Part shown: one piece after another, positions 1-64,000 of the stretch
Numbering within the stretch: position 1 is the stretch's first letter
How the letters are laid out: every line of letters starts with the position of its first letter
Source: Candidatus Latescibacterota bacterium
GTDB lineage: Bacteria > Latescibacterota > UBA2968 > UBA8231
Direction of reading: 5' to 3'
Assembly: GCA_965203355.1 (NCBI GenBank)
Contig: OZ241889.1
Location: 928,001 to 992,000 of the forward strand
Length of the DNA stretch: 64,000 nucleotides
Program-made: the position numbers and the translations under genes
Notes under the pieces: generated by a model
Databases searched by the model: none
What the model was told of the DNA's origin: nothing
What the model saw: the letters and a program-made list of their open reading frames with translations, nothing else

Positions 1-660
1 CTGGCAAAGTGGATTCAAGTTAAACCGGCGTATGTCAACAGTAAAACCGACGGCCCAATCGTAACACTTGTTAATCAATCTATACGCTTTAACCAAGAGG
101 CGGCTCGCAAGGTCGGCGGTGATCGATTCACGCGAGTTGGCATATATATTGATGACGAGGATCGTCGAATCGGATTTAAATTCTTTGACAGGGATGAGCA
201 GAATACCTACAAACTGATGAAGGGCAAAGGTGGGAGCTTTTCTGTACGTATTAAGAAGCTAACTAAACAGTATTTTTGGATTGGTATAGCTATGGAAGGA
301 TCCCTTGAGGAGAGACGATTCGAACTTAATACTGATGATAGTATCTACTTCATCAAGCTAATGCCATCCTTTGAGGAAAGCGCATACAGTGTAGAGTCTA
401 TACCGAACAACACGAGAGGCGTGTATCGCCTCCGAGACCACTCTGAAACAATCGTGTATATCGGACAGGGACATATTGCCGAGCGCGTCAGGGAGCACAT
501 CAGTAAGGACTGGGGAAAGTCGATAAGTAAGATAGAATACTTCGAGACCGACAATGAGAAAGACAGAATTCAGTGGGAAAAATACTTTCTCGATAGGTTT
601 AAAGAAAAGCAAGGGGAGTTTCCTAGACACAACGCTATCGGCGGTATCCACAGGCATTGA
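1..660 (+). CDS. GIY-YIG domain protein (5' truncated by window edge)
   Basis: Frame is open from base 1. C-terminal 'GVYRL...VYIGQG...RVREH...EK..L...PRHN' fits the GIY-YIG motif. Lower GC than neighbours. Confidence 0.7.
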   Translation: MAKWIQVKPAYVNSKTDGPIVTLVNQSIRFNQEAARKVGGDRFTRVGIYIDDEDRRIGFKFFDRDEQNTYKLMKGKGGSFSVRIKKLTKQYFWIGIAMEGSLEERRFELNTDDSIYFIKLMPSFEESAYSVESIPNNTRGVYRLRDHSETIVYIGQGHIAERVREHISKDWGKSISKIEYFETDNEKDRIQWEKYFLDRFKEKQGEFPRHNAIGGIHRH

Positions 661-695
661 GCAATATAGTTTCTTAAAAGAAAGACACTAGAACA

Positions 696-1739
696 ATGGA
701 CGAGCGCATTCGCGGCTTTGGCAGCGACAATCACGCTGGAGTCCACCCCGAGGTCATGGTGGCCCTACAGCGAGTCAACGTGGGGCACGTGCATTCCTAC
801 GGGGACGACCCCCACACCGCCGAAGCTGTCGCGCTTTTTCGCGAAGTGTTGGGATCAGCGGTGGAGGTTTTCTTTGCATTCAACGGCACTGGGGCTAATG
901 TTACGGCCCTTTCCGCGCTCACGCGATTTTACGACGCGGTGATTTGCTCGGACACCGCGCATCTCCACATCGACGAATGCGGTGCCCCCGAGCAGGTGGC
1001 CGGCGTCAAGCTCCTGACCGCGCCCGCGCCCGACGGCAAAATCACTCCTGAGGGAGTCGCCGCCCACGTTGCTGGTCGCGGCGACGAGCATCAAGTGCGC
1101 CCTCGCGTGGTGTCGATTACTCAGGCTACGGAACTGGGCACTGTTTACGCGCCGAGTGAGATTCGCGCCATCGCCGATTGCGCCCACGAGCACGGGATGT
1201 ATTTGCACGTTGATGGAGCGCGGATTGCCAACGCAGCGGTGGGCTTGGATTTGGAACTGCGGGAGATTACTGGGGATTGCGGGGTTGATGTGCTGTCGTT
1301 TGGCGGCACCAAAAACGGCCTGATGTTGGGGGAAGCGGTGGTCTTTTTCAAGCCCGAGCTGGCCGAAGACTATCGCCGGGCGCGCAAGCAGGGGATGCAA
1401 CTGGCCTCTAAGATGCGCTTTGTCGCCGCGCAGTTTACGGCCCTGCTGACCGGCGACTTGTGGCGCCGCAGCGCCCAGCACGCCAACGCCATGGCGCAGG
1501 TGCTGGCCGAGCGCGTCCGGCCCATTCGAGGAGTGGAGATAATCTATCCCGTGCAGGCCAACGCCGTTTTCGTGCGGTTGCCGGTGGAAGTGATTCCCGT
1601 TTTGCAGCAGGAATTTTTCTTTTATCCTTGGAATCAAGGCGAGGTGCGCTGGATGACCTCGTTCGACACGGAAACCGAGGACATAGAGGCGTTTGCGACG
1701 CTTATTGAAACTACTATGGAGGAAAGGAGCATATCGTGA
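696..1739 (+). CDS. ltaE: low-specificity L-threonine aldolase
   Basis: FGSDN, YGDD, HVDGARIANA and SFGGTKNG (PLP lysine) motifs. Confidence 0.9.
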   Translation: MDERIRGFGSDNHAGVHPEVMVALQRVNVGHVHSYGDDPHTAEAVALFREVLGSAVEVFFAFNGTGANVTALSALTRFYDAVICSDTAHLHIDECGAPEQVAGVKLLTAPAPDGKITPEGVAAHVAGRGDEHQVRPRVVSITQATELGTVYAPSEIRAIADCAHEHGMYLHVDGARIANAAVGLDLELREITGDCGVDVLSFGGTKNGLMLGEAVVFFKPELAEDYRRARKQGMQLASKMRFVAAQFTALLTGDLWRRSAQHANAMAQVLAERVRPIRGVEIIYPVQANAVFVRLPVEVIPVLQQEFFFYPWNQGEVRWMTSFDTETEDIEAFATLIETTMEERSIS

Positions 1740-2569
1740 TCATCGACACCCATACCCACTTCTACGATCCCACGCGGCCCGCCGGGGTGCCTTGGCCGCC
1801 GGCTGACAACGAACGGCTCTACCGCACGGTACTGCCCGAACACCACCGCGCGCTCGCCGCGCCCGAAGGCGTGACCGGGACGGTGGTGGTGGAGGCCAGT
1901 GCGTGGCTGGCGGACAATCAGTGGATCTTGGATTTGGCCGCTGATGACCCTTGGATCGTCGGGCTGGTGGGCCACGTCGATCCCAACCGGGCGGGCTTCA
2001 AAAGCGATATTGACCGCTTGGCGGGAAACGCGCTCTTTCGCGGCATTCGTTGCGGCAGCGGGTACTTTGCCGACTTGGAGGCCGGGTCTTTTCTCGCTGA
2101 CATGGAGCACCTCGTCGCGCGGGGCTTGCAGCTCGACGCGCTGGTGGGGCCGGAGCACTTGGGTCAAGTGGTAGAACTGGCCCGGCGGCTACCGGAATTG
2201 CGCCTCGTCATCAATCACTGCGGTGGGGTCGGGACCGACGGTGGCGATCCCAATCCGGCGTGGGTGGACGCCATAGCCCAAGCGGCCGCGCAGCCGCAGG
2301 TCTTTATGAAGGTCTCGGCGATCATGGAGCAAAGCAGGGTGGAGCCGGTGCCGGAAGAACTGGATTTTTATCGCCCGATCCTCGACGCCATGTGGGACGC
2401 CTTTGGCGCAGACCGGGTGATCTACGGGAGTAATTGGCCGGTCTGCGACCGAGCGGGGAGTTTCAAGGCCGCCCTCTCCATCGTCAAAGCGTACTTTGGT
2501 GAAAAGGGCGCGACCGAGCAGTACTTCTGGCAAAACAGCCAGACCGCCTACAAGTGGCCAGACCGCTAA
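1736..2569 (+). CDS. amidohydrolase family 2 protein
   Basis: IIDTHTHF, INHCG, YGSNWPV motifs; GTGA overlap with ltaE. Confidence 0.85.
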   Translation: MIIDTHTHFYDPTRPAGVPWPPADNERLYRTVLPEHHRALAAPEGVTGTVVVEASAWLADNQWILDLAADDPWIVGLVGHVDPNRAGFKSDIDRLAGNALFRGIRCGSGYFADLEAGSFLADMEHLVARGLQLDALVGPEHLGQVVELARRLPELRLVINHCGGVGTDGGDPNPAWVDAIAQAAAQPQVFMKVSAIMEQSRVEPVPEELDFYRPILDAMWDAFGADRVIYGSNWPVCDRAGSFKAALSIVKAYFGEKGATEQYFWQNSQTAYKWPDR

Positions 2570-2579
2570 GGAGACGCCC

Positions 2580-3902
2580 GTGAAGTTCTGGATTTTCACC
2601 CACAGCGACCAGCCGCTCGAACACTGGCTCGAAGGCTACCGGCAGCGCTTTGATGCTTGGGAAGAAGGTGGCGTCGAGGGGATTATCGTCGGTCGCATGC
2701 AGTTTAAGCAGGACGATGGTTCGGTGATCGCCAGCTATCCGGTCAATAGTAAGCTCTACGCCGAGCACGGTGTCGAGCCGCCGGAGGAGACGCCCCGCGA
2801 TCTAGAAAAAGAAAAAAAGCTCCAGGCTATGATGGACGACGCAGCGGCGCGTGGCTGGCAGATTATGACCTTTGGCATGGGGCGCGGTGGGCTGGTCGGG
2901 CTGGAGGATTTGATCGCGTTCTACCCGCAGGTTCACGGCGTCATTATCGACGGCCCCGGCGAAAATCACTACGAGCTAGCGTTCCACCACGGCGGGGAAC
3001 TGCTGGAACTCCGGCCCGGCGAAGCTCGGCTTTTTGCCTCTATGGGAGCCGATGTTGGGCGGATGCAGCGCGGCATTGACCATCTGCGGCAGGCCCTGTG
3101 TCGGCTGACGCCCCAACGGGTGCGCTACCTCGCCCAAGGCGGCCTTTTTTCGGTATTGAACTTAATTGACCTCGATGAGGACGGGTTGTATTGGTTGCGG
3201 ATGCGGCAGGAGAAGTCTCGCCGCTCTTGGGCAGACGCGCGCGCAATAGTCGATCAGGCTTCGCGCAAAATCGAGTTGGGCGGCATTCCGCGCACGGCTG
3301 TCTTTTCTGGGTTGACCGGACAGGACTACGAGCGGATGGCCGGCTACTTCGATTATATATTCCCCAAGCACTACTACTGGCATCGCGGATTTGATGGCCT
3401 TTACGGCACGGTGGCGCGTTGGGTGCAGACGTTGGGGGCGTGGAATCCGGGGCTAACGGAAGAAGACGCTTTTGCCGTGGTCGAGGCGCTTTTTGGCATC
3501 AAGCTGCCTCAGGTGCAGACGCTTTTTGATTTGGAAGCTGGCTTTCCCGCTGAGTTTTTCAGCGAGGTCGTGTACGGCGAAACGCGCCGCGCCTTGGCGG
3601 CGGCTGGTGCCGACAAGGTGATTTGCTGGGTCTCGACTGGCCGCACACCGCATGCTGGTGACCCCATGCCCGCGCGCGATCTGCTCGGCATTTTGCGGGC
3701 GTCCCAAGCGGCTGGGCTCAAGCGTTTCGTCTTTCATCCAGAGGTCATGGGCGCGTCCGAGTGGCGGGTTTTGACGGAAGTGTGCGGGACGCTGTGGCGC
3801 GAGGATCCGAGCGGGTACTGGCCTTCGGGCACGGAGAAGCCAGATGCGTTTAATGGGGGACGCAAGAAAGAGAATTTTCACGCTGCCGAGGTTGAGAACT
3901 GA
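2580..3902 (+). CDS. hypothetical protein (possible TIM-barrel enzyme)
   Basis: Long ORF with host-like codon use; GTG start at 2580 after AAGGAG; family not recognised. Confidence 0.7.
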   Translation: MKFWIFTHSDQPLEHWLEGYRQRFDAWEEGGVEGIIVGRMQFKQDDGSVIASYPVNSKLYAEHGVEPPEETPRDLEKEKKLQAMMDDAAARGWQIMTFGMGRGGLVGLEDLIAFYPQVHGVIIDGPGENHYELAFHHGGELLELRPGEARLFASMGADVGRMQRGIDHLRQALCRLTPQRVRYLAQGGLFSVLNLIDLDEDGLYWLRMRQEKSRRSWADARAIVDQASRKIELGGIPRTAVFSGLTGQDYERMAGYFDYIFPKHYYWHRGFDGLYGTVARWVQTLGAWNPGLTEEDAFAVVEALFGIKLPQVQTLFDLEAGFPAEFFSEVVYGETRRALAAAGADKVICWVSTGRTPHAGDPMPARDLLGILRASQAAGLKRFVFHPEVMGASEWRVLTEVCGTLWREDPSGYWPSGTEKPDAFNGGRKKENFHAAEVEN

Positions 3903-3952
3903 TGGTCTCTGCCCTGTGGAGACCATGGCGCTGGTCGTACTTATCTTTAGAC

Positions 3953-4063
3953 AGGAAATTTTCTGTTCCTCATTGCGAAATTTGAAGAGGGGCTGGCAGG
4001 CCGGGCAGCCTGGGGCTTATAAGGAAATTTTCTGTTCCTCATTGCGAAATTTGAAGAGAGGCT
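3953..4063. repeat. two-copy 42-bp direct repeat (37 bp identical), period 69 bp
   Basis: AGGAAATTTTCTGTTCCTCATTGCGAAATTTGAAGAG at 3953 and 4022. Confidence 0.9.
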
Positions 4064-4067
4064 ATTG

Positions 4068-4256
4068 ATGCCCCGTTGGAATATCGTCGTTTCGGAGGAT
4101 ACAGACCGCACTGTTCGGAGCTATTTGGCCCGAACGGGCGGGAAAAGAGGAGACCTATCGCGTTTCGTCGCCCGTGCGGTCCGCCAAGCGATTTTTTGGG
4201 AGACCGTTGACTCCATCTGGGAACGCAACAAGCACCTGAAGGATCTAGGAGATTAA
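4068..4256 (+). CDS. ribbon-helix-helix DNA-binding protein
   Basis: 'RWNIVVSEDTDRTVRSYLA..GGKRGDLSRFV..AVR' strand-helix-helix pattern. Confidence 0.7.
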   Translation: MPRWNIVVSEDTDRTVRSYLARTGGKRGDLSRFVARAVRQAIFWETVDSIWERNKHLKDLGD

Positions 4257-4258
4257 AA

Positions 4259-4897
4259 ATGTACGACGAATGGAAACTCATCTACTCGGCTTTAGTTACC
4301 GACATCATGGACCAACTCGGCTACCGCGATCAAGCCATGACTCCCGACATCCGTCCCAGCCGCCCCGACGCTTTTATTGCTGGTCCGGCTCTCACCATTG
4401 ACGCGCACGCCGATACCAGCCCCACTCCCGATCCCTACGGCCAAATTTTTGCCGCGTACGATCAAGCTAGTGCCGGCGATGTCTTCGTCATCGCGACCAA
4501 CGGCGAAGAGCGCTCCGGCCTGTGGGGCGAGCTCCTCTCCACGGCGGCCCAAGCGCGCGGCGTCGAATCCGTGCTGACCGACGGCTTGGTGCGCGATGTG
4601 CGCCAGATGAACGCCATGGGCTACCACTGCTTCTGCAAAGGCTACTCGCCGCTCGATTCGGCGGGCCGCATCCTCGCCAGAACGATCAACCAACCCATCA
4701 CTTGCGGCGGCGTGCAGGTTCATCCCGGGGATTTTATGCTAGCGGACTACGATGGCGTGGCGGTGATTCCGGCGGCGATCAAAAGCGAAGTCTACAAAAA
4801 GGCGATGGAAAAACTCGCGGGGGAAAATGTCGTGCGCGATGAATTGGCTGCGGGGCGGTCGCCGCGGGAGGTTTTTGATCGCTACGGGATATTGTGA
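4259..4897 (+). CDS. RraA family / HMG aldolase-like protein
   Basis: GLWGELL, DGLVRD, VHPGDFMLADYDGVAVIP motifs. Confidence 0.85.
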   Translation: MYDEWKLIYSALVTDIMDQLGYRDQAMTPDIRPSRPDAFIAGPALTIDAHADTSPTPDPYGQIFAAYDQASAGDVFVIATNGEERSGLWGELLSTAAQARGVESVLTDGLVRDVRQMNAMGYHCFCKGYSPLDSAGRILARTINQPITCGGVQVHPGDFMLADYDGVAVIPAAIKSEVYKKAMEKLAGENVVRDELAAGRSPREVFDRYGIL

Positions 4898-5083
4898 TTG
4901 TTGGACGCTTATAGACGACTCCGATAAGCGGGATTGAGCATCGGCTAGTTTGAAGGCACCCTTTTGACGGCCTCTCCATGAAGCAAGTCGATGGCCTTTG
5001 ACCTTAGCGTCCCAGGCGTTAAGAGCTTTCTTTCCCCTCTAAGCTGTGGTATATTCTACTATCCAATGATAGGAGGTACAAAG

Positions 5084-5614
5084 ATGCCTAGCCAGGAAAC
5101 GGAACGCCTCAGCAATCAAATTACTTGGCTTTATAACGAATATCGAACTGCTCTTTATAACGTCGCTTACTATGGAAAGCGACTAAAAAAAACTAAGCGG
5201 CTCAACTTTACTATCGAAGCCATTTTAGCTCTTGCTGCTCCCGGATTTATCGGAACATGGCTTTTTTTAGACGATCTTTTTATACCAAAGATTTTGGGAC
5301 TTGTTGCCTCAATCGTTGCTGTGATTAAACCGCTTTCTTCTATCAGCAATAATCTTCAGCGATATACACGTCTCTATACTACGTATAAAGAGATCTCAGC
5401 CGAATTGGAACAACTAGTAGAAAAAGTACGCGTTGAACAAGACTTTTCCCCAGAAACTAGCATCCGGTTTGGGATTCAAGTTAAACGAATGGGGAGTTTG
5501 GCTGCATTCGATGATCCGGAGATGAATCCCGAAGAGGAAGAAGTATGCTACAGGAAAGTCAACGAGCAGATACCTGCTGATACTCTATGGGTTCCAGCTA
5601 CTGCGGAGATGTAA
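5084..5614 (+). CDS. SLATT-like two-transmembrane protein
   Basis: AGGAGG RBS at 5071; N-terminal helix, two adjacent hydrophobic segments, then a helical C-terminus; low GC. Confidence 0.55.
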   Translation: MPSQETERLSNQITWLYNEYRTALYNVAYYGKRLKKTKRLNFTIEAILALAAPGFIGTWLFLDDLFIPKILGLVASIVAVIKPLSSISNNLQRYTRLYTTYKEISAELEQLVEKVRVEQDFSPETSIRFGIQVKRMGSLAAFDDPEMNPEEEEVCYRKVNEQIPADTLWVPATAEM

Positions 5615-5766
5615 TGAGCAAAAGACGATCTGGTCCACCTTCAGGAGCAAAACCACCGCGCCCTTGGCCACAGCCGACTCCAAAACCACGGTCCACTCCA
5701 CCAGTCAGCCCACAACCTACTCAGCCGGCCGGTCCGCCAGACAAGCCACTACCTAGAAAAAAGTAG
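5614..5766 (+). CDS. small proline-rich basic peptide (50 aa)
   Basis: TAATG overlap with upstream gene; MSKRRSGPPSGAKPPRPWPQPTPKPRSTPPVSPQPTQPAGPPDKPLPRKK; below the ORF track cutoff. Confidence 0.5.
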   Translation: MSKRRSGPPSGAKPPRPWPQPTPKPRSTPPVSPQPTQPAGPPDKPLPRKK

Positions 5767-5819
5767 CGGCTAATTGCGTCAACCACCGCTAGCCACCCCC
5801 AATAAGGCCGAGATCCAAA

Positions 5820-6001
5820 GTCCACCGCGGCGATTTCATGCTAGCGGACTACGATGGCGTGGCGGTGATTCCGGCGGCGATCAAAGGCGAAGTCCACAAA
5901 AAGGCGATGGAAAAACTCGCGGGGGAAAATGTCGTGCGCGATGAATTGGCTGCGGGGCGGTCGCCGCGGGAGGTTTTTGATCGCTACGGGATATTGTGAT
6001 T
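5820..6001 (+). repeat. duplicated 3' end of the RraA-family gene (copy of 4718..4899)
   Basis: About 182-bp direct repeat including the stop codon, with a few substitutions. Confidence 0.95.
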
Positions 6002-6228
6002 TATACCTCAGTCAGCTCAGGAACGTGTTCTTCCTCATATTTCTCAATCAGCACACTTATGACCTCCATTAGTGAGGCTAGGGGATGATTTTCTTCCTCG
6101 CCTACTACATCAATCAAATCGTCTAATACAGTTACAAGCCGTTGATATTCGCTTTCTGCATGGGGGACGAATACAACGGGGGTCAGCATGGGCCATACGT
6201 CTTGAGCGGTTTGTATTTTTGCTTCCAT
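6001..6228 (-). CDS. HigA-like antitoxin (short, no C-terminal HTH)
   Basis: 'ESEYQRLV.VLDDLID...NHPLASLMEVISVLIEKYEEEH' resembles a HigA N-domain; directly follows a HigB remnant. Confidence 0.7.
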   Translation of the reverse strand: MEAKIQTAQDVWPMLTPVVFVPHAESEYQRLVTVLDDLIDVVGEEENHPLASLMEVISVLIEKYEEEHVPELTEV

Positions 6229-6231
6229 AAT

Positions 6232-6345
6232 TTACTCTTTCCATTTTCCCTTATTATACTCATTGTGCGTTAGTATTGCACGAATATAGATTTTCCGTCG
6301 GTTATAATGTACCGCTGCGATAAGACGCGCCTTGTTACCACCAAT
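6232..6345 (-). pseudogene. higB: HigB toxin C-terminal remnant
   Basis: Minus strand reads IGGNKARLIAAVHYNRRKIYIRAILTHNEYNKGKWKE*; no start codon and no N-terminal half. Confidence 0.8.
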
Positions 6346-6568
6346 TGGAGAATTATCTCCACGTAATCGGCGTATAAAAGGACCTTTGTTTTTGTCTGTT
6401 TCGCAATACCTTCCTTTACTCGTCGCTCGTTGCCCCCAAATAGGTATGGTTAGCCAAGTAAAGACTGAGGAGGAAGCATTGAAAAAACCTCAAAGAGACT
6501 ACCGAGCTGTACTGGGAAGAAGTCGCAACCCCCGAAAGTTCAGGAGATTCGGGCAAGTCCGCCCGCCC

Positions 6569-8233
6569 CTAGCTCTTGCGCGTCTCCAAGTGCGACGGCA
6601 GCCAGCCGACAACGGCCTGTTCGGAGTCTTCGTTCCAAAAGAAATACAGCCGAAAACAACGGCGCACATCGCGTGTGCTCCCCTTCTTCAAGTGTCGGTT
6701 GAGCAGATGCCGCTGACCAGCGTAGCGCACGAAATACATGTCGCCGTGTTGTCCGTGCCCATCTCCGGCAAAAGTTTGGGTCTCCTCGATGTTCAAGTTC
6801 AAACAAGCCTGCTTGAAAGCGCCGACTTTAGAAGACCCGAAGCGCCGCATGGGAACGTAGTAGTCTCGGAGCAGAAGTAGAGCTTTGTACAGGAAAGTAA
6901 GGTCTTCGTATTTGCTTTTTTTGGCGGCGTGTTTAGCGCGTGGCAGCACTTCGACAACCCCCGCAAGATTTTTGTCGCACCACTCATCAAAGCCGTTCAG
7001 GTCGCTGGGAATCTCCGGCTCTTTTGGGCTTGGCCTGTCGGCTGATGCCCTTTCGAGCATTTCTACGCGGGCGCGTAAGTTCCGCGCACGTTGAGTCGCA
7101 GTCGCTGCCTTGGCTAAGGCTATATCGCGCTCTTGCTCTACGGACTTCAGAACGCCTTCAAAAGTCTCTTCCATCTCTTCGCGCTCGTCTTGGAGCTCGA
7201 AGAGATGGGCCTCGGCCAGTTCGAGCCTTTCTTCCATGCTTGCATTCGCCGCCTTGGCTTGCTCTCGGCGACGCTCGGTTGCCAGCCGCCGAATTTTGGC
7301 AAAGGACGGGAAGTCGCTGTCGGAATCTGAACGCTCGACCGTGTCTTTTAATACGCGGTCCGCCAAAAACTCCGCGTACGCCGCACGGCCTCCGTCCCAA
7401 TTCTGAATGCGCCGGGCCGTTGCCCAAGGGTGTTGATGCGGTTCATCCTCGGGACTAAAACTCGGGCGATAGTTTCTGACGGCTCCATTGAATACAGAAA
7501 ATTCTCGCCCAAGCTCGTGGGTCAAGCGAAAGGTGGCCGGCGCGGTGATGACCGCTACGTGGGCGGTGCCAAAAGTCCTACGGCATAGATCGTCAATCGG
7601 GAATGCTGCGTCTTTGGCATCGGTGGAGCCTGTAGGTAGCGCCGCGACAATAACAGCGGCCCGGCGCGTTGCGTCGCGAATTAAGGCGCACAGCAATGGA
7701 ACTTCGTCGCTAGCAACGAGCCACGGAGCTGGACGCAATACCCGACGATCCAGCAAGCCGGTGCCGATGTTTGCGAGCTGCCGGACGAGATCGGGAATGT
7801 AGCGCTTGATGGGGATATGGGTTCCGCGCTTGGTACACACGAGGCGGGTGCTGACGGCGATTTCTCGCTCGGCTAACCGCTTTAGCCCGACCTCTGTAAC
7901 CCACGTGAGTTGTGGAACGGACTTGTCGGCGTCGTCGAGCCGCGCTACCCAAGTCGCTGGATTGTCCAACGACACGGCCGCGGCGTACTGGGCTCCAATT
8001 TTCTCGGTCTCAAAGGGCTGCCCTTTCCAAGCCTGCGAGGGCAGCGGTTGGCCAACGCGCTCGGCTATCCATCGCAAGACCGCTTTCTGGGCCATTGCGA
8101 AAGGAGCGTTGCCGTTGTGTACGCGGACCTTGATGGAAATTTGGCTGACCGGCAACACAGACGAGTACTGCTCCTGCATACTCGCTTGTACGGGCCGCAA
8201 CTGGTCTGCCAACGATGTGTTGTAAGGACTCAT
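6569..8233 (-). CDS. coiled-coil protein with putative C-terminal RelE-like RNase domain
   Basis: Central charged coiled coil; C-terminal 'HLKKG..RD.RRCFRLYFFW....VVGWLPSHL'; start codon uncertain. Confidence 0.55.
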   Translation of the reverse strand: MSPYNTSLADQLRPVQASMQEQYSSVLPVSQISIKVRVHNGNAPFAMAQKAVLRWIAERVGQPLPSQAWKGQPFETEKIGAQYAAAVSLDNPATWVARLDDADKSVPQLTWVTEVGLKRLAEREIAVSTRLVCTKRGTHIPIKRYIPDLVRQLANIGTGLLDRRVLRPAPWLVASDEVPLLCALIRDATRRAAVIVAALPTGSTDAKDAAFPIDDLCRRTFGTAHVAVITAPATFRLTHELGREFSVFNGAVRNYRPSFSPEDEPHQHPWATARRIQNWDGGRAAYAEFLADRVLKDTVERSDSDSDFPSFAKIRRLATERRREQAKAANASMEERLELAEAHLFELQDEREEMEETFEGVLKSVEQERDIALAKAATATQRARNLRARVEMLERASADRPSPKEPEIPSDLNGFDEWCDKNLAGVVEVLPRAKHAAKKSKYEDLTFLYKALLLLRDYYVPMRRFGSSKVGAFKQACLNLNIEETQTFAGDGHGQHGDMYFVRYAGQRHLLNRHLKKGSTRDVRRCFRLYFFWNEDSEQAVVGWLPSHLETRKS

Positions 8234-8270
8234 CGAACCTACTTCTGCCGAATCAAATAACAGAGTGGAA

Positions 8271-9407
8271 CTATGCAGCCAGTGCCTGCGCAAAGTCCGC
8301 ACACAAATCCGCGGCGGCCTCAATGCCGCATGACACGCGGACCAAGCCGTCGGCGATGCCCATAGCCGTCCGCTCCGCTCGACTCAAGCCGCTGTGCGAC
8401 GTGGTGACTGGCCGAGTAATGAGCGTTTCTACCCCGCCGAGACTGGGGGCTGACGCCGGCAGAACCAGCTTGGACAGCAAGCGCTCGGCCGCCTCCACGC
8501 CCCCGCACAACTCAAAGCTCAACACGCCACCCGCCCCGGCAAATAGCCGCTGCGCCCGCTCGTATTGCGGATGGCTTTTCAGCCTTGGGTAATTAACCTG
8601 CGTCACCTGCGCCTGCTCGGCTAAAAAGCGCGCCAACCGCAACCCATTTTCGTCGTGCTGCCGCATCCTCAGCGACAGCGTCTTCAAGCCCCGTTGCAGC
8701 AAAAAGCAGGCGTGGACATCCAGCGAGCCGCCCAAGTGATTCAGCTTGTGTCGAATGGCTTTGACGTGCTCAGCCGAGCCGACGACCACGCCCGCGACGA
8801 GGTCTGAATGGCCGTTGAGATACTTGGTCGCGCTGTGTAGTTCTAGGTCAAATCCGATTTCCAGCGGGCGGAAGTTGCACGGCAAGGCAAAGGTATTGTC
8901 GATCAGCGACACGAGCCCGTGGGCGCGGGCAAATTCCACGACCGCCTCTAGATCGGCGACTTCGAGCAGCGGATTGGTCATGGTCTCCACGTAAATCGCC
9001 CGGGTCTCGGGTCGCAGCTTGGCGGCCCACGTCTCAGGCGCATTGCCCGCGATAAAGTCGTAGCTCAGCCCCAAGCCCGGCGCGTCCTGCGTCACAAAGC
9101 TGTGTGTGCCGCCGTAGAGGCAGTCTTGGATTAGCAGGTGATCGCCGCTGTTGAGCATGGCTATCAATGCGGTGGTGATCGCCGCCATCCCGGAGCTGGC
9201 GACCAAGGCGTCCTCGCCGCCGCAGATGGCGGCCAGTTTGGCGTGCAATGCGCGGTGGTTGGGCGTGTTGTTGAGGCGGAGATAGCGGACGGCGTCGTAG
9301 CCCTGCTCGTCTTGCGAGACAAAAGTCGAGCTCTGGAAGATCGGCGTCACCACGGCCCCGTTGATGCGCTCCTCGCCAGCGTGGACGAGGCGGGTCTGAA
9401 TGTCCAT
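8271..9407 (-). CDS. cystathionine gamma-synthase/lyase family PLP enzyme
   Basis: PIFQSSTF, SSGMAAI, IDNTFA, HSATKYLNGHSD, SLGGVETL, RVSCGIE. Confidence 0.9.
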   Translation of the reverse strand: MDIQTRLVHAGEERINGAVVTPIFQSSTFVSQDEQGYDAVRYLRLNNTPNHRALHAKLAAICGGEDALVASSGMAAITTALIAMLNSGDHLLIQDCLYGGTHSFVTQDAPGLGLSYDFIAGNAPETWAAKLRPETRAIYVETMTNPLLEVADLEAVVEFARAHGLVSLIDNTFALPCNFRPLEIGFDLELHSATKYLNGHSDLVAGVVVGSAEHVKAIRHKLNHLGGSLDVHACFLLQRGLKTLSLRMRQHDENGLRLARFLAEQAQVTQVNYPRLKSHPQYERAQRLFAGAGGVLSFELCGGVEAAERLLSKLVLPASAPSLGGVETLITRPVTTSHSGLSRAERTAMGIADGLVRVSCGIEAAADLCADFAQALAA

Positions 9408-9426
9408 TGAGATTTCCTTAGCTGGT

Positions 9427-11502
9427 TTACCGGGCAAATTGGGTGAGCAATCGCTCGTATAGCCGAGTGAAATCCCGGCGGCCATTGTCGCGGTTGTAAG
9501 CGTAGCACATGGGGTTGGGGTTGATTTCTATAATGGAGAAACCGTCCGCGCCGTGAATGAGGTCAATGGCGTAAAAACCGAGCCAGTATATGCCGGCCAC
9601 TTGCGCGGTTAGCTGCTGCATGTGCGCTAGCAGGGCCGCGTCCTCCACGCGCACGGCCCGCCCGGTGGCCTGATGCAGCGGATTGAGATCTCCATCGGCA
9701 CCTACGGCCTCGCTCTCCTTGCGGTAGGCCAGCAACAGTTCGGCGCGGCTGGCGACGACCCGATACTCCGGCCCGGCCACGTATTGCTGGGCCAGCGCGA
9801 TATTGTCCAAAAAGCCGCTGTTGGCAAAGAGGCATTCGAGCCGCTGGCCGAGGTCTGTTGCGTTGCGTTCCAAGAACACGCCCTGCGCCAGCGAGCTACG
9901 ACACTTTTTGACCAACAAGGGGAACTCGAACCGCGCTACTATCTCCTCGACGATCTCCGCGATTGAAGTGTGCGTCTTGTAGCGGTCGAAGCGCGCGTCG
10001 GCCAGCGGATTGAAGAGCTTGAGCGTATCCGGGACTGGCAAGCCGGCGGCGGCGAAATCCTCGTATTGGTACGCCTTGTCTTCGGCGAGCCGGGCTTCGA
10101 CGTAGTCGTTGAAGGGATGCTTGTTGCGCCAGAAGCGGAGGGGCCGCCGTCCGCCCGACAGCTTGAGCCGTGTGCGGTCGTCTGAGATCCACGCGCAGAT
10201 GAGTCCCTGTCGCCGGGCCGCCTCGGCGACACATTCCAGATTCTCCAGTGCCATGTCTTCGGTGATGCCGTCGCGCGCGCCGGGCAGGTTGAAAAATTCC
10301 CGCGCCCGCGCTACCAAGTGCAGCGACCCGGCCACGCAGACTCGGCCTTTGCGCCCGGCTAACGTCAAAGCGCGCTGGAATGCTTGGCCGTTTGCTGGCA
10401 CCTGCTCGATGGCTAGCCCGTCCGGCGCTAGGCTTGCTAGCCCGGCTGGGTCTTGCGCCTGTGGATGGTCCGACGAAGTCAGCAAGACCCGCTGTGCCAC
10501 CGGCGCTAGGGCGCGCAAAATCCCGGCGGCATCGTGCCCTGTTCCCACGCCGACGACTAGGACCCATGCGTCGCCAGTCAGCCGCTGTAACTCCCCAGCC
10601 AACGCCGCGGCCGCCGCTGGATTGTGTGCGCCATCGAGCAAGACCAAGGGCTTCTCGCGCGCCACTTCAAAACGGCCCGGCCAGCGATGGGCCGCGGCGA
10701 CTTGGTGCGCTATGGCGTCGTCTAGGCCCCGGACGAGTTCCTGCGCCGCAGCAAGAGCCAGCCGCGCATTTTCCGCGTAGGTCGCCGGACGGCCCGTTAG
10801 GCACTCCGCTCCGGCGATTTGCAACTTCACGGCTCGTTTTGTGACGGTCTGTCGGATTAGGTCCATCACCTCGGGGGGCTGCGCCGCCGTAGTAATGAGC
10901 GGGCGACCCGCCCGGGCGATGTGCAGCTTGTCAGCGGCGATTGCCGCCAAAGTATGGCCCAGCAGATCCACGTGGTCTAGGCCGATGGCCGTCAGAATGG
11001 CCATCTCCGAGTCCCAAGCGTTGGTCGCGTCGTAGCGCCCCCCAAGCCCGACCTCAAAAACCCCGAACTCCACGCCCTGCTGAGCGAAGAGATGGGCCGC
11101 AAGGCCGGTCAGGGCCTCGAACTTGCTAAACGAACCCAAGGCCTCCCGGCCAAAATCGCGGGTGCAATCGTCGAGACGCGCCACCGCGTCGGCCCATTGT
11201 TCCTTGCTGAGAATCTCGCCGTCAATGCGGATCCGCTCGCGCTGGGTGTGCAGGTGCGGCGAAGTGTACAGCCCGGCCTGGTGGCCGTGTGCCTTTAGGA
11301 TGGCGGCGAGCAAGCTGGCGACCGTCCCTTTGCCGTTGGTGCCGCCGACAATGACTGAGCGGAAGCGCGTCTGCGGGTCGCCGAGGCGCGCTAGTAGGGC
11401 GCGCATCCTCGGCAGGTACGCCTCGATTGGCCCGAGTGCTGGACGGCCGACCTCCCAGTCGGGCAAGGTGTCCAAATAGCGTTTGGCGCGAAAGTAATCC
11501 AT
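9427..11502 (-). CDS. folC: FolC (folylpolyglutamate synthase) fused to C-terminal ATP-grasp domain
   Basis: GGTNGKGT, YTSPHL, EVGLGGRYDATN, WPGRFE, LDGAHN; then VKKCRSSLAQGV, QQYVAGPEYRV, AIDLI, IEINPNP. Confidence 0.85.
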   Translation of the reverse strand: MDYFRAKRYLDTLPDWEVGRPALGPIEAYLPRMRALLARLGDPQTRFRSVIVGGTNGKGTVASLLAAILKAHGHQAGLYTSPHLHTQRERIRIDGEILSKEQWADAVARLDDCTRDFGREALGSFSKFEALTGLAAHLFAQQGVEFGVFEVGLGGRYDATNAWDSEMAILTAIGLDHVDLLGHTLAAIAADKLHIARAGRPLITTAAQPPEVMDLIRQTVTKRAVKLQIAGAECLTGRPATYAENARLALAAAQELVRGLDDAIAHQVAAAHRWPGRFEVAREKPLVLLDGAHNPAAAAALAGELQRLTGDAWVLVVGVGTGHDAAGILRALAPVAQRVLLTSSDHPQAQDPAGLASLAPDGLAIEQVPANGQAFQRALTLAGRKGRVCVAGSLHLVARAREFFNLPGARDGITEDMALENLECVAEAARRQGLICAWISDDRTRLKLSGGRRPLRFWRNKHPFNDYVEARLAEDKAYQYEDFAAAGLPVPDTLKLFNPLADARFDRYKTHTSIAEIVEEIVARFEFPLLVKKCRSSLAQGVFLERNATDLGQRLECLFANSGFLDNIALAQQYVAGPEYRVVASRAELLLAYRKESEAVGADGDLNPLHQATGRAVRVEDAALLAHMQQLTAQVAGIYWLGFYAIDLIHGADGFSIIEINPNPMCYAYNRDNGRRDFTRLYERLLTQFAR

Positions 11503-11520
11503 GGGGTGGGAAGATGCGGA

Positions 11521-12579
11521 TCAACCACCGCGGGTGTGCATCTCGCGGTGCGGGTCGGCTTGCAATTCTGCGACTTGATAGAGCACGCCGCGGTGCGGGT
11601 CGTCGTGCCGCTCTTCGGCGCTGCGGTCCGTCCGCCCCGCCCACCCCACGCGAAGGTGCCGCACCAGCCGATCGCGGTCTGCTCCGTTGCGCAGCAAAGG
11701 CTTCAGGTCTGTGCCCTGCTGAGCATAGAGGCACAAGTACCACAGGCCGTCGGCCGTCAGGCGGCTGCGGTCGCAGGCCCCGCAAAACGGCTCGGTGACC
11801 GACGCGACAATGCCAAAGCGCGTGCCATCGCGCAGGCGAAAGCACGCTGCGGGCGCAGAGCCGCGCCCGGCCTCGCGCTCGATAGGCCCGTAGTGCGCTT
11901 CCAGCCTCGCTAGCATCTCCTGCTGCGACACCACCGCTCCGAGTGACCAATGCGTGGCCCCGCCGACATCCATGTATTCGATGAAGCGGACCTCCGCGCC
12001 GATCTCCCGTCCAAATTCGAGCAGATCCACTAGCTCGTCGTCGTTGAAGCCGCGCATTACGACCGAATTGATCTTGATCGCGTCAAAGCCAGTTGCCGCG
12101 GCAGCGCGGATTCCCGCTAGCACCTTGGCGTGCGCGACCCGCCGCGTCAGCGTCTCAAAGCGCGCCGGTTGCAGCGAATCTAGGCTGACGGTGATCCGCT
12201 GGAGTCCGGCTTCCCGCAGCGGCTCAGCCCGCCGGGCCAACTGCCTTGCATTCGTCGTCAGCGCGAGGTCCTCGACCAGTGGAAGCCGGGCGAGCCGGGC
12301 GACGAGTTCGATCAGATCGGCGCGCAACAGCGGCTCGCCGCCGGTCAGGCGTACGCTGCGGACGCCCACTTGGCAAAAGGCATCGACCACGCGCTCGAGC
12401 TCGGAGACGTTGAGCATGTCTTCGCTCGGCAGCCAAGTGTAGTGCTCTTCGGGCATGCAGTACTGGCAGCGCAGATCGCAGCGGTCGATCACCGACACGC
12501 GCAAAGAGGCCAACGGGCGGCCCAAAAGATCGCGCACTAACTCGGTTTTGGCGGGCGTTTCAAGGGTCATAAAAGGCAT
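11521..12579 (-). CDS. moaA: GTP 3',8-cyclase MoaA
   Basis: CDLRCQYC radical SAM motif, LTGGEPLLR, FCGACDRSR, C-terminal GG. Confidence 0.95.
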   Translation of the reverse strand: MPFMTLETPAKTELVRDLLGRPLASLRVSVIDRCDLRCQYCMPEEHYTWLPSEDMLNVSELERVVDAFCQVGVRSVRLTGGEPLLRADLIELVARLARLPLVEDLALTTNARQLARRAEPLREAGLQRITVSLDSLQPARFETLTRRVAHAKVLAGIRAAAATGFDAIKINSVVMRGFNDDELVDLLEFGREIGAEVRFIEYMDVGGATHWSLGAVVSQQEMLARLEAHYGPIEREAGRGSAPAACFRLRDGTRFGIVASVTEPFCGACDRSRLTADGLWYLCLYAQQGTDLKPLLRNGADRDRLVRHLRVGWAGRTDRSAEERHDDPHRGVLYQVAELQADPHREMHTRGG

Positions 12580-12758
12580 CCACAGATGGCGTTAAATCGC
12601 GACTTGGAAATATAGAGATTCTATAATAGTGGGCAATGTTGGGCGCCGTCGGCGCGTTCTTGCTGTACGGCAGTCGGCGCGTGATATTAGATACCTTGGT
12701 ACCGCCCGTCGTTGCGGGCGGAGCGTAGGACCTTGCACCGCGCAACGAGAGGGATTTG

Positions 12759-13655
12759 ATGAGTGCTACTGCTGCGATCCAAGCGATGCTCGCCGAGCAC
12801 GGGTATGTCGCCGATCGCCAAGTCGTTATGTCCGTGTACCTCGCGCAGACCTTGGAGCGTCCCTTGCTCATTGAGGGGCCGGCTGGCGTCGGCAAAACCG
12901 AGGTCGCCAAGGTGGTAGCCCGCGCCCTCGACACCGAGCTGATCCGCTTGCAGTGCTACGAGGGGCTAGATGTCCACGCCGCGCTGTACGAGTGGAACTA
13001 CCAACGCCAACTCTTGCACATCAAGCTCGACGAGAAGAGCCAACGCCCGCTCGCCGAGCGCGAGGCCGCCCTGTTCTCCGAGGGCTTCCTGCTCAAGCGT
13101 CCCTTGCTGCAAGCCATCACCCAGCCCGTCCCGCCGGTGCTGCTGATCGACGAACTCGACCGGGCCGACGAGGAGTTTGAGAGTTTCCTGCTCGAAGTGC
13201 TGTCCGACTGGCAGATTACCATCCCGGAAATCGGCACCATCCACGCGGCCGCCCGGCCGCACGTGATCCTGACCAGCAACCGCACCCGCGAGCTTTCCGA
13301 CGCGGTGCGCCGACGCTGCTTCTACCTGTGGATTGACTACCCGGAATTTGCCAAGGAAGTGGAGATCGTGCGCCGCAAGGTCGCGGGGATCGACAGCCAA
13401 CTCGCCGAGCAGATCTGCCGCTTTATGGAAAAGATCCGCATGCAGCGCCTCGAAAAGGTTCCCGGCGTCTCCGAGACCCTCGACTGGGCCAAGGCACTCG
13501 TCGCCCTGCATCAGCACCATCTCGACCTCGAAGTCGTGGCGGATACCTTGGGCATTGTGTTCAAGGACCAACGCGACGTGGCGCAAGTAAAACAATCGCT
13601 GGCTGAGTTTTTGGCGGGATTGGGAGTCCGCGCCAAGCCAACTCCACAACGATGA
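12759..13655 (+). CDS. coxD: MoxR-family AAA+ ATPase (CoxD-like)
   Basis: EGPAGVGKT, RLQCYEGLD, LLIDELDRAD, LTSNRTRELSDAVRRRC. Confidence 0.85.
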   Translation: MSATAAIQAMLAEHGYVADRQVVMSVYLAQTLERPLLIEGPAGVGKTEVAKVVARALDTELIRLQCYEGLDVHAALYEWNYQRQLLHIKLDEKSQRPLAEREAALFSEGFLLKRPLLQAITQPVPPVLLIDELDRADEEFESFLLEVLSDWQITIPEIGTIHAAARPHVILTSNRTRELSDAVRRRCFYLWIDYPEFAKEVEIVRRKVAGIDSQLAEQICRFMEKIRMQRLEKVPGVSETLDWAKALVALHQHHLDLEVVADTLGIVFKDQRDVAQVKQSLAEFLAGLGVRAKPTPQR

Positions 13656-14866
13656 ATCGCCCGATCGACGATATCGCCCTGCACGGCGCGTTGAGCGCGA
13701 ATGTGGTCGGCTTTTGCCGCCTGTTGCGTGCCCAGCGTTCTGGCGTGGCCTTGGACGAGGAGCAAGACGCGCTCCGCGCTCTCGCGGCCATTGACCTGTC
13801 AGACCCGGAGGACTTTCGGCGCAGCCTGCGGACGGTCTTGGCTAAGACGCCGTCCGAGCAGAAGCGCTTTGATGCGCTGTTTGATGTCTATTGGTCCGTA
13901 TGGGATCGCGCTGATGAACTGGGTCAGCCCGCGCCGGCTGCCTCTGAACAGGCCCGCGCTAGCCAACCCGGCAAAAATGGCCTGACCAGCATCCGCGATT
14001 GGCTCAAACAGGGCACGCCGATCGAAGAGGAGCGCGAGGCCGCCGGATACAGCCCCATCGAAGTCCGGACAAAGCGCGACTTTAAGGACTTTAACGCCGA
14101 AGAATTGGCGGAGATTGGGCGGCTGCTGCAAGCCATTGCTCGCGCACTCGCCGCGCGCTTCAGCCGCCGCTACCGGCCCACCCGCCCGCCGGGTCGCCTC
14201 GATTTGCGGCGCACCCTCCGCGCCAGTCTGCGCCGAGGCGGTGAATTGCTGAACCTGTCTTATTGCCGCCGCGCCCGCCAGAAGCCCAAGCTGGTCTTGT
14301 TGTGCGATGTCAGTAAGTCCATGGACCTGTACAGTCGCTTCTTGATCCAGTTTATGTACGCCTTCCAAAACGCCTATCGCCGCATGGAGACGTTTGTGTT
14401 TGCGACCTCGCTCCACCACGTCGCGCCCCTGTTGAGAGGCAACGACTTGAGCGCGGGCCTAGATGCGATTGCCGTGCAGGTGCCGGGCTGGTCGGGCGGT
14501 ACGCGCATTGGGGCCGCGCTGGAGACCTTCCTCGGCGAACACGCCGCTCTCGTCGATCGCCAGACCGCGCTGATCATCGTCAGCGATGGCTGGGACACCG
14601 GCGACATTGAGATGCTCAAAGCAAGTATGCGTGCGTTGCAGCGCCGCAGCCGCTGTCTCATCTGGCTCAACCCCCTGTTGGGCAGCCCGGACTACCGGCC
14701 CGCCACGCGCGGGATGCAGGCCGCCTTGCCGTACATCGACCTCTTTGCCTCGGCTCACAATATCGACAGCCTCAAGGCACTTGTCGGATACCTGATGACG
14801 CTGCGCGGTGAGACGGCCGCGCCGCCGAGGGCCGACTGGTACCGGCGCTTTGGAGTGCAGCCGTGA
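13652..14866 (+). CDS. coxE: VWA domain CoxE-like protein
   Basis: CDVSKSM MIDAS motif, WSGGTRIG, SDGWD, WLNPL. Confidence 0.85.
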   Translation: MNRPIDDIALHGALSANVVGFCRLLRAQRSGVALDEEQDALRALAAIDLSDPEDFRRSLRTVLAKTPSEQKRFDALFDVYWSVWDRADELGQPAPAASEQARASQPGKNGLTSIRDWLKQGTPIEEEREAAGYSPIEVRTKRDFKDFNAEELAEIGRLLQAIARALAARFSRRYRPTRPPGRLDLRRTLRASLRRGGELLNLSYCRRARQKPKLVLLCDVSKSMDLYSRFLIQFMYAFQNAYRRMETFVFATSLHHVAPLLRGNDLSAGLDAIAVQVPGWSGGTRIGAALETFLGEHAALVDRQTALIIVSDGWDTGDIEMLKASMRALQRRSRCLIWLNPLLGSPDYRPATRGMQAALPYIDLFASAHNIDSLKALVGYLMTLRGETAAPPRADWYRRFGVQP

Positions 14867-16014
14867 AAGACTTGCAGACGATTCTCCGCCGCGCCCGGGC
14901 GCTCGACGAGGCGGGTGAATCCTATGTCTTGGCCACTGTCGTCCAGACTTCCGGCTCGGTTTATCGCGGCCCGGGCACCCGCATGCTCATCGAAGCCGAT
15001 CTTCAGAGCTTGGGCACCATCAGCGGCGGCTGTCTCGAAGGCGATGTGCGCGAAAACGCACGCACGGTCTTCGCCGACGGCCGGCCGCGCCTTCTCCACT
15101 ACGACGCCACGTCCGAAGACGACATCCTCTGGGGCACGGGGCTGGGCTGTAGTGGGACGGTAGATGTGTTCTTAGAGCGCCTGCCCGGTGGCCCCTTCCA
15201 CTATCCGACCTTCTTACACGGCTGCGCCTTGGAGAATCGGCACGGCGTCCTCGTCGCGGTCTTTGCTACCGAGGGCGAAACGAATGCCGCGCCGGGTCAA
15301 CATCTGATCCTCGATGAGCGGAAAAAGGCCCTCGACGACATCGCCGACTTGGAGCTGCGCGCGATCGCGCTCAACGCCGCTGACGAAATCCTCGCTACGC
15401 TCGACGACACTCAACTTCCCATCGCTCCGGGCTACACGCGCCATTGCGAGTTGACGCACGGCAAGGCCGCCTTGCTCATAGAGCCGCTGTTGCCGCCCAT
15501 TGCCTTGTACATTTTTGGCGCGGGCTACGACGCCGTGCCGCTTGCCCAGTTAGCTGGGGAACTCGGCTGGCGCGTCACCGTCGCCGATCACCGGCCCGCC
15601 TATGCCCGCGCCGAGCGCTTCCCTTGGGCTAGACAGGTCCTCCTCGCCCAGCCCGGTCATCTGCCCGATGATCTCCAGTTTGACAACCGCTCGTGCGCCG
15701 TCATTATGAGCCACAACTACTTACAGGATCAAGCGCTGTTGCGGGACTTGCTCGGCGCACCTCTCGCCTACTTGGGCGTCCTCGGCCCGCACCAGCGCAC
15801 TCAGCGCCTCCTCGCCGATTTGCAAAAAGAAGGCATTGCACCCAGCGATGAGCAGGCCGCACGTCTCTTCAGCCCGGTCGGCCTCGACATCGGTGCTGAA
15901 ACGGCCGAGGAAATCGCCCTGTCCATTCTCGGCGAGATCCAAGCCGCCCTCACGGGTCGCCAAGGCGGCCCGCTCCGCGACCACCCTGGGCCGATTCACG
16001 ATCGGCCGGCCTGA
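14863..16014 (+). CDS. xdhC: XdhC/CoxI family molybdoenzyme maturation factor
   Basis: GTISGGCLEG, GLGCSG, IFGAG, PVGLDIGAETAEEIALSI. Confidence 0.9.
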   Translation: MKDLQTILRRARALDEAGESYVLATVVQTSGSVYRGPGTRMLIEADLQSLGTISGGCLEGDVRENARTVFADGRPRLLHYDATSEDDILWGTGLGCSGTVDVFLERLPGGPFHYPTFLHGCALENRHGVLVAVFATEGETNAAPGQHLILDERKKALDDIADLELRAIALNAADEILATLDDTQLPIAPGYTRHCELTHGKAALLIEPLLPPIALYIFGAGYDAVPLAQLAGELGWRVTVADHRPAYARAERFPWARQVLLAQPGHLPDDLQFDNRSCAVIMSHNYLQDQALLRDLLGAPLAYLGVLGPHQRTQRLLADLQKEGIAPSDEQAARLFSPVGLDIGAETAEEIALSILGEIQAALTGRQGGPLRDHPGPIHDRPA

Positions 16015-16239
16015 CGCGGCCGTTTCTTGGCACTCATTTCCAGCCGCCAGGGTCAAGCTGGCGCAGGTCTTTTGGTGCCCGTGCAAACTCGGCCCGATCC
16101 GCCGCGCATGTCGCCTTTGATGGCCTTGTTCAAGCTCTTGCACTTTGGCTGCGGTCTTCTTCCTGAATAGTTAATACGTGCTGCGGCAACCGCATTTGCC
16201 TTGCAGAATATCTTGGACCAACAACGCAAGAGGAACACA

Positions 16240-18585
16240 ATGAACCTCCAAGCCGCCCTCCCCGACCTCGAAAGCCCCCAGTATTGCGAGGGCCTTGAAA
16301 AACCCGTCGCCATCCACCGCGACCCTTGGGGAATCCCCCACATTCAGGCTGAAGGCGAAGCCGATTTGTTCTTCGCTCAGGGCTTTGCCACGGCCCAAGA
16401 CCGCCTGTGGCAGATGGACTTCGATCGCCAGCAGGCTTTGGGCCGTTGGTCCGAATGGGCGGGTCCTGCCGGACTGGCGCGCGACCGCCTCTTACGCGCC
16501 GCCGGCATGGGCCGCACTGCCAAATTGGACTACGAAGCGTCTAGCCCCCAAGCCCGCGCCATGCTCGACGCGTACGCCGCTGGCGTCAATGCCTTTTTGG
16601 CGACGACAACGGCCCTACCCGTCGAATACCAACTCCTCGGCTGGTGCCCTGAGCCGTGGGAGAGCTGGCACTGCCTCGCCGTGTACAAGATGCGCAACAG
16701 CCTGCTCGGCACCTTTGAGGCCAAGTTGTGGCGCACCCGCTTCGCCCAAGTCGTAGGCCCTGAAAACCTCGCTCAGTTGATCAAAGGCTATCCCCAAGGC
16801 CACCTGCTCACCGTGCCGCCCGGTGCCGAGTACCAAGGAGCACCCCTCGCCGGCCTCGCCGGCCTCGCCGCCCTCAGCCGGGCAACCGACCCCGGCTCCA
16901 ATGCGTGGTCCATCTCAGGTGCGTACACGGATTCGGGTTTGCCGCTGGTGGCTGGCGACTCGCACCGCGCCCTCGACACCCCTTCTGTCTATTATCAAAT
17001 CCACCTCGCCGGCCCCGCTTTTGCTGTCAGCGGCTACTCAGTGCCCGGCTTCCCGGGCGCCCTGCACTTTTGCCACAACGAATACGTGGCTTGGGGCATG
17101 ACCCACGGCAGTGCCGATACGCAGGATTTGTTCGTCGAGCGCTTCCGCGAAACGGCCGATGGCTTGGAGTACGAATTCTGCGGCGCGTGGCGACCCGCGG
17201 AAATCCGGCGGGAAGAAATTCACGTCCGCGGCGCAGCATCCGTTACCTCCGAAGTCGTCATTACCCACCACGGGCCTATCGTCGCTGGCGATCCGCGCAC
17301 AGGTCAAGCCATCGCCATCAGCGACCCCGGCCTCGTCGAAGGGACTCCTTGGGCCGACGCGGCCCGCGATGCCATGTGCGCCCGTTCGGTTGAGGACTTG
17401 CACCAGGCCTTTGCCCGCTGGACCGACCGTGTCAACAACTACGCGGTCGCCGATGTCCACGGCTGCTTCGGCTACTTACACGCGGGCCGCATCCCGGTGC
17501 GCGAGGCTGCAAGCGGCTGGTGCGCTGTCCCGGGCTGGCGCGGCGAGCACGAGTGGCAGGGCTACATCCCCCACGCCGAGTTGCCCAAAGCCATAGATCC
17601 AGCCACAGGCTATGCCATCACTTGCAACCAGCGCGTGACGGGCGCGGATTACTCCTACTACGTCGGGCTTGTCTTTAGCCCGGACTACCGCGCTCGCCGC
17701 ATCCAGACCCGCATCCTCGCATTGGCAAGGGGCACGGCCACGCCCGAGGCTATGGGCCGCATCCACGCCGAGTGCGTCTCGCTGCCAGCTCAGGTTTTTA
17801 CGCGGGCCTTGCTCGCGCTGGAGCCGCCCGACGCCGATTGCGCCCAAGTGCTTGACCTGCTGCGCCAGTGGGACTGCCGGATGGACCGCGACCAAGTCCA
17901 GCCAGCGATCTACGCGCAAACCCGCGTCCTGCTTGGATTCCGCATCGCGCAACACCTGTTTGGCGACGACGCCCGGGTGCTGCTCGCCGAGGCTGGCGGC
18001 GACGCCCATTGGCGTCTCATCAACCTCGAAGCAACCCTCGCCATTGAGCGCGGCGATACGGCATTGTTGCCGCCCGGCCAAACGTGGTCCCAAGCCCTGG
18101 CCGAGGCTCTCACCAGTGCGCTCGCCGCGCTCAGGGAAGCCCTCGGCTCGGACATGGGCCAATGGCGTTGGGGCCGTTTGCATCGCACCCAGCCTCAGCA
18201 TCCGCTCACGGCGGTTTTCCCCGAGGCCGCTTCCTTGCTCAATCCCCCGGCACTTCCCGTCCACGGCGATGGCGATACGCCCCTAGCTGGCAGCCATGCC
18301 TTCGACGATTTTGCGGTTACGGGTCTTTCGGTCAATCGCTATATCTTCGATCCGTCCGACTGGACTCGCTCGCGCTGGATCGCGCCGCTGGGTGCTTCGG
18401 GCCATCCGGCTAGCCCGCACTACGCCGACCAAGCCCAGCTTTGGGCCGATGTGGAATTCATACCGCAGTTGTGGGATTGGCAGGAGATACGCGACCGGGC
18501 GGAGACCACGCAGTATCTAAGGCCGCGTGCCCAAGGCGGTGGTGCGGACCGAGGAAACCGCCCCGACGCGGTGCTGGCGGAATAA
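16240..18585 (+). CDS. penicillin acylase family (S45) Ntn-hydrolase
   Basis: RDPWGIPHI, AQDRLWQMD, GSNAW nucleophile, GASGHPASPHYADQ. Confidence 0.9.
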   Translation: MNLQAALPDLESPQYCEGLEKPVAIHRDPWGIPHIQAEGEADLFFAQGFATAQDRLWQMDFDRQQALGRWSEWAGPAGLARDRLLRAAGMGRTAKLDYEASSPQARAMLDAYAAGVNAFLATTTALPVEYQLLGWCPEPWESWHCLAVYKMRNSLLGTFEAKLWRTRFAQVVGPENLAQLIKGYPQGHLLTVPPGAEYQGAPLAGLAGLAALSRATDPGSNAWSISGAYTDSGLPLVAGDSHRALDTPSVYYQIHLAGPAFAVSGYSVPGFPGALHFCHNEYVAWGMTHGSADTQDLFVERFRETADGLEYEFCGAWRPAEIRREEIHVRGAASVTSEVVITHHGPIVAGDPRTGQAIAISDPGLVEGTPWADAARDAMCARSVEDLHQAFARWTDRVNNYAVADVHGCFGYLHAGRIPVREAASGWCAVPGWRGEHEWQGYIPHAELPKAIDPATGYAITCNQRVTGADYSYYVGLVFSPDYRARRIQTRILALARGTATPEAMGRIHAECVSLPAQVFTRALLALEPPDADCAQVLDLLRQWDCRMDRDQVQPAIYAQTRVLLGFRIAQHLFGDDARVLLAEAGGDAHWRLINLEATLAIERGDTALLPPGQTWSQALAEALTSALAALREALGSDMGQWRWGRLHRTQPQHPLTAVFPEAASLLNPPALPVHGDGDTPLAGSHAFDDFAVTGLSVNRYIFDPSDWTRSRWIAPLGASGHPASPHYADQAQLWADVEFIPQLWDWQEIRDRAETTQYLRPRAQGGGADRGNRPDAVLAE

Positions 18586-18734
18586 TCGCAACTTCCCAAA
18601 GCCGCGAAATGGTGCAGATGGCGTCACGGATCGTTTTTCAATGGGACGTGTCCGCGTTCAGCGCGGCCTCACCGTTGCAACGCGATCGGATGAATTTCGT
18701 GGCAATAAGTTGCCCTTAGAGGTAAATTATTGTT

Positions 18735-19373
18735 ATGAAATTCGATCACTTGCTCGCCATCGTCGCCGATGAGCCGGTGTTTGAAACCGGCCTACTCTTG
18801 TTCGGCTCTGTGAACCCAAGCGATGTGCGGCGACAGCTTGTGCGCTGGACCCAAGCCGGACGCCTGATCCAGCTGCGGCGCGGGCTATACGCGCTAGCAC
18901 CTCCCTATCGCAAAATCGCGCCCCATCCCTTCCTCGTTGCCAATCGACTGGTACACAGCTCGTATGTCAGCGGTCTGTCGGCGTTGGCATACGCCGGGGT
19001 GATTCCCGAGTACGTGCCGGAAGTGACCAGTGTGACCGGTGGGCGTCCGCAATGCCGCCGGACGCCGCTAGGCCGCTTTTCCTTTCGACACCTTAAAACC
19101 GATCTGCTCTACGGCTATCAACACGTGGAGTTGGCACGTGGCCAGTCGGCTTTTGTTGCCGCGCCGGAAAAGGCTCTGCTCGATCTGGTTTATTTACAGC
19201 CGCATGGCGATACTCCAGCCTATATCAACGAACTGCGCCTCGATTGGAGAAGCCTCGACCTAGCGGAATTGGACAGATTGGCTGCTATCGCCGACCGCCC
19301 CAAATTGCTGAGAGCCGTGCCGTGCATTCGCGCACTAGCCCAAGACGCGGCGTTGGGTTACGAACAGCTATGA
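18735..19373 (+). CDS. type IV TA antitoxin, AbiEi-like
   Basis: N-terminal wHTH with 'LRRGLY', SYVS..SALAY.G.IPE, A.PEKALLD; GGCAAtaagTTGCC inverted repeat upstream (18701-18714). Confidence 0.8.
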   Translation: MKFDHLLAIVADEPVFETGLLLFGSVNPSDVRRQLVRWTQAGRLIQLRRGLYALAPPYRKIAPHPFLVANRLVHSSYVSGLSALAYAGVIPEYVPEVTSVTGGRPQCRRTPLGRFSFRHLKTDLLYGYQHVELARGQSAFVAAPEKALLDLVYLQPHGDTPAYINELRLDWRSLDLAELDRLAAIADRPKLLRAVPCIRALAQDAALGYEQL

Positions 19374-20173
19374 AAGATCACCTGTTTCAACTCGTGCAGG
19401 TTGCCGATCCCTTGCAGGGGCGCAACGTCCTGCGCGAATACTTGCAGGCCCGCATCTTGGATGTGTTACAGCGCGCGGGGGCGATGGTACCGCTGGCGTT
19501 TCAAGGGGGCACTAGCCTGCGCTTCCTCTTCGCGCTACCGCGCTACTCCGAAGACCTCGACTTTACTCTTGAAGGCGATCCGGCTTCTTGCGATTTGCGG
19601 GCTTATTTAACAGCCATTCGTGCGGAATTTACCCGCGAAGGGTACGAAATCGGGCTCGGCTTAAACGACCAGCGGACCGTCCACCGGGCGTTCGTGCGCT
19701 TCAGGGGTTTGCTGTACGAGGCCGGTCTCTCTCCGCATCAGAACGAAGTGCTCTCCGTGCGGATTGAGGTTGATACGAACCCGCCAGCCGGTGCCGTGCT
19801 GGAAACTCGTTTGGTGCGTCGGCACGTGACACTGCGGCTCCAGCATCACGACCGGGCTTCCCTGCTAGCTGGCAAACTACATGCGATTCTACAGCGCTCT
19901 TATACCAAAGGGCGGGATTTATACGATTTGATATGGTACTTGAGTGACCGGACATGGCCTGCGCCCAACCTGCCCCTACTCAACGCGGCGTTGCAACAGA
20001 CGCAGTGGCCTGGCGAGGCACTGACGGAGCGGACTTGGCGGGAAGTGCTCAGCAGTCGGCTACGGGCGTTGGCGTGGGATCAGGCGGCGGCTGATGTGCG
20101 TCCGTTTTTGGAACGGGAGGAAGACGCGGCGCTATTGAACATGGAAATCGCGTTGCAGGTACTGGTCGGCTAA
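19370..20173 (+). CDS. type IV TA toxin, AbiEii nucleotidyltransferase
   Basis: FQGGTSL, RYSEDLDF, KLHA, KGRDLYD; ATGA overlap with antitoxin. Confidence 0.9.
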   Translation: MKDHLFQLVQVADPLQGRNVLREYLQARILDVLQRAGAMVPLAFQGGTSLRFLFALPRYSEDLDFTLEGDPASCDLRAYLTAIRAEFTREGYEIGLGLNDQRTVHRAFVRFRGLLYEAGLSPHQNEVLSVRIEVDTNPPAGAVLETRLVRRHVTLRLQHHDRASLLAGKLHAILQRSYTKGRDLYDLIWYLSDRTWPAPNLPLLNAALQQTQWPGEALTERTWREVLSSRLRALAWDQAAADVRPFLEREEDAALLNMEIALQVLVG

Positions 20174-20276
20174 TTATGCTAATCCCAACGATTTCCGCCC
20201 GTGCTGCGACGATCTCGACGACCTAATTGTGTAGGCTTTGGACGCACCGACACGCTGCCCGCCGCTTGCAACCTAA

Positions 20277-20409
20277 GAAGCGTTTTTAAAATTGTTCTTA
20301 TTGTTTTTTGATCCCCTCAAAAAGCCTAGTAGCAATGGAGTCTCGCCCGCGGAAAACGCCCGATCCAGGAACCGCTCGAGTAGTCCGACGAGAATTTTAA
20401 AAAGGCTTC
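20277..20409. mobile_element. MITE-like element (~133 bp) with terminal inverted repeats
   Basis: GAAGCGTTTTTAAAATT ... AATTTTAAAAAGGCTTC (1 mismatch in 17), flanked by TAA on both sides. Confidence 0.65.
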
Positions 20410-21236
20410 TAACGGCCTTGATAAGCCCGTGCTGGCTTGGCGCGATCACCAGAGGTCGCCGCCTTAACGTGGCCCCAACTGGTCTGCTCTACGGCGGTCG
20501 TCCAATCCCTGGTGATAACTCGACCGCCGATGTGGGCTTCTTTGAGCAGACCAAAGTTCCAAAACTCAACTTCCGTTGTGAACTGAGTGATATAGATGGG
20601 GCCTACTCCCACTTCAAACACTTCATCCCATTCCATCGCATAGAACGTTGCGAAAAAGCGGAAAAATCGCTGTGTAGGTGCTACTTGAAGAACACCCCAA
20701 CAGCACTTCCAGTTCGGCTCTGGCGGCTCCCGAAAAGGAGTGGTATTAAATACCCACCATATAACTACAAATGGCGAAGAAGGATTTTCTGGGAGCGGTA
20801 AGTCCCAAACCGTCCCTTGGGGTGCCGCAAAGTCATACAGCAGCCAATCCGTCTGCTTGGGGTCTAAAGGGTGTGGGTCCGGGCGAAGCATGTGCTCACC
20901 CATGTCCTCTGCTAGGTCACCAAACGCCAGGGTATCCGGCTGCTCTAGGTAGCGAAAGACTTGCGCTCCTTCTTTTCTCAGGTAGAGCGTGTCGGGTAGA
21001 GTAGGATTCCAGTCCTTCCGCACGACAAAGTACGACTGTTCCTTCAACTGCACTTGGCCGATTACTTCCGTTGAAACGGTCTCGTCCAGGCGGAAGATGT
21101 CTGAGTATCTTTCGTCATACTTCTGAAAGACCCATCGGTTGCCTACTTCCAGCGGGAAGAAATCGCCTTCTTCGGCTTGAGCGGTACTCATGCCGCCTGC
21201 AACGAAGGCTGCTAATGCGATCCATCGAAGTGCCAT
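20409..21236 (-). CDS. secreted hypothetical protein with 'TAVEQTSWGHVK' C-terminal tail
   Basis: GGAGG RBS, signal peptide ending AQA, 'FFPLEVGNRWVF' motif, C-terminal WG-x-x-K tail. Confidence 0.75.
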   Translation of the reverse strand: MALRWIALAAFVAGGMSTAQAEEGDFFPLEVGNRWVFQKYDERYSDIFRLDETVSTEVIGQVQLKEQSYFVVRKDWNPTLPDTLYLRKEGAQVFRYLEQPDTLAFGDLAEDMGEHMLRPDPHPLDPKQTDWLLYDFAAPQGTVWDLPLPENPSSPFVVIWWVFNTTPFREPPEPNWKCCWGVLQVAPTQRFFRFFATFYAMEWDEVFEVGVGPIYITQFTTEVEFWNFGLLKEAHIGGRVITRDWTTAVEQTSWGHVKAATSGDRAKPARAYQGR

Positions 21237-21555
21237 TTTGTGATTCCTCCATTGTGCTTGCTGGTGTCGAGCGATCTCAGGATTCTCATCTCCCGAAAAG
21301 TCCAATACCGACGCGACCTGCGGCCGCTTCAATACTGGAAGCCGGCGTGGAGCAGCGACCGATACGAGTGCCTATCACCTCCTTTCTGCCGCATCAGCCG
21401 CGCCTTCAACGAGAATAATAGCATATTCCGTGCCAACAATTAGGCCGTATGCAAAAAAATCCTTTAGAACGAACCTAACGCCTTGAAAAACATGATACTT
21501 AAAATTATGGACGAGACTTTACAAAAGACGATGACGCACCGGCGGCGCAAGATTT

Positions 21556-21615
21556 TACACGAATTTTCTGTGGGATTACACGAATTTTCTGTGGGATTAC
21601 ACGATTTTTCCGTGG
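21556..21615. repeat. 21-bp tandem repeat, ~3 copies, intergenic
   Basis: TACACGAATTTTCTGTGGGAT twice plus one degenerate copy. Confidence 0.85.
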
Positions 21616-21758
21616 AACAGCACAACCGGCGATGGCCGTTAGGCACCGGGCTTTTTCGGCGGCGTAACCCGTATTTCTGGTAGTATTAGCTGCTCGTCAG
21701 GACACAGATCACTTGCGAACCGACGCTGATACGAGCCGATTTTTAGGGAATAAAGACG

Positions 21759-24700
21759 TTAGGCTTTTTGTGAAGCGTTGGTATTCAGTCGGACGCGAGT
21801 GCGCCAGATCGCACACAGTGGCACTACTAGTATTAGCAAGATGGACGAGGACACTAGGCCGCCTGATGTCCCGAGTGCTAGGGTGTACCACAAGTTCGTT
21901 CTGTCGCCTTGAAGCAATAAAGGAAGGAAGCCGGCGATGGTCGTAAGGGTGGTGATGAAAATGGGGCGTAGGCGCTGGAAGGCCGCTTTGGCAACCGCCT
22001 CCTTGGGATCGGCTGGCCGCTGTTGCAAGGCGTTGGAGATGGTGTACACGAGCAGGATAGAATTGTTGACGGCAATGCCCATCAGCAGCAACAAGGCCGC
22101 ATAGCCGCCTTGGTTAAAAGGGGCGTCGAAAAGGAAGAGCGCGGCACCCATTCCTATGAGTGCGAGGGGCAGGGCAATGAGCACCAATAGCGGCTGAGTC
22201 CAAGACTCAAAGAGCGCGGCCGCGATCATCCAGACCAAGAGAACGGACAAGAGCACGATGCCCCCCAACTCCCATTGCTCCTTTTTGTCCATCTCGTATA
22301 TCATGGGATTGGAAAGGGTATAACCGTATGGCAGGGACGTGTGGTCGACAATGTCTTGGAGGATGCTGTTGGAATAATCGAAGCTGCCCAAAACCATGAA
22401 ACCAACGGTGCGGATGTAGCGTTGATCTTTGCGTGTTATGCTAGGTGGCACGGTTCGCTTTTCAATGTGGGTGACGTGCCCGATGCGCGCCGGGTGTGCG
22501 TCCAACTCCACTTGGCTTAAGCGGCGGGTGGTCATGCGGCTGGCACCGGTATCGGCGACGCTTACAGCGTATTGTTGCCCGTCCATATAGACTTGTGCGA
22601 AGGTACCGCCAGTGGCGAGCCGATCTTGAATATCGTGGACAATGTCGGCGTGATCGAGGCCGCGCGGTGCGGTTTTGGCATGGTCAAACTGGACCACTAC
22701 TTCGCCCTGGGGTGGACTGGTAGTAAAGTCGACGTGAATGTCCTTAATCCGCCGCGAACGACGCTGCTTTTGCTTTAGTCGATCGGCGATGTCTTCGGCA
22801 ATGTTGCCCACTTGCCCAAAGTTGAACCCGTGAATACTAAGCCGGTTGGAGACGCCGCGGCCCCCGTACAGAGGCTTGCCCGTGATACTTTCCAGTCCCT
22901 TGCCATATATCGACATTCCCACGCCGCCGAGGTTGCCCTCGTAGGCCCCTAGACGCTCGTAGAGGACGTAGGGTATATCCGAGGTGAGGTACTCTTCCTT
23001 GAGCAGCACCTGAATGAGCCCGAACCGGCCCGCAGTTTGGGTGATGACACCCTCGATATACGGCGCAAAGTTGAACAATTGTTTTTCGACATCCCGCAAA
23101 ACTTTGTCTATCTGGCTTATGTGGGAGTTGTGGGGTATTCGGAGATCGACAATCAGCGAAAAGCCTTCTGAGAGTTCTGGGAAAAAGTGTTGGGAAGGTC
23201 GCCGGTCGAGCCGATGCGATAGGTCGCGAAACAAGAGATACGTAGCCCCACCCAACACCTTAAAAAGTGCTGGCTTGATCGCGCTTACTGTGGGATTGCT
23301 CCACGCTTGATTGTAAAGGTCGGCCCCGCTAGCGTAGAGCCGCTCCCGGATCGGGCGATCTGCGCGCGATCGTTTGGACGCGGATGTCGCGTTGCTTGAT
23401 AAACTGGGCGAAGAGGTTGTATCTCGCGTTGCGAGATATGCCTTGTACTGTTGTCGCGTGGTGATTTTGTCGGTGGCTTGCACAACCTGCTCGTCGCCTA
23501 GTTTGTCCGGTAATAGCCACAGCGGTACGCCTACTGCCCACACGACCAAACCGAGGAACATTTTTTTGCGACGGACGCAAAAAAAGAGGACCGCGCGATA
23601 CAAGCGATAGAAGCGGTCTGTGGATGCAGCCGAGGTGGGAACCGACCGTGCGATCGTCCGGTAGAAGAAGGTCGGGATCAGGACGAGAGCGACTAGGAGG
23701 GCAATGGTGAGGGTTAGGCTGAGGGCAACCACAAATGGCTCTAAATAGCCTTGTAATTTCCGAGAGAGGAAAAAGACCGGTAAAAAGGCCCCCAAGGTGG
23801 TCAGATTAGACACGACGATGGGATGCACGCCTTCGCGCAATCCCGCCGCCACGGCCGCCCGCAAATCCCCGCCGGGTCCGCAGGATTGGACTCGGCGGTG
23901 GAGATAGTCGTAGATGACAATGGCGTTATCCACGATCAGACCAAAACCGATGGTGAAACCAGCGAGGGTCGCGAGGTTTAGGTGAATGCCGAGGGCGAAG
24001 AACAACACGACGGCCCCTAGGACGGACAACCAAATGGAACTCAAGATGAGCAAGACCGTTTGAAATCGCTTGAAAACGCCGACCAGCACTAACGCAATAA
24101 ACGCGATGGAAAACGCCGACCAGCGCAGCAGAAAACGGAAGTCTCGCTCTATCTCGGCTCCTTTGTCGTGCAGCGCGACGATCTCAAAGCCCTCGGGCAG
24201 ATGTTGGGAAAGTTCGCCCACCTTCTCCCGAATTTGCTGGGAAGTGTGGATCATATCGCTACCGGGCGTCTTTTCAAATAGGATGGCAATAGCGTTGCGC
24301 CCATTGATCCGATAAAGAGATGTCGGCGGGCCAGGTCGGTAGCGCACGGTCGCTACGTCCTTTAGGTAAATGAAGCGGCCGCTCGCCAGTCGCTTCAGCG
24401 GCACGTCCTCAAGGGTCTCCAAGTCGGCGAGGTTTCCGTAAAGCTGGATGCTGCTGAGTGCACCTTGGCTTTGTGCGGCGCCGAGAAAACGGGTCTGTAT
24501 GCCTTGAGCGGCTATCGCTTGGCTCAGTACGCCTTGGTCGATTTGCCAACGCTGTGCCAAGAGGTGGTTCATTTCGAGGAAGATGTGCTGTTGGGCACCG
24601 CCGAGCACGGTCACTTGCTCGACGCCCGGCACGGATTGCAAGGGCAGGTGTAATCGGTCGTCTACATATTGGCGCAGCACTACGGGGTCTTCGTGCGCAA

Positions 24701-25130
24701 GCAGCATTAAACGGACGAAATTCGCGCTGTTTAGCTGATCGGGATCGGTGTGCTGAACGCGGGGCGGCGAAGCACCGGGCGGCATTTGGCGGCGGAACAA
24801 ATATATCTTTTCGGCTAGCGCTAGCTCGGCTAGTTGTACATTCGCGTCGGGGGCGAGTTCAGCGGTGATCGACGCATGTCCCTTGGCGCTGGTAGAGCTC
24901 AGCCGAACCACGCCCCGCAGACTTTGCACGAGCGACTCCAAGGGAGCCGTGATCTGCGATTCAATGGTGAGGGCCGAAACGCCGGGCCACCCAACGCGCA
25001 CAGTAAGCCGTGGCGCGTCTAATTGGCCGCCGATGTCAATGGGGACCAGCCGAAAACAAACCAAGCCCAATACCAACACCGACACCCCGGCTACGCCCAC
25101 GGCTACGGGTTTGTCCAACAGCTTGTCCAT
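21759..25130 (-). CDS. RND efflux permease subunit (divergent, with insertion)
   Basis: AcrB-like: ITAPLE, GLIVDNAIVI, GIAVNNSILL, RLRPIFITTLTTIAGFLPL. Confidence 0.9.
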   Translation of the reverse strand: MDKLLDKPVAVGVAGVSVLVLGLVCFRLVPIDIGGQLDAPRLTVRVGWPGVSALTIESQITAPLESLVQSLRGVVRLSSTSAKGHASITAELAPDANVQLAELALAEKIYLFRRQMPPGASPPRVQHTDPDQLNSANFVRLMLLAHEDPVVLRQYVDDRLHLPLQSVPGVEQVTVLGGAQQHIFLEMNHLLAQRWQIDQGVLSQAIAAQGIQTRFLGAAQSQGALSSIQLYGNLADLETLEDVPLKRLASGRFIYLKDVATVRYRPGPPTSLYRINGRNAIAILFEKTPGSDMIHTSQQIREKVGELSQHLPEGFEIVALHDKGAEIERDFRFLLRWSAFSIAFIALVLVGVFKRFQTVLLILSSIWLSVLGAVVLFFALGIHLNLATLAGFTIGFGLIVDNAIVIYDYLHRRVQSCGPGGDLRAAVAAGLREGVHPIVVSNLTTLGAFLPVFFLSRKLQGYLEPFVVALSLTLTIALLVALVLIPTFFYRTIARSVPTSAASTDRFYRLYRAVLFFCVRRKKMFLGLVVWAVGVPLWLLPDKLGDEQVVQATDKITTRQQYKAYLATRDTTSSPSLSSNATSASKRSRADRPIRERLYASGADLYNQAWSNPTVSAIKPALFKVLGGATYLLFRDLSHRLDRRPSQHFFPELSEGFSLIVDLRIPHNSHISQIDKVLRDVEKQLFNFAPYIEGVITQTAGRFGLIQVLLKEEYLTSDIPYVLYERLGAYEGNLGGVGMSIYGKGLESITGKPLYGGRGVSNRLSIHGFNFGQVGNIAEDIADRLKQKQRRSRRIKDIHVDFTTSPPQGEVVVQFDHAKTAPRGLDHADIVHDIQDRLATGGTFAQVYMDGQQYAVSVADTGASRMTTRRLSQVELDAHPARIGHVTHIEKRTVPPSITRKDQRYIRTVGFMVLGSFDYSNSILQDIVDHTSLPYGYTLSNPMIYEMDKKEQWELGGIVLLSVLLVWMIAAALFESWTQPLLVLIALPLALIGMGAALFLFDAPFNQGGYAALLLLMGIAVNNSILLVYTISNALQQRPADPKEAVAKAAFQRLRPIFITTLTTIAGFLPLLLQGDRTNLWYTLALGTSGGLVSSSILLILVVPLCAIWRTRVRLNTNASQKA

Positions 25131-25131
25131 G

Positions 25132-28100
25132 TCATTCTTTTGCCCGCGCAACAACCGAGTAGAGGATGGGTACGGCGATCAGAATCAACAGGGTTGATAG
25201 AGAGATGCCGCCAACAACCGCCCAAGCCAAGGGACGGCGCAACTCGGCACCGCTGCCGCTAGATAAGGCCATGGGCAACAGGCCGCAGACCGTGGTCAGG
25301 GTCGTCATACATATCGGGCGGAATCGCTTTTGTCCGGCTTCCACGATGGCTTGACCGAGGTCGCCGCTGGCTTGGTAGTGCCGATGGATGAAGTCGGTTT
25401 TAACTATGGAATCGTTCACCACAATCCCCACGAGGACGATACATCCCAAAAGGGACATGATGTTTAGCGTGTTGCCCGTTAGCCACAGGGTGCAGATGAC
25501 GCCTATAGACGCGAAGGGCACGGCCGTGACGATTACAAAAGGAACGGCGAGGGACTCAAACTGGGCGGCGAGAATGAAATAGACCAATACAATGGAGATG
25601 AAGAGAATGAGATACAGGTTTTGATAGTGTCCTTGCAGCTCGGCGTATTGGGTGCCGACCTCGATCCAATACCCGTCGGGGATGGTTAGCTGAGGTAGGA
25701 ATTCGTCTAGCCGGGCCTTGGCTTGGTCAAAGTCGAGCCCCTGTAAAGCGGCCGTGACGGCGACGGTACGCACTTGGTTTTCGCGGTGGATCGCTTCGTA
25801 GCCCACACTCGGTTTGAGGCGGATTAACTCGGAGAGTGGGATGGCGACGAGACGGCCTTGCGTTTTGACGGGGTACTGCATGTTGAGGACGCGCCACAAG
25901 TCGAGTTCATCGCGGTGTTCGGCTAACACTTTGATGTCTATACGGTCGGCAAAATCGACGAACTGGGTGGGCGTACTGCCTTGTAGCTGGCGGTTGATAA
26001 AGTCGGCGAGTTCGGCGAGGCGGATGCCGTACTGTAGGGCCGCTTCTCGCTGGACCTCGATGTTGAACACCTGTTTGCTGGCCTGCAAGTTGACGCGGGT
26101 GTTGGCAAAGCCCGCGTCCTGCTGCATAAAACCTGTGATCTGCCGACTCAAGTCAGCGAGAACGGTTAGTTGCGGCCCGATAACTTTCAGGTCGAATTGG
26201 GTCTGGTGCTGCTGAAAAAGCTGTTCAAAGGCCGATTCCGGGGGCGACAGGGAGAGGGTCAGGCGGTTGAATTCTCCAAAGGCCGCTTTGATCCGCTCGG
26301 CGATGTCCGCGCTTTCGCTGCCCTCGGCGACTTCAATGTCTAGCACCGCTTTATTCAATCCGGGCCGGTACTGCCGGTCGAGTATCTCGCGGGTGATGCC
26401 GATGGACGAGAGCACGGATGCGACGCCGTCCTCGCGCAGCAGGCGGCGTTCTAGCTTGGTTATTTCCACCGCCGTGGTCGGCAGATTGGTTCCCGGCGGC
26501 AGTTCGGCGCGGAGGACCAAATGCTTTCTATCGACGGTGGGTATGAGCTCGCGCTCTAAGTCGGTGGCTAGATAGGTACTCAGCGCCAGCAGGACGAACA
26601 GGGCCCCGGCGACCTTCCAGCGGTGGCGCAGGGCGCGGACGAGGACGTACTCGTACAGCAAGAAAAACTTGTTGAAGAGGTGTTGAAAGAGGTCGATGGT
26701 GAGGAGGAAAGGGGTGGCTGCTAGGCGCCCGATGCGGTAGAGCCGCCCCGATTCGTTGGGTGCGTTCCAAGACCGGGCAGAGAGCATGGGAAGTAGCACG
26801 ATGGACACGATCAAAGAGGCTGCCAGAGCGAGGGAAATCGTGACCGCCTGCTCGTAAAAGAGGGCCCCGGCGATCCCCTCGACATATACTAAGGGCATGA
26901 AAACCGACATGGTGGTAAGGGTCGAGGCCGTGATGGCCAAGCCCACCTCGCGCGTGCCGCGGACCGCTGCTTCGCCCGGCTCGTGCGACATTTCGCGGTA
27001 GCGATAAATGTTTTCCAGCACGACGATTGAGTTATCAACTAAGATGCCGATGCCCAAAGCAAGGCCCCCCAACGACACAATGTTAAAGTGGATGTCGAGG
27101 AAGTACATGCAGATAAAGGTGGTGATAATGGAAATAGGTATGGACAGCCCCACGATGAGCGGATTCTTGAGATCGCGGAGGAAGTAAATGAGGATGACAA
27201 AGGCAAAGAGGCCGCCCAAGTACAGGGACTGCAGGACGTTGTGTATAGATTCGCTGATGAACTCGGCTTGATCGAAGACCGGCACGACGGCGAAGTTCGC
27301 GTATTCTTGCGAAAAGCGGTAGAGGCTGTCGTACACTTTTTCGGAGGCTTCCACGGTATTGGCGCCGGCCTCCTTGAAAACATACAGAGTGATGACCTCG
27401 TGTCCGTTCAAGCGGGTGTAGCCGGTGCGTTCTGCGTAGCCTTCTTTGATGCGGGCCACGTCCTGTAAGCGGATTAGTTTGGGCGTTAGTTGTACGGGGA
27501 TTTGGCGGATTTGTTGTATGTCGGTGAACTCGGCTTGGATGCGCAGGGGTAACTGGGAAAAACCGTCGCGGATCGAGCCACCGGAGTGGGTTATGTTGAA
27601 CTGCTTGAGGCTGGTTTCCACCTCGGCAAAGCCGATGTTGTAGCGCAGGCTTTTCTCGGCGTCGAGATGGATCTGGATTTCGCGGTCTAGTCCGCCCGCG
27701 ACCTGCACGTAGGCGACACCGTCGATCTGCTCCAGTCGGCGTTTAACGATAGCCTGCGCCATTTCCTTCAGTTCCATGAGGGCTGCTTGGTGATCCCGGG
27801 TGGAGCGGGGCTGTTCGACCCGATCGCCGGTGATCACGAGCGTCATAATGGGGGCGGCCGAAGGATCGAAGCGCAAAATGGTCGGCCGGTCGGCCGTTTG
27901 CGGCAGGTGCCCTTGGTCGAGGCTGCTGCGCGCCTTGATGAAGTTGAGGTCCATGTCGCTGCCCCAGTTGAACTCGACCTCTACAAAAGAGATGCCGTCT
28001 TGCGAGATGGACTTGAGCCGCTGGACGCCGCTTAGGGCACTGAGCGAGGCTTCAATGGGGCGGGTGACATGTTCTTCCACATCGCGGGCATTTAGGCTAG

Positions 28101-28254
28101 GTGCGTCCGTGCGGACAACGAGCCGAGGAATGTCGATATCGGGAAGAAAATCTACGCTTAGCCGGAAAAGGGAGTACAAACCCAAGAGGAGTGCGGCGAG
28201 AAAGCAAACGGTAGTGGCGACGGGCCGATAGACGGCAAAGCGTACGACATTCAC
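25132..28254 (-). CDS. RND efflux permease subunit
   Basis: RPVAT, VTRPIE, GILVDNSIVVLENI, RFRPICMTTLTTVCGLLPMAL. Confidence 0.95.
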   Translation of the reverse strand: MNVVRFAVYRPVATTVCFLAALLLGLYSLFRLSVDFLPDIDIPRLVVRTDAPSLNARDVEEHVTRPIEASLSALSGVQRLKSISQDGISFVEVEFNWGSDMDLNFIKARSSLDQGHLPQTADRPTILRFDPSAAPIMTLVITGDRVEQPRSTRDHQAALMELKEMAQAIVKRRLEQIDGVAYVQVAGGLDREIQIHLDAEKSLRYNIGFAEVETSLKQFNITHSGGSIRDGFSQLPLRIQAEFTDIQQIRQIPVQLTPKLIRLQDVARIKEGYAERTGYTRLNGHEVITLYVFKEAGANTVEASEKVYDSLYRFSQEYANFAVVPVFDQAEFISESIHNVLQSLYLGGLFAFVILIYFLRDLKNPLIVGLSIPISIITTFICMYFLDIHFNIVSLGGLALGIGILVDNSIVVLENIYRYREMSHEPGEAAVRGTREVGLAITASTLTTMSVFMPLVYVEGIAGALFYEQAVTISLALAASLIVSIVLLPMLSARSWNAPNESGRLYRIGRLAATPFLLTIDLFQHLFNKFFLLYEYVLVRALRHRWKVAGALFVLLALSTYLATDLERELIPTVDRKHLVLRAELPPGTNLPTTAVEITKLERRLLREDGVASVLSSIGITREILDRQYRPGLNKAVLDIEVAEGSESADIAERIKAAFGEFNRLTLSLSPPESAFEQLFQQHQTQFDLKVIGPQLTVLADLSRQITGFMQQDAGFANTRVNLQASKQVFNIEVQREAALQYGIRLAELADFINRQLQGSTPTQFVDFADRIDIKVLAEHRDELDLWRVLNMQYPVKTQGRLVAIPLSELIRLKPSVGYEAIHRENQVRTVAVTAALQGLDFDQAKARLDEFLPQLTIPDGYWIEVGTQYAELQGHYQNLYLILFISIVLVYFILAAQFESLAVPFVIVTAVPFASIGVICTLWLTGNTLNIMSLLGCIVLVGIVVNDSIVKTDFIHRHYQASGDLGQAIVEAGQKRFRPICMTTLTTVCGLLPMALSSGSGAELRRPLAWAVVGGISLSTLLILIAVPILYSVVARAKE

Positions 28255-28266
28255 GGGCCGATCCTC

Positions 28267-29433
28267 TCAGCGTTGGACGACCACGACTTTCGCATCGTGG
28301 GCTAGGTTGTAATGCCCGGATACGATGAGGTCTTCGCCGGCTTCTATTCCTTGGGTGATCTCGATAAAGTCGTCGTTTTCGAGGCCGGTCTTCACGTAGC
28401 GCCATTGGGCTAGCCCGCCTTGGTGAACGAATACTAGCTTGCGGTCGTCGCGGATGAGGAGTGCATCGCGCGGAATGAGCAGCCGCTGCTGAAAGGCTTC
28501 AATGCCTATTTCGAGCCGGGCGAACATGCCGGGTTTGATGCGCTGGCCGGGGTTGTCCATTTGGATCAAGATGCGGCAAGTCCCGCTCTCGCTATCTACC
28601 ACCGGACTGATGGCTTTGACCGCGCCCGCAAACGGGTCGTCGGGGTATGCGTGAAGCGCGATAGCGGCTTGAGCACCGACTTGCAATAAGCGCAACTCGC
28701 TTTCGAGGATGCTGACTTCGAGCAGCAGTGGGTCGAGTGCCAAAAGCTGCATCAGGGTCTGTCCTTGGGTGACCCAAGTACCAGCGGTTACTTCCACTTC
28801 GGTTACGACGCCGGCAAAAGGTGCTGTAATAACGGCGTCTTTGAGGTTGAGCTCGGCTTGCGCTAGGGTGAGTCGAGCGCGGGTTAAGCCCGTAGTGCTG
28901 GCGATCCATTCTTTGGGGGTGCCGCTTGCAAATAGCGCTAGGGCTTCTACATCGTTGATGTTGGTGCTATCCGCTTTGGTCTCGATGAGGTCGCGTGCTT
29001 GATGCCCGCGATCCAGTTGGTTGCTCAGCAGGGCGATGGAGGCGTACTCTCGCAGTGCCTGCGTCATTTGATCTTTTGCCTGTAGATAAGCGATGTTATA
29101 ACGTTTTACGTCCAATTCCAAGATGGTGTCGCCTTTGCTGACAAAGCGACTTTCCTCGACGTTGAGGCGGCGCACTTGGCCCGCTACTTGGGGGACGATG
29201 GCGGTTTCCTTCTTGGCCTTAAAAACTCCTGTTGAGGTAATTTTCTGCACGAGGGTGCGGGGCTGAATCGTTTCTATGGCGACCGGAGTGTTGGGTGGTT
29301 CAAGTTCGGGGAGGGTTTCGAGGGATTCGCCGCGGGGATTTTGCGATGGCGCGGAATCGCTGAAAATCGCAAACAATAGGACGAGTAGTCCAAGCGCGAT
29401 AGCGATGTATAGTAGCTTTTTTAATGTCTTCAT
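28267..29433 (-). CDS. RND periplasmic adaptor (MFP)
   Basis: N-terminal TM, VSKGD..L.LD, ITAPFAGVV, IKPGMFA, V.TGL. Confidence 0.95.
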   Translation of the reverse strand: MKTLKKLLYIAIALGLLVLLFAIFSDSAPSQNPRGESLETLPELEPPNTPVAIETIQPRTLVQKITSTGVFKAKKETAIVPQVAGQVRRLNVEESRFVSKGDTILELDVKRYNIAYLQAKDQMTQALREYASIALLSNQLDRGHQARDLIETKADSTNINDVEALALFASGTPKEWIASTTGLTRARLTLAQAELNLKDAVITAPFAGVVTEVEVTAGTWVTQGQTLMQLLALDPLLLEVSILESELRLLQVGAQAAIALHAYPDDPFAGAVKAISPVVDSESGTCRILIQMDNPGQRIKPGMFARLEIGIEAFQQRLLIPRDALLIRDDRKLVFVHQGGLAQWRYVKTGLENDDFIEITQGIEAGEDLIVSGHYNLAHDAKVVVVQR

Positions 29434-29484
29434 TTTGCAAGCTCGCGATCTTTACTTTACCATGGACAGGATCAACGTTCCAGT

Positions 29485-30495
29485 TTACGATCTGCTCAAG
29501 GTTTGAGAGTGGGTGGCTAGGGCTTCTAGGGCATTCCGTTCTTGAACGGCGATAGCTTGAATTCGCGCCTGGATGCGCGGTATCAGCCTTGGTGTATACT
29601 TGGTTGCGCCTTTGAAGCACAGGTTTTTGGCGACAAACCAACTCTGAGAAATCGACTCGAATTCTCGGCCGAGAGTGCTTAGGCCGTCGAGGCCGCAGAG
29701 CCGACTGGCATAGTTGAGGAAAGTGCCATGTCCCTCTCTGTTTAGGGCGACATCGAGGAACAATTCAGTGCATTGGTTCAGGCGCGTTTTGATAGCTTGC
29801 CTTTCGCATTCCGCCCATGTTCCTACATCCTCGGCGAGTTGCTCAATCCCGACTACGCCTTGGACGCGCTCGGCTTGTGAATTGGTTGCAGACATACTCG
29901 CGAAATTGCGTTGCAAAATGGCGGCCACATGGCGCGAATGTACGCTAGGCGGCTCGTCCGGCATGTCTAGCAAACACCAGTTAAAATAGGGCCTGTTCCC
30001 GCCAGAAACAGCCCGCGTATCCCAACAGGCAAGGAAGAGGTCAAGTGGGATATCTCGCGCCGAAGGCGTCCATGGCGAAGGATCGATCAAGTGGACGGTG
30101 CTCGCCTTATCGTCGTACCTGGCGACGATAATCTGGTGTATTGAGTGTCGCTGGCGCGGAAAGAGTCCGGCTCCAGCTAGATGGAAGACATCTATATTGA
30201 TAGCTACGGGCGTACCTGCATCCAATCGTTTTTTGACTTCGTTTAACGCCGACCTGCCATCATCAGAAGTATAGCTCAATGCCTCAATGCCGAACGGCTG
30301 GAGCATGGCAAAGAGGGAAGCCGGACGACTCTTGATGCTGAACGATTCGCCTCTAGTGTAAAAAAAGTCCCAGTTGTAAAAAACGGGCAGCGACGGTTCC
30401 CATTGGTAGTAGCGCAGCAAGCTGTCTAATACGACATGGAGGCAGTTGTAGTGCCGATTGGTGCAGAAGGGAATACCACTAATGCGCTTTTTCAT
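29485..30495 (-). CDS. BtrH-like protein (papain/C39-like fold), putative acyltransferase
   Basis: 'NCL' Cys, 'GTPVAINIDVFHL', 'HSIHQIIVARYD', 'HLIDP' triad pattern; helical C-domain; ATGA-coupled. Confidence 0.7.
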   Translation of the reverse strand: MKKRISGIPFCTNRHYNCLHVVLDSLLRYYQWEPSLPVFYNWDFFYTRGESFSIKSRPASLFAMLQPFGIEALSYTSDDGRSALNEVKKRLDAGTPVAINIDVFHLAGAGLFPRQRHSIHQIIVARYDDKASTVHLIDPSPWTPSARDIPLDLFLACWDTRAVSGGNRPYFNWCLLDMPDEPPSVHSRHVAAILQRNFASMSATNSQAERVQGVVGIEQLAEDVGTWAECERQAIKTRLNQCTELFLDVALNREGHGTFLNYASRLCGLDGLSTLGREFESISQSWFVAKNLCFKGATKYTPRLIPRIQARIQAIAVQERNALEALATHSQTLSRS

Positions 30496-31124
30496 GACGA
30501 TCCTTCCGCCCGGCACAAGGTCAACGCGAAGATGTGCATGGATGGATTATCCGGCGTCACGAGATGCGACAGCAGCAGGGTTTCTTCTAATTCAATCACC
30601 TGATGCCAGAGACCCGCTTCAATATGCGTTTCATACATTTGGCGGCCTTTGCCCGGTGGGGCTATGCCAAAGAGGAATACGTGGGGAATGAGACCATCAG
30701 GAGTAATCAGTTGGCCCGTAAATGCCTCGATCTCTCCGTATTGAAGCCCATTGTAGTGCGAGGCGTCGCTGAGTGCGAGGGTCGCTTGGGCGCAGGAACC
30801 GTCCGGTGAGTGCAACCACACCGATTCGGCATTCGCACGCCAATCGCATATTCCAAGCACATGGAGTGCGCGGTAGCATCCCACTGGCAGCGGAATGTCT
30901 TGAGCCTCGCAGGCGATGTTATCGGGCACACCGTCTCTTTTATCTGGGAACGCAAACCTTGTGCCGCTGCAATCGACGGTCGCCCCCGACGGTGGAAGAC
31001 CCCCTGACCGAAAGATCGTCCCCATCCCATCGAGTCCGTCGGCGGCAGGGTCGCAGGAAGATGCGATGCCCGCGTTGTTGAAATAGGGGGCTAGGTCAAC
31101 AGTTATTTGGCCATTGGCTTGCAT
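30492..31124 (-). CDS. hypothetical beta-sandwich protein in peptide cluster
   Basis: 'VDLAPYFNN.GI', 'DNIACEAQDI.LP...Y..LHVLG', 'PDNPSMHIFALTL'; recalls accessory domains of glycoside hydrolases. Confidence 0.6.
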   Translation of the reverse strand: MQANGQITVDLAPYFNNAGIASSCDPAADGLDGMGTIFRSGGLPPSGATVDCSGTRFAFPDKRDGVPDNIACEAQDIPLPVGCYRALHVLGICDWRANAESVWLHSPDGSCAQATLALSDASHYNGLQYGEIEAFTGQLITPDGLIPHVFLFGIAPPGKGRQMYETHIEAGLWHQVIELEETLLLSHLVTPDNPSMHIFALTLCRAEGSS

Positions 31125-31145
31125 ATCTGTTCCCACCTGTGTTAC

Positions 31146-31418
31146 TCAGTGCATAGGCGATTGAAGTGCCAATCGCTTTTCTATATATGAGGTCAAGGAA
31201 CGCACTGAATCGAATAGGTCAATCCGCAGGTCTTCGTCTTCTACTTCAAATCCGAACTCTTCTTCAAGGGCAAAGACGATTTCTAACGCGGCAATGGAAT
31301 CGGCACCAAGGCCCTCGCCAAAGAGGGACTCGTCATCGGCGATGTCTTCGGGATTGATCTTGAGTTGGAGTCCTTGGACAAGGGCTTTTTTTACTCGTTG
31401 AGCTATGTCGTCGCGCAT
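31146..31418 (-). CDS. acyl carrier protein
   Basis: GLGADSIAALEIVFALEEEFG phosphopantetheine-Ser motif; acidic, 90 aa. Confidence 0.9.
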   Translation of the reverse strand: MRDDIAQRVKKALVQGLQLKINPEDIADDESLFGEGLGADSIAALEIVFALEEEFGFEVEDEDLRIDLFDSVRSLTSYIEKRLALQSPMH

Positions 31419-33319
31419 GGCCTCTCCTCTTCTTCTTCGGCAAAGTGATCGATGACCACCTCGACAGCCCGATGGACATCCACTTCGTCTGCAATAGATA
31501 CCGCCGGAAGACTGAACGTCTGTTCCAAGCGATTCAGTTTGTCGCGCACTTCGGCCGCGGTCATGGGCTGCGGTTTAATAGAGATTCGGCCATAGGCTGT
31601 GCGAATGTGTTTCGCCTGATCGCTCATGGCCAACAAGAGCGTAGGTGCTTGGCACAAGGCGCGAATGCCATCGATGGTGTCTTGAATGTAGTCGTTGGGA
31701 TCTACACTGTTGACTACTAATAGGCAGGCTTGGGGCTTGACCCCCATTAGGAACGCAAGGGTAGGTAGCGTCTGGGTCTGCTGTTCTTCCACGTTGTAAG
31801 GCACTGTGCCGGATTGGGTGCCGACTAAAATTAGGTCTGGCCGTTTGCGGTGGTTGATTTCTCGCATCTTGGCGTCGAGGTAGGGAGCGTAGTAGTCCAG
31901 CGGCATCTCAATTGACGCCGCGTAACCCATGGGGAACGCGCAGTCCATGCCGAAGAGGGCCGAGTGGTGTTCGGTGCCGACTTGTCCCACTCGGTAGCCT
32001 AGTTCTAGCAACCGGCGGCGCAGGGCGAGTTGCAGGGAAAACTTCCCCTGCTGCGAACTGGTGCCTGCGACCGCTAAGACGGGCACATCGACTGGGGGCC
32101 ATTGCTCCGATGAAAGGAGGGTTTGTCGTATTTCTTTGGAGGACAGGGCTGGATAGTATAACCGCAAGCCCTTGGCTTCAGCCTTTTCGTACAGATCGGC
32201 GTACTGTTCGTGCGGCAGTGCCAAGAGGCTGAAGATGTGGACGCCTTGGTCTATGGCGGTTTGGACTGCTTCGCGCAATAGGTCTCTTTTGCGGATGAGA
32301 CTCAGTTGGTCCATATAGCCTAAAATAAGGGTGTCGGCTCCCTGTAGGGCGGCGGCCAGACTGGGCGCAATGGACAGGCCCGCTGGCGGCAGGCCAATGG
32401 CCTCGCCAGCATCTTGACCGACCAAGCCCTTGCCGACCGGATCGCCTACGCCGACGATCTCAAAGCCGAGCAGGTCGCGCCCGCGCACCAGCGAGTGCAT
32501 CTCCTTGTTGTAGGGATAGAGGGCGGCTTTCTGAATGTAGGTGAACGAGCCCTCGGGACGGGGCCGAGAAGCGATTTTAGGTGCGGGGGTACGGGTGGGT
32601 TCGGGAAGAGCGTGAGCGCGGAGGATTTCGCGCACCTGTGCTAGGCTCGCGCCGGGCTTGGCTTGGCGGATGAGGGCAAGCAGGCCGGTGATGTGGGGCG
32701 CGGCAAAGCTGGTGCCCGCCAGCATGATCTCAGGCGGCTCCAGCCAACACACTCGCTGGAGGTCGCCCCGGGCTATGCACTCGACAGCGTCTCCTTGGCG
32801 ATAGTTGTAATCGTATAGATTCTGCAATGGCCCCGCGCCCACGCCGATGACTTGGGGCAAGTGGGTTGGATAGCTCTCGCGGCCTTCTTGGTGATCGGCG
32901 GCGACCATTAGAATGCCTTGATCGGCGGCTTGTTGGCAGACGCGGGCCAAAGTGTCTCGCATCGTTACCTCGGTGGTGCCCAAGCTCAGGTTGATGATGT
33001 CCATACCCTGTTCTATGGACCATTTGATGGCTGCGATTAGCAAGCGGCTATCGGCTTGAAGCGATTCGTCGAAGATACGCACACTATACAGAGCCGCTTG
33101 GGGTGCTTTGCGGCGAATGATACCGGCGCAGGCCGTGCCGTGGCCGGCGCAATCGGCGTGGGCGGCACTGTAGTGAATCACGCTGTCTCTGTCTGGCCCG
33201 ATAGTGATGGCGATACCACCAGCCACCGGGCCGATTTTGGGATGATTGGGTACGAGGCCGCTATCGACGATGGCGATCTTGACGCCGTGGCCGGTCTGGT
33301 CGGCAAAGGGAAAGCTCAT
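31403..33319 (-). CDS. S8 subtilisin-like peptidase fused to DUF1611/TIGR04066-like domain
   Basis: IVDSG, GHGTACAG, GTSFAAP triad; then 'AALYPYNKEMHSLVR' and P-loop-like 'VAGTSSQQGKFSLQL', 'GQVGT', 'DLILVGTQSG'; no signal peptide. Confidence 0.85.
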   Translation of the reverse strand: MSFPFADQTGHGVKIAIVDSGLVPNHPKIGPVAGGIAITIGPDRDSVIHYSAAHADCAGHGTACAGIIRRKAPQAALYSVRIFDESLQADSRLLIAAIKWSIEQGMDIINLSLGTTEVTMRDTLARVCQQAADQGILMVAADHQEGRESYPTHLPQVIGVGAGPLQNLYDYNYRQGDAVECIARGDLQRVCWLEPPEIMLAGTSFAAPHITGLLALIRQAKPGASLAQVREILRAHALPEPTRTPAPKIASRPRPEGSFTYIQKAALYPYNKEMHSLVRGRDLLGFEIVGVGDPVGKGLVGQDAGEAIGLPPAGLSIAPSLAAALQGADTLILGYMDQLSLIRKRDLLREAVQTAIDQGVHIFSLLALPHEQYADLYEKAEAKGLRLYYPALSSKEIRQTLLSSEQWPPVDVPVLAVAGTSSQQGKFSLQLALRRRLLELGYRVGQVGTEHHSALFGMDCAFPMGYAASIEMPLDYYAPYLDAKMREINHRKRPDLILVGTQSGTVPYNVEEQQTQTLPTLAFLMGVKPQACLLVVNSVDPNDYIQDTIDGIRALCQAPTLLLAMSDQAKHIRTAYGRISIKPQPMTAAEVRDKLNRLEQTFSLPAVSIADEVDVHRAVEVVIDHFAEEEEERPCATT

Positions 33320-33816
33320 GGGTTTGTCTCCGCATCTATGGCGATCGGGAATCCGGCTGCCTGCCAAGCCGGCCAACCGCCCGTCAGAACATAGCCGTCA
33401 TCGCGAATCGACTCTTTGACCAGCCGTTTGGCGAGCGCGTAGCTACTCCGGCAACCGCCTCCTGAGCAGTAGGTGATGACTTGGACATTAGCCGGATAAG
33501 CCGCTAACATCTGACGCAGGCTATTTGTGGAAGCATGGGAAGGAACACGTAAAGCACCGGGGATGTGACCGGCCTCATAAGAGTGTGCTGAGCGTGCGTC
33601 CACAAACACGGCGTCGCCGCGGTCGAAAGCCTGTTTGGCCTCGGTCGCAGAGAGCCGGTGAATGCCCTGCATTGCGGAGGAACTAAGCGTTGTATTGGCC
33701 TCTAGGACATCCAACGACAGAGCGGGCTGCACGGTATAGAACCAGATGGCGTACACGCCGCCGGCCAGTACGGCCAGCGAGAGGATTAGACCCATTCTGA
33801 TCAGAAGGCGACTCAT
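33316..33816 (-). CDS. membrane-anchored rhodanese-domain protein
   Basis: N-terminal TM, FVDARS...Y.AGHIPGA, TYCSGGGC, LTGGWPAW. Confidence 0.9.
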   Translation of the reverse strand: MSRLLIRMGLILSLAVLAGGVYAIWFYTVQPALSLDVLEANTTLSSSAMQGIHRLSATEAKQAFDRGDAVFVDARSAHSYEAGHIPGALRVPSHASTNSLRQMLAAYPANVQVITYCSGGGCRSSYALAKRLVKESIRDDGYVLTGGWPAWQAAGFPIAIDAETNP

Positions 33817-33827
33817 GCGATTCGCTC

Positions 33828-35561
33828 CTAGGCAGCCTCTTGTTGATGGTGAACAAACTGTGCGTAATAGCCCGACCTTTGGCGCAGCACGCCCGGCGGC
33901 CCCTGCTCGACTACGTGCCCGTTAGACAAGCAGATCACTTCATCTACGCCTTGTACCGCACTGAGTCGGTGGCTGATTAAGAGAATCGTTTTGTCGTGGC
34001 ATAGGTGCTGGATATGCTGAAAGAGGACTTCTTCGCTTTCAGCGTCGAGTGCGGCGGTGGCTTCGTCCAAAATCATCAGGTCCACCGGCTGCAACAGGGT
34101 ACGGGCTAGGGCGATGCGCTGCTTTTGGCCACCGGAGAGTTGTACGCCCTGTTCGCCGATTTTCGTCTGCCGGTCCAAGCCATCCAGTCCTACTTGATTG
34201 ATCACATTTTCGACTCTGGTCGGTTCGCACTTGAAGTTGCCGTAGTGAATATTGTCCCAGACCGTGTCGTTAAATAGGTGGACTTGTTGGCTGACGAAAC
34301 CAATGTGTGCTCTCAGTTCACGTAGGCTGATCTTTTCAAGTGGTGTACCATCTATAAGGATGCGGCCTTGATCGGGCTGATAGAACCCGCACAACAGATT
34401 CGCCAGCGTCGTCTTGCCGCTGCCACTCATGCCAACTAAGGCGTAACTCTTGCCCTTGACGAGCTTCAGGTTCACGCCTTGTAAGACAGGTTGGTCGTCG
34501 AAGCGGAAGTGGATGTCTTGCAATTCAATGGCGCGTTGATAGACGAAGGGTTTGCGCCCGGTGTGAATCGCCTCTTGAGTGGGCAACTGCATGAATTCCA
34601 GCACTCGGCGCATGGAGACTAAGCCGCGCACTAAGTCCATGTACAGATTGTGCAGTCCGCTCACCGGGCCAAACAGACGCGAGGTGTACTGTATAAAGGC
34701 AATGAGCGTTCCGATTGTCATGGCGCCCTGCATTACTTGATAGCCGCCCCAGCCCATGATGAACGCAGGCGTTAGAGCCACTAACCCCGCCGAGATGTTG
34801 TGCATAGACGAGGAGTATAGCACGTTGCGCATGGAGAACGAGATCAAGTCGTTGAGGGCCGATCTAAAGAGATACTTCTCGTGGCCATCGCTGTTGGAGA
34901 GTTGAATCAGCGGGATGTGGCTAAACCGCTCGATGGAATAGCTGGAGAGTTTGGCACTTTGTTGCTGAATGGATTCGACGACCTTTCTGATTTTAGGCTG
35001 AAAGTGGAGTAGGTTGGCCACAAACAGGGGGAGGACCAACACAGAGAGCAGAAACAAGGTGACGTCTAGCCAGCACAAGATCGCCACGAGGCCGATTAAG
35101 GTTAGTACACTATGTAGGAAACTCAGGGCACTTGCCGTCAGCACCGATTGGATTACGCCCACGTCGCTGTTGAGGCGAAAGACGATGTCGCCGACGGTCT
35201 GTCGATTGTGGAAGCTGAGCGGCAAGCGAATGAGGTGTTGGAATAACTCGACGCGGATGTTGCGGACGATGCGTCTGCCGGCCCAAGCATACAGATAATC
35301 AGAAGTGAAGGATAGGATCAAGTGGGTGATGGTGATGCCGATCAAGATGGCGAGGGCAACCAACAGCGGTTGGAGCTGTTTGGCTGGTACAATCTTATCA
35401 ATGATGATTTTTAAGATGTAAGGGGGTGCGAGTGAGCCGATTGTGATGCACAATACGCAGAATAGTACCACAATCCCCTGAAACCAGTACGGAGTTAGAA
35501 AGGGTAGAAAGAAGCCGATGGCGGAACGGGCTGTTTTGGGCGCAGACATGAGAAACCTCAA
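33828..35561 (-). CDS. ABC exporter (permease + ATPase, no C39 domain)
   Basis: TM domain, GMSGSGKTT, LSGGQKQR, ILDEAT, ISHR. Confidence 0.95.
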   Translation of the reverse strand: MRFLMSAPKTARSAIGFFLPFLTPYWFQGIVVLFCVLCITIGSLAPPYILKIIIDKIVPAKQLQPLLVALAILIGITITHLILSFTSDYLYAWAGRRIVRNIRVELFQHLIRLPLSFHNRQTVGDIVFRLNSDVGVIQSVLTASALSFLHSVLTLIGLVAILCWLDVTLFLLSVLVLPLFVANLLHFQPKIRKVVESIQQQSAKLSSYSIERFSHIPLIQLSNSDGHEKYLFRSALNDLISFSMRNVLYSSSMHNISAGLVALTPAFIMGWGGYQVMQGAMTIGTLIAFIQYTSRLFGPVSGLHNLYMDLVRGLVSMRRVLEFMQLPTQEAIHTGRKPFVYQRAIELQDIHFRFDDQPVLQGVNLKLVKGKSYALVGMSGSGKTTLANLLCGFYQPDQGRILIDGTPLEKISLRELRAHIGFVSQQVHLFNDTVWDNIHYGNFKCEPTRVENVINQVGLDGLDRQTKIGEQGVQLSGGQKQRIALARTLLQPVDLMILDEATAALDAESEEVLFQHIQHLCHDKTILLISHRLSAVQGVDEVICLSNGHVVEQGPPGVLRQRSGYYAQFVHHQQEAA

Positions 35562-36250
35562 ATATCGGTCAAAATGTGGTTGCCGTTTATGATTTCTAGT
35601 AGAGACACGCCCTCCAGTTTGCTCAGCGGCGAGTCAGTGAAGCTAGCGGTTTTAACGTTGCGTGCTGGTAGGTGGGTAGAGACGAGTTTCCAGAAGAAGA
35701 GTTTGGTGAATTGTTCTCTGCCTGCTAATGGGTAGTGGTATTGGATAATGGTTTGGCGTTCGTCGATGAGAAAGATCGCCGGCGTCTGCTCAAAGAAATC
35801 TGCATACTTTTTTTGATCGTTCACTCGCATAGTTCCCAAGTGGTATTTGAGCTTGAATGCTCGTGCAAATTGAGCGGCAGCCGATGGCATAGAGGACAGG
35901 GCGTATATGGGTAACTGGTCGGGGTCTTCTATATGGTCATACACATGTTGTAGGGTCTCTAACACCAGCTCTAAGCATGGCTGACAGGAGGTGGGATCGA
36001 AGAGTAATACTAAGCCACCTTGAGTTTTGGCGAAGTCAGTGTGAGCGGTCTCGCCATCGACTTGGAAGGAAATCACGGGGAAAGACTGACCGATCCAGCG
36101 GTCGGATTTGAAGATGTTGATTACATAATCGCGGTAGTTTTGCACATCCACGACATAGGTCTTACTGAACCAAGCTACAACGACGGTCAAAGCGACGAGT
36201 TGTAAGAGGTTCGTAGCAGCCAATAGCTTTATTAAGGTCCTTTGTCTCAT
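35558..36250 (-). CDS. membrane-anchored thioredoxin-fold protein (CxxC)
   Basis: N-terminal TM, 'LLFDPTSCQPCL', 'QTPAIFLID' cis-Pro-type motif. Confidence 0.7.
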   Translation of the reverse strand: MRQRTLIKLLAATNLLQLVALTVVVAWFSKTYVVDVQNYRDYVINIFKSDRWIGQSFPVISFQVDGETAHTDFAKTQGGLVLLFDPTSCQPCLELVLETLQHVYDHIEDPDQLPIYALSSMPSAAAQFARAFKLKYHLGTMRVNDQKKYADFFEQTPAIFLIDERQTIIQYHYPLAGREQFTKLFFWKLVSTHLPARNVKTASFTDSPLSKLEGVSLLEIINGNHILTDI

Positions 36251-36314
36251 GGTCTCTGTCCCCTATTGTCAAATGGCATCAACGGATAGGTAATGTGTCC
36301 AGTACGCATGTGAT

Positions 36315-37529
36315 CTAATGAGGTTGAAAGACAAGTTCGTGGATCTCCACGGTGCCATTGGAGTCCTCTTCTCTTCCCGGTAGAGGCGATTGATAGGAGT
36401 ATAGACAACCGTCCCAATGCGTAAGGTCGTTTCCAATAAAAGATTGCATAGCCTCTTCAAAAGCATAGGCTTTGATCCGGTTTGGTGTCTTTAGGTCATA
36501 GACGATTCCCTCCCATTTAATCGCGCCTCCGGCTAGAAAGTCAGAGATAGAGGAGGGATGCATGTAGGCAACAAGAATGTACTGGTCCTGCACGAGCACT
36601 ATAGATTGCACTTCACTCATTTTACGGTCCAATTGGCTTATTTCCTCGGTGGTTTTATCCTCAAAGCTGTAGTAGCGCTCCGGCAAGGGACGATACTTCT
36701 CTAGTTGATAGCCGAACTGACGTATCAGCCGACCTGTGTCCGGATCGATTGCTGTGACTTTGTAGTCATTTCTTTTTATATAGTACAACTGATGTCGAGT
36801 CGGACTATAGGCTAAAGAACCGCTGGCCATGAAAGATGGTTGGCCAGTGAACAATGGAATGCGATAAATAGGTTCGTATTTTGCCGAGGTTGCCGGTTCG
36901 AACCGCTGCAATTCTACGATATGGCCACTATCGCTAGTTGAACGGGTCACTCTCGTCAAGTACACTGCGCCGTCTCGTCCAGTGACAATCCGAGCCGCCG
37001 ACGACGTACTAAAACGGGGAGACCGGTCTAAGAACTGCCCCTGCCGATCATAGCGGTGTAAGTATCCTGCCGATCTATCGAGAATGTAAAGATGGCCTTG
37101 GGGGGTTATGGCCATATTGTTAGGGGTACCATATTCTCCCGGTCCCATTCCTCGCTTTCCAATGGATCGGATATACTGGCCGTCCGAGATGCTGAATTCA
37201 AAGGCTTGGTCAACGATAAAGTCCGAGAGTAACAGAGTGCCCTCTGGGGAGAATCCCATCCAGTGCACACCGCTGATGGCGGGGGTATCCTCGTCATAAG
37301 CCAATTCGACTTTCCCTTTCAAGACCAGGTCGACCTGGCCGACATACTCGACCGGCACTTGGGGGATGGTCGACTCGTCAGATGCTCCTGAGCTATCATC
37401 TGCGGACCATGCGACACTTTCCTTGATGTTGTCCCATAGCCCGGCGTCGGCTGATTGAACCGGGAAGGCGAGGACGCTGGCGACGAACAGGAGGCGGCTA
37501 TTGAGCAGGATGGAGTGTGCGGTTTTCAT
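36315..37529 (-). CDS. secreted 6-bladed beta-propeller (NHL-like), copy A
   Basis: Signal peptide ending ADA; 'IGKRGMGPGEY..P..MAI...G.LYILD' blade motif; AAGGAG RBS. Confidence 0.85.
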   Translation of the reverse strand: MKTAHSILLNSRLLFVASVLAFPVQSADAGLWDNIKESVAWSADDSSGASDESTIPQVPVEYVGQVDLVLKGKVELAYDEDTPAISGVHWMGFSPEGTLLLSDFIVDQAFEFSISDGQYIRSIGKRGMGPGEYGTPNNMAITPQGHLYILDRSAGYLHRYDRQGQFLDRSPRFSTSSAARIVTGRDGAVYLTRVTRSTSDSGHIVELQRFEPATSAKYEPIYRIPLFTGQPSFMASGSLAYSPTRHQLYYIKRNDYKVTAIDPDTGRLIRQFGYQLEKYRPLPERYYSFEDKTTEEISQLDRKMSEVQSIVLVQDQYILVAYMHPSSISDFLAGGAIKWEGIVYDLKTPNRIKAYAFEEAMQSFIGNDLTHWDGCLYSYQSPLPGREEDSNGTVEIHELVFQPH

Positions 37530-37620
37530 AAGGCGGTTCTCCTTGACCAACAGTTTCAACGAAGACTTGTACCTTGTTGGGCGTCAGTGAATTGTATGCG
37601 ATTTCGTCAACCACGGTTGC

Positions 37621-37656
37621 AGTACTCCGACCCCGGTTAGTTGGGGCCGGAGTACT
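37621..37656 (-). promoter_or_regulatory. stem-loop 3' of precursor A
   Basis: mRNA AGUACUCCGGCCCC-8 nt loop-GGGGUCGGAGUACU; no U tract. Confidence 0.75.
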
Positions 37657-37688
37657 TAGGACCGGGGTATGGGTTCTGGCGTAGGGCA

Positions 37689-37895
37689 TTACTTCACGAA
37701 ACAGACCTTAGTGTCGCCTTCGCCGCAGTCGTTTCCTTCTGCGTAATGGCATCCGTAATACTTGGCAAGGCAGGGGTCGCCACCGCAGGTGGTATTTTCC
37801 ACGCGGTACGGTGCCACGTCCCATTCGCCTTCCGTCACGTAGGCTTGGATGAGGAACCTACGCCTCACTGGGGTTTTCTTGCTGAGATTTGTCAT
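37689..37895 (-). CDS. Cys-rich precursor peptide A (68 aa)
   Basis: AAGGAG RBS; leader MTNLSKKTPVRRRFLIQAY; core with 5 Cys; paralog of 39360..39569. Confidence 0.85.
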   Translation of the reverse strand: MTNLSKKTPVRRRFLIQAYVTEGEWDVAPYRVENTTCGGDPCLAKYYGCHYAEGNDCGEGDTKVCFVK

Positions 37896-38007
37896 GGGAT
37901 TACTCCTTGGCGAAGCTCATAAATGAGCAGTGTGTGAAAAAGGAAACCAGAACCCATACCTTCTGGTGTGCAAAAGATAGATCGCCGACATGATAGGCTG
38001 GTGTGGT

Positions 38008-39264
38008 TTAATGAAGTTGAAAGACGGGTTCGTAGATCACCACGGTGCCATTGGAGTCCTTTTCCCGCCCCGGTAGCGGTGATTGATAGGAGTATAAACG
38101 ACCATTCCAATGCGTAAGTTCGTTTCCAATGAAACGATGAAAACGAACTATGCTGCTATCCGTAGGGTCAGGATATGATTGAATAGCCTCTTCAAAAGCA
38201 TAGGCTTTGATCTGGTTTGGTGTCTTTAGGTCATAGACGATTCCTTCCCATTTGAGTGCGTTATTGGCTAAATCGTCGAAGACGGAGGGATGTAGGTAGG
38301 TAACGAAAATGTACTGGTCCTGCACGAGCACCATAGATAGCACAGAACTCATTTCACGGTCCAATTCGCTTATTTCCTCAGTGGTTTTAACCTCAAAGTT
38401 GTAGTAGCGCTCTGGTAAGGGACGATACTTCTCTAGTTGATAGCCGAACTGATGTATCAGGCGACCTGTCTCTGGGTCGATTACTGTGACTTTGTAATCA
38501 TTTGTTCCCATGTAATACAACTGATGTCGCGTCGGGCTGTAGGCTAAACGGGTGTAACCGGACATTTTTTGGGAGATGAAAGACGGTTGGTTAGTGGACA
38601 ATGGAGTGCGATAGATGGGTTCGTATTTTGCCGAGGTTGCCGGTTCGAGCCGCTGCAATTCTATGATATAACCACTAGGTGTCCTAACTGATCTCGCTAA
38701 GTACACTGCGCCGTCTCGTCCGGTGACAATCCGAGCCCCTTTAGAAAAGTGAGGAGACCGGTCTAAGAACTGCCCCTGCCGGTCATAGCGGTGTAAGTAT
38801 CCTAACCCTTTATCGAGAATATAAAGATAGCCTTGGGGGTCTATGGCCATATTGGTAGGGAAACCATATTCTCCCGGTCCCGGTCCGTACTTTCCAATGG
38901 AGCGGATGTACTGGCCGTCCGCGATGCTGAATTCAAAGGCTTGGCGACCGACAGCATCCGAGAGTAGCAGAGTGCCTTCTGGGGAGAATCCCATCCAACC
39001 CACATTGCCGATGCCGGGGGTATCCTCGTCATAAGCTAGCTCGACTTTCCCTTTCAAGACCAGGTCGACTTGGCCGACATACTCGACCGGCACTTGGGGG
39101 ATGGTCGGCTCGTCAGATGCTCCTGAGCTATCATCTGCGGACCATGTGACACTTTCCTTGATGTTGTCCCATAGCCCGGCGTCGGCGGGTTGAACCGGGA
39201 AGGCGAGGACGCTGGCGACGAACAGGAGGCGGCTATTGAGCAGGATGGAGTGTGCGGTTTTCAT
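38008..39264 (-). CDS. secreted 6-bladed beta-propeller (NHL-like), copy B
   Basis: Close paralog of 36315..37529; 'IGKYGPGPGEY'. Confidence 0.85.
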   Translation of the reverse strand: MKTAHSILLNSRLLFVASVLAFPVQPADAGLWDNIKESVTWSADDSSGASDEPTIPQVPVEYVGQVDLVLKGKVELAYDEDTPGIGNVGWMGFSPEGTLLLSDAVGRQAFEFSIADGQYIRSIGKYGPGPGEYGFPTNMAIDPQGYLYILDKGLGYLHRYDRQGQFLDRSPHFSKGARIVTGRDGAVYLARSVRTPSGYIIELQRLEPATSAKYEPIYRTPLSTNQPSFISQKMSGYTRLAYSPTRHQLYYMGTNDYKVTVIDPETGRLIHQFGYQLEKYRPLPERYYNFEVKTTEEISELDREMSSVLSMVLVQDQYIFVTYLHPSVFDDLANNALKWEGIVYDLKTPNQIKAYAFEEAIQSYPDPTDSSIVRFHRFIGNELTHWNGRLYSYQSPLPGREKDSNGTVVIYEPVFQLH

Positions 39265-39291
39265 AAGGCGGTTCTCCTTGACCAAAATTGC

Positions 39292-39327
39292 AGTGCTCCG
39301 ACCCCGGTTGGTTGGGGCCGGAGCACT
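39292..39327 (-). promoter_or_regulatory. stem-loop 3' of precursor B
   Basis: Same hairpin as 37621..37656 with a compensatory A-U to G-C change. Confidence 0.75.
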
Positions 39328-39359
39328 TAGGACCAGGGTATGGGTTCTGGCGTAGGGAA

Positions 39360-39569
39360 TTACTTCGTGAAGTGGACCTTAATATCTCCTTCGCTGCACT
39401 CACTTTTCTCTGGGTCCCTATGGCATCCGTAGTACTTGGCAAGGCAGGGCTCGCCATCGCAGATAGCACGTGTCACGAGGAACGGATTCACGTCCCACTC
39501 GCCTTCCATCGCGTAGGCTTGGATGAAAAGCCTGCGCCTCACTGGGGTTTTCTTGCTGAGCGTTTTCAT
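39360..39569 (-). CDS. Cys-rich precursor peptide B (69 aa)
   Basis: AAGGAG RBS; leader MKTLSKKTPVRRRLFIQAY; core with 4 Cys, CxxxxCLAKYYGC. Confidence 0.85.
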   Translation of the reverse strand: MKTLSKKTPVRRRLFIQAYAMEGEWDVNPFLVTRAICDGEPCLAKYYGCHRDPEKSECSEGDIKVHFTK

Positions 39570-39679
39570 AGGATTACTCCTTGGCGAAGCTCATAAATGA
39601 GCGGTGTGTGAAAAAGGAAACCAGAACCCATACCTTCTGGTGCACAAAAGATGAATCGCCGACATGGTAGGCTGTGTAC

Positions 39680-39800
39680 CACGTTTTGTCTCCCGCGCGA
39701 ATCTCGTTCCACAACCCAGCGTTGGCTGGCACAGCCGTGCTGCCGAGGCAAGGAAGCGGGCGGCGAGTACCATGTGAATGTTTGAGAATGTGGTTTTCAT
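39680..39800 (-). pseudogene. frameshifted 5' remnant of a further secreted (propeller-like) gene
   Basis: MKTTFSNIHMVLAAR, then in another frame ...PANAGLWNEIR, matching the propeller N-terminus MKTAHS...ADAGLWDNIK. Confidence 0.6.
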
Positions 39801-40110
39801 CAGGCTGTGCTCCTTTTGTTATTAATAAAAGTAGCGATTGTCGTGGCACTTCGGTATCGGGTGATCACCTGATTTTTGACTAATTCTTATCGGGTGATCA
39901 CCTGATTTTTTGAAAAAACGCCTGATGTGATCTTGTCTGGCGGCGAGTAACACGTGGATGTTTGAGAATATGGTTTTCATTAGACTGTGCTCCTTTTGTT
40001 ACTAATAAAAGTAGCGATTGTCGTGGTGCTTCGGTATCGGGTGATCACCTGATTTTTGACTAATTCTTATCGGGTGATCACCTGATTTTTTGAAAAAAAT
40101 GCCTGATATG
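39771..40110. repeat. 180-bp-period tandem duplication of promoter, RBS and first codons
   Basis: 39771..39930 nearly identical to 39951..40110. Confidence 0.9.
39856..40086. promoter_or_regulatory. four 18-bp palindromic boxes ATCGGGTGATCACCTGAT
   Basis: At 39856, 39889, 40036, 40069; pairs 33 bp apart; upstream of the peptide operon and beside the response regulator gene. Confidence 0.75.
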
Positions 40111-40288
40111 GGCTTGTAGCCGAGGTTTGGCGGACTTGTCTGTGCGCCTTTGGACTCCGCTCGTGCGCCAAGAGCGTAGGCATAGCTAGGTGAATCTACT
40201 TAGTACAGGCTGTAAGGTACAGGGCGCAGAGAAAGAGGGAGGGCGAGGCCGTTCTGGGGACTAGTGGTGATTGGGACTGCCACGCCGC

Positions 40289-40942
40289 TTAGCGAGGCTG
40301 GTCCTCTTCGTCCATTAGTCCCTCTCTGATCGCGTACGCTGTCAGTTTGGCCACGCTGTGCAGGTCGAGCTTATTCATTATGTGCTGGCGGTGGGTGCCG
40401 ATGGTCTTTTTGCTCAGATAGAGTTCTTCGGCTATTTGCGCCGTTGTTTTTCCTTGGGCGACGCATCGCAGCACCATGTGCTCACGCGACGTCAGGGTAG
40501 AAAGTGGTTTGCTGGAGGCATCAGAATGACGCGCCTTGCTGGTGTTGATGGGATTAGTCAGTTGCGAACTCACGTACTGGCGACCAGCTTCCACCTCCCT
40601 GAGTGCTTTCACTAACTCGTTGATGAAGTTCGTTTTCAGCAGATACGCCCAGCCTCCCGCTTCGAACAGGCCATCCACAAATCGCTTATCTGCGTGTTCC
40701 GACAGCGCGACGAACTTCACCTGCGGATGCGTCGTCCGTATCTGGCGTGTTACCTCGAGGCCGCTCAGGTCGGGTAGCCCCATATCCACGATCACAAGGT
40801 CGGGGTGGTAGGAGCGGATCAAGTCAATAGCCGTGCGACCGTCGGATGCCTCGCCGACGACTTCAATATCGCTTTCTTGTTCGAGCCGTGTGTGCAGGGC
40901 TTGGCGCACCATAGTGTGGTCTTCTACCAGAAAAATCTTCAT
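40289..40942 (-). CDS. NarL/LuxR family response regulator
   Basis: VEDH, IVDMGLP phospho-Asp, LTSRE...G.TT.QIAEEL.LS.KTI.THR..IMNKL. Confidence 0.95.
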   Translation of the reverse strand: MKIFLVEDHTMVRQALHTRLEQESDIEVVGEASDGRTAIDLIRSYHPDLVIVDMGLPDLSGLEVTRQIRTTHPQVKFVALSEHADKRFVDGLFEAGGWAYLLKTNFINELVKALREVEAGRQYVSSQLTNPINTSKARHSDASSKPLSTLTSREHMVLRCVAQGKTTAQIAEELYLSKKTIGTHRQHIMNKLDLHSVAKLTAYAIREGLMDEEDQPR

Positions 40943-42012
40943 GGGGAATGGCCCTCCTCTTCAGCTAAAGAACGCGGAAGCACTAGTAGGCAACGCGTAC
41001 CTTTACCGGGCGTTGATTGGATGGTCAAATAGCCACCGATATGGAGCAGATGCTCTTGAATGCTGAACAGACCGAAGTGGCTGGCTCGGTCCATCTGCTC
41101 TAGACGCACTGTATCAAAGCCCTTACCCTCGTCTTCTATCACCACCTGCAACTGGGCTACATCTCGCCGCAAGGAGACGGTGGCTTGGTCTGTGTTGGCG
41201 TGCCGTGAGACATTGATCAGCAACTCGCGAATGGACCTGTACACTAAGCCGCGTATGTCGTGGTTGTGTATCTCCCACTTGTCCTCGGCTTCCACGCGCA
41301 CGGTCAATCCATACTGGGAATGGAGGCGGTCGCCGAGGGCCTCTAAGCCTGGTACGAACCCTATGCCGTAGAGCACGGGTGAACTGCTGTCGGATGTCAT
41401 GGATCGGATGTGATGAGCCATTTCGTCCATGTTCTTCTCCAATGTATCGATCAAGGCTTCTCGTTCGGGGTCGTCGGAATGCCGCAGTGAATTGATCTCA
41501 ACCTTCGACAGCACCAATAGCTGCCCGATGGAATCGTGCAGATCGGCCCCAAGGCGCACCCGCTCGCGCTCTCTGTCAATTAAGAGTCTGGTCGCCAGTG
41601 CCTGCAACTTCTGGATGTGTCTTTCCATGCGCTTGTGCTTGCTGATTTTGCGGATGCTACCTTGATAACCTATGAGGGTGCCGTTTGCGGCTCGCCGAAC
41701 CGAGACCGTTAGGAACGCATCGAATTGGTGCCCGTTACCCGTTGTAAAAGCCGCTGTAAAGTCGCACACAACCTCTGCTTGCTCAATCTGTTCCTGAAAC
41801 CGCTTGTAATCATCTAAACGGGTGTAGAGGCGGCGGATGTTGGAGCCGATCAGGTCGGCGCGTTCGTGGGCAAATAGGGTACTGGCGGCAGGATTGGCAT
41901 CGACGATGGTCCCATCTCGCGCAGCGATGAAGAAGGCATCTGGCGACGCTTCAAACAGGTCGCGATAGAGTTTTGGGTCTCGCCTCAACTTTCTTGGCTC
42001 AGGCTTGCACAT
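40939..42012 (-). CDS. cytoplasmic PAS sensor histidine kinase (HisKA_3)
   Basis: PAS domain, ERVRLGADLHDSIGQ, ELLINVSRHA, EDEGKGF, FGLFSI, PGKGT; no TM. Confidence 0.9.
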   Translation of the reverse strand: MCKPEPRKLRRDPKLYRDLFEASPDAFFIAARDGTIVDANPAASTLFAHERADLIGSNIRRLYTRLDDYKRFQEQIEQAEVVCDFTAAFTTGNGHQFDAFLTVSVRRAANGTLIGYQGSIRKISKHKRMERHIQKLQALATRLLIDRERERVRLGADLHDSIGQLLVLSKVEINSLRHSDDPEREALIDTLEKNMDEMAHHIRSMTSDSSSPVLYGIGFVPGLEALGDRLHSQYGLTVRVEAEDKWEIHNHDIRGLVYRSIRELLINVSRHANTDQATVSLRRDVAQLQVVIEDEGKGFDTVRLEQMDRASHFGLFSIQEHLLHIGGYLTIQSTPGKGTRCLLVLPRSLAEEEGHSP

Positions 42013-42055
42013 AGCTGCTCCTCGTGATAGAGTAGGCCCGCTAGTCGCCCCTAAA

Positions 42056-42682
42056 CTATGTTGGTGTCTCTCGCCGCGCCAACTTTTGCCATGCCGTTCG
42101 CGCCGCTCGATAGCTTGCCTGCGTGTCCACATCCACAAAGATGCCCTCGTCCTCAACGGGCACTTCGACGACGCTGGCCGCGTTTTTTGCCAAGACCGGC
42201 CGCGCGCCCCGATCGCCCGTCAACGCGAGTAAAGCATCTCGATGGGCCCGGCCGATCGCTACGGGATGGCCGCGCTGCCCAGCGCACACTGGCACGGCGA
42301 TCGCCGCTCTACTTTTTAACGCCTCGGCGACCTTTAGCATTGTCGTACCCGCTATCTGCGGCATGTCTCCTAGGGCCAAGAAGTAGCCTTGCTCGCCGAT
42401 GGCCGCTTCCACGCCCACTCGGATAGAAGAGGCCATCCCGGCGGCAAAATCGGGGTTGTGTACCAACCGCACGGGATAGCGGCGCAACCTTTCCTCTACC
42501 GCTACCCGCTGATGCCCTGTCACCACGACCACCTCCCCCAAACCCACCTCGCAAACCCGCTCCACCACAGCTTGGAGGACGCACTGCTCCTGCCAAGGCA
42601 GCAGCAACTTGTTGGCCTTTTTCATCCTAGCGGAACGCCCCGCCGCCAATACGATCCCGCTAAGGTCTGCGAGTCTGATCAT
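42056..42682 (-). CDS. mocA: molybdenum cofactor cytidylyltransferase (MocA-like)
   Basis: VLAAGRSARM..NKLLL, GMASSI..G, LGDMP, GHPV, GDRGAR, DVDT. Confidence 0.8.
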   Translation of the reverse strand: MIRLADLSGIVLAAGRSARMKKANKLLLPWQEQCVLQAVVERVCEVGLGEVVVVTGHQRVAVEERLRRYPVRLVHNPDFAAGMASSIRVGVEAAIGEQGYFLALGDMPQIAGTTMLKVAEALKSRAAIAVPVCAGQRGHPVAIGRAHRDALLALTGDRGARPVLAKNAASVVEVPVEDEGIFVDVDTQASYRAARTAWQKLARRETPT

Positions 42683-42717
42683 TCCAATCTCCTAAGTAGG
42701 CCCGCCCCTACGCGCTT

Positions 42718-42766
42718 GACCACCGACCACTGACCACTGACCACCGGCCACCGACCACTGACATCC
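42718..42766. repeat. heptamer tandem repeat (GACCACY) x7
   Basis: In the mocA-coxG divergent intergenic region; two units degenerate. Confidence 0.85.
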
Positions 42767-42774
42767 CGACGCGA

Positions 42775-42804
42775 TTGACAAGAACGGGCAAAATTTTGTA
42801 ATAT
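42775..42804 (+). promoter_or_regulatory. putative sigma70 promoter of the coxG-S-L-M operon
   Basis: TTGACA - 18 nt - TAATAT. Confidence 0.5.
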
Positions 42805-42847
42805 CCACCTTACATCCGCTTCTGGCCCTTAACAATAGCATCGGCCC

Positions 42848-43297
42848 ATGCAGCTTACAGGCTCTCATACTTTTCGCGCTCCAAGGCAGATCCTGTGGGA
42901 CTTGCTCAACGATCCCGAGGTGTTGGCGCGCATCACCCCAGGCGTCGATACCTTGGAGCAAACCGGCCCCGGCCAGTACCAAGCCGTATTGCACATCAAA
43001 ATGGGGCCGATCAACAGCACCTTCAACGGGGTGCTGCAAGTCGTCGATAGCAAGGAGCCGGAAAGCTATCGCTTGCTCATTGATGTCAACGGCAAGATCG
43101 GCCGCATTGCAGCCGAGGGTCAGGTCCGGCTTTCCGCCCAAGACCACCAGACGACCACAGTGGAACTCGAGGGCGGATCGCAGTTGACGGGCCGGTTGGC
43201 CAGCATGGGGCAGCGCCTGCTCTCGGGCGTGGCGCGGATGTTCACCAACCAGTTTTTCAAGGCACTGGAGCGCGAGATCCCTAATTCAACTAGATAG
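42848..43297 (+). CDS. coxG: CoxG / SRPBCC family protein
   Basis: 'LWDLLNDPEVLARITPG', 'GRLASMGQRL'. Confidence 0.85.
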   Translation: MQLTGSHTFRAPRQILWDLLNDPEVLARITPGVDTLEQTGPGQYQAVLHIKMGPINSTFNGVLQVVDSKEPESYRLLIDVNGKIGRIAAEGQVRLSAQDHQTTTVELEGGSQLTGRLASMGQRLLSGVARMFTNQFFKALEREIPNSTR

Positions 43298-43306
43298 GAG
43301 GCGACT

Positions 43307-43771
43307 ATGGCAGTAGCGATTGAAGTCACTGTCAACGGCCAGACTCACAAGCACGAGGTGGAGCCGCGCCAGATGCTCGTCAGCTATTTGCGCGAGGAGT
43401 TGGGCCTGACGGGCACTCACGTCGGCTGCGACACCAGCAACTGCGGGGCCTGTACCGCTATCGTCAATGGCCAAGCCGTCAAGGTCTGCACCATGCTCGC
43501 GGCGCAAGCCGACGGCGCGGAGATAACGACCATTGAAGGACTTGCAGACAACGGCACACTGCATCCGTTACAGGTCGCCTTCCGCGAGGCCCACGGCTTG
43601 CAGTGCGGCTTTTGCACGCCTGGCATGATCATGGCCGCTTGGCAGTTGCTCGAGCGCAACGCAACGCCCAGCCCCGCCGAGATCCGCCACGCGCTCGAAG
43701 GCAACTTTTGCCGCTGCACGGGCTACGACAACATCATCAAGGCGGTCCAACGCGCCGCCGAGAGCGCCTAG
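43307..43771 (+). CDS. coxS: CoxS-like (2Fe-2S) subunit
   Basis: GCDTSNCGACT, QCGFCTPG, GNFCRCTGY. Confidence 0.9.
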   Translation: MAVAIEVTVNGQTHKHEVEPRQMLVSYLREELGLTGTHVGCDTSNCGACTAIVNGQAVKVCTMLAAQADGAEITTIEGLADNGTLHPLQVAFREAHGLQCGFCTPGMIMAAWQLLERNATPSPAEIRHALEGNFCRCTGYDNIIKAVQRAAESA

Positions 43772-43780
43772 GAGGCCGCT

Positions 43781-46153
43781 ATGGGAGTGATAGGACAATC
43801 CATCAAGCGCGTCGAAGATCAGCGCTTTATCACCGGCAAGGGCCGCTACACCGACGACATAGCCCTGCCGAACTCGACTTTTGCGGCGATCGTGCGCAGC
43901 CCACACGCCCACGCCGCGATTAAAAACGTCAATACGACGGCCGCCGCGGCCGCCGCTGGCGTGGTCGCCGTCTTTACCGGGGCCGACCTCGAAGCGGCTG
44001 GCGTCGGTGGCCTGCCCTGTGGCTGGCAGGTGGATTTCAAAAACGGCGACACCATGAAGGAGCCGGCCCATCCGGTGCTGGCCGCGACCAAGGTGCGCCA
44101 CGTCGGCGATCCGGTCGCCATCGTCTTGGCCGAAAGCCGCGAGCAAGCCGCCGATGCCGCCGAGTTGGTGGCCGTGGATTACGAGGTTTTGGACGCGGTT
44201 GTCTCTGCTACCCAAGCGACGGTCGAGGGCGCGCCCCAGTTGTTCGACGAGGTGCCCAACAACACGTCCTTTGACTGGGCGCTCGGCGACCAAGCGGCAA
44301 CGGACGCCGCCTTGGCCCGCGCCGCGCACGTCACCACGTTGGAGTTCGACAACCAACGGCTCATCCCCAATGCGATTGAGCCGCGCTGCGCCATTGGCGA
44401 TTACGATGGCGCACGCGACCACTACACGCTCTACACCTCGTCGCAGAACCCCCACGTCATTCGCCTGCTGATGACGGCGTTTGTCTTGGGGCTGCCCGAG
44501 CACAAGGTGCGGGTGGTGTCGCCGGATGTGGGTGGCGGCTTTGGCTCCAAAATTTTTCACTATGCCGAAGAAGTCCTCGTCACGTGGTGCTCGCGCCAGC
44601 TTGGCCGTCCGGTCAAGTGGACCGCCAGCCGCAGCGAGGCGTTCCTCACCGACGCCCACGGCCGCGATCATCACACCAAGGTCGATCTCGGGCTCGACGC
44701 CGATGGGAATTTCGTCGGTCTGCGGGTCAAGACGGTTGCCAACCTCGGCGCGTACCTATCGACTTTCGCGCCCTGTGTGCCCACGTATCTCTACGGTACG
44801 CTCTTACAGGGGCTATACACGACCCCGGCGGTCCACGTTGATGTCACGGGCGTCTTTACCAACACCACGCCAGTTGACGCGCTGCGCGGCGCGGGTCGCC
44901 CCGAGGCCACGTACGTCCTCGAGCGCACTATTGAGCAGGCCGCCTTGGAGACCGGCCGCGACCCGGCCCAACTGCGGAGCCAAAACTTCATCCCGCCTTT
45001 TGACGGCGTCGAGCAAGAAGGCTACCAGACCCAAGTAGCCCTGCAATACGACAGCGGCAACTACCGGGCCGCGCTCGAAAAAGCCCTCGCAGCCATCGGC
45101 TACGACGAACTGCGGGCCGAGCAGGCCCAGGCCCGCGCCGCCGGCCATGGCCGTCATATCGGCATTGGCTTTTCGACCTACATCGAAGCCTGCGGCATTG
45201 CGCCGTCGGCCGTGGTTGGCGCGTTGGGGGCGCGCGCTGGCTTGTTTGAGAGCGCGGGCGTCCGGGTCCAGCCCACCGGCAAGGTCACGGTATTTACCGG
45301 CAGTCACTCGCACGGGCAGGGCCACGAGACGACCTTTGCCCAAGTGGTGGCCGACGGGTTGGGCGTGGGGATCGAAGACGTGGACATCATTCACGGCGAC
45401 ACCGAGTCCGTGCCCTTTGGCATGGGCACGTATGGCTCGCGCTCGCTGGCCGTCGGCGGCACAGCCATCGTCAAGAGCATGGACAAGATCAAGGAGAAGG
45501 GAGCCAAGATCGCCGCCCACTTGCTCGAAGCCGCCGAGGAGGACCTCGAATTCGTCGAGGGCCGTTGGACGGTCAAGGGCACCGATCAGTCGATCTCCTT
45601 TGGCGAGGTCGCGCTGGCCGCGTATGTGCCGCACAATTTTCCCGCAGGGCTGGAGCCGGGGCTGGAGTTTACCAGCTTCTACGACCCGGCCAATTTCACC
45701 TTCCCCTTTGGTGCTCATATAGCGGTCGTGGAGGTGGACGCCGAGACTGGCGTAGTCGCGGTGCGGCGCTACGTCGCTGTCGACGACGTGGGCAATATCG
45801 TCAATCCCATGATCGTCGAAGGTCAAGTTCACGGCGGCATTACGCACGGCATTGGCCAAGCCCTGTTTGAGGAGGCTGTGTACGACGACAGCGGCCAGCT
45901 CATTTCCGGCTCGTACATGGACTACGTTCTGCCGCGCGCCGACGATTTGCCTTCCTTTGAGACCGACCACACTGTCACGCCCTGCCCGCACAATCCCCTC
46001 GGCGTCAAGGGTGCTGGCGAGACCGGCACGATTGGTTCGCCGCCGGCCATTGTCAACGCCGTGATCGACGCCCTGTGGCCGTTGGGTGTGCGCGACCTTG
46101 CTATGCCGCTGACGCCGCAGAAGGTGTGGCAAGCCATCCAGCAAGTTAGCTAA
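43781..46153 (+). CDS. coxL: form II CoxL-like molybdopterin-binding subunit
   Basis: [19 protein letters not shown] (form II-like), HGQGHET, KGAGETG. Confidence 0.85.
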
Positions 46154-46167
46154 GGAGAAGATAGACC

Positions 46168-46983
46168 ATGATACCTGTCGCGTTTGACTATCATCGTCCC
46201 GCTTCAGTAGATGAGGCGATTGAACTCCTCTCGGACGACGCCCAGCTCTTAGCGGGTGGCCACAGCCTGTTACCGGCCATGAAGCTGCGCTTGTCGTCGC
46301 CGGGTGCGCTGATCGACATTGGCCGGATCGCGGAACTCAACTACATCAGAGAGGACGGCGGCACCCTTGCTATTGGTGCTACTACGACTCACCACCAGAT
46401 CGCGTCCTCGGGCTTGGTGCGTGCCAACGCCTCGGCTCTGGCCCAAGCCGCCTCGGTCATCGGCGATCCGCAAGTGCGCAACAAGGGCACCATTGGCGGC
46501 TCGCTGGCCCACGCGGATCCGGCCGCTGACTACCCGGCCGCGATTTTGGCGCTGGGTGCTGAGATGGTCGTCCGAGGACCCGACGGGGTGCGTTCGATTC
46601 CGGCTGAGGAGTTCTTCGTCGATCTGTTTTTGACCGCACTCGCGCCGGACGAAATCATCACCCAAGTGAGGGTCCCGGCTGCGGACAAGTCGGCGTATGT
46701 TAAATTTCCGCATCCAGCCTCGCGCTTTGCCGTGGTGGGCTGCGCTGCTGCTTTGGCTGGTGGCGCGGTCAGGGTGGCCTTTACGGGCGTGGCTAATGCG
46801 GCTTTCCGCGATAGTGGGGTTGAAGCGGCTCTCAGCGGCGGCTTGAGCGAGGAAGCAATCGCCGCGGCCGCGGCCCGGGCAACCGAGGGACAGGAGGTGC
46901 TCGCCGACCACTTTGCTGGCGAAGAGTACCGCCGCCACTTGGCCAAGGTTTTTGCTCGCAAGGTGCTTGCGGCCATCGCCTGA
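46168..46983 (+). CDS. coxM: CoxM-like FAD-binding subunit
   Basis: LAGGHSLLPAMKLR, QVRNKGTIGGSLAHADPAAD. Confidence 0.9.
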   Translation: MIPVAFDYHRPASVDEAIELLSDDAQLLAGGHSLLPAMKLRLSSPGALIDIGRIAELNYIREDGGTLAIGATTTHHQIASSGLVRANASALAQAASVIGDPQVRNKGTIGGSLAHADPAADYPAAILALGAEMVVRGPDGVRSIPAEEFFVDLFLTALAPDEIITQVRVPAADKSAYVKFPHPASRFAVVGCAAALAGGAVRVAFTGVANAAFRDSGVEAALSGGLSEEAIAAAAARATEGQEVLADHFAGEEYRRHLAKVFARKVLAAIA

Positions 46984-47007
46984 GTGCCTTTGCCTCTAGC
47001 AGCAACA

Positions 47008-47048
47008 GCCCCCGCCGCTCAACCCGCGTCGGGGGCTTTCTCTTTTTT
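47008..47048 (+). terminator. rho-independent terminator
   Basis: AGCCCCCG...CGGGGGCT stem followed by a T-rich tract. Confidence 0.75.
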
Positions 47049-47171
47049 ATTCTGTTTCGGGTATAAAAATTGCTTCGATCGGCGCGGCAAATACGCGGGC
47101 GATCTTAAACGCCAGCGGTAGGCTTGGGTCCAGTCGCGCTCGGCGCGCAACACCTTTAGGCGATTTTTTAG
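47047..47171 (-). pseudogene. XRE-family HTH regulator with internal deletion
   Basis: KNRLKVLRAERDWTQA joined out of frame to DPSLPLAFKIARVFAAPIEAIF; recognition helix missing. Confidence 0.8.
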
Positions 47172-47182
47172 CTGAAACGCGC

Positions 47183-47389
47183 TTAGGGGCATAGGCGGTC
47201 GGCCAAGATAAGTCCCGGTCGGCCTCCGTGTAGGCGCAAGCCGCGGGCGATCTCGGGGAGGTCGCTGACGCCGATTGTCAGATCTCGGCGCATGTACCAA
47301 AAACAGCGGGCGTGGTACTCGGCAAAGGCTTGGTGTGCGAGTTGCAGACGCTCGGTTTCGCTCAGGGTGTTTTGGCGTTTTGGCGGCAT
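47183..47389 (-). CDS. small hypothetical protein (possible orphan antitoxin)
   Basis: 68 aa 'AFAEYHARCFWYMRRDL...IARGLRLHGGR'; overlaps a 7-codon stub MPLSAFQ. Confidence 0.55.
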   Translation of the reverse strand: MPPKRQNTLSETERLQLAHQAFAEYHARCFWYMRRDLTIGVSDLPEIARGLRLHGGRPGLILADRLCP

Positions 47390-47529
47390 GGTTTGTTGCG
47401 GCGGGATTGTGGGCGATGAATTGTACTTGGCAACATTCTTTCGGGCAAGCGGCGTTGATTGCCGTTGTTGAGCGTCGAGGGCTGCCTTAGTGTATGGGCG
47501 CGTTGGGATTAAAAAAAGAAAGGCTCACT

Positions 47530-48675
47530 GTGGATTACTTGCGTGGCTTGTCTATCGTCGTGATGTGCGTCGGTTTGTTGTGGGGTTGCTCTAACCAGAA
47601 GGCCCGCGAACAGCTCGTCCTAGACGTAGAGCGGCTTGTTTTGGAACACGAGCGGTTTGTCCAAGATGTCGAACGATACCATCAAGAGCGCGAACGGCTG
47701 GCGGGGCGCACGGTTGGGTTGGTTGCCAGCGTCTTTTTCTCTGATGGAGCGGTGGATTTGACCGGGGAAGCCGCACGAATAGCCGAAGATGCCAGCCAGT
47801 TCGCCCCGGAAGCCGAGCGGCTTTATAAAGAAGGTGAACGACTGGCGTGGGAATTGCGGCGTGCCTACGAAAAGCGCGACCAATATGTGCCCGAAGCCGA
47901 GCAGCTTACCCAAGAGCGCAACCGGCTTGCTCAGGACTTGGATCAGATGTACCAGACAGTGGATTTGATAGAGCAAGAGATTTTGCAGAATAATCAAGCG
48001 TTGGATCGTGCCGATCAAGCCCGGAAGCGAGCCTTGGCTCAGGCCAATCAAGCGTTGGCTCGGGCCGATCAAGCCTATGATCGTGCCGAGCAAGCCCGGA
48101 AGCGAGCCTTGGCTCAGGCCAATCAAGCGTTGGCTCGGGCTGAGCAAGCCCGGAACCAAGCCTATGATCGTGCCGAGCAAGTATGGAAGCGAGCCTTGGC
48201 TCAGGCTGAGCAAGCCCGGAATCAAGCGTTGGCTCAGGCCGATCAAGCCCGGAACCAAGCCCGGAAACAGGCCGACCAAGCAGGGTGGAAGCAAGCATTG
48301 GAGCGTTTCGATCAAGCCCGGAATCAAGCGTTGGCTCAGGCTGAGCAAGCCCGGAACCAAGCCACCCAAGCATGGAAGCGAGCGTTGGATCGGGCCGATC
48401 AAGCCTGGAACCAAGCCACCCAAGCATGGAATCAAGCGTTGGATCGGGCCGATCAAGCCCGGAATCAGGTTGAGCAAGCATGGAATCAGGTTGAGCAAGC
48501 CCGGAATCAGGCCACCCAAGCCCGGCAGCAAGCCGCCCAAGCCCGGCAGCAGGTCGTCCAAGCATACAACAGGTTAGACCAAGATCTAGAGCGGGCGTAC
48601 TTGAACTGGAATTGGCTGAGACCGTACTTGGATCGGCTTGTTCGAGATATGGGCTTGCGCGTCCGCATGGATTGA
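47530..48675 (+). CDS. lipoprotein with Ala/Gln-rich coiled-coil repeats
   Basis: Lipobox-like LWGC; 7- and 11-residue repeats (ALAQANQ, ALDRADQARNQ). Confidence 0.75.
   Translation: MDYLRGLSIVVMCVGLLWGCSNQKAREQLVLDVERLVLEHERFVQDVERYHQERERLAGRTVGLVASVFFSDGAVDLTGEAARIAEDASQFAPEAERLYKEGERLAWELRRAYEKRDQYVPEAEQLTQERNRLAQDLDQMYQTVDLIEQEILQNNQALDRADQARKRALAQANQALARADQAYDRAEQARKRALAQANQALARAEQARNQAYDRAEQVWKRALAQAEQARNQALAQADQARNQARKQADQAGWKQALERFDQARNQALAQAEQARNQATQAWKRALDRADQAWNQATQAWNQALDRADQARNQVEQAWNQVEQARNQATQARQQAAQARQQVVQAYNRLDQDLERAYLNWNWLRPYLDRLVRDMGLRVRMD
47995..48562 (+). repeat. intragenic mosaic tandem repeats (21/33-bp units)
   Basis: Recurring CAAGCCCGGAA, CAAGCGTTGG and GCCGATCAAG blocks. 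Confidence 0.9.
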
Positions 48676-48997
48676 ATTTTTAACGTTTCTTTTAATTCGG
48701 TGAAACTTGGGACGATGGGCTTGCGCGTCCGCGTGGATTGAATCGGAGCATTAGTATCCCAAGGCGTGGTAATCTGCGGCAGATATGGGCGGCCTAATTG
48801 AGTTCACGGGCGGCTCTTACGCGCTCATGAGCAGCAGGGGGGCGGCCCATGAGCATGGGGTGCCGGGCGTTGTGGTGGGTCGTGTGGGCGTACTGCTGGC
48901 GGCGGGTGTGTTGAACGCATGGCCAACCGTTCCCACAGATGACGTGCGGGGCGTCTGCATCCCAGCGGGTTAAGCCTCGGCCAGCCGGGACGAATGG

Positions 48998-49198
48998 TCA
49001 GGGCAAGCGCGACAAGATCAGGCCCCCTAGGGCGAGCAGGGTCGTAAGCTGGATTCCGACCAGCCAACGAAAGTCGCGGCGGTGCTCCTGTCGCAGCGCG
49101 TCAATGGCGCGGTCTAACGCATCAAATCGGGCGTTAGTCTGGCGATTTTGCTCGGTCAACTGCTCGGCGATCCCGGCCAGCCGAGTAGGTTCGCTCAT
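48998..49198 (-). CDS. small coiled-coil protein with C-terminal TM helix
   Basis: AAGGA RBS; 'NARFDALDRAIDAL...DFRWLVGIQLTTLLALGGLIL'. Confidence 0.55.
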   Translation of the reverse strand: MSEPTRLAGIAEQLTEQNRQTNARFDALDRAIDALRQEHRRDFRWLVGIQLTTLLALGGLILSRLP

Positions 49199-49279
49199 AG
49201 CGGCATCCTTTCGTTTGTGAGCCAAGAGCTTACAACTTCGGCGTCGTTTGGGAAGAACGTCCCTACCGGCCTCGCGGCC

Positions 49280-49942
49280 TCAGCCCTCGGTGAGGATGCC
49301 TTGGATCATCCCCGCCAAGTCCGTCTGACCAAAAGAGACGTCCCTGAGAATCCCCTTGCGATCTACTAATATGGTAGAAGGCGTTCCGCGCAGAGCGAAC
49401 TTCTCAAACGTCTCGGCCGAATATTCCCTGGCCTTCAGATAGTCCTTCACCCTCTGTGTGATCCGCGTCCGGTAGTGCTCAGGCTGGGCGTCGAAGTCGG
49501 GTACTTGGGGGTAAATCACGTCCATTATCGCTTCGTGGCTGGGCTCGCCAGACAGCCTCGTAAGGTTGTCCATGCCGAGCGGAAACGGGATCTTGTAGGG
49601 CAACCTGTCGCCTTCTTGCAACTGCCCGTTCATTGCAAGTGCGCTCTTGGTCTCCCCGATCACTTGGCCGGTCTCGGCTAGGAGCTTGAGGTTGCCGAGC
49701 GTGTTTTTGTCAAAGTCCTCAAAGGCCGTGGCCAGCCCTAAGACGCGCACCCCGTCATCCTTGTACCTGTGATACGCGCGTATCGCCTCGGGTATGGCAT
49801 ACATGAAGCAGCCGGGACAATTGACTTGGAAGACTTCCAGCACCACGATGTGATCCCGCTCTTGATCGAAATTGGTTGGGTCGCCCTGTACCCAGCTTGA
49901 GACCCCAAAGTTGGGGGCTATCTGTCCTATCTCTACGGCCAT
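49280..49942 (-). CDS. TlpA/AhpC-TSA-like thioredoxin-fold protein
   Basis: FQVNCPGC, LRGTPSTILVDRKG. Confidence 0.85.
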   Translation of the reverse strand: MAVEIGQIAPNFGVSSWVQGDPTNFDQERDHIVVLEVFQVNCPGCFMYAIPEAIRAYHRYKDDGVRVLGLATAFEDFDKNTLGNLKLLAETGQVIGETKSALAMNGQLQEGDRLPYKIPFPLGMDNLTRLSGEPSHEAIMDVIYPQVPDFDAQPEHYRTRITQRVKDYLKAREYSAETFEKFALRGTPSTILVDRKGILRDVSFGQTDLAGMIQGILTEG

Positions 49943-49966
49943 GAGGTGTGGATTCCTTTAGCTGTG

Positions 49967-51649
49967 TTAGGCCCGCGTCAACTGGCGGTAGCGGACCCGC
50001 TGAGGCACGATGGAGTTTTCGCCTAGCCTCGTTTTTTTGTTTTCTTCGTACTCCGAAAAGTTGCCCTCGAACCAATAGACTTGGCTGTCGCCTTCAAAGG
50101 CCAAAATGTGCGTGGCGATGCGGTCCAAAAACCACCTATCGTGGCTGATGACCACCACGCAACCGGCGAAGTTTTCCAACCCCTCCTCTAATGCGCGTAG
50201 TGTATGCACGTCGAGGTCGTTGGTCGGCTCGTCGAGTAGGAACACATTGGCCTGCTCCTTGAGCACCTTGGCTAGATGCAGCCGATTGCGCTGGCCGCCC
50301 GAAAGCGTACCAACCCGCTGCTGCTGGTCGGCACCGAGAAAGTTGAAGCGCGCGAGGTACGCCCGCGAATTTACCTTGCGCTCGCCCAGCTCAATCTCCT
50401 CCTCGCCGCCCGAGACCTCCTGCCAAACGGTGTTTTCGCCCACTAAGGTCTCCCGGCTCTGATCGACGTACCCCAGCCGCACGGTCTCGCCGATGCGGAG
50501 TTGTCCGCTGTCGGCGGTCTCTTGGCCGGTAATCAGCCGGAATAGGGTCGTCTTGCCCGCGCCGTTGGGGCCGATGACGCCGACGATCCCGCCCGAGGGC
50601 AGCGCAAAATCCATGTTCTCGAAGAGAATGCGGTCGCCGTAGCGCTTGCTCACGCCTTTAGCTTCAATGGCGATGTCGCCCAGCCGCGGCCCCGGCGGAA
50701 TGTAGAGCTGCACGGACTCGTTCCGCCGCACCCGGTCTTGGTTTAGCAATTCCTCGTAGGCCCTGATCCTCGCTTTGTTCTTCTGTTGCTTAGCCCTCGG
50801 CGTCATGCGGATCCACGCCAACTCGCGCTCCAGCGTCCGCTGCCTTTCGCTCTCGCTCTTTTCTTCCAGCCGCAGCCGCTCCTGCTTCTGGGCTAGCCAC
50901 GACGAATAATTCCCCTTCCACGGTACGCCGCGTCCCTGATCCAGCTCCAAGATCCAGCCCGCTACCTTGTCGAGGAAATACCGGTCGTGCGTGACGGCGA
51001 TCACCGTCCCTTGGTACTGATGTAAATGCCCCTCCAACCACGCCACGGTCTCGGCGTCGAGGTGGTTGGTCGGCTCGTCGAGGAGCAGAATGTCCGGTTG
51101 GCGGAGCAACAACCGACACAGTGCCACCCGCCGCCGCTCGCCGCCCGAAAGCGTAGCGACCTCTTGGTCTTCGGGCGGGCAGCGCAGCGCGTCCATGGCC
51201 ATGCCCAGCCGACTGTCCAGGTCCCAAGCGCCGGCCGCGTCGAGCCGTTCGGCTACGGAGGCCTGCCGCTCGATCAGGGCGTTCATAGCGTCATCGTCCA
51301 GCGGCTCGGCGAACTGGGCGTTGATGGCTTCGTACTCGCGCAGCAAATCCACGGTCTCCTGTACGCCTTCTTCGACGATTTCCTTGACCGTCTTGCCCTG
51401 CTCCAGCTCGGGCTCCTGCTTTAGGTACCCCACGGTAAATCCCGGCTGGATGCTAATGGTCCCCTCGTAGGCGGAATCCATGCCCGCCATGATCCGCAAC
51501 AGCGTACTCTTCCCCGACCCGTTCAAGCCCAACACGCCGATTTTGGCTCCGTAGAAGTACGACAGTGAAATGTCGGTGATAATCGCCTTCCGGTTGTAGT
51601 GCTTGCTCACTTTGTACATCGAATAGATGATTTTTTCCGCGTCGCTCAT
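49967..51649 (-). CDS. ettA: energy-dependent translational throttle protein EttA
   Basis: Two ABC domains; [46 protein letters not shown]. Confidence 0.95.
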
Positions 51650-51650
51650 G

Positions 51651-52586
51651 TCAGCTTAGCCCTTTGTATGCTGTAAATACAATGCCCAAATCCCGTTCCG
51701 CCCGCGCCAAGTTTGAATATGGCTGTCGGCCCGGATCCTGCAAACACCGTAAGAAGTCACGGATCATGCCTTGGTAGCCCATCAAGTCCCTCACGCCCGG
51801 AAAGTAGAGCCGCTTCCGCCGCCCCTGCAACCGCACATATAGCCCATTGCACTCGAAGACGATCCGCCCTTCCGTCCCCAAAATCCGCCCGTGCTGAAAG
51901 GTGCCCTTTGTCAAGCTGAAGGCGTTCCAAGCGTAGCGCAACACCAGTTCGGCCCCAGCCGGGTACTCGACCCGCACTAGCGAACTCCGCTCCGGCGCGC
52001 CCGCTTGGTGGCCGGGAAACTCGGCGGTCACCCGCTGGGGCGCGGCGGCGAAAAGATCGGCTCCGAAGGCCACGAAGTGGATCCCGCCCTCCAGGAGTGC
52101 GCCATAGCCGCTTTTCCACCCCATGGTCTGCTGCGCGAAGCACTTGCCAAGGGTCGCCTGCTGCACTTGACCGATAAAACCTTGGCGGATGATCCACTTG
52201 AGCCGCTTGAGCGAGGGCTTGTAGTAGTAGTTTTCTGCGATCATCAGCAGTGCGTCTCGATGGGCGGCGGCGGCCGCGCCAATGGCCGCTAAATCGTCCT
52301 CTGTGGCGCACAATGGTTTTTCCACTAGCACGCCCTTGCCGGCTGCCAACGCGGCAATGACCTGCGACCGATGGGCATCCGGCGGCGAGCTAATCAGCAC
52401 CGCATCCACCGCGCTGTCGAGCACTTCATCATAGGATGCGAAAATTGGCCCGCCGCCGCACTGGCGGCTGAGGGTTTCTGCGCTAGCCTGTGTGCGGCTG
52501 TGAAAAGACAACTCGACCTTGCCGACGAGGTTTTTCGCGTGCCGGCGACCGATGGTGCCGCAGCCTATTAGACAGACCTTCTTCAT
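51651..52586 (-). CDS. Gfo/Idh/MocA family oxidoreductase
   Basis: IGCGTIG, VLVEKP, GALLEGGIH. Confidence 0.85.
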   Translation of the reverse strand: MKKVCLIGCGTIGRRHAKNLVGKVELSFHSRTQASAETLSRQCGGGPIFASYDEVLDSAVDAVLISSPPDAHRSQVIAALAAGKGVLVEKPLCATEDDLAAIGAAAAAHRDALLMIAENYYYKPSLKRLKWIIRQGFIGQVQQATLGKCFAQQTMGWKSGYGALLEGGIHFVAFGADLFAAAPQRVTAEFPGHQAGAPERSSLVRVEYPAGAELVLRYAWNAFSLTKGTFQHGRILGTEGRIVFECNGLYVRLQGRRKRLYFPGVRDLMGYQGMIRDFLRCLQDPGRQPYSNLARAERDLGIVFTAYKGLS

Positions 52587-54070
52587 TGCTGCTCCAGTAT
52601 CCGCTCGGCGACCCGCAGGGCGTTGGCTGCGATGGTCAAACTTGGATTTACCCCACCCGAAGACGGCATGAAGCTGCCGTCGGACACGTAGAGATTGTCG
52701 CTGCCCCAATAGCGACAGTCCACGTTGAGTACGCCTTCTTCTGGCGCGGTGGCGCAGCGCAGGGTCCCCACGGCGTGCGAGAAGGAATCGATCAAGTAGC
52801 GATAGCGCAGCAAACCGCCCGCTTGGCGCAACACGGCTCCTGCTTTGGCCAGCAGGTAATCGCGGCGGCGACAGTCCGAGTCGCTGTAGGCGTGTTCTAT
52901 TTGCACCAGTTCCATGCCGAAGCGGTCCTGCTCGTCGGACAATGACACGCGGTTGTCGCGGCTCGGATCGTCCTCGGCAATGCAGAGCAAGTTCTGCATA
53001 TAGCCAGTCAGCAACCCGACGAGCGTCTTGAAGCCCCAAGGGCTGTGGTGCCGGATGATGGGGGGAGCCGGCGTGTAGATGTCTTGGATGACGCCCACGG
53101 CCGTGCCCAGCTCCGCACGCAGGTCTTCGTAAAAATCGGAAAAGCAGAGTTGTTTGTGAAACACCTGTTGCGGATTGGTGCGAAAGGGAAAGAGGCCGTT
53201 GGCAATCCCGTTGCAGTGGCGCATGAGAAAGCGCCCGATCAGGGGATGGTCAAATCCCGAGCAGAGCATCAGGGCCGGGCTGTTGAGTGCGCCAGCGGCC
53301 AAGACCACTAAGTCGGCTGAGAGCGCGTGGGCTTGTCGGGAGGTGCTATCTACGTATTCGACTTGCTCGACGCGCCCGCTCCGTTGCACCAGCCGCCGCG
53401 CCACCGCGCCGACGATGATCGTTAGGCCGGCCGCCGCGGCCGCGGCTAGCACGGTGGAAGCCATGTCGTTTTTGGCCTCCACTTTGCAGGGGAATCCGTC
53501 GCAGGTGATGCAGCGCAGGCAGAGGGGCCGGGTGTGATCGGAAAAGTTGATGGCCAGTGGGATCTTGAATGGCCGCAGCCCCAGCGCGGTCCCCGCTTGG
53601 TACATGCGCTGGGCCGGTGCGCTCAGCGCAATGGTGGCGTGCGGATACGCGGTGAGTCCCGGGGGTTCGTGCGGATCCGCGCCTACTTCGCCGTGGACTC
53701 CGAGGAGTTGCTCGGCGCGGGCGTAGTACGGCGCTAGGTCTGCATAGGACAAGGGCCAGCGGGCGAAATCCGCTGGCCGCAGCCGCAGCGACGCCCCGCC
53801 GTAAAAAACCGAGTTGCCGCCGACGACCTCGTTGGGATAGGTGCGCTGGAAGGTGCGGCGTCCGTACTGCTTGACCAAAAGGGGCGAGGCCGTGCGATAG
53901 CGCTTTTGCAGGAGAATGGTGCGCTGGTCCCAGTCCGCGGCGTCGCGCTTGGCCCATTGGCCCCGCTCCAGCAGCGCGGTTTTTAGCCCGGCTTGCACCA
54001 GCGCGTGAGCCACCAGCGCCCCGCCGAACCCGGAGCCGATGACTACGGCGTCATAACGCGCCGCGTTCAT
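52583..54070 (-). CDS. GMC family oxidoreductase
   Basis: IGSGFGG, VGGNSVFYGG, C..C..C.GFPC, HAVGT, NPSLTIAANALR. Confidence 0.9.
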   Translation of the reverse strand: MNAARYDAVVIGSGFGGALVAHALVQAGLKTALLERGQWAKRDAADWDQRTILLQKRYRTASPLLVKQYGRRTFQRTYPNEVVGGNSVFYGGASLRLRPADFARWPLSYADLAPYYARAEQLLGVHGEVGADPHEPPGLTAYPHATIALSAPAQRMYQAGTALGLRPFKIPLAINFSDHTRPLCLRCITCDGFPCKVEAKNDMASTVLAAAAAAGLTIIVGAVARRLVQRSGRVEQVEYVDSTSRQAHALSADLVVLAAGALNSPALMLCSGFDHPLIGRFLMRHCNGIANGLFPFRTNPQQVFHKQLCFSDFYEDLRAELGTAVGVIQDIYTPAPPIIRHHSPWGFKTLVGLLTGYMQNLLCIAEDDPSRDNRVSLSDEQDRFGMELVQIEHAYSDSDCRRRDYLLAKAGAVLRQAGGLLRYRYLIDSFSHAVGTLRCATAPEEGVLNVDCRYWGSDNLYVSDGSFMPSSGGVNPSLTIAANALRVAERILEQQ

Positions 54071-54851
54071 GGGCGTAGAGCGCGGCCAGCCCGGCGATGA
54101 TCGCCAAGGCCGCGTAGTGGAACTTCTCGCGGGTGTCCAATTCGCGCTGGATGCGGGGGAGGTTGGGTTGGAATTTGCCGGACATATTGCGCTGGATGTA
54201 GGTCTTGTAGTACTCGACGGTGAAGCGCTCAAGCCCGCCGTTCATGTAGATGAGAAAACCCAATCCAACTGGGTGTTCGGGATGGCCGAGGAAGTAAAAC
54301 AGCGGACTCAAGGCGGCCAAGACGACGCCAGAGCGCTGGAACTTGAGCCACTTGAATCCCTCAAAGGGCGCGTCTTTGTACGCTCCGCCCAAAGCCACGA
54401 GTAGCCCCGTGCAATATCCGGTTATCAGATAGCCCCAGAAGCTCTTGACGGGCGCGGCGACGAGCAGGAAGGCGAAGACAATGGCGACGATTAGCCCCCC
54501 CGCGCTATAGCGGAGCAGATCGCTGGTGACGGGCCGGCCAAAGAAGGTGATGCGCGAGGGAACGAAGTACTTGTGCTGGTCTTCGGTGCGGAAGAAGCCC
54601 TTGTAGATTTCGGCGAGGAAGCGCTCTAGGCCCATGATCAGGAAGAACATTTGCACGAGGCCAAGGTGCTGGAATTGCGCGCTGAAATACGGGATGAAGT
54701 ACAGCGGCAAAAAGATCGCTACATGGAAGTACATGCTGCGCGGAAAGGTCTTGGGCTTGAAGCCTTCATACGGCGCGTCTTTGAACGCGCCCCACAGACA
54801 GGTGTAGAGGCCGGAGACGAGGGCTGTGATAAACGAAAGGGCGAAAGGCAT
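54051..54851 (-). CDS. membrane protein with internal duplication
   Basis: GAFKDAPYEGFK and GAYKDAPFEGFK; GLERF.xE.YK occurs twice. Confidence 0.75.
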   Translation of the reverse strand: MPFALSFITALVSGLYTCLWGAFKDAPYEGFKPKTFPRSMYFHVAIFLPLYFIPYFSAQFQHLGLVQMFFLIMGLERFLAEIYKGFFRTEDQHKYFVPSRITFFGRPVTSDLLRYSAGGLIVAIVFAFLLVAAPVKSFWGYLITGYCTGLLVALGGAYKDAPFEGFKWLKFQRSGVVLAALSPLFYFLGHPEHPVGLGFLIYMNGGLERFTVEYYKTYIQRNMSGKFQPNLPRIQRELDTREKFHYAALAIIAGLAALYAHERGAL

Positions 54852-55004
54852 GGTTTCGTTGGACGCTTATTTAGCGTGGTCAAAACATCAAATAGTAGGC
54901 TTCCCACTCTAATTCGGCAACCGCCGCGCGTGTTGACCTTAGTTGTGCCAATGGTCAGTTTTGAATGACGGTCCACTGCCCAACTTCAACAAGGAGTTTT
55001 GCCC

Positions 55005-55868
55005 ATGCGGCTCGGCGTCGTCGGCATGTTGCCCCCGGATTTTCGCGCCATTAGCGACCAACACTTAGCGGCCATCAAGGCACTCAACCTCACCGGCGCG
55101 GCCTTTCACGCCCCCGGGGGAAAGCTGGCGGCTGTCACGGCCACCGAGTGCTACAAGGTGCGCGATACCATAGCGGCCGCGGGCCTGGAACTGCCCCAGT
55201 TCGGCATTGGCTTTTCCGAGTGCCTGTTTGATCCGGACGCGGCGGTGCGCGACCGAGTGGTAAGCAAAATTGAGCGCGGCATTGAAGTCGCCCGCGACTT
55301 GGCCGCCCACACCTGTCTGATCCGCACGGGCAGCCTCAACCCAGCCGGTTCGTACGCGCCGTCTCGGGACAATCTCGCGCCCGCGGCGCGCGCCCTGCTC
55401 GTCGAAACCCTCAAGCGCGTGGCCGCCAAAGCCGAGGCCGAAGCCGTCACTATGGTCATTGAGACGCATCTGCTCACCATCATGGGGTCGCCGGCAATAA
55501 ACCGCGACGTGCTGCAAGCCGTTGGCTCCGAGCGCATGACCGTGGTCATGGACTACGTCAATCATTTCCAAAACTTAGACCAAGTGTACAACAGCACCGA
55601 GCGCTTGCAGCACATATTTGAGATTATGAACCCCATCTCCGTCGTCGGCCATTGCAAGGATATCAAGCTGTCCAGCGGCTTGGTGCTCCACATTGACGAG
55701 GAGATACCCGGCGACGGCGAGCTCGATCTCGCCACCGCGCTCAAGCTGTGGCACGACGCCCATCCCGACGGCTACATGCTCCTCGAACACTTGCCCGACG
55801 AGCAATACCCCAGAGCCGCCGCCAATGTCCACGGCATCCTTGCCGAAGCCGGCATTCCCGTGCATTAA
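55005..55868 (+). CDS. sugar phosphate isomerase/epimerase (TIM barrel)
   Basis: IETH, MDYVN, GHCKD, PGDGELD, LLEH. Confidence 0.8.
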   Translation: MRLGVVGMLPPDFRAISDQHLAAIKALNLTGAAFHAPGGKLAAVTATECYKVRDTIAAAGLELPQFGIGFSECLFDPDAAVRDRVVSKIERGIEVARDLAAHTCLIRTGSLNPAGSYAPSRDNLAPAARALLVETLKRVAAKAEAEAVTMVIETHLLTIMGSPAINRDVLQAVGSERMTVVMDYVNHFQNLDQVYNSTERLQHIFEIMNPISVVGHCKDIKLSSGLVLHIDEEIPGDGELDLATALKLWHDAHPDGYMLLEHLPDEQYPRAAANVHGILAEAGIPVH

Positions 55869-55894
55869 ACGCCCATCTAACCAAGGAGAATACT

Positions 55895-57085
55895 GTGATC
55901 AAACCCCATGGCGCAGAAGAACTCAAGCCACTCTACGTCGAAGACGATGCAGTGCGTGCCCAGTTGCTAGCAGAAGCTGATAGCCTGCCGGCTGTAGTCG
56001 TCTCTTCGGCGGCTGCCGCCTCAGCCGTCATGCTCGGATCGGGCTACTTTACCCCGCTTACAGGCTTTATGGATGCGGCCGACGCCAAAAGCGTGGCTGC
56101 CAACATGTGCGCGACCGACGGCCTGCTGTGGCCCACCCCGGTCGTCAATCTGATCCCCGGCGATCAGGTCCCGGCGGGCGTGGCTCCCGGTAGCCGCATC
56201 GCCTTGTTGGATCCCAACGTAGAGGGCAATCCCGTCCTCGCCATCGAGGAAGTGACTTCGGTCGAATCGCTGTCGGATGCGGAACGCGCCGCCATCGTTA
56301 AACAAGTCTTTGGCACGGACGACGACGCCCATCCCGGCGTTGCTGCGTTCAAGGCCGCGGGCGACACCCTCATCGCCGGACCCATCGAGGTGCTCAACTT
56401 TTCGTACTTTCCCGGCGACTTTCCCCAGACCTTCCGCACGGCGGTTGAGTTGCGCGCCGAGATCGCCGAGCGCGGCTGGAACCGAGTGGTGGCGTTCCAG
56501 ACCCGCAACCCCATGCACCGCGCCCACGAAGAGTTGTGCCGTATGGCGCAGCAAGCCGTCGAGGCCGATGGCATTCTCATCCACATGCTGCTGGGCAAGC
56601 TCAAGGCCGGCGACATCCCAGCCGACGTGCGCGACGCCTCCATCCGCAAGATGGTCGAACTCTACTTCCCGCAAAACACGGTTATGATCGCCGGCTATGG
56701 TTTTGACATGCTCTACGCTGGTCCGCGCGAGGCCGTGCTGCACGCCATCTTTCGCCAGAACAGCGGCTGCACCCATCTGATCGTCGGCCGCGACCACGCC
56801 GGCGTTGGCGATTACTACGGCGCGTTTGACGCGCAGACCATTTTTGACGGCATTGCCGACGCCCTCGAAATCGAGATTTTTCGCGGCGATCACACCGTCT
56901 GGTGCAAGGAGTGCAACGAGGTGGTGATGATGCGCGAATGTCGGCACGGGGGCGACGCGTACCTATTCTTGTCGGGGACCCAAGTCCGCGAGATGTTAGC
57001 CGCTGGGGAGGCTTTGCCGCCGGAATTTGCGCGGCCGGAAGTGGCCGAGATCCTGGCGGAGTACTACCAGCGCGAGGCTGTTTGA
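55895..57085 (+). CDS. sat: sulfate adenylyltransferase
   Basis: AFQTRNPMHRAHE, YAGPREAVLHA, IVGRDHAGVG, LSGT.VR; GTG after AAGGAG. Confidence 0.95.
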   Translation: MIKPHGAEELKPLYVEDDAVRAQLLAEADSLPAVVVSSAAAASAVMLGSGYFTPLTGFMDAADAKSVAANMCATDGLLWPTPVVNLIPGDQVPAGVAPGSRIALLDPNVEGNPVLAIEEVTSVESLSDAERAAIVKQVFGTDDDAHPGVAAFKAAGDTLIAGPIEVLNFSYFPGDFPQTFRTAVELRAEIAERGWNRVVAFQTRNPMHRAHEELCRMAQQAVEADGILIHMLLGKLKAGDIPADVRDASIRKMVELYFPQNTVMIAGYGFDMLYAGPREAVLHAIFRQNSGCTHLIVGRDHAGVGDYYGAFDAQTIFDGIADALEIEIFRGDHTVWCKECNEVVMMRECRHGGDAYLFLSGTQVREMLAAGEALPPEFARPEVAEILAEYYQREAV

Positions 57086-57239
57086 GCAAAGTGCAGACTG
57101 TATTTTGCACGTTTTTGAGGTGCTAAATGCAGATACCTTATGTCTATCGCACCGGAGACGATAAGGCCCGCGTCTTCAACCCTACGCTCGCTGACCAGAT
57201 CCGCCGTCCGCCTACCCCACGTATAGAAAGGACCTCCTT

Positions 57240-57712
57240 ATGCCGCGCAAAAACAAAGTGCTCAGGCTTGGCGACATGGCCCCCTTATTCACGCTCCCCT
57301 CACAGCAAGAGCAAGAGGTATCGCTCGCAGCGCAGCTAAAAAAAAACACGTCGTCCTAATTTTTTTTCGGGGAACATGGTGACTGAATAGCCGCCGCCAG
57401 TTGGCGGCAGTACAAGAACATCTCCCCACTTATGCCGAATGCGATGCGACGCCGCTCGCCATAACCGCGCAGTGGCCTCGCGCACTGATCGGATATGGGG
57501 TCACCTATCCGTTGCTAGCGGACACAGAACGGCGCGTGATCAAAAGCTATGGGGTGTATCACTGGCTTGGGCCAACCACGTACAAACTTGCCCGTCCGGC
57601 GACGTTTATCATCGATAAGAGCGGCGTTATTCGATATATGTATATTGGTTCAAATCAATTCGATTTGGCAAAACAAGTAGATATTTGCGATCATTTAGCA
57701 TTGCTCAAATGA
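57240..57712 (+). pseudogene. AhpC/TSA redoxin, probable selenoprotein, split by a -1 frameshift in an A9 run
   Basis: GDMAPLFTLP...VSL, shift at 57338-57346, then HVVLIFFRGTW-UGA-LNSRRQL ... ARPATFIIDKSGVIRY; SECIS-like hairpin. Confidence 0.75.
57393..57408 (+). promoter_or_regulatory. bacterial SECIS-like hairpin
   Basis: GCCGCC-AGUU-GGCGGC; loop begins 16 nt after the in-frame UGA at 57380. Confidence 0.65.
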
Positions 57713-57753
57713 CGTTCACGTCTTATTGCGTCCGCACTGTGCGAGGCTGAGAA

Positions 57754-58536
57754 ATGGCAACCGCTAAAAAATTACATTACCCCGATGATTTCATAGACCG
57801 ATTTATCTGTGGCAATACCACGGATATTATGCAGCAACTACCTAGCGGTAGCGTCGACTTGGTTGTGACCTCACCGCCCTATAACCTCAAGAATTCGACG
57901 GGCAACGGGATGAAAGACGGCCGGGGCGGCAAGTGGTCTGGTGCCGCATTGGTCGATGGCTATTCTCACTACGGCGACAACGTACCACACGAAGAATACG
58001 TGCGCTGGCAAAGATCGTGTTTACAGGAAATGTTGCGCGTCATTCCTGAAAATGGCGCAATTTTCTATAACCACAAATGGCGAGTACAAGCAGGTTTATT
58101 ACAAGATAGGAACGACATTATTTCTGGTTTTCCCGTTAGGCAGATCATTATATGGAAGCGAAAGGGAGGTATAAACTTTAACCCGGGTTATTTTTTGCCG
58201 ACGTATGAAGTGATATATATGATTGCCAAACCAAAATTCAAATTGGTGGAAAAAGCAAATGCTCACGGCGATATATGGGAATTCGGTCAAGAGAGCAAAA
58301 ATAGACACCCGGCCCCTTTTCCCGTCGCTTTGATAGAGCGCATAATTTCGTCTACAAATGCTAAAGTCGTCCTCGATCCTTTCATGGGTTCCGGTACCAC
58401 GGCCCTCGCAGCAAAGAATCTCGATAGAAACTTTATCGGTATAGACCTTTCCCCCGAATATTGCAATATGGCCTTACAAAGGCTTAACGATCCTCCATCG
58501 GTCGCAAGAGGCGGCAAAAAAGTTTCTTTTATATAG
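57754..58536 (+). CDS. amino-DNA methyltransferase, beta class (probably N4-cytosine)
   Basis: VTSPPYN ... HPAPFP ... LDPFMGSGTT. Confidence 0.9.
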   Translation: MATAKKLHYPDDFIDRFICGNTTDIMQQLPSGSVDLVVTSPPYNLKNSTGNGMKDGRGGKWSGAALVDGYSHYGDNVPHEEYVRWQRSCLQEMLRVIPENGAIFYNHKWRVQAGLLQDRNDIISGFPVRQIIIWKRKGGINFNPGYFLPTYEVIYMIAKPKFKLVEKANAHGDIWEFGQESKNRHPAPFPVALIERIISSTNAKVVLDPFMGSGTTALAAKNLDRNFIGIDLSPEYCNMALQRLNDPPSVARGGKKVSFI

Positions 58537-58651
58537 GACTCCTATACGACAAGTAACAATAGATGACATTTTTTTCTATTTAATCGGTAATCCAATAACA
58601 GGAACAGAAGATCTGGTATGTGTATAATAAAGCAAAGTCAGGTGTTGCGAT

Positions 58652-59842
58652 ATGAGAAAGCTAAAAGTAGATTATCAAAGCGAACTCTTAGAGTACTGTA
58701 AGACAAACTCTAAAAAGCTTTCTTCAGAGTTAAAAAGACTAGGATTGAACTATGATTCGTTGATTTATGAAAATAACAAAGAGATAGGTAATATGTTTAC
58801 TGAATGCTCAGAATACAAAACACTTAGTGATTTTAAGAGACTTAAAAAAGACGTACCACTGGTAAGTTTTTTTTCTGGATGCGGCGGTCTTGACTTAGGG
58901 TTTGAGTTCGCTGGATTCAAGACAATGGCAATGGTGGAGATAAACGAAGTTTTCTGCAATACATTGCGCGACAATTTTTCTACAACTGTTGTTGGACCTC
59001 CCGAATATAATGGTGACGTTAAATATACTGACACAATTATAGAAATACTAAAAGATATTGGTATTAAAGAAAATTTCCCAGGTGTTTTTATCGGGGGGCC
59101 GCCTTGTCAGCCTTTCAGCATCGCTGCTAATCAGCGGTTTTCAAAGAGTGGGACAAAATTCAAGAGGATAGGTTTTAATAACAAAGATTACGGCAATCTC
59201 CTTTTCGATTACATATTTCTCGTTAAGGTATTTAGACCAAAGGCATTTTTGATCGAAAATGTGGAGGGCTTACTAACGCTGGATGGTGGTCGCCAAGTGT
59301 CTGAGGTTTGTCAGATTCTAACAGAGCTAGGATATACGGTAGCAAAACCCACTCTACTGAATGCAGCTAATTTCTTTGTTCCTCAGAATAGGTGGCGCAT
59401 GTTTATCGTCGGAATTATGAATGGTTCTTTTCGATTCCCGCAGAAGCAACCTTCTACGGTCTCGTGTGGCAAAGCACTAGAAAAGCCGGTAAGTGGTTTA
59501 GCTAACAACAAAACTAGAGAGCATAAGGCGGAGTCTATTAAAAGATACATGAAACTGGATTATGGAAAGAGGGACGCATTGGGCAGGGTGGATAGGCTGG
59601 ACCCGACGCTACCCTCAAAGACGGTCATTGCTGGCGGCACCAAGGGTGGTGGAAGATCGCATTTACACCCCCATATACCCCGGACTATGTCTGTGAGAGA
59701 GTGCGCTCGCTTACAAACATTCCCGGACGACTTTGTTTTTACTGGGTCTCCGGCGCGGCAATTTACTCAAGTGGGGAATGCAGTCCCGCCGATATTGGCT
59801 TACCATATCGCCAGACAGATATTTGAGGGGCTTAACGCCTAA
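58652..59842 (+). CDS. C5-cytosine DNA methyltransferase
   Basis: FFSGCGG, GGPPCQ, IENVEG, PQNRWR, RECARLQTFP, GNAVPP; low GC. Confidence 0.95.
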   Translation: MRKLKVDYQSELLEYCKTNSKKLSSELKRLGLNYDSLIYENNKEIGNMFTECSEYKTLSDFKRLKKDVPLVSFFSGCGGLDLGFEFAGFKTMAMVEINEVFCNTLRDNFSTTVVGPPEYNGDVKYTDTIIEILKDIGIKENFPGVFIGGPPCQPFSIAANQRFSKSGTKFKRIGFNNKDYGNLLFDYIFLVKVFRPKAFLIENVEGLLTLDGGRQVSEVCQILTELGYTVAKPTLLNAANFFVPQNRWRMFIVGIMNGSFRFPQKQPSTVSCGKALEKPVSGLANNKTREHKAESIKRYMKLDYGKRDALGRVDRLDPTLPSKTVIAGGTKGGGRSHLHPHIPRTMSVRECARLQTFPDDFVFTGSPARQFTQVGNAVPPILAYHIARQIFEGLNA

Positions 59843-59874
59843 AGCCACTAAAGTGATAGGAGCTATATTATATA

Positions 59875-60891
59875 ATGAAATACCGCAGAATGGGCCGCAC
59901 CGGCCTCAAAGTATCGGAAGTTTGCCTCGGGACCATGACCTTTGGCCACAGCACTGACGAGCGCGAGGCCAAGCGGATCGTCGATCTGGCGTTTGACGCG
60001 GGCATCAACTTCTTCGACACGGCTGACTCGTATGGCCGCGGCGAGTCCGAGATCATAACCGGCAAGGCGCTCAAGGATCGCCGCCGCGATGCGGTCATCG
60101 CCACCAAGTTTTTCAACCCCATGGGGCCTGGCCCCAACGACTCGGGGATGTCGCGGGTGCGCATTATGAACGCGGTCGAGGACAGCCTCCGGCGACTGCA
60201 AACAGATTACATTGACCTTTATTACATCCACCACGTGGATACCCAGACTCCGTTGGAAGAGATGCTGCGTGCGCTCGACGATTTGATCCGCCAAGGCAAG
60301 GTGCGCTATACCGCCTGTTCCAACTATCAGGCGTGGCGCTTGATGGAAGCGTTGTGGATTTCAGACGCGCATGGCTTGGCGCGCTTTGAGTGCTATCAGC
60401 CGCAATACAGCTTGGTCGTGCGCGACATTGAGCAGGAGTTGATTCCGGTTTGTCAACTCAAGGGGCTGGGCGTGGTGGCGTGGAGCCCGCTCGGCGGCGG
60501 CTTTCTCTCCGGCAAGTACAAGCCCGGTGAGCGCACCCTAGCCGGTACGCGTTCCGCCGATGCGTGGGCGTACCCGCAAAGCTATTTTGCCGCCAATGCC
60601 GACGAGACCTTAGAGACGCTACTAGCGGTAGCCGACGAGATAGGCCGTGCGCCAGCGCAAGTGGCTCTGCGTTGGGTGTTGGAACAACCGGCCATCACCT
60701 CGGTCATCATTGGTGCGCGCACGGTCGAGCAGGCGAGGGACAACATGCTCGCCGGTAGCTTTTGTCTCCCGGACCAGGCCCGCGCCCGGCTCGACGAAGT
60801 TTCCCACCTCCCGCATCGCTACCCAGAAGCCATGGAAGCGAACATGCACGCGCGCCGCGATGACGCGGTCGAGATGCCGACGCTGGAGTGA
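59875..60891 (+). CDS. aldo/keto reductase
   Basis: LGTMTFG, FDTADSY, SLRRLQTDYIDLY, WSPLGGG. Confidence 0.9.
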   Translation: MKYRRMGRTGLKVSEVCLGTMTFGHSTDEREAKRIVDLAFDAGINFFDTADSYGRGESEIITGKALKDRRRDAVIATKFFNPMGPGPNDSGMSRVRIMNAVEDSLRRLQTDYIDLYYIHHVDTQTPLEEMLRALDDLIRQGKVRYTACSNYQAWRLMEALWISDAHGLARFECYQPQYSLVVRDIEQELIPVCQLKGLGVVAWSPLGGGFLSGKYKPGERTLAGTRSADAWAYPQSYFAANADETLETLLAVADEIGRAPAQVALRWVLEQPAITSVIIGARTVEQARDNMLAGSFCLPDQARARLDEVSHLPHRYPEAMEANMHARRDDAVEMPTLE

Positions 60892-60894
60892 CGA

Positions 60895-62247
60895 GTGACC
60901 GAGCCACCCCTTCAGGTTGCCAAGACCTGCGAGCTGCACGTCCACATCGGCGGCAGCCTCTTTGCCGCTGATCTCCTCGACTTGGCCCGCGACCACTATG
61001 AAAAAATCGACTGGTCGCTGTTTGTCGATAGCTTTGAACGCGCCTATGGCCGTCGGCCCGAGCCGGTCGCGCTGTTCCGCGAGGTGCTCGACAGCCAATG
61101 TCTCGACGCGCTCAAGGCGCACTGCGTGTACAGCGCGGAGGACGAGAGCGACTTTGCTCATTTCCAAGCCAAGTTCAACTTGGCCATCTGCGTCTATCGC
61201 TATTGGTGGAACGTCTTGGGCAAGCCAGAAGAAATTTTGCAGCGCGTGTTCGCCCACCATCGGCGCGAAGGGCTGCGTTACGTCGAATACCGCGCCATGG
61301 CTTCCTACGACCACATCCAATCCGAAGCCTTCGTGCAGTTTCACGCGCTGATTGCGCGCGCCATTGCCCAAGCCTGCACGGAGGACTTTACCGCCCGCTA
61401 TGTCATCAGCCTGCCGCGCTGGGCGCCGCTTGAATGTTATAAATTGGTCCAACGCCTGCTCGACGAAAATGAGGATTTGCGGTCCGCGATCGTCGGGCTC
61501 GATTTCTGCCACTTTGAGGAGGGTTATCCGCCCGCGAGCACCCGCGCCTTCTTCCGGCGCCTGCGTCGCGACAACGAACGGCACCCGGAGCGCGCCCTCG
61601 ACGTGGCCTATCACGTCGGCGAGGTCTATTTCGACAAGTCGCTCGAAAGCGCAGTGCGCTGGTGCCACGAAGCCGCGGAGTTGGGTGCGCTGCGCTTGGG
61701 GCATTGCACCGCGCTTGGGCTCGACCCAGAGGTTGCTGTGGCCCGTCGGTCCCAAGCCCATGCGTGCGAGCCGGTCAGCGAACGCCTGGCCCAGATTGCC
61801 TACGATTTGCAACACAAGAAAGCATTGGAAGAATGCGGCGTTCCGGTTGACGACCACGCCCTGATGCAGGAGCGCAGCAACCTCTCGTCCCGTCCCGGCG
61901 ATGCGCTGGTTTGCCGCGCCTACGATCCTTCGCGCTTCGAAGCAGTGCGCCGACGGCAGGACTTTGCACTCAGCCGCTTGGCCACGCTCGGCACCGTAGT
62001 AGAAACTTGCCCGACCTCCAACTTGCGCATTGGTGCCGTACCCGACGCGAAAGATCACCCCGTGCATCGCTTCTTGGCCTCTAATGTCCGCCTAGCTATC
62101 GGCGCCGACGACCCTGGTCTTTTCGAATGTACACTCGCCGATGAAGTCGATTGGGTCCAACGCCACACTGACCTGACTCCAGACGCGCTACAAGCCCGCC
62201 TTGGCGACCCACGCGACTACCGATGCGGCGCAACGCGCATCCGCTAG
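60895..62247 (+). CDS. adenosine deaminase-like metallohydrolase
   Basis: ELHVHIGG, HVGE, RLGH, ETCPTSN, ADDPG. Confidence 0.8.
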   Translation: MTEPPLQVAKTCELHVHIGGSLFAADLLDLARDHYEKIDWSLFVDSFERAYGRRPEPVALFREVLDSQCLDALKAHCVYSAEDESDFAHFQAKFNLAICVYRYWWNVLGKPEEILQRVFAHHRREGLRYVEYRAMASYDHIQSEAFVQFHALIARAIAQACTEDFTARYVISLPRWAPLECYKLVQRLLDENEDLRSAIVGLDFCHFEEGYPPASTRAFFRRLRRDNERHPERALDVAYHVGEVYFDKSLESAVRWCHEAAELGALRLGHCTALGLDPEVAVARRSQAHACEPVSERLAQIAYDLQHKKALEECGVPVDDHALMQERSNLSSRPGDALVCRAYDPSRFEAVRRRQDFALSRLATLGTVVETCPTSNLRIGAVPDAKDHPVHRFLASNVRLAIGADDPGLFECTLADEVDWVQRHTDLTPDALQARLGDPRDYRCGATRIR

Positions 62248-62253
62248 GAACCC

Positions 62254-63735
62254 GTGATTACCCCGCAAAAGATGTTCAAGGGGTTTTTCTACACCTTGGG
62301 CACGGGCTATGCCGCACGGCTGTGCAGTGTGGGGTTGACGGTGTTGATCAAAAGGCAGCTCGCCCCCAGCGTTTTTGCCGATGTGTTTTTGGGCGTGACG
62401 GTCTTTATCCTGCTGTCCAGCCTGCGCGAGTTTGGCTTAATGCACGCGCTGTTGCACTTCCAAGACCGAGTCGAGGAATTCGTCGGTACGCACTTTGCGC
62501 TGAATGTGTGCATTACCCTGCTGTCGTGTTTGCTCACCAGCGGGGTCGTCTTGGCCTTGGCGTTGCTTTTCCCGGCCGATTTTTCCTGGACTTTTGCCCA
62601 AGTCGCGTGGGTGCTGGCGGCGTTGCACTGCGTGCGCCAACTGACCCTGACTTCAGAGGCCCTGCTGAGGATGGATTTTGAGTTTGGCCGGCTCTCGGTG
62701 TTTCACGGACTGGGGACGCTGTTGGCCTTGAGCAGTGCGCTGCTGGCGGCCCACGCCGGGTGGGAAGAGTGGAGCCTGATATTGGGAGGGTGGACTACGT
62801 ACTCGGTGCTCAGCGTGGTGTACGTGTTGTTTTTTTCTGCGGCCACTTGGTGTAGCCGTCCCCTGCGCCGCGCCTCTTGGCGCTTTGATTGGGTTTGGGC
62901 GCGCCGCCTACTGGGTTATGGCGTGTGGATCTGGATTGGCTGGGTATTGCAGATTTTTATTTGGTGGTATGACAAATTGGTCGTGCGCTTGGTCGTTGGC
63001 GATACGGCACTCGCGCTCTACGAGACAGCGTGGTGGCTGGTGCAGATTCCCACCGCGGTTATCGCGCATATCATCCTCAACTACAGCGGTGCCCTGTACT
63101 CGCGGTATCGGCACGAGCGCGAGCGGCTGGGCGCGTTGTTCTCCAAGATGATCAGCCTAGTACTGAGAGTGTCGGCTCCCGTGTCGCTGATCTTGGTCTT
63201 CAATGCCCGCGAGGTAATCGCCCTCTTAGGTGGCCAATGGGCTGGGTCGGCGCCCATTGTGGTTTGGCTGGGGGCGTATGCGCTGTTGGGCCCGCTGCTC
63301 AGCGATGGATTTAGCCTGCTGTGGGCGGTAGGGGCGACGCGCCGGTCCGCGTACATAGTGGGGATTCAGGGGGCGGTGGCCCTTTTTGCCGTCCCGGTGC
63401 TGGGCGCGTTGTGGGGCGTGGAGGGCGTGGCGTACAGCATGGGCGCGGTGGCTGGCACGGGTTTCTTGGGCCTGTGCGTTGGTTTGCGCGCCTATGTGAG
63501 CGTCCGTTGGTTCGAGGTCTTGGCCGCGCCGGGCGTGGGATTGTTGGCGGCCGCGGTATGCGGATGGTTGTACGATCATTGGGCCTTGGATTATGCCGTG
63601 GCCGATTTTGCCTTGCGGAGCGGAATTATGGCGTTGGCATACGGGATTGTTCTCGGGGTGCTAGAGCGCCGCATCATCGTCGAGGAGCTCGGACACTTGC
63701 GCCGCATTATGCGTGGGAGCGCGGAAGAGGAATAG
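62254..63735 (+). CDS. oligosaccharide flippase (Wzx/MOP family)
   Basis: Multi-TM protein; 'EFGL..AL', 'DKLVV..VVG..ALALY'. Confidence 0.8.
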   Translation: MITPQKMFKGFFYTLGTGYAARLCSVGLTVLIKRQLAPSVFADVFLGVTVFILLSSLREFGLMHALLHFQDRVEEFVGTHFALNVCITLLSCLLTSGVVLALALLFPADFSWTFAQVAWVLAALHCVRQLTLTSEALLRMDFEFGRLSVFHGLGTLLALSSALLAAHAGWEEWSLILGGWTTYSVLSVVYVLFFSAATWCSRPLRRASWRFDWVWARRLLGYGVWIWIGWVLQIFIWWYDKLVVRLVVGDTALALYETAWWLVQIPTAVIAHIILNYSGALYSRYRHERERLGALFSKMISLVLRVSAPVSLILVFNAREVIALLGGQWAGSAPIVVWLGAYALLGPLLSDGFSLLWAVGATRRSAYIVGIQGAVALFAVPVLGALWGVEGVAYSMGAVAGTGFLGLCVGLRAYVSVRWFEVLAAPGVGLLAAAVCGWLYDHWALDYAVADFALRSGIMALAYGIVLGVLERRIIVEELGHLRRIMRGSAEEE

Positions 63736-64000
63736 GGATTTCGCCGGTTGCGACCCGTGTGAGGGTCGCCGCGTAGAGTTGGTGCTCTACGGCTAATACC
63801 CGCTTTTGCAGGGTCTCAGGCGTGTCTTCTGCTTTAACCGGAACCTTTTTCTGCGCCAGCACTCGCCCGTGGTCGTATTCTTCATCCACCAAGTGGATCG
63901 TCGCCCCGCTCTCGTGCTCTCCAGCGGCCAATACCGCTTCGTGGACCCGCATTCCGTACATGCCTTGTCCGCCGAACTTGGGCAGCAGGGCGGGGTGGAT
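63707..64000 (-). CDS. purN: phosphoribosylglycinamide formyltransferase (5' truncated by window edge)
   Basis: IHPALLPKFGG.GMYG..VHEAVL..GE.ESGATIHLVDEEYDHG. Confidence 0.9.
   Translation of the reverse strand: MHPALLPKFGGQGMYGMRVHEAVLAAGEHESGATIHLVDEEYDHGRVLAQKKVPVKAEDTPETLQKRVLAVEHQLYAATLTRVATGEIPIPLPRSHA

What the first reader, a model, noticed from the sequence alone, without database searches (positions are those of the whole stretch)
21759..42012. Candidate undescribed RiPP-like peptide system: Cys-rich precursors, S8-DUF1611, ACP, BtrH-like protein and cognate beta-propellers, with no radical SAM enzyme
Seen: a co-oriented, tightly packed cluster with several ATGA overlaps. Order: kinase, regulator, [precursor + propeller] x2, CxxC redoxin, ABC exporter, rhodanese, S8-DUF1611 fusion, ACP, unknown protein, BtrH-like protein, MFP, RND, RND. 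Known (from recall): clostridial Cys-rich peptide loci combine a CLI_3235-type precursor (TIGR04065), a TIGR04066 protein, an ACP-related protein (TIGR04069) and the radical SAM maturase CcpM (TIGR04068). Inference: this is a diderm relative of that system that lacks CcpM and any LanM/YcaO enzyme. It may instead cleave, acylate, disulfide-bond and export the peptide across two membranes.
Basis: partly seen in the sequence, partly recalled or inferred. Interest (0 to 1): 0.95.

Follow-up and report, generated by a model that had tools for sequence, protein, structure and literature searches.

The report
Leader-peptide maturation and export island
This is a 20-kb gene island that probably trims, chemically tailors and exports two small cysteine-containing peptides, each paired with its own periplasmic propeller protein. 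It belongs to a large family of such systems that appears never to have been studied experimentally.

Summary
The only radical SAM gene in the 64-kb window is MoaA.

- **Core of the family.** The S8-DUF1611 fusion followed by an ACP recurs in many phyla. A radical SAM gene accompanies it in only 6 of 26 related loci examined.
- **Unknown protein.** It belongs to the AziU2 family (profile E 8e-43). This domain is fused to BtrH-like domains in 24 of 150 relatives. BtrH-type enzymes are published carrier-protein-dependent papain-like transacylases.
- **Small ORFs.** They are under purifying selection. They carry an N-terminal leader of the kind seen beside S8-DUF1611 genes elsewhere. The statistical link for the window's own peptides is weak in a leave-out test.
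- **Propellers.** Each precursor sits beside an NHL-type periplasmic propeller. A complex prediction supports binding (0.75; best control 0.02). The two propeller copies differ mostly at the predicted interface.

Best reading: a RiPP-like system for cleavage, tailoring and two-membrane export, with cognate propeller partners. It is related to the untested TIGR04066 system but meets no curated cut-off of that system. The chemistry is unknown. I found no description in print.

The parts
40939..42012 (-). Soluble PAS + HisKA_3 + HATPase histidine kinase (ATG at 42012; a longer TTG frame runs to 42156)
   Evidence: Pfam PAS 7.3e-14, HisKA_3 8.5e-07, HATPase_c 1.4e-10. ATGA overlap with the regulator.
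40289..40942 (-). NarL/LuxR-type response regulator
   Evidence: Response_reg 3.4e-25, GerE 3.5e-18.
39759..40098 (.). Duplicated 160-180 nt promoter unit with four copies of an 18-nt palindrome (39856-39873, 39889-39906, 40036-40053, 40069-40086); candidate regulator operator
   Evidence: the repeat finder families D4 and I1-I6. The operator role is inferred.
39360..39569 (-). Precursor peptide A, 69 aa: N-terminal leader (about residues 1-26) plus a core with 4 Cys
   Evidence: ORF with an AAGGAG-type ribosome-binding site. dN/dS 0.40 against the L001 orthologue. No Pfam or NCBIfam family.
39292..39327 (-). 14-bp GC-rich hairpin after precursor A, without a U tract
   Evidence: RNA fold -35.6 kcal/mol, z -6.1, 0 of 200 shuffles as stable.
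38008..39264 (-). Propeller A: secreted six-bladed NHL-type beta-propeller (DUF5128)
   Evidence: DUF5128 1.9e-11. Profile hits to NHL domains, E 6e-24. AF2 model pLDDT 82.8 and Foldseek NHL hits. Hydrophobic N-terminus read by eye as a signal peptide. Predicted binding to the core of precursor A: 0.75 against a best control of 0.02.
37689..37895 (-). Precursor peptide B, 68 aa, 5 Cys
   Evidence: 65% identical to A. The leader is nearly identical and the core diverged.
37621..37656 (-). 14-bp GC-rich hairpin after precursor B
   Evidence: RNA fold -37.6 kcal/mol, z -5.0.
36315..37529 (-). Propeller B, paralogue of A
   Evidence: 78% identical to A. DUF5128 2.3e-10.
35558..36250 (-). Membrane-anchored thioredoxin-like protein with a CQPC motif
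   Evidence: No Pfam or NCBIfam hit. ESM Atlas look-alikes named thioredoxin-domain proteins, 0.94. N-terminal hydrophobic helix. Conserved in L001-L003, L085, L088, L091 and L094.
33828..35561 (-). ABC exporter half-transporter without a peptidase domain
   Evidence: ABC_membrane 3.3e-42, ABC_tran 4.1e-37. MsbA/HlyB-like, below all curated cut-offs.
33316..33816 (-). Single-domain rhodanese with an N-terminal hydrophobic helix
   Evidence: Rhodanese 1.7e-18. N-terminus.
31403..33319 (-). Cytoplasmic subtilase fused to a DUF1611 (TIGR04066-like) P-loop protein
   Evidence: Peptidase_S8 4e-27, DUF1611 7.2e-12, DUF1611_N 2.8e-06. QhpE 4.6e-43 and TIGR04066 1.5e-32, both below cut-off. Asp/His/Ser triad and the GTSSQQGK P-loop invariant in 20 homologues. 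No signal peptide or pro-domain.
31146..31418 (-). Acyl carrier protein
   Evidence: PP-binding 2.5e-12, above cut-off. Attachment Ser invariant in 13 of 13 aligned homologues.
30492..31136 (-).
   Evidence: Family profile against AziU2/Azi28, E 8e-43. AF2 pLDDT 91; Foldseek to 7wuw/8gs1, E 1e-14, TM 0.75-0.82. Fused to a BtrH-like domain in 24 of 150 relatives.
29485..30495 (-). BtrH-like papain-fold transacylase (BtrH_N + DUF4872)
   Evidence: BtrH_N 2.5e-11 and DUF4872 1.6e-08, both above cut-off. N-terminal Cys candidates and an invariant His120. ATGA overlap with the AziU2-like gene.
28267..29433 (-). Membrane fusion protein
   Evidence: HlyD_D23 1.8e-29.
25132..28254 (-). RND pump 1
   Evidence: ACR_tran 5e-225.
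21759..25130 (-). RND pump 2, with a large insert
   Evidence: ACR_tran 2e-122 in two stretches. Conserved after RND 1 in L001, L002, L091 and L092.

Best explanation
This is a leader-guided (RiPP-like) system for peptide maturation and export across two membranes.

Proposed steps (inferred unless marked otherwise):
1. The response regulator switches on the duplicated promoter.
2. The two precursors are made in excess over the downstream genes (hairpins follow each precursor gene).
3. In the cytoplasm the S8-DUF1611 enzyme recognises the N-terminal leader and cuts it off, as QhpE does for QhpC.
4. The enzyme's P-loop half works with the holo-ACP, the AziU2-like protein and the BtrH-like transacylase. 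Together they carry out a carrier-protein-dependent tailoring step on the core, most likely transfer of an ACP-bound acyl or aminoacyl group to an amine.
5. The ABC exporter moves the peptide to the periplasm.
6. There the membrane-anchored thioredoxin-like protein and the rhodanese handle its cysteines.
7. Each peptide is caught by its own NHL propeller, which acts as an immunity or escort partner.
8. The MFP-RND-RND pump expels the peptide across the outer membrane.

What is shown: gene content, family assignments, recurrence of the core, coding selection on the peptides, and a supported (not proven) peptide-propeller binding model. What is inferred: every chemical step, the protein topologies, and the biological role.
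For: **Recurrence.** The S8+DUF1611 fusion has 565 relatives at E <= 0.001 among 8000 scored candidates. All 120 listed carry both Pfam families. Its protease triad and P-loop are invariant in 20 homologues. An ACP gene lies next to it in most full-length loci, and the ACP's Ser is invariant in 13 of 13. Single Latescibacterota genomes hold several copies of the fusion, from 1 to about 8.

**Same architecture elsewhere.** Propeller, precursor, redoxin-like, ABC, rhodanese, S8-DUF1611, ACP, AziU2-like, BtrH-like, MFP and two RND genes recur in L001, L091 and L092. L002 is a variant. The peptide cores differ between these loci.

**Leader peptides.** Small ORFs with ribosome-binding sites and a shared N-terminal motif lie in 17 of 30 S8-DUF1611 loci. 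In 64 S8-only loci, 0 of 18,342 reading-frame segments reach E < 1.

**Coding evidence.** dN/dS is 0.40 between precursor A and its L001 orthologue. Between A and B it is 0.45 in the leader and 0.90 in the core.

**Tailoring module.** BtrH_N and DUF4872 score above their cut-offs. BtrH, AsbE and CtaG are published Cys-His-Asp transacylases that take donors from carrier proteins (PMC12865890, passages read). The AziU2-like domain shares a chain with a BtrH-like domain in 24 of 150 relatives.

**Protease analogy.** The S8 half is nearest to QhpE. QhpE removes the QhpC leader in the cytoplasm before export through an ABC transporter (PMC7876137, passages read).

**Propeller binding.** Score 0.75 (runs 0.80, 0.75, 0.65); best of 3 controls 0.02. 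That mark was reached by 58 of 80 solved complexes and 2 of 110 mismatched pairs. Contacts agree at 88% or more, and partner pLDDT is 71 or more. Identity between the two propellers is 17 of 45 at the predicted interface against 260 of 321 elsewhere (Fisher p 6e-09). dN/dS is 0.95 at the interface against 0.37 elsewhere.

**Precursor-propeller adjacency with unrelated cores.** This recurs in L086, L088, L091, L002 and L003.
Against: - No modification is demonstrated, and no enzyme in the cluster has a known peptide substrate.
- With the window's and L001's peptides left out of the leader model, the window's peptides score only E 0.63 and 1.1, and L001's 0.034. They rank beside chance hits. Their link to the general leader therefore rests on a motif seen by eye and on gene context.
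- The precursor family itself is tiny. The 5.8-billion-protein search found only the window's own two peptides. One more copy lies in L001/G001. A metagenome scan found none.
- No enzyme that loads the ACP is identified. The role of DUF1611 is a guess.
- A second BtrH-like subfamily in related loci lacks the N-terminal Cys.
- The AziU2-like protein occurs in only 4 of the loci examined.
- Interface residues lie on propeller loops, which vary in the whole family anyway (mean conservation 0.36 against 0.65).
- The complex prediction used my own alignments (3 rows for the peptide). It is a model's confidence, not a measurement.
- No outer-membrane channel gene lies in the cluster.
Confidence: 0.6

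Rival explanations
1. The peptide is a protein subunit, as in quinohemoprotein amine dehydrogenase. It would be processed in the cytoplasm, exported by the ABC transporter, and become a permanent small subunit of its periplasmic propeller, perhaps bearing a cofactor. It would not be a released product.
For: The S8 half is nearest to QhpE (E 4.6e-43). The radical SAM enzyme of sister locus L002 also matches QhpD (1.6e-67). QhpC is cut by QhpE and exported by an ABC transporter before joining the other QHNDH subunits in the periplasm (PMC7876137); that one of those subunits is a beta-propeller is my recall. Extensive binding to the propeller is predicted. The motif PCLxKYYGCH and an odd number (3) of invariant Cys are conserved. 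Related loci hold MauE plus a redoxin, and a Kelch/galactose-oxidase-like protein.
Against: The peptide core and the propeller's predicted binding face diverge fast between paralogues (dN/dS 0.90 and 0.95). Cores are unrelated between loci. That fits a specificity race better than a conserved catalytic site. The propeller resembles ligand-binding NHL domains, and I saw no obvious active site or redox partner. The MFP-RND-RND genes suggest onward export.
Confidence: 0.15
2. The peptide is a signal, with the propeller as a periplasmic receptor or sink. It would be exported as a cell-cell signal and would autoinduce the cluster through the kinase and regulator.
For: A two-component system sits directly upstream. 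Four palindromic sites lie in the duplicated promoter in front of the first precursor. The pairs are cognate and hypervariable.
Against: The kinase has PAS domains and no evident membrane or periplasmic sensor. Other subtypes of the family use sigma-54 or AraC regulators instead. They also carry CPBP-type proteases, glycosyltransferases and GNATs, a mix typical of bacteriocin-like clusters.
Confidence: 0.1
3. The ACP, DUF1611, AziU2-like and BtrH-like genes build a thiotemplated small molecule. The small ORFs and propellers would be unrelated neighbours.
For: All characterised relatives act in small-molecule pathways: BtrH, AsbE and CtaG and AziU2/U3. No peptide substrate is shown.
Against: The DUF1611 protein is fused to a leader-peptidase-like subtilase in hundreds of genomes. 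Leader-type ORFs accompany it in 17 of 30 loci. The cluster has no adenylation, ketosynthase, ATP-grasp or sulfotransferase gene.
Confidence: 0.1
4. The small ORFs are not genes. They would be chance frames in a duplicated intergenic region.
For: They match no family, and the large protein database holds no relatives outside this genome.
Against: The frame is kept in three copies. dN/dS is 0.40 at dS of about 1. Ribosome-binding sites are conserved and the Cys pattern is conserved. A confident predicted complex forms with the neighbouring protein.
Confidence: 0.03

Closest known systems
Clostridial CLI_3235 / TIGR04065-04069 'Cys-rich peptide' maturation system (predicted by comparative genomics, NCBIfam). 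The related SacP23 cluster of Paenibacillus is annotated in PMC10731318.
   Same: It has a DUF1611-type TIGR04066 protein, a small ACP, a subtilase, an ABC exporter and small Cys-containing precursors. Firmicute loci L015 and L016 have the same S8-DUF1611 fusion and a similar leader. The SacP23 table lists a TIGR04066 protein, a TIGR04069 protein, a TIGR04068 radical SAM enzyme and a subtilin-like protease (passages read).
   Different: No curated cut-off is met. There is no CcpM radical SAM enzyme. The protease is fused to DUF1611. The window adds BtrH-like and AziU2-like proteins, rhodanese, a thioredoxin-like protein, cognate propellers and an RND pump, and the host is diderm. As far as the passages I read show, the clostridial system's chemistry is itself untested.
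QhpC maturation in quinohemoprotein amine dehydrogenase (QhpD, QhpE, QhpF); PMC7876137
   Same: A cytoplasmic subtilase without a pro-domain removes a leader from a small Cys-containing peptide. An ABC exporter then takes the peptide to the periplasm, where it joins the other QHNDH subunits (that one of them is a beta-propeller is my recall). The S8 half scores 147 bits on the QhpE model.
   Different: The score is below the QhpE cut-off of 165. The window has no QhpD, QhpG or haem subunit. The propeller is a 6-bladed NHL type. The peptides are hypervariable.
BtrH / AsbE / CtaG papain-like, carrier-protein-dependent transacylases; PMC12865890
   Same: The same Pfam architecture, BtrH_N + DUF4872, scores above cut-off, and an ACP gene lies two genes upstream. 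An N-terminal Cys and an invariant His are present.
   Different: The known members work in butirosin, petrobactin and closthioamide pathways. None is known to act on a ribosomal peptide. Here the enzyme is translationally coupled to an AziU2-family protein.
AziU3/AziU2 (Vzb10/11) aziridine-forming complex of azinomycin biosynthesis (PDB 7wuw, 8gs1). The function comes from the entry titles and from reference 27 as cited in PMC12865890.
   Same: The 214-aa protein is a full-length sequence and fold homologue of AziU2.
   Different: There is a single copy, with no AziU3-like partner. The cluster has no sulfotransferase or amino-group carrier protein. The family is large (473 representatives) and also occurs in Rib-domain and fucosidase proteins. 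Aziridine chemistry therefore cannot be assumed.
ACP-dependent N-acylation of RiPPs (goadvionin-type lipopeptides; recalled from memory, no call)
   Same: An acyl group on a carrier protein is moved onto a leaderless ribosomal peptide.
   Different: The recalled system uses a GNAT and a polyketide synthase. Here there is a papain-like enzyme and no synthase.

Membership tests
TIGR04066 peptide maturation system protein | Score at or above the curated cut-off (200 bits) | tested here: not met
   113 bits, E 1.5e-32, residues 283-646. It is a homologue, not an equivalog.
CLI_3235 system (TIGR04065 precursor) | The precursor matches TIGR04065 | tested here: not met
   No NCBIfam hit at E <= 0.01 for either peptide.
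CLI_3235 system (TIGR04068 CcpM) | A SPASM radical SAM maturase in the cluster | tested here: not met
   The only radical SAM gene in the 64-kb window is MoaA at 11521-12579.
CLI_3235 system (TIGR04069 ACP-related protein) | The ACP matches TIGR04069 | tested here: not met
   TIGR04069 is not among the 17 NCBIfam hits at E <= 0.01. Only generic ACP models hit, all below cut-off.
Pfam Peptidase_S8 | Gathering score reached and an Asp-His-Ser triad | tested here: met
   95.7 bits against 21.8. D19, H60 and S204 are invariant in 20 sequences.
Pfam DUF1611 / DUF1611_N | Gathering scores reached and a P-loop | tested here: met
   45.6 against 25 and 28.0 against 22.6. The GTSSQQGK motif is invariant. 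Weak match to PDB 2g0t.
QhpE subtilisin-like protease (NF049966) | Score at or above 165 bits, in a qhp operon context | tested here: not met
   147.1 bits. No qhp genes in the window.
Acyl carrier protein (PP-binding) | Gathering score reached and a conserved attachment Ser | tested here: met
   47.3 bits against 20.8. The Ser is invariant in 13 of 13.
BtrH-like transacylase (BtrH_N + DUF4872) | Both domains above gathering score | tested here: met
   44.4 against 29.7 and 34.9 against 28.
BtrH-like transacylase (BtrH_N + DUF4872) | Cys-His-Asp catalytic triad | tested here: inconclusive
   Cys11 or Cys18 is present in the window's subfamily. His120, D92 and D102 are invariant in 14 sequences. 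No alignment to a solved member was obtained.
AziU2/AziU3 aziridine synthase | Sequence and fold homology to AziU2 | tested here: met
   Profile E 8e-43. Foldseek E 1e-14, TM 0.75-0.82.
AziU2/AziU3 aziridine synthase | Heteromeric partner and a sulfated carrier-bound substrate pathway | tested here: not met
   One copy only. None of the cluster's 16 genes matched a sulfotransferase or an amino-group carrier protein.
RiPP system (general definition) | Gene-encoded precursor with a conserved leader and a variable core, beside a protease and an exporter | tested here: inconclusive
   The leader motif occurs in 17 of 30 loci, and 0 of 18,342 control segments reach E < 1. In the leave-out test the window's own peptides score only E 0.63 and 1.1.
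RiPP system (general definition) | Post-translational modification of the core | not testable with these tools
   This needs mass spectrometry of the product.
DUF5128 / NHL six-bladed propeller | Gathering score reached and a propeller fold | tested here: met
   44.2 against 22.9. NHL profile hits at E 6e-24. AF2 and Foldseek.

The most novel reading that the evidence does not exclude
S8-DUF1611/ACP loci may form a large RiPP superclass, spread across phyla and uncharacterised. In it, ribosomal peptides with a common leader would be tailored by carrier-protein (thiotemplate) chemistry. Here that chemistry would come from a BtrH/CtaG-type papain-like ligase working with an AziU2-type partner, an enzyme pairing not known to act on peptides. 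In the propeller-bearing subtype, every peptide would co-evolve with a private periplasmic NHL-propeller partner. That would make a diversifying peptide/binder pair comparable to bacteriocin and immunity protein.
Probability: 0.4. Interest if true: 0.85.

Novelty: new variant of a known kind. Interest (0 to 1): 0.72.

Why it matters
If the reading holds, four things follow.

1. **A function for DUF1611/TIGR04066.** The family would gain a testable role. It has been flagged as a 'peptide maturation system protein' by comparative genomics, and I found no biochemistry for it.
2. **A bridge between two fields.** Ribosomal peptides would be linked to carrier-protein-dependent papain-like ligases, whose mechanism was published in 2026, and to the AziU2 fold.
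3. **A mining handle.** The S8-DUF1611 fusion plus the leader motif could be used to find many hypervariable peptides in poorly studied phyla. Relatives found here are labelled Latescibacterota, KSB1, Gemmatimonadota, Spirochaetales, Ignavibacteriota-type (Rosettibacter), Myxococcota (Minicystis) and Firmicutes.
4. **A use for the propellers.** The propeller pairs would offer a natural set of evolvable peptide-binding scaffolds.

If it fails, the locus is still a well-delimited island of unknown chemistry.

Tried and rejected
- **Own genome.** None is held, so the second S8-DUF1611 paralogue on the same 4.17-Mb contig (P0025) could not be inspected.
- **Precursor relatives.** The large protein search found only the window's two peptides. 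The metagenome scan found none: 118 pattern matches, 0 confirmed. A search of five related genomes found only the L001 copy.
- **Cys-count filter.** A simple filter for small ORFs gave mostly noise.
- **Solved structures.** The BtrH-like protein matched nothing meaningful (best E 1.2, DNA polymerase IV). The DUF1611 half gave only a weak hit to 2g0t (E 0.095).
- **Language-model search.** For the 214-aa protein the ESM Atlas returned only unnamed clusters.
- **Expression.** No RNA holder was listed for the precursor region.
- **Promoter scan.** It was no better than shuffles (3 found, 3.4 expected).
- **Literature.**
  - The search on the TIGR numbers and CLI_3235 found 5 papers; one, on SacP23, was read in passages, and the other four were seen only as listings.
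  - DUF1611 found 2 irrelevant papers.
  - BtrH with RiPP found 2 irrelevant papers.
  - DgcN found none.
  - CcpM found 1 paper, as a name in a network figure.
  - NVEALA, DUF5128 and BF3164 found 1 irrelevant paper.
  - DarH found xanthomonadin work that I did not read.
  - 'Peptide maturation system' and PF07755 found nothing new.
  - Supplements were closed. The supplementary table of CtaG-like enzymes in PMC12865890 may list relatives of this BtrH-like protein, and I could not see it.
- **Recalled ideas left untested.** The DgcN acetyltransferase analogy for DUF1611 is recalled; only a weak partial NCBIfam hit (E 0.0037) bears on it. The pairing of NVEALA peptides with propellers in Bacteroides is also recalled.
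- **Aziridine or sulfate chemistry.** I considered and rejected it as the default reading, because the partner and pathway genes are absent.

Full report
**What is in the window**

Sixteen co-oriented genes lie on the minus strand between 21759 and 42012. Pfam and NCBIfam give the following, in transcription order:

- a soluble PAS/HisKA_3 histidine kinase;
- a LuxR-type response regulator;
- two units of [68-69 aa ORF + secreted DUF5128 propeller];
- a 230-aa membrane-anchored protein with a CQPC motif and no family hit;
- an ABC exporter with no peptidase domain;
- a rhodanese;
- one chain holding Peptidase_S8 + DUF1611_N + DUF1611;
- a PP-binding ACP;
- a 214-aa protein with no family hit;
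- a BtrH_N + DUF4872 protein;
- a membrane fusion protein;
- two RND pumps.

ATGA overlaps join kinase/regulator, rhodanese/S8-DUF1611 and 214-aa/BtrH-like genes. The precursor+propeller unit is a tandem duplication of about 1735 nt. The promoter region in front of it is itself duplicated and holds four copies of an 18-nt palindrome. Each precursor gene is followed by a very stable 14-bp hairpin with no U tract (z -6.1 and -5.0).

The only radical SAM gene in the 64 kb is MoaA.

The cluster has a lower G+C content (0.50-0.58) than its flanks (0.60-0.66). It sits, together with an AbiE toxin-antitoxin pair, between accessory genes and structural genes of a xanthine-dehydrogenase/CO-dehydrogenase-type molybdoenzyme. 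This looks like an inserted island.

**The conserved core**

The S8-DUF1611 fusion has 565 relatives at E <= 0.001 among the 8000 candidates scored. All 120 listed carry both domains. In 20 aligned homologues the subtilase Asp/His/Ser triad and the P-loop GTSSQQGK are invariant. The protein has no signal peptide or pro-domain. Its S8 half is nearest to QhpE (147 bits, cut-off 165). Its other half is nearest to TIGR04066 (113 bits, cut-off 200).

A scan of one genome per species returned 80 loci.

- L001-L010, L012 and L014-L016 encode the fusion at full or near-full length.
- L011 and L013 hold only part of the gene.
- L017-L080 match the S8 part only.

L001 (labelled Latescibacterota, 84% identical) has the same gene order as the window. 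I annotated 13 of these loci with ORF clustering. I also annotated 13 further paralogous loci from four Latescibacterota genomes with local profiles.

Results over those 26 loci:

- An ACP gene is adjacent to the fusion in most full-length loci. Its attachment Ser is invariant in 13 of 13 aligned sequences.
- A BtrH-like gene is present in 6 of the first 13 loci (L001, L002, L004, L006, L015, plus a partial copy in L008) and in 8 of the second 13.
- A radical SAM gene is present in 6 of the first 13 loci. Five are of SCIFF/PapB/QhpD type and below all cut-offs; one is of another type. It is present in 0 of the second 13.

Lack of a radical SAM enzyme is therefore the usual state in this family.

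The window's full architecture recurs in L001, L091 and L092. L002 is a variant with a radical SAM gene, a sigma-54 activator, and a Kelch protein in place of the 214-aa gene. Other subtypes carry glycosyltransferase, GNAT, CPBP-type protease, Yip1, and MauE plus redoxin genes.

**The 'unknown' protein**

- It has 473 representatives at E <= 0.001.
- A profile built from 31 of them hits AziU2/Azi28 at E 8e-43 over its full length.
- The AF2 model (pLDDT 91) matches 7wuw and 8gs1 at TM 0.75-0.82.
- Of the 150 listed relatives, 24 also contain a BtrH-like domain in the same chain. That includes 22 of the 42 relatives of 461-640 aa. Pfam confirms BtrH_N in two of them.

This fusion pattern, together with the ATGA coupling in the window, links the AziU2-like protein functionally to the BtrH-like enzyme.

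PMC12865890 (passages read) shows that CtaG, BtrH and AsbE are papain-like Cys-His-Asp transacylases. They take their donor from a carrier protein through an acyl-enzyme intermediate.

In the window's BtrH-like subfamily an N-terminal Cys is present, and His120 is invariant. A second subfamily in related loci lacks that Cys.

**The peptides**

The two ORFs and their L001 orthologue keep the reading frame. They share a nearly identical first 26 residues, three invariant Cys, and the motif PCLxKYYGCH.

| Comparison | dN/dS |
|---|---|
| Precursor A vs L001 orthologue, whole ORF (dS about 1) | 0.40 |
| A vs B, leader | 0.45 |
| A vs B, core | 0.90 |

Small ORFs with ribosome-binding sites and a common N-terminal pattern lie in 17 of 30 S8-DUF1611 loci. 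The pattern is Lys/Arg-rich with a Pro, then [IVL]-x-[AL]-Y followed by acidic residues. Firmicute and Rosettibacter loci are among the 17.

- A model built from 17 of these ORFs finds two further copies in L008 (E 3e-07 and 0.01).
- It finds weak copies in L085 and L088.
- It finds nothing with E < 1 among 18,342 segments of the 64 S8-only loci.

Against this, when the window's and L001's peptides are left out of the model, they score only E 0.63, 1.1 and 0.034. The seeds match by construction. Membership of the window's peptides in the general leader family is therefore plausible but not statistically secure.

**The propellers**

They are NHL-type six-bladed propellers, each with a hydrophobic N-terminus that I read by eye as a signal peptide.

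A complex prediction was run of mature propeller A (36-row alignment) with the core of precursor A (3-row alignment).

- Score: 0.75 (runs 0.80, 0.75, 0.65).
- Best of 3 controls: 0.02.
- That mark was reached by 58 of 80 solved complexes and 2 of 110 mismatched pairs.
- Contacts agree at 88% or more, and partner pLDDT is 71 or more.

This supports binding but does not show it.

| Propeller A vs B | At the predicted interface | Elsewhere |
|---|---|---|
| Identical positions | 17 of 45 | 260 of 321 (Fisher p 6e-09) |
| dN/dS | 0.95 (38 codons) | 0.37 (309 codons) |

Part of this contrast is expected, because the interface lies on loops that vary across the whole family (conservation 0.36 against 0.65).

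Precursor and propeller are adjacent, with unrelated cores, in L086 (two pairs), L088, L091, L002 and L003.

**Most likely mechanism**

The steps are set out under Best explanation:

1. regulated expression;
2. cytoplasmic leader removal by the QhpE-like protease (analogy from PMC7876137);
3. a carrier-protein-dependent tailoring step by the DUF1611, ACP, AziU2-like and BtrH-like proteins;
4. ABC export;
5. periplasmic handling of the cysteines;
6. capture by the cognate propeller;
7. RND efflux.

Only the parts list, the recurrence of the core, the coding evidence and the binding prediction rest on results. The chemistry is inference. The cargo of the ACP and the role of DUF1611 are unknown.

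The main rival is a QHNDH-like peptide subunit of the propeller. The fast-evolving core and interface, and the efflux genes, argue against it.

**Comparison with what is known, and novelty**

The nearest described system is the computationally defined clostridial CLI_3235/TIGR04066 cassette, but none of its curated models is met. The S8 half, the BtrH-like protein and the AziU2-like protein each have characterised relatives in unrelated pathways.

Ten literature searches (listed under Tried and rejected) found no description of S8-DUF1611 loci, of DUF1611 in peptide maturation, or of BtrH-like or AziU2-like proteins acting on ribosomal peptides. Subscription journals and supplements were not visible.

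I rate it a new variant of a known kind (a RiPP-type system), of clear interest to natural-product and RiPP specialists.

Noticed in passing
window 12756-16014 and 42056-46983: The island splits what looks like one molybdoenzyme gene set. On the left are MoxR-type AAA, CoxE-like VWA and XdhC genes, with MoaA at 11521-12579. On the right are a MobA-like gene and the 2Fe-2S, Mo-binding and FAD subunits of a xanthine/CO-dehydrogenase-type enzyme. The cluster's G+C content is 0.50-0.58 against 0.60-0.66 in the flanks.
   Followed up: partly
window 18735-20173: An AbiEi/AbiEii-type toxin-antitoxin pair lies at the left edge of the low-GC island.
   Followed up: no
window 39591-39980: Two short frames behind the duplicated promoter start like the propeller signal peptide (repeat family D7, 67-74% identical). 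They look like relics of a propeller gene's 5' end left by the duplication.
   Followed up: partly
window 39620-39641 and 37946-37967: An identical terminator-like hairpin with a T run lies about 50 nt upstream of each precursor start codon. It could be a terminator of the preceding unit or an attenuator.
   Followed up: no
window 20409-21332: A 307-aa frame just downstream of the second RND gene contains a hydrophobic signal-peptide-like stretch (about residues 33-53) and has no family hit. It may or may not belong to the cluster, and it is not conserved in L001.
   Followed up: no
window 57754-59842: A patch with G+C 0.43 holds two adjacent DNA methyltransferase genes, one N6/N4 type and one C5 type. 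No nuclease gene was identified here.
   Followed up: no
window 9427-11502 and 16201-18585: There is a Mur-ligase/RimK ATP-grasp fusion (cyanophycin-synthetase-like by domain content) and a penicillin-amidase-family gene. Both lie outside the island.
   Followed up: no
G005 (locus L006 genome) and G001, G003, G004: Single Latescibacterota genomes hold up to about 8 S8-DUF1611 paralogues. Some contain in-frame stop codons (1 TAG, 1-2 TGA) and may be pseudogenes.
   Followed up: partly
L008 3415-4412: Three tandem leader-type ORFs have hydrophobic, Cys-ended cores. They form a different precursor family in a locus with no propeller.
   Followed up: no
L082 14222-14662 and 8520-9071: A MauE-family membrane protein and an AhpC/TSA-type redoxin lie in another S8-DUF1611 subtype. 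From memory, this recalls the MauD/MauE pair needed for the disulfide-rich small subunit of methylamine dehydrogenase.
   Followed up: no

What the first reader, a model, noticed from the sequence alone, without database searches (positions are those of the whole stretch)
37666..39634. Each precursor ORF is enclosed by a perfect 14-nt inverted repeat that competes with a local hairpin (possible mRNA switch or processing stem)
Seen: GGTATGGGTTCTGG (37666-37679 and 39337-39350) lies just past each stop codon. Its exact reverse complement CCAGAACCCATACC (37947-37960 and 39621-39634) lies about 50 nt before each start. In the mRNA the upstream copy sits in a local hairpin ACCAGAA-GGUAUGGG-UUCUGGU whose loop is complementary to the downstream CCCAUACC. 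Both elements are identical in the two modules although the enclosed coding sequence has diverged. Inference: 5'-3' long-range pairing closes the precursor mRNA into a loop, as in type I toxin mRNAs or RNase III processing stems. This could raise precursor output relative to the enzymes or gate translation. A DNA-level role as cassette ends is an alternative.
Basis: partly seen in the sequence, partly recalled or inferred. Interest (0 to 1): 0.8.

Follow-up and report, generated by a model that had tools for sequence, protein, structure and literature searches.

The report
RNA helix bracketing a peptide-precursor gene
The inverted repeat is real and is the core of a roughly 20-base-pair RNA helix that ties the leader of each small peptide-precursor message to its trailer; relatives keep it through compensating changes, so it probably sets the precursor message apart from its operon neighbours.

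Summary
In detail: the 14-mer and its reverse complement sit exactly where reported. On the minus-strand mRNA they bracket two tandem 68/69-aa precursor ORFs.

- **Helix length.** The pairing is longer than reported: 15 bp plus a 5-bp extension across a 2-nt bulge.
- **Folding.** It appears in the minimum-free-energy fold of both modules.
- **Relatives.** I found 11 more cassettes in 10 of 167 Latescibacterota genomes.
- **Covariation.** In the alignable set of 5 sequences, 6 of 20 helix pairs change on both sides and 88% of cells stay paired. RNAalifold predicts the helix independently.
- **Deeper lineages.** Four have arms of different sequence at the same positions (two strong, two marginal), two have only a weak 9-10 bp helix, and two have none.
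- **3' hairpin.** The downstream arm always ends within -5 to +10 nt of a very stable hairpin that lacks a U tail.
- **Local hairpin.** The "competing" hairpin is lineage-specific, so a conserved switch is not supported.

Best reading: an RNA stem that brackets the cistron, for RNase III-type processing or for stabilising the precursor mRNA. This mechanism is inferred; no RNA data were available. A DNA-level role is unlikely but not excluded.

The parts
39620..39641 (-). Module 2, 5' element. A 22-nt hairpin-capable sequence whose last 15 nt (39620-39634) form the upstream arm of the long-range helix. Its first 5 nt form the helix extension.
39360..39569 (-). Precursor ORF 2 (69 aa), with a conserved N-terminal leader-like motif and a Cys-containing C-terminal part.
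   Evidence: no Pfam or NCBIfam hit
39332..39351 (-). Module 2, 3' element. The downstream arm (core 39337-39350) plus the CUGGU extension. It is complementary to the whole 5' element (20 bp, 2-nt bulge, duplex -33.9 kcal/mol).
39292..39327 (-). Module 2, strong 3' hairpin (14-bp stem). It starts 5 nt after the extended arm and has no U tail.
   Evidence: (I16)
38008..39285 (-). DUF5128 six-bladed beta-propeller gene 2, with a signal-peptide-like N-terminus. It lies between the two cassettes.
37946..37967 (-). Module 1, 5' element (identical to that of module 2). It begins 41 nt after the stop codon of propeller gene 2.
37689..37895 (-). Precursor ORF 1 (68 aa).
37661..37680 (-). Module 1, 3' element (core arm 37666-37679). 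The extension has one A.C mismatch at 37664. Module 2 and two relatives' contigs carry the pairing base there.
37621..37656 (-). Module 1, strong 3' hairpin. It differs from module 2 by one compensatory pair.
   Evidence: (I15 against I16)
36315..37559 (-). DUF5128 propeller gene 1, downstream of cassette 1.

Best explanation
The inverted repeat is the core of an intramolecular RNA helix. It is about 20 bp long in the window and 12-27 bp, often with bulges, in relatives. It forms between the 5' leader and the 3' trailer of the precursor-peptide cistron inside a polycistronic minus-strand transcript. The 3' arm abuts a very stable hairpin that is not a canonical terminator.

The helix most likely marks the small cistron for double-strand-specific endonucleolytic processing of the RNase III type, protects the ends of the excised message, or does both. 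The precursor mRNA then has its own abundance and lifetime, presumably higher, relative to the flanking propeller, oxidoreductase-like and exporter genes.

In the window lineage both elements can also fold as complementary hairpins, so loop-loop contact may nucleate the long-range pairing.

Shown: the complementarity, its conservation by compensatory change, its fixed position next to the 3' hairpin, and its thermodynamic dominance.

Inferred: that both arms are transcribed on one RNA, that RNase III or any nuclease cuts there, and the effect on precursor yield.
For: (1) The repeat is exact and non-random (0 of 100 shuffles; 1 of 150 for each module).

(2) The minimum-free-energy folds of both about 400-nt cassettes contain the helix, with z = -5.7 and -3.5. 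The duplex is -33.9 / -29.3 kcal/mol against -8.1 for the local hairpin.

(3) Covariation in the alignable set (window x2, L002, L005, L010). Of 20 helix pairs, 6 change on both sides and 87.9% of cells are paired. For helix plus 3' hairpin together, 90.5% are paired against 25-48% when partners are slid by 1-3 columns, and 0 of 500 shuffles reach the covariation score. RNAalifold predicts the same helix unprompted.

(4) Deeper lineages have arms of unrelated sequence at the same places. L021 has a 12-bp perfect core and L023 about 27 pairs with 3 bulges; each was reached by 1 of 150 shuffles. L019 and L012 were each reached by 8 of 150.

(5) In 11 of 11 cassettes with an arm, the 3' arm ends -5 to +10 nt from the base of the strongest 3' hairpin. 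Its distance from the stop codon varies from +9 to +104.

(6) G-U pairs: the sense-strand helix score exceeds the antisense score in 6 of 9 cassettes, for example L010 48 against 34 and L023 48 against 40. In the 3' hairpin, relatives' changes at 37645 and 37647 are G-U/Watson-Crick exchanges only on the minus-strand RNA.

(7) Two contigs of about 90% identity from another metagenome show no listed change inside either arm. They do show changes at 37664 and 37680 next to the arm, and 37664 restores the extension pair.

(8) In L021 an IS element inserted between the propeller gene and the 5' arm left arm-ORF-arm intact.

(9) Helix lengths of about 18-27 bp fit the roughly two helical turns that RNase III substrates usually have (length requirement recalled, not checked here). 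An RNase III gene is present in 5 of 5 relatives tested.

(10) Precedents exist. Operon-internal cis duplexes are cut by RNase III in yabJ-spoVG (bioRxiv 10.64898/2026.09.18.752551, abstract read). RNA structures next to a precursor ORF set the precursor:enzyme ratio in mccA (PMC4231749, abstract and Discussion read).
Against: No RNA evidence at all. No RNA run holding the locus was listed, so the transcription start, the transcript ends and any cleavage are unknown.

The helix is not universal. L011 and L026, both in one genome, show nothing (22 and 136 of 150 shuffles as good). The 9-10 bp helices of L008 and L009 are not significant on their own (74 and 104 of 150).

In the non-cognate control the cognate 3' flank was the sole best partner in only 5 of 13 rows. 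Lineages share arm motifs, and GC-rich flanks raise the background.

The covariation set has only 5 sequences, 2 of them paralogues. The shuffle control does not correct for relatedness.

In the window the arms are perfect Watson-Crick, so the strand test is neutral there (37/38 and 40/39).

With four identical arms, an equilibrium model of the 2.1-kb two-module RNA pairs the outermost arms (P = 0.998) rather than each cassette's own. Which arms pair in vivo is therefore open.

15 bp plus 5 bp with a bulge is at the short end for RNase III.
Confidence: 0.5

Rival explanations
1. The helix is a closed-loop or switch element that is not cleaved. It holds the precursor mRNA in a 5'-3' paired form. 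That form either protects it from decay without cleavage, or keeps it in a state that changes when the 3' end is trimmed or the local hairpin refolds (hok-like logic, or ribosome recycling on a short ORF).
For: The structural evidence is the same as for the best explanation. In the window, L005 and L010 the 5' element can refold into a local hairpin of -8.1 kcal/mol. Complementary hairpin loops could make a kinetic switch.
Against: The helix leaves the Shine-Dalgarno sequence and the start codon free; the arm ends 24-51 nt before the ATG.

The alternative local hairpin is not conserved. It is weakened in L002 and was not seen in L019, L021, L023 or L012.

The distance from the stop codon to the 3' arm varies from +9 to +104, so coupling to terminating ribosomes is not conserved.

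The peptide is hydrophilic and Cys-rich, not a membrane toxin.
Confidence: 0.2
2. The repeat acts at the DNA level. The arms would be recombination sites of an invertible segment (inverton), ends of a mobile cassette, or paired binding sites for a DNA-binding regulator.
For: A perfect inverted repeat flanks a roughly 270-bp segment that carries an ORF with its ribosome-binding site. In the window the helix has no G-U inside the 14-mer, so DNA and RNA readings are equal there. Compensatory change is also expected for recombination sites.
Against: In relatives the helices carry G-U pairs and 1-3 bulges: 19 G-U against 2 A.C in alignments that were optimised for G-U, and sense exceeds antisense in 6 of 9.

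All 13 of 13 cassettes lie in the same orientation as their neighbouring genes (read). Relatives' contigs are collinear across both arms.

The duplication and indel boundaries lie outside the arms.

The motif is not dispersed in 4 relatives' genomes; counts are at or below the reversed-pattern control.

No recombinase-like motif was found in the window by a crude pattern scan (a weak test).
Confidence: 0.08
3. The two complementary hairpin elements are recognised in trans by an RNA-binding protein or a small RNA, and do not pair with each other.
For: Both elements can fold as hairpins in the window. Arm motifs recur between lineages, and non-cognate scores are high.
Against: A shared trans factor would conserve sequence, not complementarity. 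Yet arms differ completely between lineages while staying complementary within each cassette. The 3' element hairpin is weak (-4.5 and -0.9 kcal/mol).
Confidence: 0.07
4. The repeat is a by-product. The 5' hairpin plus T-run is simply the terminator of the upstream gene, and the downstream complement has no function of its own.
For: The consensus scan flags the hairpin with its T-rich tail as terminator-like in both modules. In most relatives the cassette directly follows a propeller gene.
Against: The stem is weak, with 7 pairs of which 3 are G-C. The T-run is absent in L005, and the hairpin is absent in several lineages. It does not explain six compensatory pairs or the fixed position of the 3' arm. 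Only about 35 nt remain between the hairpin and the Shine-Dalgarno sequence for a separate promoter.
Confidence: 0.05

Closest known systems
Cis-encoded duplex inside a polycistronic mRNA that forms an RNase III substrate: yabJ-spoVG of Staphylococcus aureus (bioRxiv 10.64898/2026.09.18.752551, abstract read). The classical rRNA-operon processing stems are a second example (recalled).
   Same: Distant segments of one operon transcript pair to give a double-stranded stem. This allows one cistron to be treated differently from its neighbours.
   Different: Here both arms immediately bracket a single tiny ORF and sit next to a very stable 3' hairpin. Cleavage has not been shown. The expected outcome is more precursor mRNA, not repression.
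icaR mRNA 5'-UTR/3'-UTR base pairing (PMC3868564, abstract read)
   Same: An intramolecular 5'-3' UTR pairing in a bacterial mRNA that also creates an RNase III substrate.
   Different: In icaR the 3' UTR pairs with the Shine-Dalgarno region and blocks initiation. Here the helix lies 24-51 nt upstream of the ATG and leaves the Shine-Dalgarno sequence free.
mccA-mccB intergenic RNA structure of the microcin C operon (PMC4231749, abstract and Discussion read)
   Same: An RNA structure directly after a peptide-precursor ORF, influenced by upstream sequences. It yields an abundant and stable short precursor transcript and sets the precursor:enzyme ratio.
   Different: In mcc it is an intrinsic terminator controlled by ribosome binding at the start of the operon. 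Here the 3' hairpin has no U tail, the cassette is mostly operon-internal, and the conserved feature is a 5'-3' helix.
hok-type type I toxin mRNAs with 5'-3' fold-back pairing (PMC9841398 seen in the search listing only; details recalled)
   Same: A long-range pairing of the two ends of a small-ORF mRNA, conserved by covariation, with an alternative local fold at the 5' side.
   Different: The ORF product is a hydrophilic Cys-rich 68/69-aa peptide beside export and maturation genes, not a membrane toxin. No antisense RNA partner or overlapping reading frame was looked for or seen. The alternative hairpin is not conserved.

Membership tests
RNase III processing stem flanking a cistron | An intramolecular duplex of roughly two helical turns formed by sequences on both sides of the unit | tested here: met
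   The helix is 15 + 5 bp with a 2-nt bulge in module 2 and 15 + 4 of 5 in module 1. In L002, L005, L010, L012, L019 and L023 it is 18-27 paired positions with 1-3 bulges. The window helix is at the short end. The length requirement is recalled.
RNase III processing stem flanking a cistron | The organism encodes RNase III | tested here: inconclusive
   The gene is present above the family cut-off in 5 of 5 relatives that carry a cassette. The window's own genome is not held.
RNase III processing stem flanking a cistron | Staggered double-strand cleavage within the stem, with mature RNA ends mapping there | not testable with these tools
   No RNA run holding the locus was listed. The runs that were laid were contigs only.
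icaR-type 5'-3' UTR translational repression | The 3' UTR pairs with the Shine-Dalgarno region | tested here: not met
   The upstream arm is at -72..-51 in the window, and its 3' end lies 24-51 nt before the ATG in all cassettes. AAGGAG at about -14..-9 lies outside the helix.
hok-like type I toxin mRNA fold-back | A small hydrophobic membrane-toxin ORF | tested here: not met
   The translations are hydrophilic and Cys- and charge-rich, with no hydrophobic stretch. This was judged by reading; no predictor was run.
hok-like type I toxin mRNA fold-back | Pairing of the true 5' and 3' transcript ends, plus a cis antisense RNA | not testable with these tools
   The transcript ends are unknown. No antisense promoter was sought beyond the consensus scan, which found none at the cassette.
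Intrinsic terminator / attenuator (5' hairpin with T-run) | A G+C-rich stem followed by a U tract, with an alternative structure that forms before the terminator is transcribed | tested here: not met
   The scan flags a 7-pair stem (3 G-C) plus a T-rich tail. The competing arm is transcribed about 280 nt later. The hairpin or U tract is missing in L005, L019, L021 and L023.
Inverton (invertible DNA segment) | Inverted repeats flanking the segment | tested here: met
   A 14-bp perfect repeat flanks 267-270 bp (I9 and I11).
Inverton (invertible DNA segment) | Both orientations present in the population, and a site-specific recombinase | tested here: inconclusive
   13 of 13 cassettes lie in one orientation relative to their neighbours. 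Contigs of two runs are collinear. A crude motif scan found no recombinase in the 64 kb. Raw reads and the whole genome were not available.
Any described RNA family (Rfam 15) | A match to a curated covariance model | tested here: not met
   0 matches at E <= 1 in 30000-45000 on both strands.

The most novel reading that the evidence does not exclude
The cassette is a self-contained 'closed-loop' peptide-precursor message. Two mutually complementary hairpins kiss and zip into a 5'-3' helix. The helix, stacked on the strong 3' hairpin, acts as a timed switch: it holds the tiny mRNA in a protected state and releases it, or recycles ribosomes on it, only after processing. This would be hok-like logic put to use for secreted-peptide production in an uncultivated phylum, and portable as a module, since the window duplicated it together with its propeller gene.
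Probability: 0.12. Interest if true: 0.8.

Novelty: new variant of a known kind. Interest (0 to 1): 0.55.

Why it matters
Operons that make modified or secreted peptides need far more precursor than enzyme. The known solutions are mostly terminators or hairpins after the precursor gene.

A helix that brackets the whole precursor cistron, supported by covariation, would be a different and portable way to give one gene in an operon its own mRNA fate. It comes from Latescibacterota, a phylum without cultured representatives or RNA biology.

It also supplies a concrete, testable candidate RNase III site. It gives a structural signature (arm, small ORF, arm, strong hairpin) that could help find this rare peptide family: 28 cluster representatives among 1.84 billion proteins, with no Pfam or NCBIfam model.

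If RNA data show no processing, it is just a conserved stem of unknown use.

Tried and rejected
- **Rfam.** A scan of 30000-45000 at E <= 1 found nothing.

- **Precursor homologues.** A word-based search of 5.8 billion proteins returned only the window's two peptides.

- **Public collections.**
  - The genome-contig scan with one propeller protein found nothing.
  - With the alignment it gave 2 loci.
  - The metagenome scan gave one weak, unrelated propeller (L003, 26% identity), which I did not use.

- **L001.** It first looked like an 'empty site', which would have favoured a mobile cassette. I rejected this: its intergenic region holds the 5' leader and a truncated start of an L019-type precursor. 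It is therefore a decayed gene.

- **RNAduplex energies.** These were useless as a test, because huge interior loops let shuffles score as well. I replaced them with ungapped and gapped helix scoring.

- **Cognate versus non-cognate flanks.** The control was not clean; the cognate was the sole top score in 5 of 13 rows.

- **Dropped profile hits.** From the 14 of 167 genomes I dropped four.
  - L020 was inspected and has no leader motif.
  - L022, L024 and L025 were not inspected. Their matches cover only the C-terminal profile part, with E-values of 0.0097 (L022), 0.041 (L024) and 0.043 (L025).

- **RNA evidence.** No RNA holder was listed. Run X9, guessed to be RNA, laid nothing.

- **Two-module fold.** An equilibrium fold of the 2.1-kb RNA pairs the outer arms. 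I treat this as a caveat, not a finding.

- **Promoter scan.** It found no sigma-70-like site at the cassettes. The promoter type of this phylum is unknown.

- **Literature.** Searches for a precursor-bracketing helix and for this peptide system in Latescibacteria or sponge symbionts found nothing that describes it. Supplements were not consulted.

Full report
**Observation.** The 14-mer GGTATGGGTTCTGG occurs at 37666-37679 and 39337-39350, and its reverse complement at 37947-37960 and 39621-39634. There are no further matches with up to two mismatches in 64 kb, and 0 of 100 shuffles reached four matches.

All relevant genes are on the minus strand. Reading along the mRNA, they are:
- a histidine kinase (40939-42156);
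- a LuxR-type response regulator (40289-40942);
- a repeat-rich spacer;
- precursor ORF 2 (39360-39569, 69 aa);
- a DUF5128 six-bladed propeller (38008-39285);
- precursor ORF 1 (37689-37895, 68 aa);
- a second propeller (36315-37559);
- a 230-aa protein without a Pfam hit;
- an ABC exporter (33828-35561).

The two precursor-propeller modules are a tandem duplication of about 1.7 kb. The two inverted repeats are therefore one independent observation. Between the modules the 5' leader is 98/105 identical and the 3' flank 63/68. The CDS is 165/207 identical and third codon positions 79%. The flanks as a whole, not only the arms, are therefore better kept than silent sites.

**Anatomy.** In the mRNA the upstream arm is the 3' part of a 22-nt element that can fold as a 7-bp hairpin with an 8-nt loop, followed by a U-rich run (-8.1 kcal/mol). 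The downstream element is the reverse complement of that whole element minus two bases. The long-range helix is therefore 15 bp plus a 5-bp extension across an AA bulge: 20 bp in module 2, and one A.C mismatch in module 1.
- The duplex energy is -33.9 and -29.3 kcal/mol.
- The helix appears in the minimum-free-energy and centroid folds of both about 400-nt cassettes, with z = -5.7 and -3.5.
- Five to ten nucleotides further 3' lies a 14-bp G+C-rich hairpin (37621-37656 and 39292-39327). Its two copies differ by a compensatory pair (I15 and I16).
- Rfam has no match.

**Relatives.** The window's genome is not held. The precursor has no word-level relatives except its paralogue, but the propeller has relatives at 65-72% identity.

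An alignment-based scan gave two Candidatus Latescibacterota loci. From their handles I searched the 167 genomes of that phylum:
- the cassette DNA matched 2 of 167;
- a 4-sequence peptide profile matched 7 of 167;
- a 9-sequence profile matched 14 of 167 at E <= 0.05.

Ten genomes (11 cassettes) carry a peptide with the conserved N-terminal motif and the same neighbourhood. Four hits were dropped: one was inspected and has no leader, and three partial C-terminal matches were not inspected. A full HMMER search found only 28 cluster representatives at E <= 1e-3 among 1.84 billion, so the peptide family is rare.

**Conservation of the helix.** For each of the 13 cassettes I scored the best helix between leader (-110..-12) and trailer (+1..+200), with G-U and small bulges allowed, against 150 dinucleotide shuffles. 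The numbers of shuffles that scored as well were:
- window modules: 1 and 1;
- L002: 1;
- L005: 3;
- L010: 0;
- L021: 1;
- L023: 1;
- L012: 8;
- L019: 8;
- L011: 22;
- L008: 74;
- L009: 104;
- L026: 136.

L008 and L009 do have a 9-10 bp helix at the homologous position, but it is not significant alone. The two cassettes of G164 (L011, L026) have none.

The arm sequences differ between lineages while staying complementary within each cassette.
- In the alignable set (window x2, L002, L005, L010) the helix has 20 pairs. Six change on both sides and 87.9% of cells are paired.
- The 3' hairpin has 14 pairs. Five change on both sides and 94.3% of cells are paired.
- Together they are 90.5% paired, against 25-48% with partners slid by 1-3 columns. 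0 of 500 column shuffles reach the covariation score.
- RNAalifold, given only the alignment, predicts the same long-range helix and hairpin.

Two contigs of about 90% identity from another metagenome show no listed change inside either arm, with the caveat that seven changes were not shown. They do show changes directly beside the 3' arm. One of these, at 37664, gives the base that completes the extension, as in module 2.

In 11 of 11 cassettes with an arm, the 3' arm ends -5 to +10 nt from the base of the strongest trailer hairpin. Its distance from the stop codon ranges from +9 to +104. None of these hairpins has a U-rich tail.

In L021 an IS element lies between the propeller gene and the 5' arm, leaving arm-ORF-arm intact.

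**RNA or DNA?** Helix scores that allow G-U are higher on the mRNA-sense strand in 6 of 9 cassettes, lower in 2 and tied in 1. In the window itself the test is neutral.
- The relatives' substitutions in the 3' hairpin are wobble/Watson-Crick exchanges only on the minus-strand RNA.
- All 13 cassettes have the orientation of their neighbours.
- The motif is not a dispersed repeat in four relatives' genomes.
- The duplication and indel boundaries do not coincide with the arms.
- A crude scan found no recombinase motif in the window.

An inverton or other DNA-level role is thus unlikely, but raw reads were not examined.

**The local hairpin.** It is kept in the window, L005 and L010: 74% of cells are paired on the alignment, which misaligns the last two by one column. 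It is weakened by two mismatches in L002 and was not seen in L019, L021, L023 or L012. Its supposed competitor is made about 280 nt later, so it cannot act as an antiterminator. A conserved hairpin-versus-helix switch is therefore not supported. A role of the complementary loops in nucleating the long-range pairing in the window lineage is possible but inferred.

**Mechanism.** The conserved features are four:
- a helix of about one and a half to two and a half turns;
- the helix brackets one tiny cistron inside an operon;
- the ribosome-binding site is left free;
- a very stable non-terminator hairpin follows immediately.

The most economical reading is a processing or stability stem. Double-strand cleavage of the RNase III type would excise the precursor message, and the same pairing would protect its ends. 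RNase III genes are present in 5 of 5 relatives. The strong hairpin would cap either the 3' end of the precursor RNA or the 5' end of the downstream RNA.

This would uncouple precursor mRNA level from the propeller, oxidoreductase-like and exporter genes. The microcin C operon achieves the same goal with a ribosome-controlled terminator (PMC4231749, abstract and Discussion read). Operon-internal and 5'-3' UTR duplexes that serve as RNase III substrates are documented in S. aureus (bioRxiv 10.64898/2026.09.18.752551 and PMC3868564, abstracts read).

None of the mechanistic steps is shown here, because no RNA data could be found. With four identical arms the window RNA could also pair across modules, and an equilibrium model of the 2.1-kb RNA prefers the outermost pair.

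**Verdict.** The RNA-pairing interpretation is supported by comparative evidence. The 'competing hairpin switch' and 'cassette ends' parts are not. It is a new variant of a known kind of bacterial cis-acting RNA structure. Interest is moderate.

Noticed in passing
window 39759-40098: Two 180-bp direct repeats lie here (94% identical). Each carries two copies of an 18-nt palindrome, 33 nt apart start to start, just upstream of the first cassette and downstream of the LuxR-type regulator and histidine kinase genes (40289-42156). The same palindrome pair lies upstream of the operon in L002 (958-1004) and L005 (2828-2874). It is probably the operator or promoter region of the operon.
   Followed up: partly
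window 39650-39995; L001 3820-3960: Decayed module remnants. Two copies resembling the ribosome-binding site and start of the propeller gene lie at 39773-39815 and 39953-39995 (D7). The stretch around 39700-39740 matches L001, where the leader and a truncated start of an L019-type precursor remain between two propeller genes. G001 has no intact precursor.
   Followed up: partly
window 35558-36250 and homologues in L002, L005, L021, L023: A conserved protein of 230-260 aa follows the cassette in every locus examined. It has an N-terminal membrane anchor and a Cys-x-x-Cys motif, and it has no Pfam or NCBIfam hit. It looks like a thioredoxin-fold oxidoreductase partner of the Cys-rich peptide. 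This is my reading and is untested.
   Followed up: no
window 37689-37895, 39360-39569: The precursor peptides belong to a rare, unnamed family. There are 28 cluster representatives at E <= 1e-3 among 1.84 billion proteins, all but one 62-82 aa long. They have a conserved basic N-terminal motif and a variable Cys-containing tail.
   Followed up: partly
L021 497-1429: An IS element with 30-nt terminal inverted repeats (90% complementary) and a 295-aa transposase-like ORF is inserted between the propeller gene and the precursor cassette.
   Followed up: partly
L011 and L026 (G164, about 4.5 kb apart): This genome also has two precursor cassettes in tandem. Neither shows a leader-trailer helix above chance. 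It is an exception that the best explanation must accommodate.
   Followed up: partly
window 37908-37921, 39582-39595: A small 4-bp hairpin (loop of 4) lies just upstream of the Shine-Dalgarno sequence. It is conserved in both modules and in L002 and absent from L005 and L010.
   Followed up: no
window 31403-33376: A 657-aa ORF downstream in the same operon starts with a subtilisin-like active-site region, judged by eye only and not scanned. It is followed by further transport genes (HlyD-like and RND-like, 21759-29433) that are also present next to the propellers in L001.
   Followed up: no

What the first reader, a model, noticed from the sequence alone, without database searches (positions are those of the whole stretch)
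37689..39569. Two paralogous precursors with conserved basic leader ending IQAY and a Cx4C-LAKYYG-Cx7-8C core
Seen: A is MTNLSKKTPVRRRFLIQAY|VTEGEWDVAPYRVENTTCGGDPCLAKYYGCHYAEGNDCGEGDTKVCFVK. B is MKTLSKKTPVRRRLFIQAY|AMEGEWDVNPFLVTRAICDGEPCLAKYYGCHRDPEKSECSEGDIKVHFTK. Four Cys, EGEWDV, LAKYYG and EGDxKV are fixed while the intervening loops vary, and A has a fifth Cys. Both have an AAGGAG RBS. The MxxLxKK...IxAY leader matches my recollection of CLI_3235-type leaders. Inference: cleavage occurs after AY, giving a ~50-residue core with two disulfide or other sulfur crosslinks.
Basis: partly seen in the sequence, partly recalled or inferred. Interest (0 to 1): 0.85.

Follow-up and report, generated by a model that had tools for sequence, protein, structure and literature searches.

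The report
Leader peptides paired with periplasmic propellers
Two real small genes encode cysteine- and tryptophan-containing peptides with a shared 19-residue leader; they belong to a rare, unnamed peptide family in Latescibacterota that always sits next to a secreted propeller protein and a protease-based maturation and export gene set, so they look like precursors of a new processed, exported peptide.

Summary
Both ORFs exist exactly as described, on the minus strand (37689-37895 and 39360-39569), each with an AAGGAG ribosome-binding site. They lie in a 1.7-kb tandem duplication that also copies a secreted NHL-type six-bladed propeller gene.

Six-frame searches found relatives in 12 of 167 Latescibacterota genomes. 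All 14 loci have a propeller gene beside the peptide. Most also carry a Trx-like protein, an ABC exporter, a rhodanese, an S8 protease fused to a TIGR04066/DUF1611 domain, an ACP, a BtrH-like protein and an MFP plus two RND pumps.

The leader (M-x-x-L-x-K-K ... [IVL]-x-[AT]-Y) is conserved. It also precedes unrelated cores at other S8-TIGR04066 loci, which supports cleavage after AY.

Family-wide, only one Trp and two Cys are fixed (a third Cys in 11 of 14).

The peptides do not match TIGR04065. The window cluster has no radical SAM enzyme, though one relative has one.

Best reading: a radical-SAM-less, Gram-negative variant of the CLI_3235/Ccp-type maturation system, in which the propeller is the peptide's periplasmic partner. 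The chemistry is still inferred.

The parts
39360..39569 (-). Precursor B, 69 aa. Leader is residues 1-19 (39513-39569). Core is residues 20-69 (39363-39512).
   Evidence: ORF. Leader-HMM hit E 3e-12 (it was a seed of that model). Aligned with 13 relatives.
37689..37895 (-). Precursor A, 68 aa. Leader is residues 1-19 (37839-37895). Core is residues 20-68 (37692-37838).
   Evidence: ORF. 64% identical to B. Aligned with relatives.
37903..37908 (-). AAGGAG ribosome-binding site of precursor A, 7 nt before the ATG.
   Evidence: Read from the sequence.
39577..39582 (-). AAGGAG ribosome-binding site of precursor B, 7 nt before the ATG.
   Evidence: Read from the sequence.
38008..39264 (-). Propeller B: secreted NHL-type six-bladed beta-propeller (DUF5128) with an N-terminal signal peptide.
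   Evidence: Pfam PF17170, E 1.9e-11. 78% identical to propeller A.
36315..37529 (-). Propeller A: secreted NHL-type six-bladed beta-propeller (DUF5128).
   Evidence: Pfam PF17170, E 2.3e-10. AF2 model with pLDDT 84. Foldseek finds NHL propellers. Weak complex support with core A.
37946..37967 (-). Hairpin followed by a U-run in the conserved 5' UTR of precursor A. A twin lies at 39620-39641, upstream of B.
   Evidence: The UTRs are 98/112 identical. A similar stem is seen in L001, L115 and L119. No Rfam match.
39856..40086 (.). Four copies of an 18-bp palindrome, in two pairs spaced 33 bp apart, between the response-regulator gene and precursor B. Candidate operator.
   Evidence: 8 strand-matches against 0.07 expected. 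The same core palindrome, with 33-bp spacing, lies upstream of the propeller gene in L115.
35558..36250 (-). Membrane-anchored thioredoxin-fold protein with a CxxC motif.
   Evidence: Weak Redoxin/AhpC/Thioredoxin_2 hits, E 0.012-0.02. CQPC is seen in the translation. Conserved in relatives.
33828..35561 (-). ABC exporter (permease plus ATPase) without a C39 peptidase domain.
   Evidence: PF00664 and PF00005. Alignments to peptidase-containing bacteriocin ABC models start at profile position 142 of 708.
33316..33816 (-). Membrane-anchored rhodanese.
   Evidence: PF00581, E 1.7e-18.
31403..33376 (-). S8 protease (QhpE-like) fused to a TIGR04066/DUF1611 domain. The likely true start is at 33319.
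   Evidence: NF049966 QhpE: 147 bits against a 165-bit cut-off. TIGR04066: 113 bits against 200. Asp, His and Ser of the catalytic triad are invariant in 16 of 16 sequences. The C-terminal domain model (pLDDT 88) matches DUF1611 structures, including the N-acetyltransferase DgcN, 7xrj.
31146..31418 (-). Acyl carrier protein with the DS phosphopantetheine motif.
   Evidence: PF00550, E 2.5e-12. Only generic ACP models hit; TIGR04069 is not among the hits at E <= 0.01.
30492..31136 (-). 214-aa protein of no known family.
   Evidence: No Pfam or NCBIfam hit. The Atlas returns only hypothetical-protein clusters. Conserved in 6 of the loci.
29485..30516 (-). BtrH-like protein (BtrH_N plus DUF4872).
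   Evidence: PF14399, E 2.5e-11, and PF16169, E 1.6e-8.
21759..29433 (-). RND adaptor (28267-29433) and two RND permeases (25132-28254 and 21759-25154).
   Evidence: Found downstream of the cluster in every relative whose contig reaches that far.
40289..42156 (-). LuxR-type response regulator (40289-40942) and PAS histidine kinase (40939-42156).
   Evidence: A response regulator also lies upstream in L115-L119 and L121.

Best explanation
A and B are genuine precursor peptides of a previously unnamed family that is restricted, as far as I searched, to Latescibacterota.

Shown:
- A basic 19-residue leader ending in AY is conserved. It is followed by a variable acidic core with one fixed Trp and two fixed Cys, plus a third Cys in most members.
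- Every family member lies next to a gene for a secreted NHL propeller.
- The flanking genes are conserved: Trx-like protein, ABC exporter, rhodanese, S8-TIGR04066 fusion, ACP, BtrH-like protein, and an MFP with two RND pumps.

Inferred, in order of the proposed pathway:
1. The cytoplasmic S8 domain recognises the leader and cuts after the Tyr.
2. The fused DUF1611-type domain, the ACP and the BtrH-like protein transfer an acyl or aminoacyl group to an amine of the core, most likely the new N-terminus.
3. The ABC exporter moves the core to the periplasm.
4. The anchored Trx-like protein and the rhodanese set the state of the Cys residues (disulfides, or a sulfur-based link).
5. The cognate propeller binds the peptide, as a tailoring enzyme, a chaperone or an immunity protein.
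6. The RND pump expels it.

The two-component system, with palindromic sites upstream, would control expression. The product is most likely a secreted bioactive peptide, either antimicrobial or a signal.
For: Real genes:
- The ORFs and their RBS are in the sequence.
- A profile of the 4 closest members found further full-length hits in a six-frame search of 167 Latescibacterota genomes (sequences).
- The 14-row profile gave 13 of 167 genomes at E <= 0.01, ten of them at E <= 1e-16.
- The new hits in G057, G146 and G050 again lie next to propeller and Trx-like genes.

Leader:
- M1, L4 and Y19 are invariant.
- The same leader, ending in [AL]-Y and followed by Ser, Asp or Glu, precedes unrelated cores at other S8-TIGR04066 loci: L004, L006, L008 (two copies) and L010.
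- A leader HMM run over 4,395 small ORFs (12,533 start variants) hit 13 distinct precursors at E 2.1e-12 to 1.2e-08. Twelve of these were its own seeds and one, L116:17322-17540, was new. The next unrelated hit was at E 0.31.

Context:
- Synteny holds across the window, L001-L003 and L115-L121.
- The peptide-propeller pair is duplicated as a unit in the window and in L116.

Enzymes:
- The S8 catalytic triad is invariant in 16 of 16 sequences, and the best named model is QhpE.
- QhpE removes the leader of QhpC in the cytoplasm before ABC export (PMC7876137, passages).
- The C-terminal domain has the DUF1611 fold. N-acetyltransferase DgcN (7xrj) ranks 2nd, E 1.3e-11, TMq 0.54.
- The S8 fusion, the ACP and a BtrH_N-like protein recur together even where the core has no Cys (L004 and L006; the L004 BtrH_N hit of 26.5 bits is below the gathering score).
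- The published CLI_3235-family product SacP23 has a blocked N-terminus (PMC10731318, passages).

Propeller binding:
- Complex prediction of propeller A (30-404) with core A (20-68) gave weak support. The median score was 0.51 (runs 0.02, 0.51, 0.57) and the best control was 0.02.
- The tool's calibration: the mark was reached by 58 of 80 solved complexes and 2 of 110 mismatched pairs. At 0.60 or under, only 7 of those 80 solved complexes reached it, and so did both mismatches that passed.
- The runs agree in at least 14% of contacts, and the partner's pLDDT is at least 42.
Against: - There is no expression or product evidence. No RNA run holds the locus (recorded under Tried and rejected).
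- The peptides match no curated precursor family.
- No enzyme with a known peptide-crosslinking chemistry is in the window cluster. The only CxxxCxxC ORF in the window is MoaA-like, about 25 kb away.
- The acyl-transfer step rests only on the fold and family names of three proteins.
- The TIGR04066 and QhpE hits are both below their curated cut-offs.
- One of the three complex runs scored 0.02, and the tool itself rates the pass as weak.
- The propeller's fold matches are generic NHL domains with no shared active site identified.
- L116 and L120 lack some accessory genes (rhodanese, BtrH-like; L116 also the Trx-like protein and the ACP), so those steps are not universal.
- dN/dS between A and B is below 1 in the core (0.83). 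This gives no proof of diversifying selection.
Confidence: 0.55

Rival explanations
1. The peptide is not a free natural product. It is a small, leader-processed subunit, or a peptide-derived cofactor carrier, that assembles with its propeller in the periplasm. This would parallel quinohemoprotein amine dehydrogenase, where QhpC (a small Cys/Trp peptide) is processed by QhpE, exported by the ABC transporter QhpF, and joins the QhpB subunit.
For: - The best named model for the S8 domain is QhpE (E 4.6e-43).
- An ABC exporter without a peptidase domain is present.
- Peptide and propeller genes are adjacent in 14 of 14 loci and are duplicated as a pair.
- One Trp and two Cys are invariant in an acidic core.
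- The complex prediction gave weak support: 0.51 against a best control of 0.02, with the caveats and counts given under the best explanation.
- The QHNDH pathway is as read in PMC7876137.
Against: - The peptide profile does not match any PDB chain, QhpC included (best E 0.12, a herpesvirus protease).
- The window has no QhpD-type radical SAM enzyme, and I found no flavoprotein monooxygenase or haem subunit among the cluster genes annotated.
- The QhpE hit is below its cut-off (147 against 165 bits).
- Core loops and lengths vary much more than expected for a catalytic subunit.
- A dedicated RND efflux system is conserved downstream, which suggests the peptide leaves the periplasm.
Confidence: 0.15
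2. One reading: A and B are CLI_3235-family (TIGR04065) bacteriocin precursors whose core carries two disulfides or radical-SAM-type sulfur crosslinks.
For: - The system shares a TIGR04066-like domain, an ACP, an S8 protease and an ABC exporter with the CLI_3235-family SacP23 cluster.
- SacP23 also has a predicted 19-aa leader and a Cys-rich core.
- One relative, L002, keeps a radical SAM/SPASM gene just upstream of its propeller.
- L010 pairs the fusion with a PapB/CcpM-like maturase.
Against: - There is no TIGR04065 hit, even at E <= 10, and 0 of 5 fusion-bearing genomes score over the cut-off.
- No radical SAM gene was found in the window cluster, or in the fetched stretches of the other 9 loci scanned. 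Only L002 of the 11 scanned has one.
- TIGR04069 is not matched by the ACP.
- Only two Cys are family-wide, and L132 has just two.
Confidence: 0.2
3. The small ORFs are not expressed. They are chance frames in the intergenic DNA of a duplicated propeller gene.
For: - There are no RNA or protein data.
- Only 3 family members are called as proteins in the 1.84-billion-representative library.
Against: - Intact ORFs with the same leader are kept beside propeller genes in 12 other genomes, although the DNA has diverged.
- Conservation follows an amino-acid pattern, with M1, L4, Y19, W25 and C49 invariant.
- Both copies have a strong RBS at the correct spacing.
- Leader dN/dS is 0.46.
Confidence: 0.03

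Closest known systems
CLI_3235 / 'Cys-rich peptide' (Ccp) maturation system: TIGR04065 precursor, TIGR04068 radical SAM CcpM, TIGR04066, TIGR04069 ACP-like. Its one studied example is SacP23 of Paenibacillus polymyxa (PMC10731318).
   Same: - A short basic leader of about 19 residues precedes a Cys-containing core.
- A TIGR04066-type domain, a carrier protein, a subtilisin-like protease and an ABC exporter are all in one cluster.
- Relatives L002 and L010 still carry a radical SAM/SPASM maturase.
   Different: - The peptides do not match TIGR04065.
- The window cluster has no radical SAM enzyme.
- The protease and the TIGR04066 domain are fused.
- The ACP matches generic ACP models, not TIGR04069.
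- A BtrH-like protein, a 214-aa unknown protein, a Trx-like protein, a rhodanese, a secreted propeller and an RND pump are added.
- The host is diderm (Latescibacterota), not Bacillota.
Quinohemoprotein amine dehydrogenase gamma-subunit maturation (QhpC/D/E/F, PMC7876137).
   Same: - A small Cys/Trp peptide with an N-terminal leader.
- A cytoplasmic QhpE-like S8 protease.
- Export by an ABC transporter that has no peptidase domain.
- A periplasmic protein partner encoded next to the peptide.
   Different: - There is no sequence likeness to QhpC.
- There is no QhpD, QhpG or haem subunit.
- The partner is a six-bladed NHL propeller of unknown function.
- The core is variable.
- RND efflux genes are attached.
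ACP-dependent acyl transfer by BtrH in butirosin biosynthesis (recalled, not read here), and the DUF1611 N-acetyltransferase DgcN (PDB 7xrj).
   Same: BtrH_N/DUF4872 and DUF1611 domains sit beside an ACP. DgcN is the only characterised DUF1611 enzyme among the fold matches.
   Different: The acceptor here would be a ribosomal peptide. No acyl donor is identifiable. The similarity is at fold and family level only (16% identity to 7xrj).

Membership tests
TIGR04065 (CLI_3235 family bacteriocin precursor) | Score at or above the 26-bit curated cut-off of the 34-position HMM. | tested here: not met
   Neither A nor B hits it at E <= 1 or E <= 10. Six-frame search of 5 genomes with the S8-TIGR04066 fusion: 0 of 5 over the cut-off, best 15.1 bits.
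CLI_3235/Ccp maturation system | An adjacent radical SAM/SPASM maturase (TIGR04068, CcpM). | tested here: not met
   No radical SAM ORF in the window cluster; the only CxxxCxxC ORF is MoaA-like at ~12480. A radical SAM/SPASM gene is present in relative L002 and in L010.
CLI_3235/Ccp maturation system | A TIGR04066 family protein. | tested here: inconclusive
   The C-terminal 375 residues of the S8 fusion hit TIGR04066 at 113 bits, E 1.5e-32, below the 200-bit cut-off. The fold is DUF1611.
CLI_3235/Ccp maturation system | A TIGR04069 acyl carrier-related protein. | tested here: not met
   An ACP is present, but its 17 NCBIfam hits at E <= 0.01 are generic ACP models. TIGR04069 is not among them.
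RiPP precursor (general definition) | A conserved leader and a variable core, encoded next to processing, tailoring and export genes. | tested here: met
   Leader conservation against core variation. Conserved neighbours.
RiPP precursor (general definition) | A post-translationally modified product exists. | not testable with these tools
   Needs expression and mass spectrometry.
QHNDH (qhp) system | QhpC-like gamma subunit, QhpD radical SAM enzyme, and QhpE at its curated score. | tested here: not met
   The peptide profile finds no QhpC chain in the PDB. No radical SAM enzyme. QhpE model scores 147 bits against a 165-bit cut-off.
Sec or Tat signal peptide (as an alternative reading of the N-terminus) | A hydrophobic h-region after the basic n-region. 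| tested here: not met
   Read from the sequences. Only about 6 residues separate the RR pair from the acidic core. No signal-peptide predictor was available.

The most novel reading that the evidence does not exclude
The S8-TIGR04066 fusion, the ACP and the BtrH-like protein form a portable 'cut the leader, then acylate the new N-terminus' module. It serves several unrelated core classes. In this branch, the exported peptide forms a specific, co-duplicating complex with a dedicated periplasmic NHL propeller before RND-driven release. That would be a peptide-maturation route with a periplasmic stage and without radical SAM chemistry, not described for RiPPs in the papers I could search.
Probability: 0.2. 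Interest if true: 0.8.

Novelty: new variant of a known kind. Interest (0 to 1): 0.62.

Why it matters
The TIGR04066/ACP 'Cys-rich peptide' system has been annotated for years, but nobody has assigned a chemistry to its TIGR04066 and ACP parts. These loci bear on that in three ways.

- **A shared leader.** The leader ending in AY travels with the S8-TIGR04066 fusion across unrelated cores. This points to the leader-core junction as the site of action and gives a direct in vitro test.
- **A periplasmic stage.** The strict pairing of each peptide with a secreted propeller, together with thiol-handling proteins and an RND pump, suggests a periplasmic maturation or immunity stage in a diderm candidate phylum that has no cultured representatives to my knowledge (recalled).
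- **A missed family.** Only 3 members are called as proteins among 1.84 billion representatives, so annotation pipelines overlook it.

Tried and rejected
Protein searches with the peptides
- The word-index search with A found only the window's own two peptides.
- The exhaustive HMMER search found one true relative, P0003. It also found one spurious 1360-aa repeat protein, P0004, matched over 18 residues.

Collection scans
- The genome-contig scan with the A/B patterns gave 19 pattern matches, none confirmed.
- The second scan used the S8-fusion alignment instead.

Expression
- No RNA holder was listed for 36300-39700.
- I did not lay reads.

RNA and structure searches
- Rfam on 36000-40400 at E <= 1 found nothing.
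- The PDB profile search with the peptide family found nothing meaningful.
- The Atlas search for the 214-aa protein returned only unnamed clusters.

Literature
- 'DUF1611' with 'RiPP': 0 papers.
- 'DgcN' or 'DUF1611' as word starts returned noise.
- 'DgcN' with 'D-glutamate' as whole words gave 2 papers. I read passages of one and found no enzymology.
- 'CcpM' with 'radical SAM' gave 1 paper that only mentions the name.
- 'BtrH', 'RiPP' and 'acyl carrier protein' gave nothing relevant in the listing.
- Because of these results, the statement that the TIGR04066/ACP chemistry is undescribed rests only. Subscription papers and supplements were not visible.

Ideas considered and set aside
- Tat signal peptide: the RR motif is present, but there is no h-region.
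- CTQ-type cofactor: no flavoprotein or radical SAM enzyme.
- dN/dS as a test of diversifying selection: the core value of 0.83 is not decisive.
- L120 has two propellers but only one recognisable precursor. The DNA between them looks rearranged.
- L117 lacks the ABC and S8 genes and has a split Trx-like gene. I treat it as a decaying cluster.
Full report
OBSERVATION

A is 37689-37895 (68 aa) and B is 39360-39569 (69 aa). They share 44 of 69 residues.

Each ATG is preceded by AAGGAG after a 7-nt spacer.

The two genes are not independent copies. A ~1.7-kb unit holding one peptide gene and one 404/418-aa gene is tandemly duplicated. The larger genes are 78% identical. The 112 nt upstream of each peptide ATG are 98/112 identical and contain a hairpin followed by a U-run.

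WHAT SURROUNDS THEM

Read along the minus strand, the window carries these genes:
- a PAS histidine kinase and a LuxR-type response regulator;
- a 180-nt repeat region with four 18-bp palindromes;
- precursor B, then propeller B;
- precursor A, then propeller A;
- a membrane-anchored thioredoxin-fold protein with a CxxC motif;
- an ABC exporter with no peptidase domain;
- an anchored rhodanese;
- a 657-aa S8 protease fused to a TIGR04066/DUF1611 domain;
- an ACP;
- a 214-aa protein of no known family;
- a BtrH_N/DUF4872 protein;
- an RND adaptor and two RND permeases.

The propellers carry signal peptides and match DUF5128. The AF2 model (pLDDT 84) is a six-bladed NHL propeller. Its nearest solved structures are eukaryotic NHL domains, two Bacteroides proteins of unknown function, and, further down the list, peptidyl-hydroxyglycine lyase and virginiamycin B lyase. 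That list names no function.

IS THE FAMILY REAL?

At the protein level it is almost invisible. The word-index search found only the two window peptides. The exhaustive HMMER search of 1.84 billion representatives found one true relative, P0003.

I therefore searched through the neighbouring genes.

The S8-TIGR04066 fusion is common: 525 clusters at E <= 1e-5 among 8000 scored candidates. One of these is a 74% identical paralogue on the window's own 4.17-Mb contig.

A genome-contig scan with the fusion returned 80 loci:
- Full-length or end-cut fusions occur in Latescibacterota, KSB1, Rosettibacter, Minicystis and two Bacillota lineages (L001-L010, L012, L014-L016; L011 and L013 are further end-cut fragments).
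- The remaining loci (L017-L080) match the S8 domain only.

L001 is 84% identical and syntenic with the window, peptide included. L002 and L003 share the propeller, the Trx-like protein, the ABC exporter, the rhodanese, the fusion and the ACP. Reading their small ORFs showed peptides with the same leader but different cores.

A profile of the four closest peptides was searched in six frames over 167 Latescibacterota genomes and found further members. The 14-row profile then gave 13 of 167 genomes at E <= 0.01. After inspection, 12 genomes hold propeller-associated members.

Counting the window, that makes 14 distinct loci, with L003 and L136 being the same place. Every one of the 14 has a propeller gene next to the peptide. 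L116 has two regulator-propeller-peptide modules. L120 has two propellers but only one recognisable peptide. L117 has lost the ABC and S8 genes.

WHAT IS CONSERVED

In the 14-sequence alignment, M1, L4, Y19, W25 and C49 are invariant, and R11 and C57 are nearly so. C42 is present in 11 of 14.

L132 has just two Cys, at the C49 and C57 positions.

The leader is the most telling part. The same M-x-x-L-x-K-[KP] start, with a [VIL]-x-[ATL]-Y end followed by Ser, Asp or Glu, precedes unrelated cores at other fusion-bearing loci:
- Cys-free acidic 127- and 130-aa peptides (L004 and L006);
- hydrophobic peptides (L008, two copies);
- a Gly/Cys-rich peptide next to a PapB/CcpM-like radical SAM maturase (L010).

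So the leader goes with the S8-TIGR04066 fusion and the ACP, not with the core. The conservation boundary is the Tyr.

A Tyr at P1 fits subtilisin-type preference. That is established knowledge and was not tested here.

MECHANISM

Shown: the leader-core architecture, the conserved neighbourhood, an intact S8 triad, a DUF1611 fold for the fused domain, a DS motif in the ACP, and an ABC exporter lacking a peptidase domain.

Inferred:
- **Cleavage.** The cytoplasmic S8 domain would cut after Tyr19. This parallels QhpE, which removes the QhpC leader before ABC export (PMC7876137, passages).
- **Acyl transfer.** An ACP-dependent transfer to the peptide is suggested by three things. The trio of fusion, ACP and BtrH-like protein recurs across core classes. 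The only characterised DUF1611 enzyme among the fold matches is an N-acetyltransferase (7xrj). The product of the related SacP23 cluster has a blocked N-terminus (PMC10731318).
- **Periplasmic stage.** The Trx-like protein and the rhodanese would handle the thiols.
- **Propeller binding.** Complex prediction gave weak support: median 0.51 (runs 0.02, 0.51, 0.57), best control 0.02, partner pLDDT at least 42, and contact agreement at least 14%. In the tool's calibration the mark was reached by 58 of 80 solved complexes and 2 of 110 mismatched pairs. At 0.60 or under it was reached by only 7 of those 80 solved complexes and by both mismatches that passed.
- **Release.** The RND pump would expel the peptide.

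Whether the propeller is an enzyme, a chaperone, an immunity protein or a stable partner is open.

COMPARISON WITH KNOWN SYSTEMS

The closest described kind is the CLI_3235/Ccp system. In SacP23 the parts are a TIGR04065 precursor, a TIGR04068 radical SAM enzyme, TIGR04066, a TIGR04069 ACP-like protein, a separate subtilisin-like protease and an ABC transporter.

The window system shares that logic but fails the membership tests:
- no TIGR04065 hit;
- no radical SAM enzyme;
- the ACP does not match TIGR04069;
- the TIGR04066 hit is below its cut-off.

L002 keeps a radical SAM/SPASM gene beside its propeller. That suggests this branch descends from a radical-SAM-bearing ancestor, which is an inference.

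The QHNDH analogy is functional only.

VERDICT

It is wrong on family membership and on which core features define the family.

I file it as a new variant of a known but barely characterised kind.

- Supplements and subscription papers were not visible. I recall Haft and Basu 2011 as the paper that defined these TIGRFAMs, and I could not read it.

Noticed in passing
window 39759-40098: Two 160-nt direct repeats (94% identical). Each holds a degenerate copy of the propeller gene's RBS and first codons, plus a pair of 18-bp palindromes 33 bp apart. They look like remnants of earlier module duplications, together with a candidate operator for the adjacent LuxR-type regulator. The same palindrome core with the same spacing lies upstream of the propeller gene in L115.
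   Followed up: partly
window 37946-37967 and 39620-39641 (minus strand): A hairpin with a U-run lies 50-70 nt upstream of each precursor ATG. A comparable stem sits between the propeller stop and the peptide start in L001, L115 and L119. It could be an attenuator or a transcript-processing site that sets the peptide-to-propeller ratio. No Rfam family matches.
   Followed up: partly
same 4,171,184-bp contig, outside the window (protein P0029): A second S8-TIGR04066 fusion, 74% identical to the window's, is encoded elsewhere on the same contig. The organism therefore probably has a second system of this kind. Its context could not be read.
   Followed up: no
L004:7206-7589, L006:7324-7716, L008:3415-3642 and 4194-4415, L010:6478-6879, L137:170-343, L138:1492-1653: Other candidate precursors carry the same type of leader but have unrelated cores. 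These are Cys-free acidic, hydrophobic membrane-like, Gly/Cys-rich, and short Thr/Cys-rich. They lie at, or in genomes with, S8-TIGR04066 fusions.
   Followed up: partly
L002:12563-13915: In L002 a Kelch-repeat propeller gene occupies the place that the 214-aa unknown protein holds in the window cluster. A radical SAM/SPASM gene (L002:1796-3403) precedes the NHL propeller there.
   Followed up: partly
window 18735-20173: An AbiEi-like antitoxin (weak hit, below the gathering score) and an AbiEii nucleotidyltransferase toxin pair, just beyond the far end of the RND genes.
   Followed up: no
window 47494-48675: A 393-aa protein made largely of repeated alanine-, glutamine-, arginine- and asparagine-rich coiled-coil-like units with an N-terminal lipoprotein-like signal. 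The long opposite-strand ORFs over it are probably artefacts of the repeat.
   Followed up: no
window 58001-60000: GC content drops to 0.39-0.46, against about 0.6 in the flanks. This may be foreign DNA.
   Followed up: no
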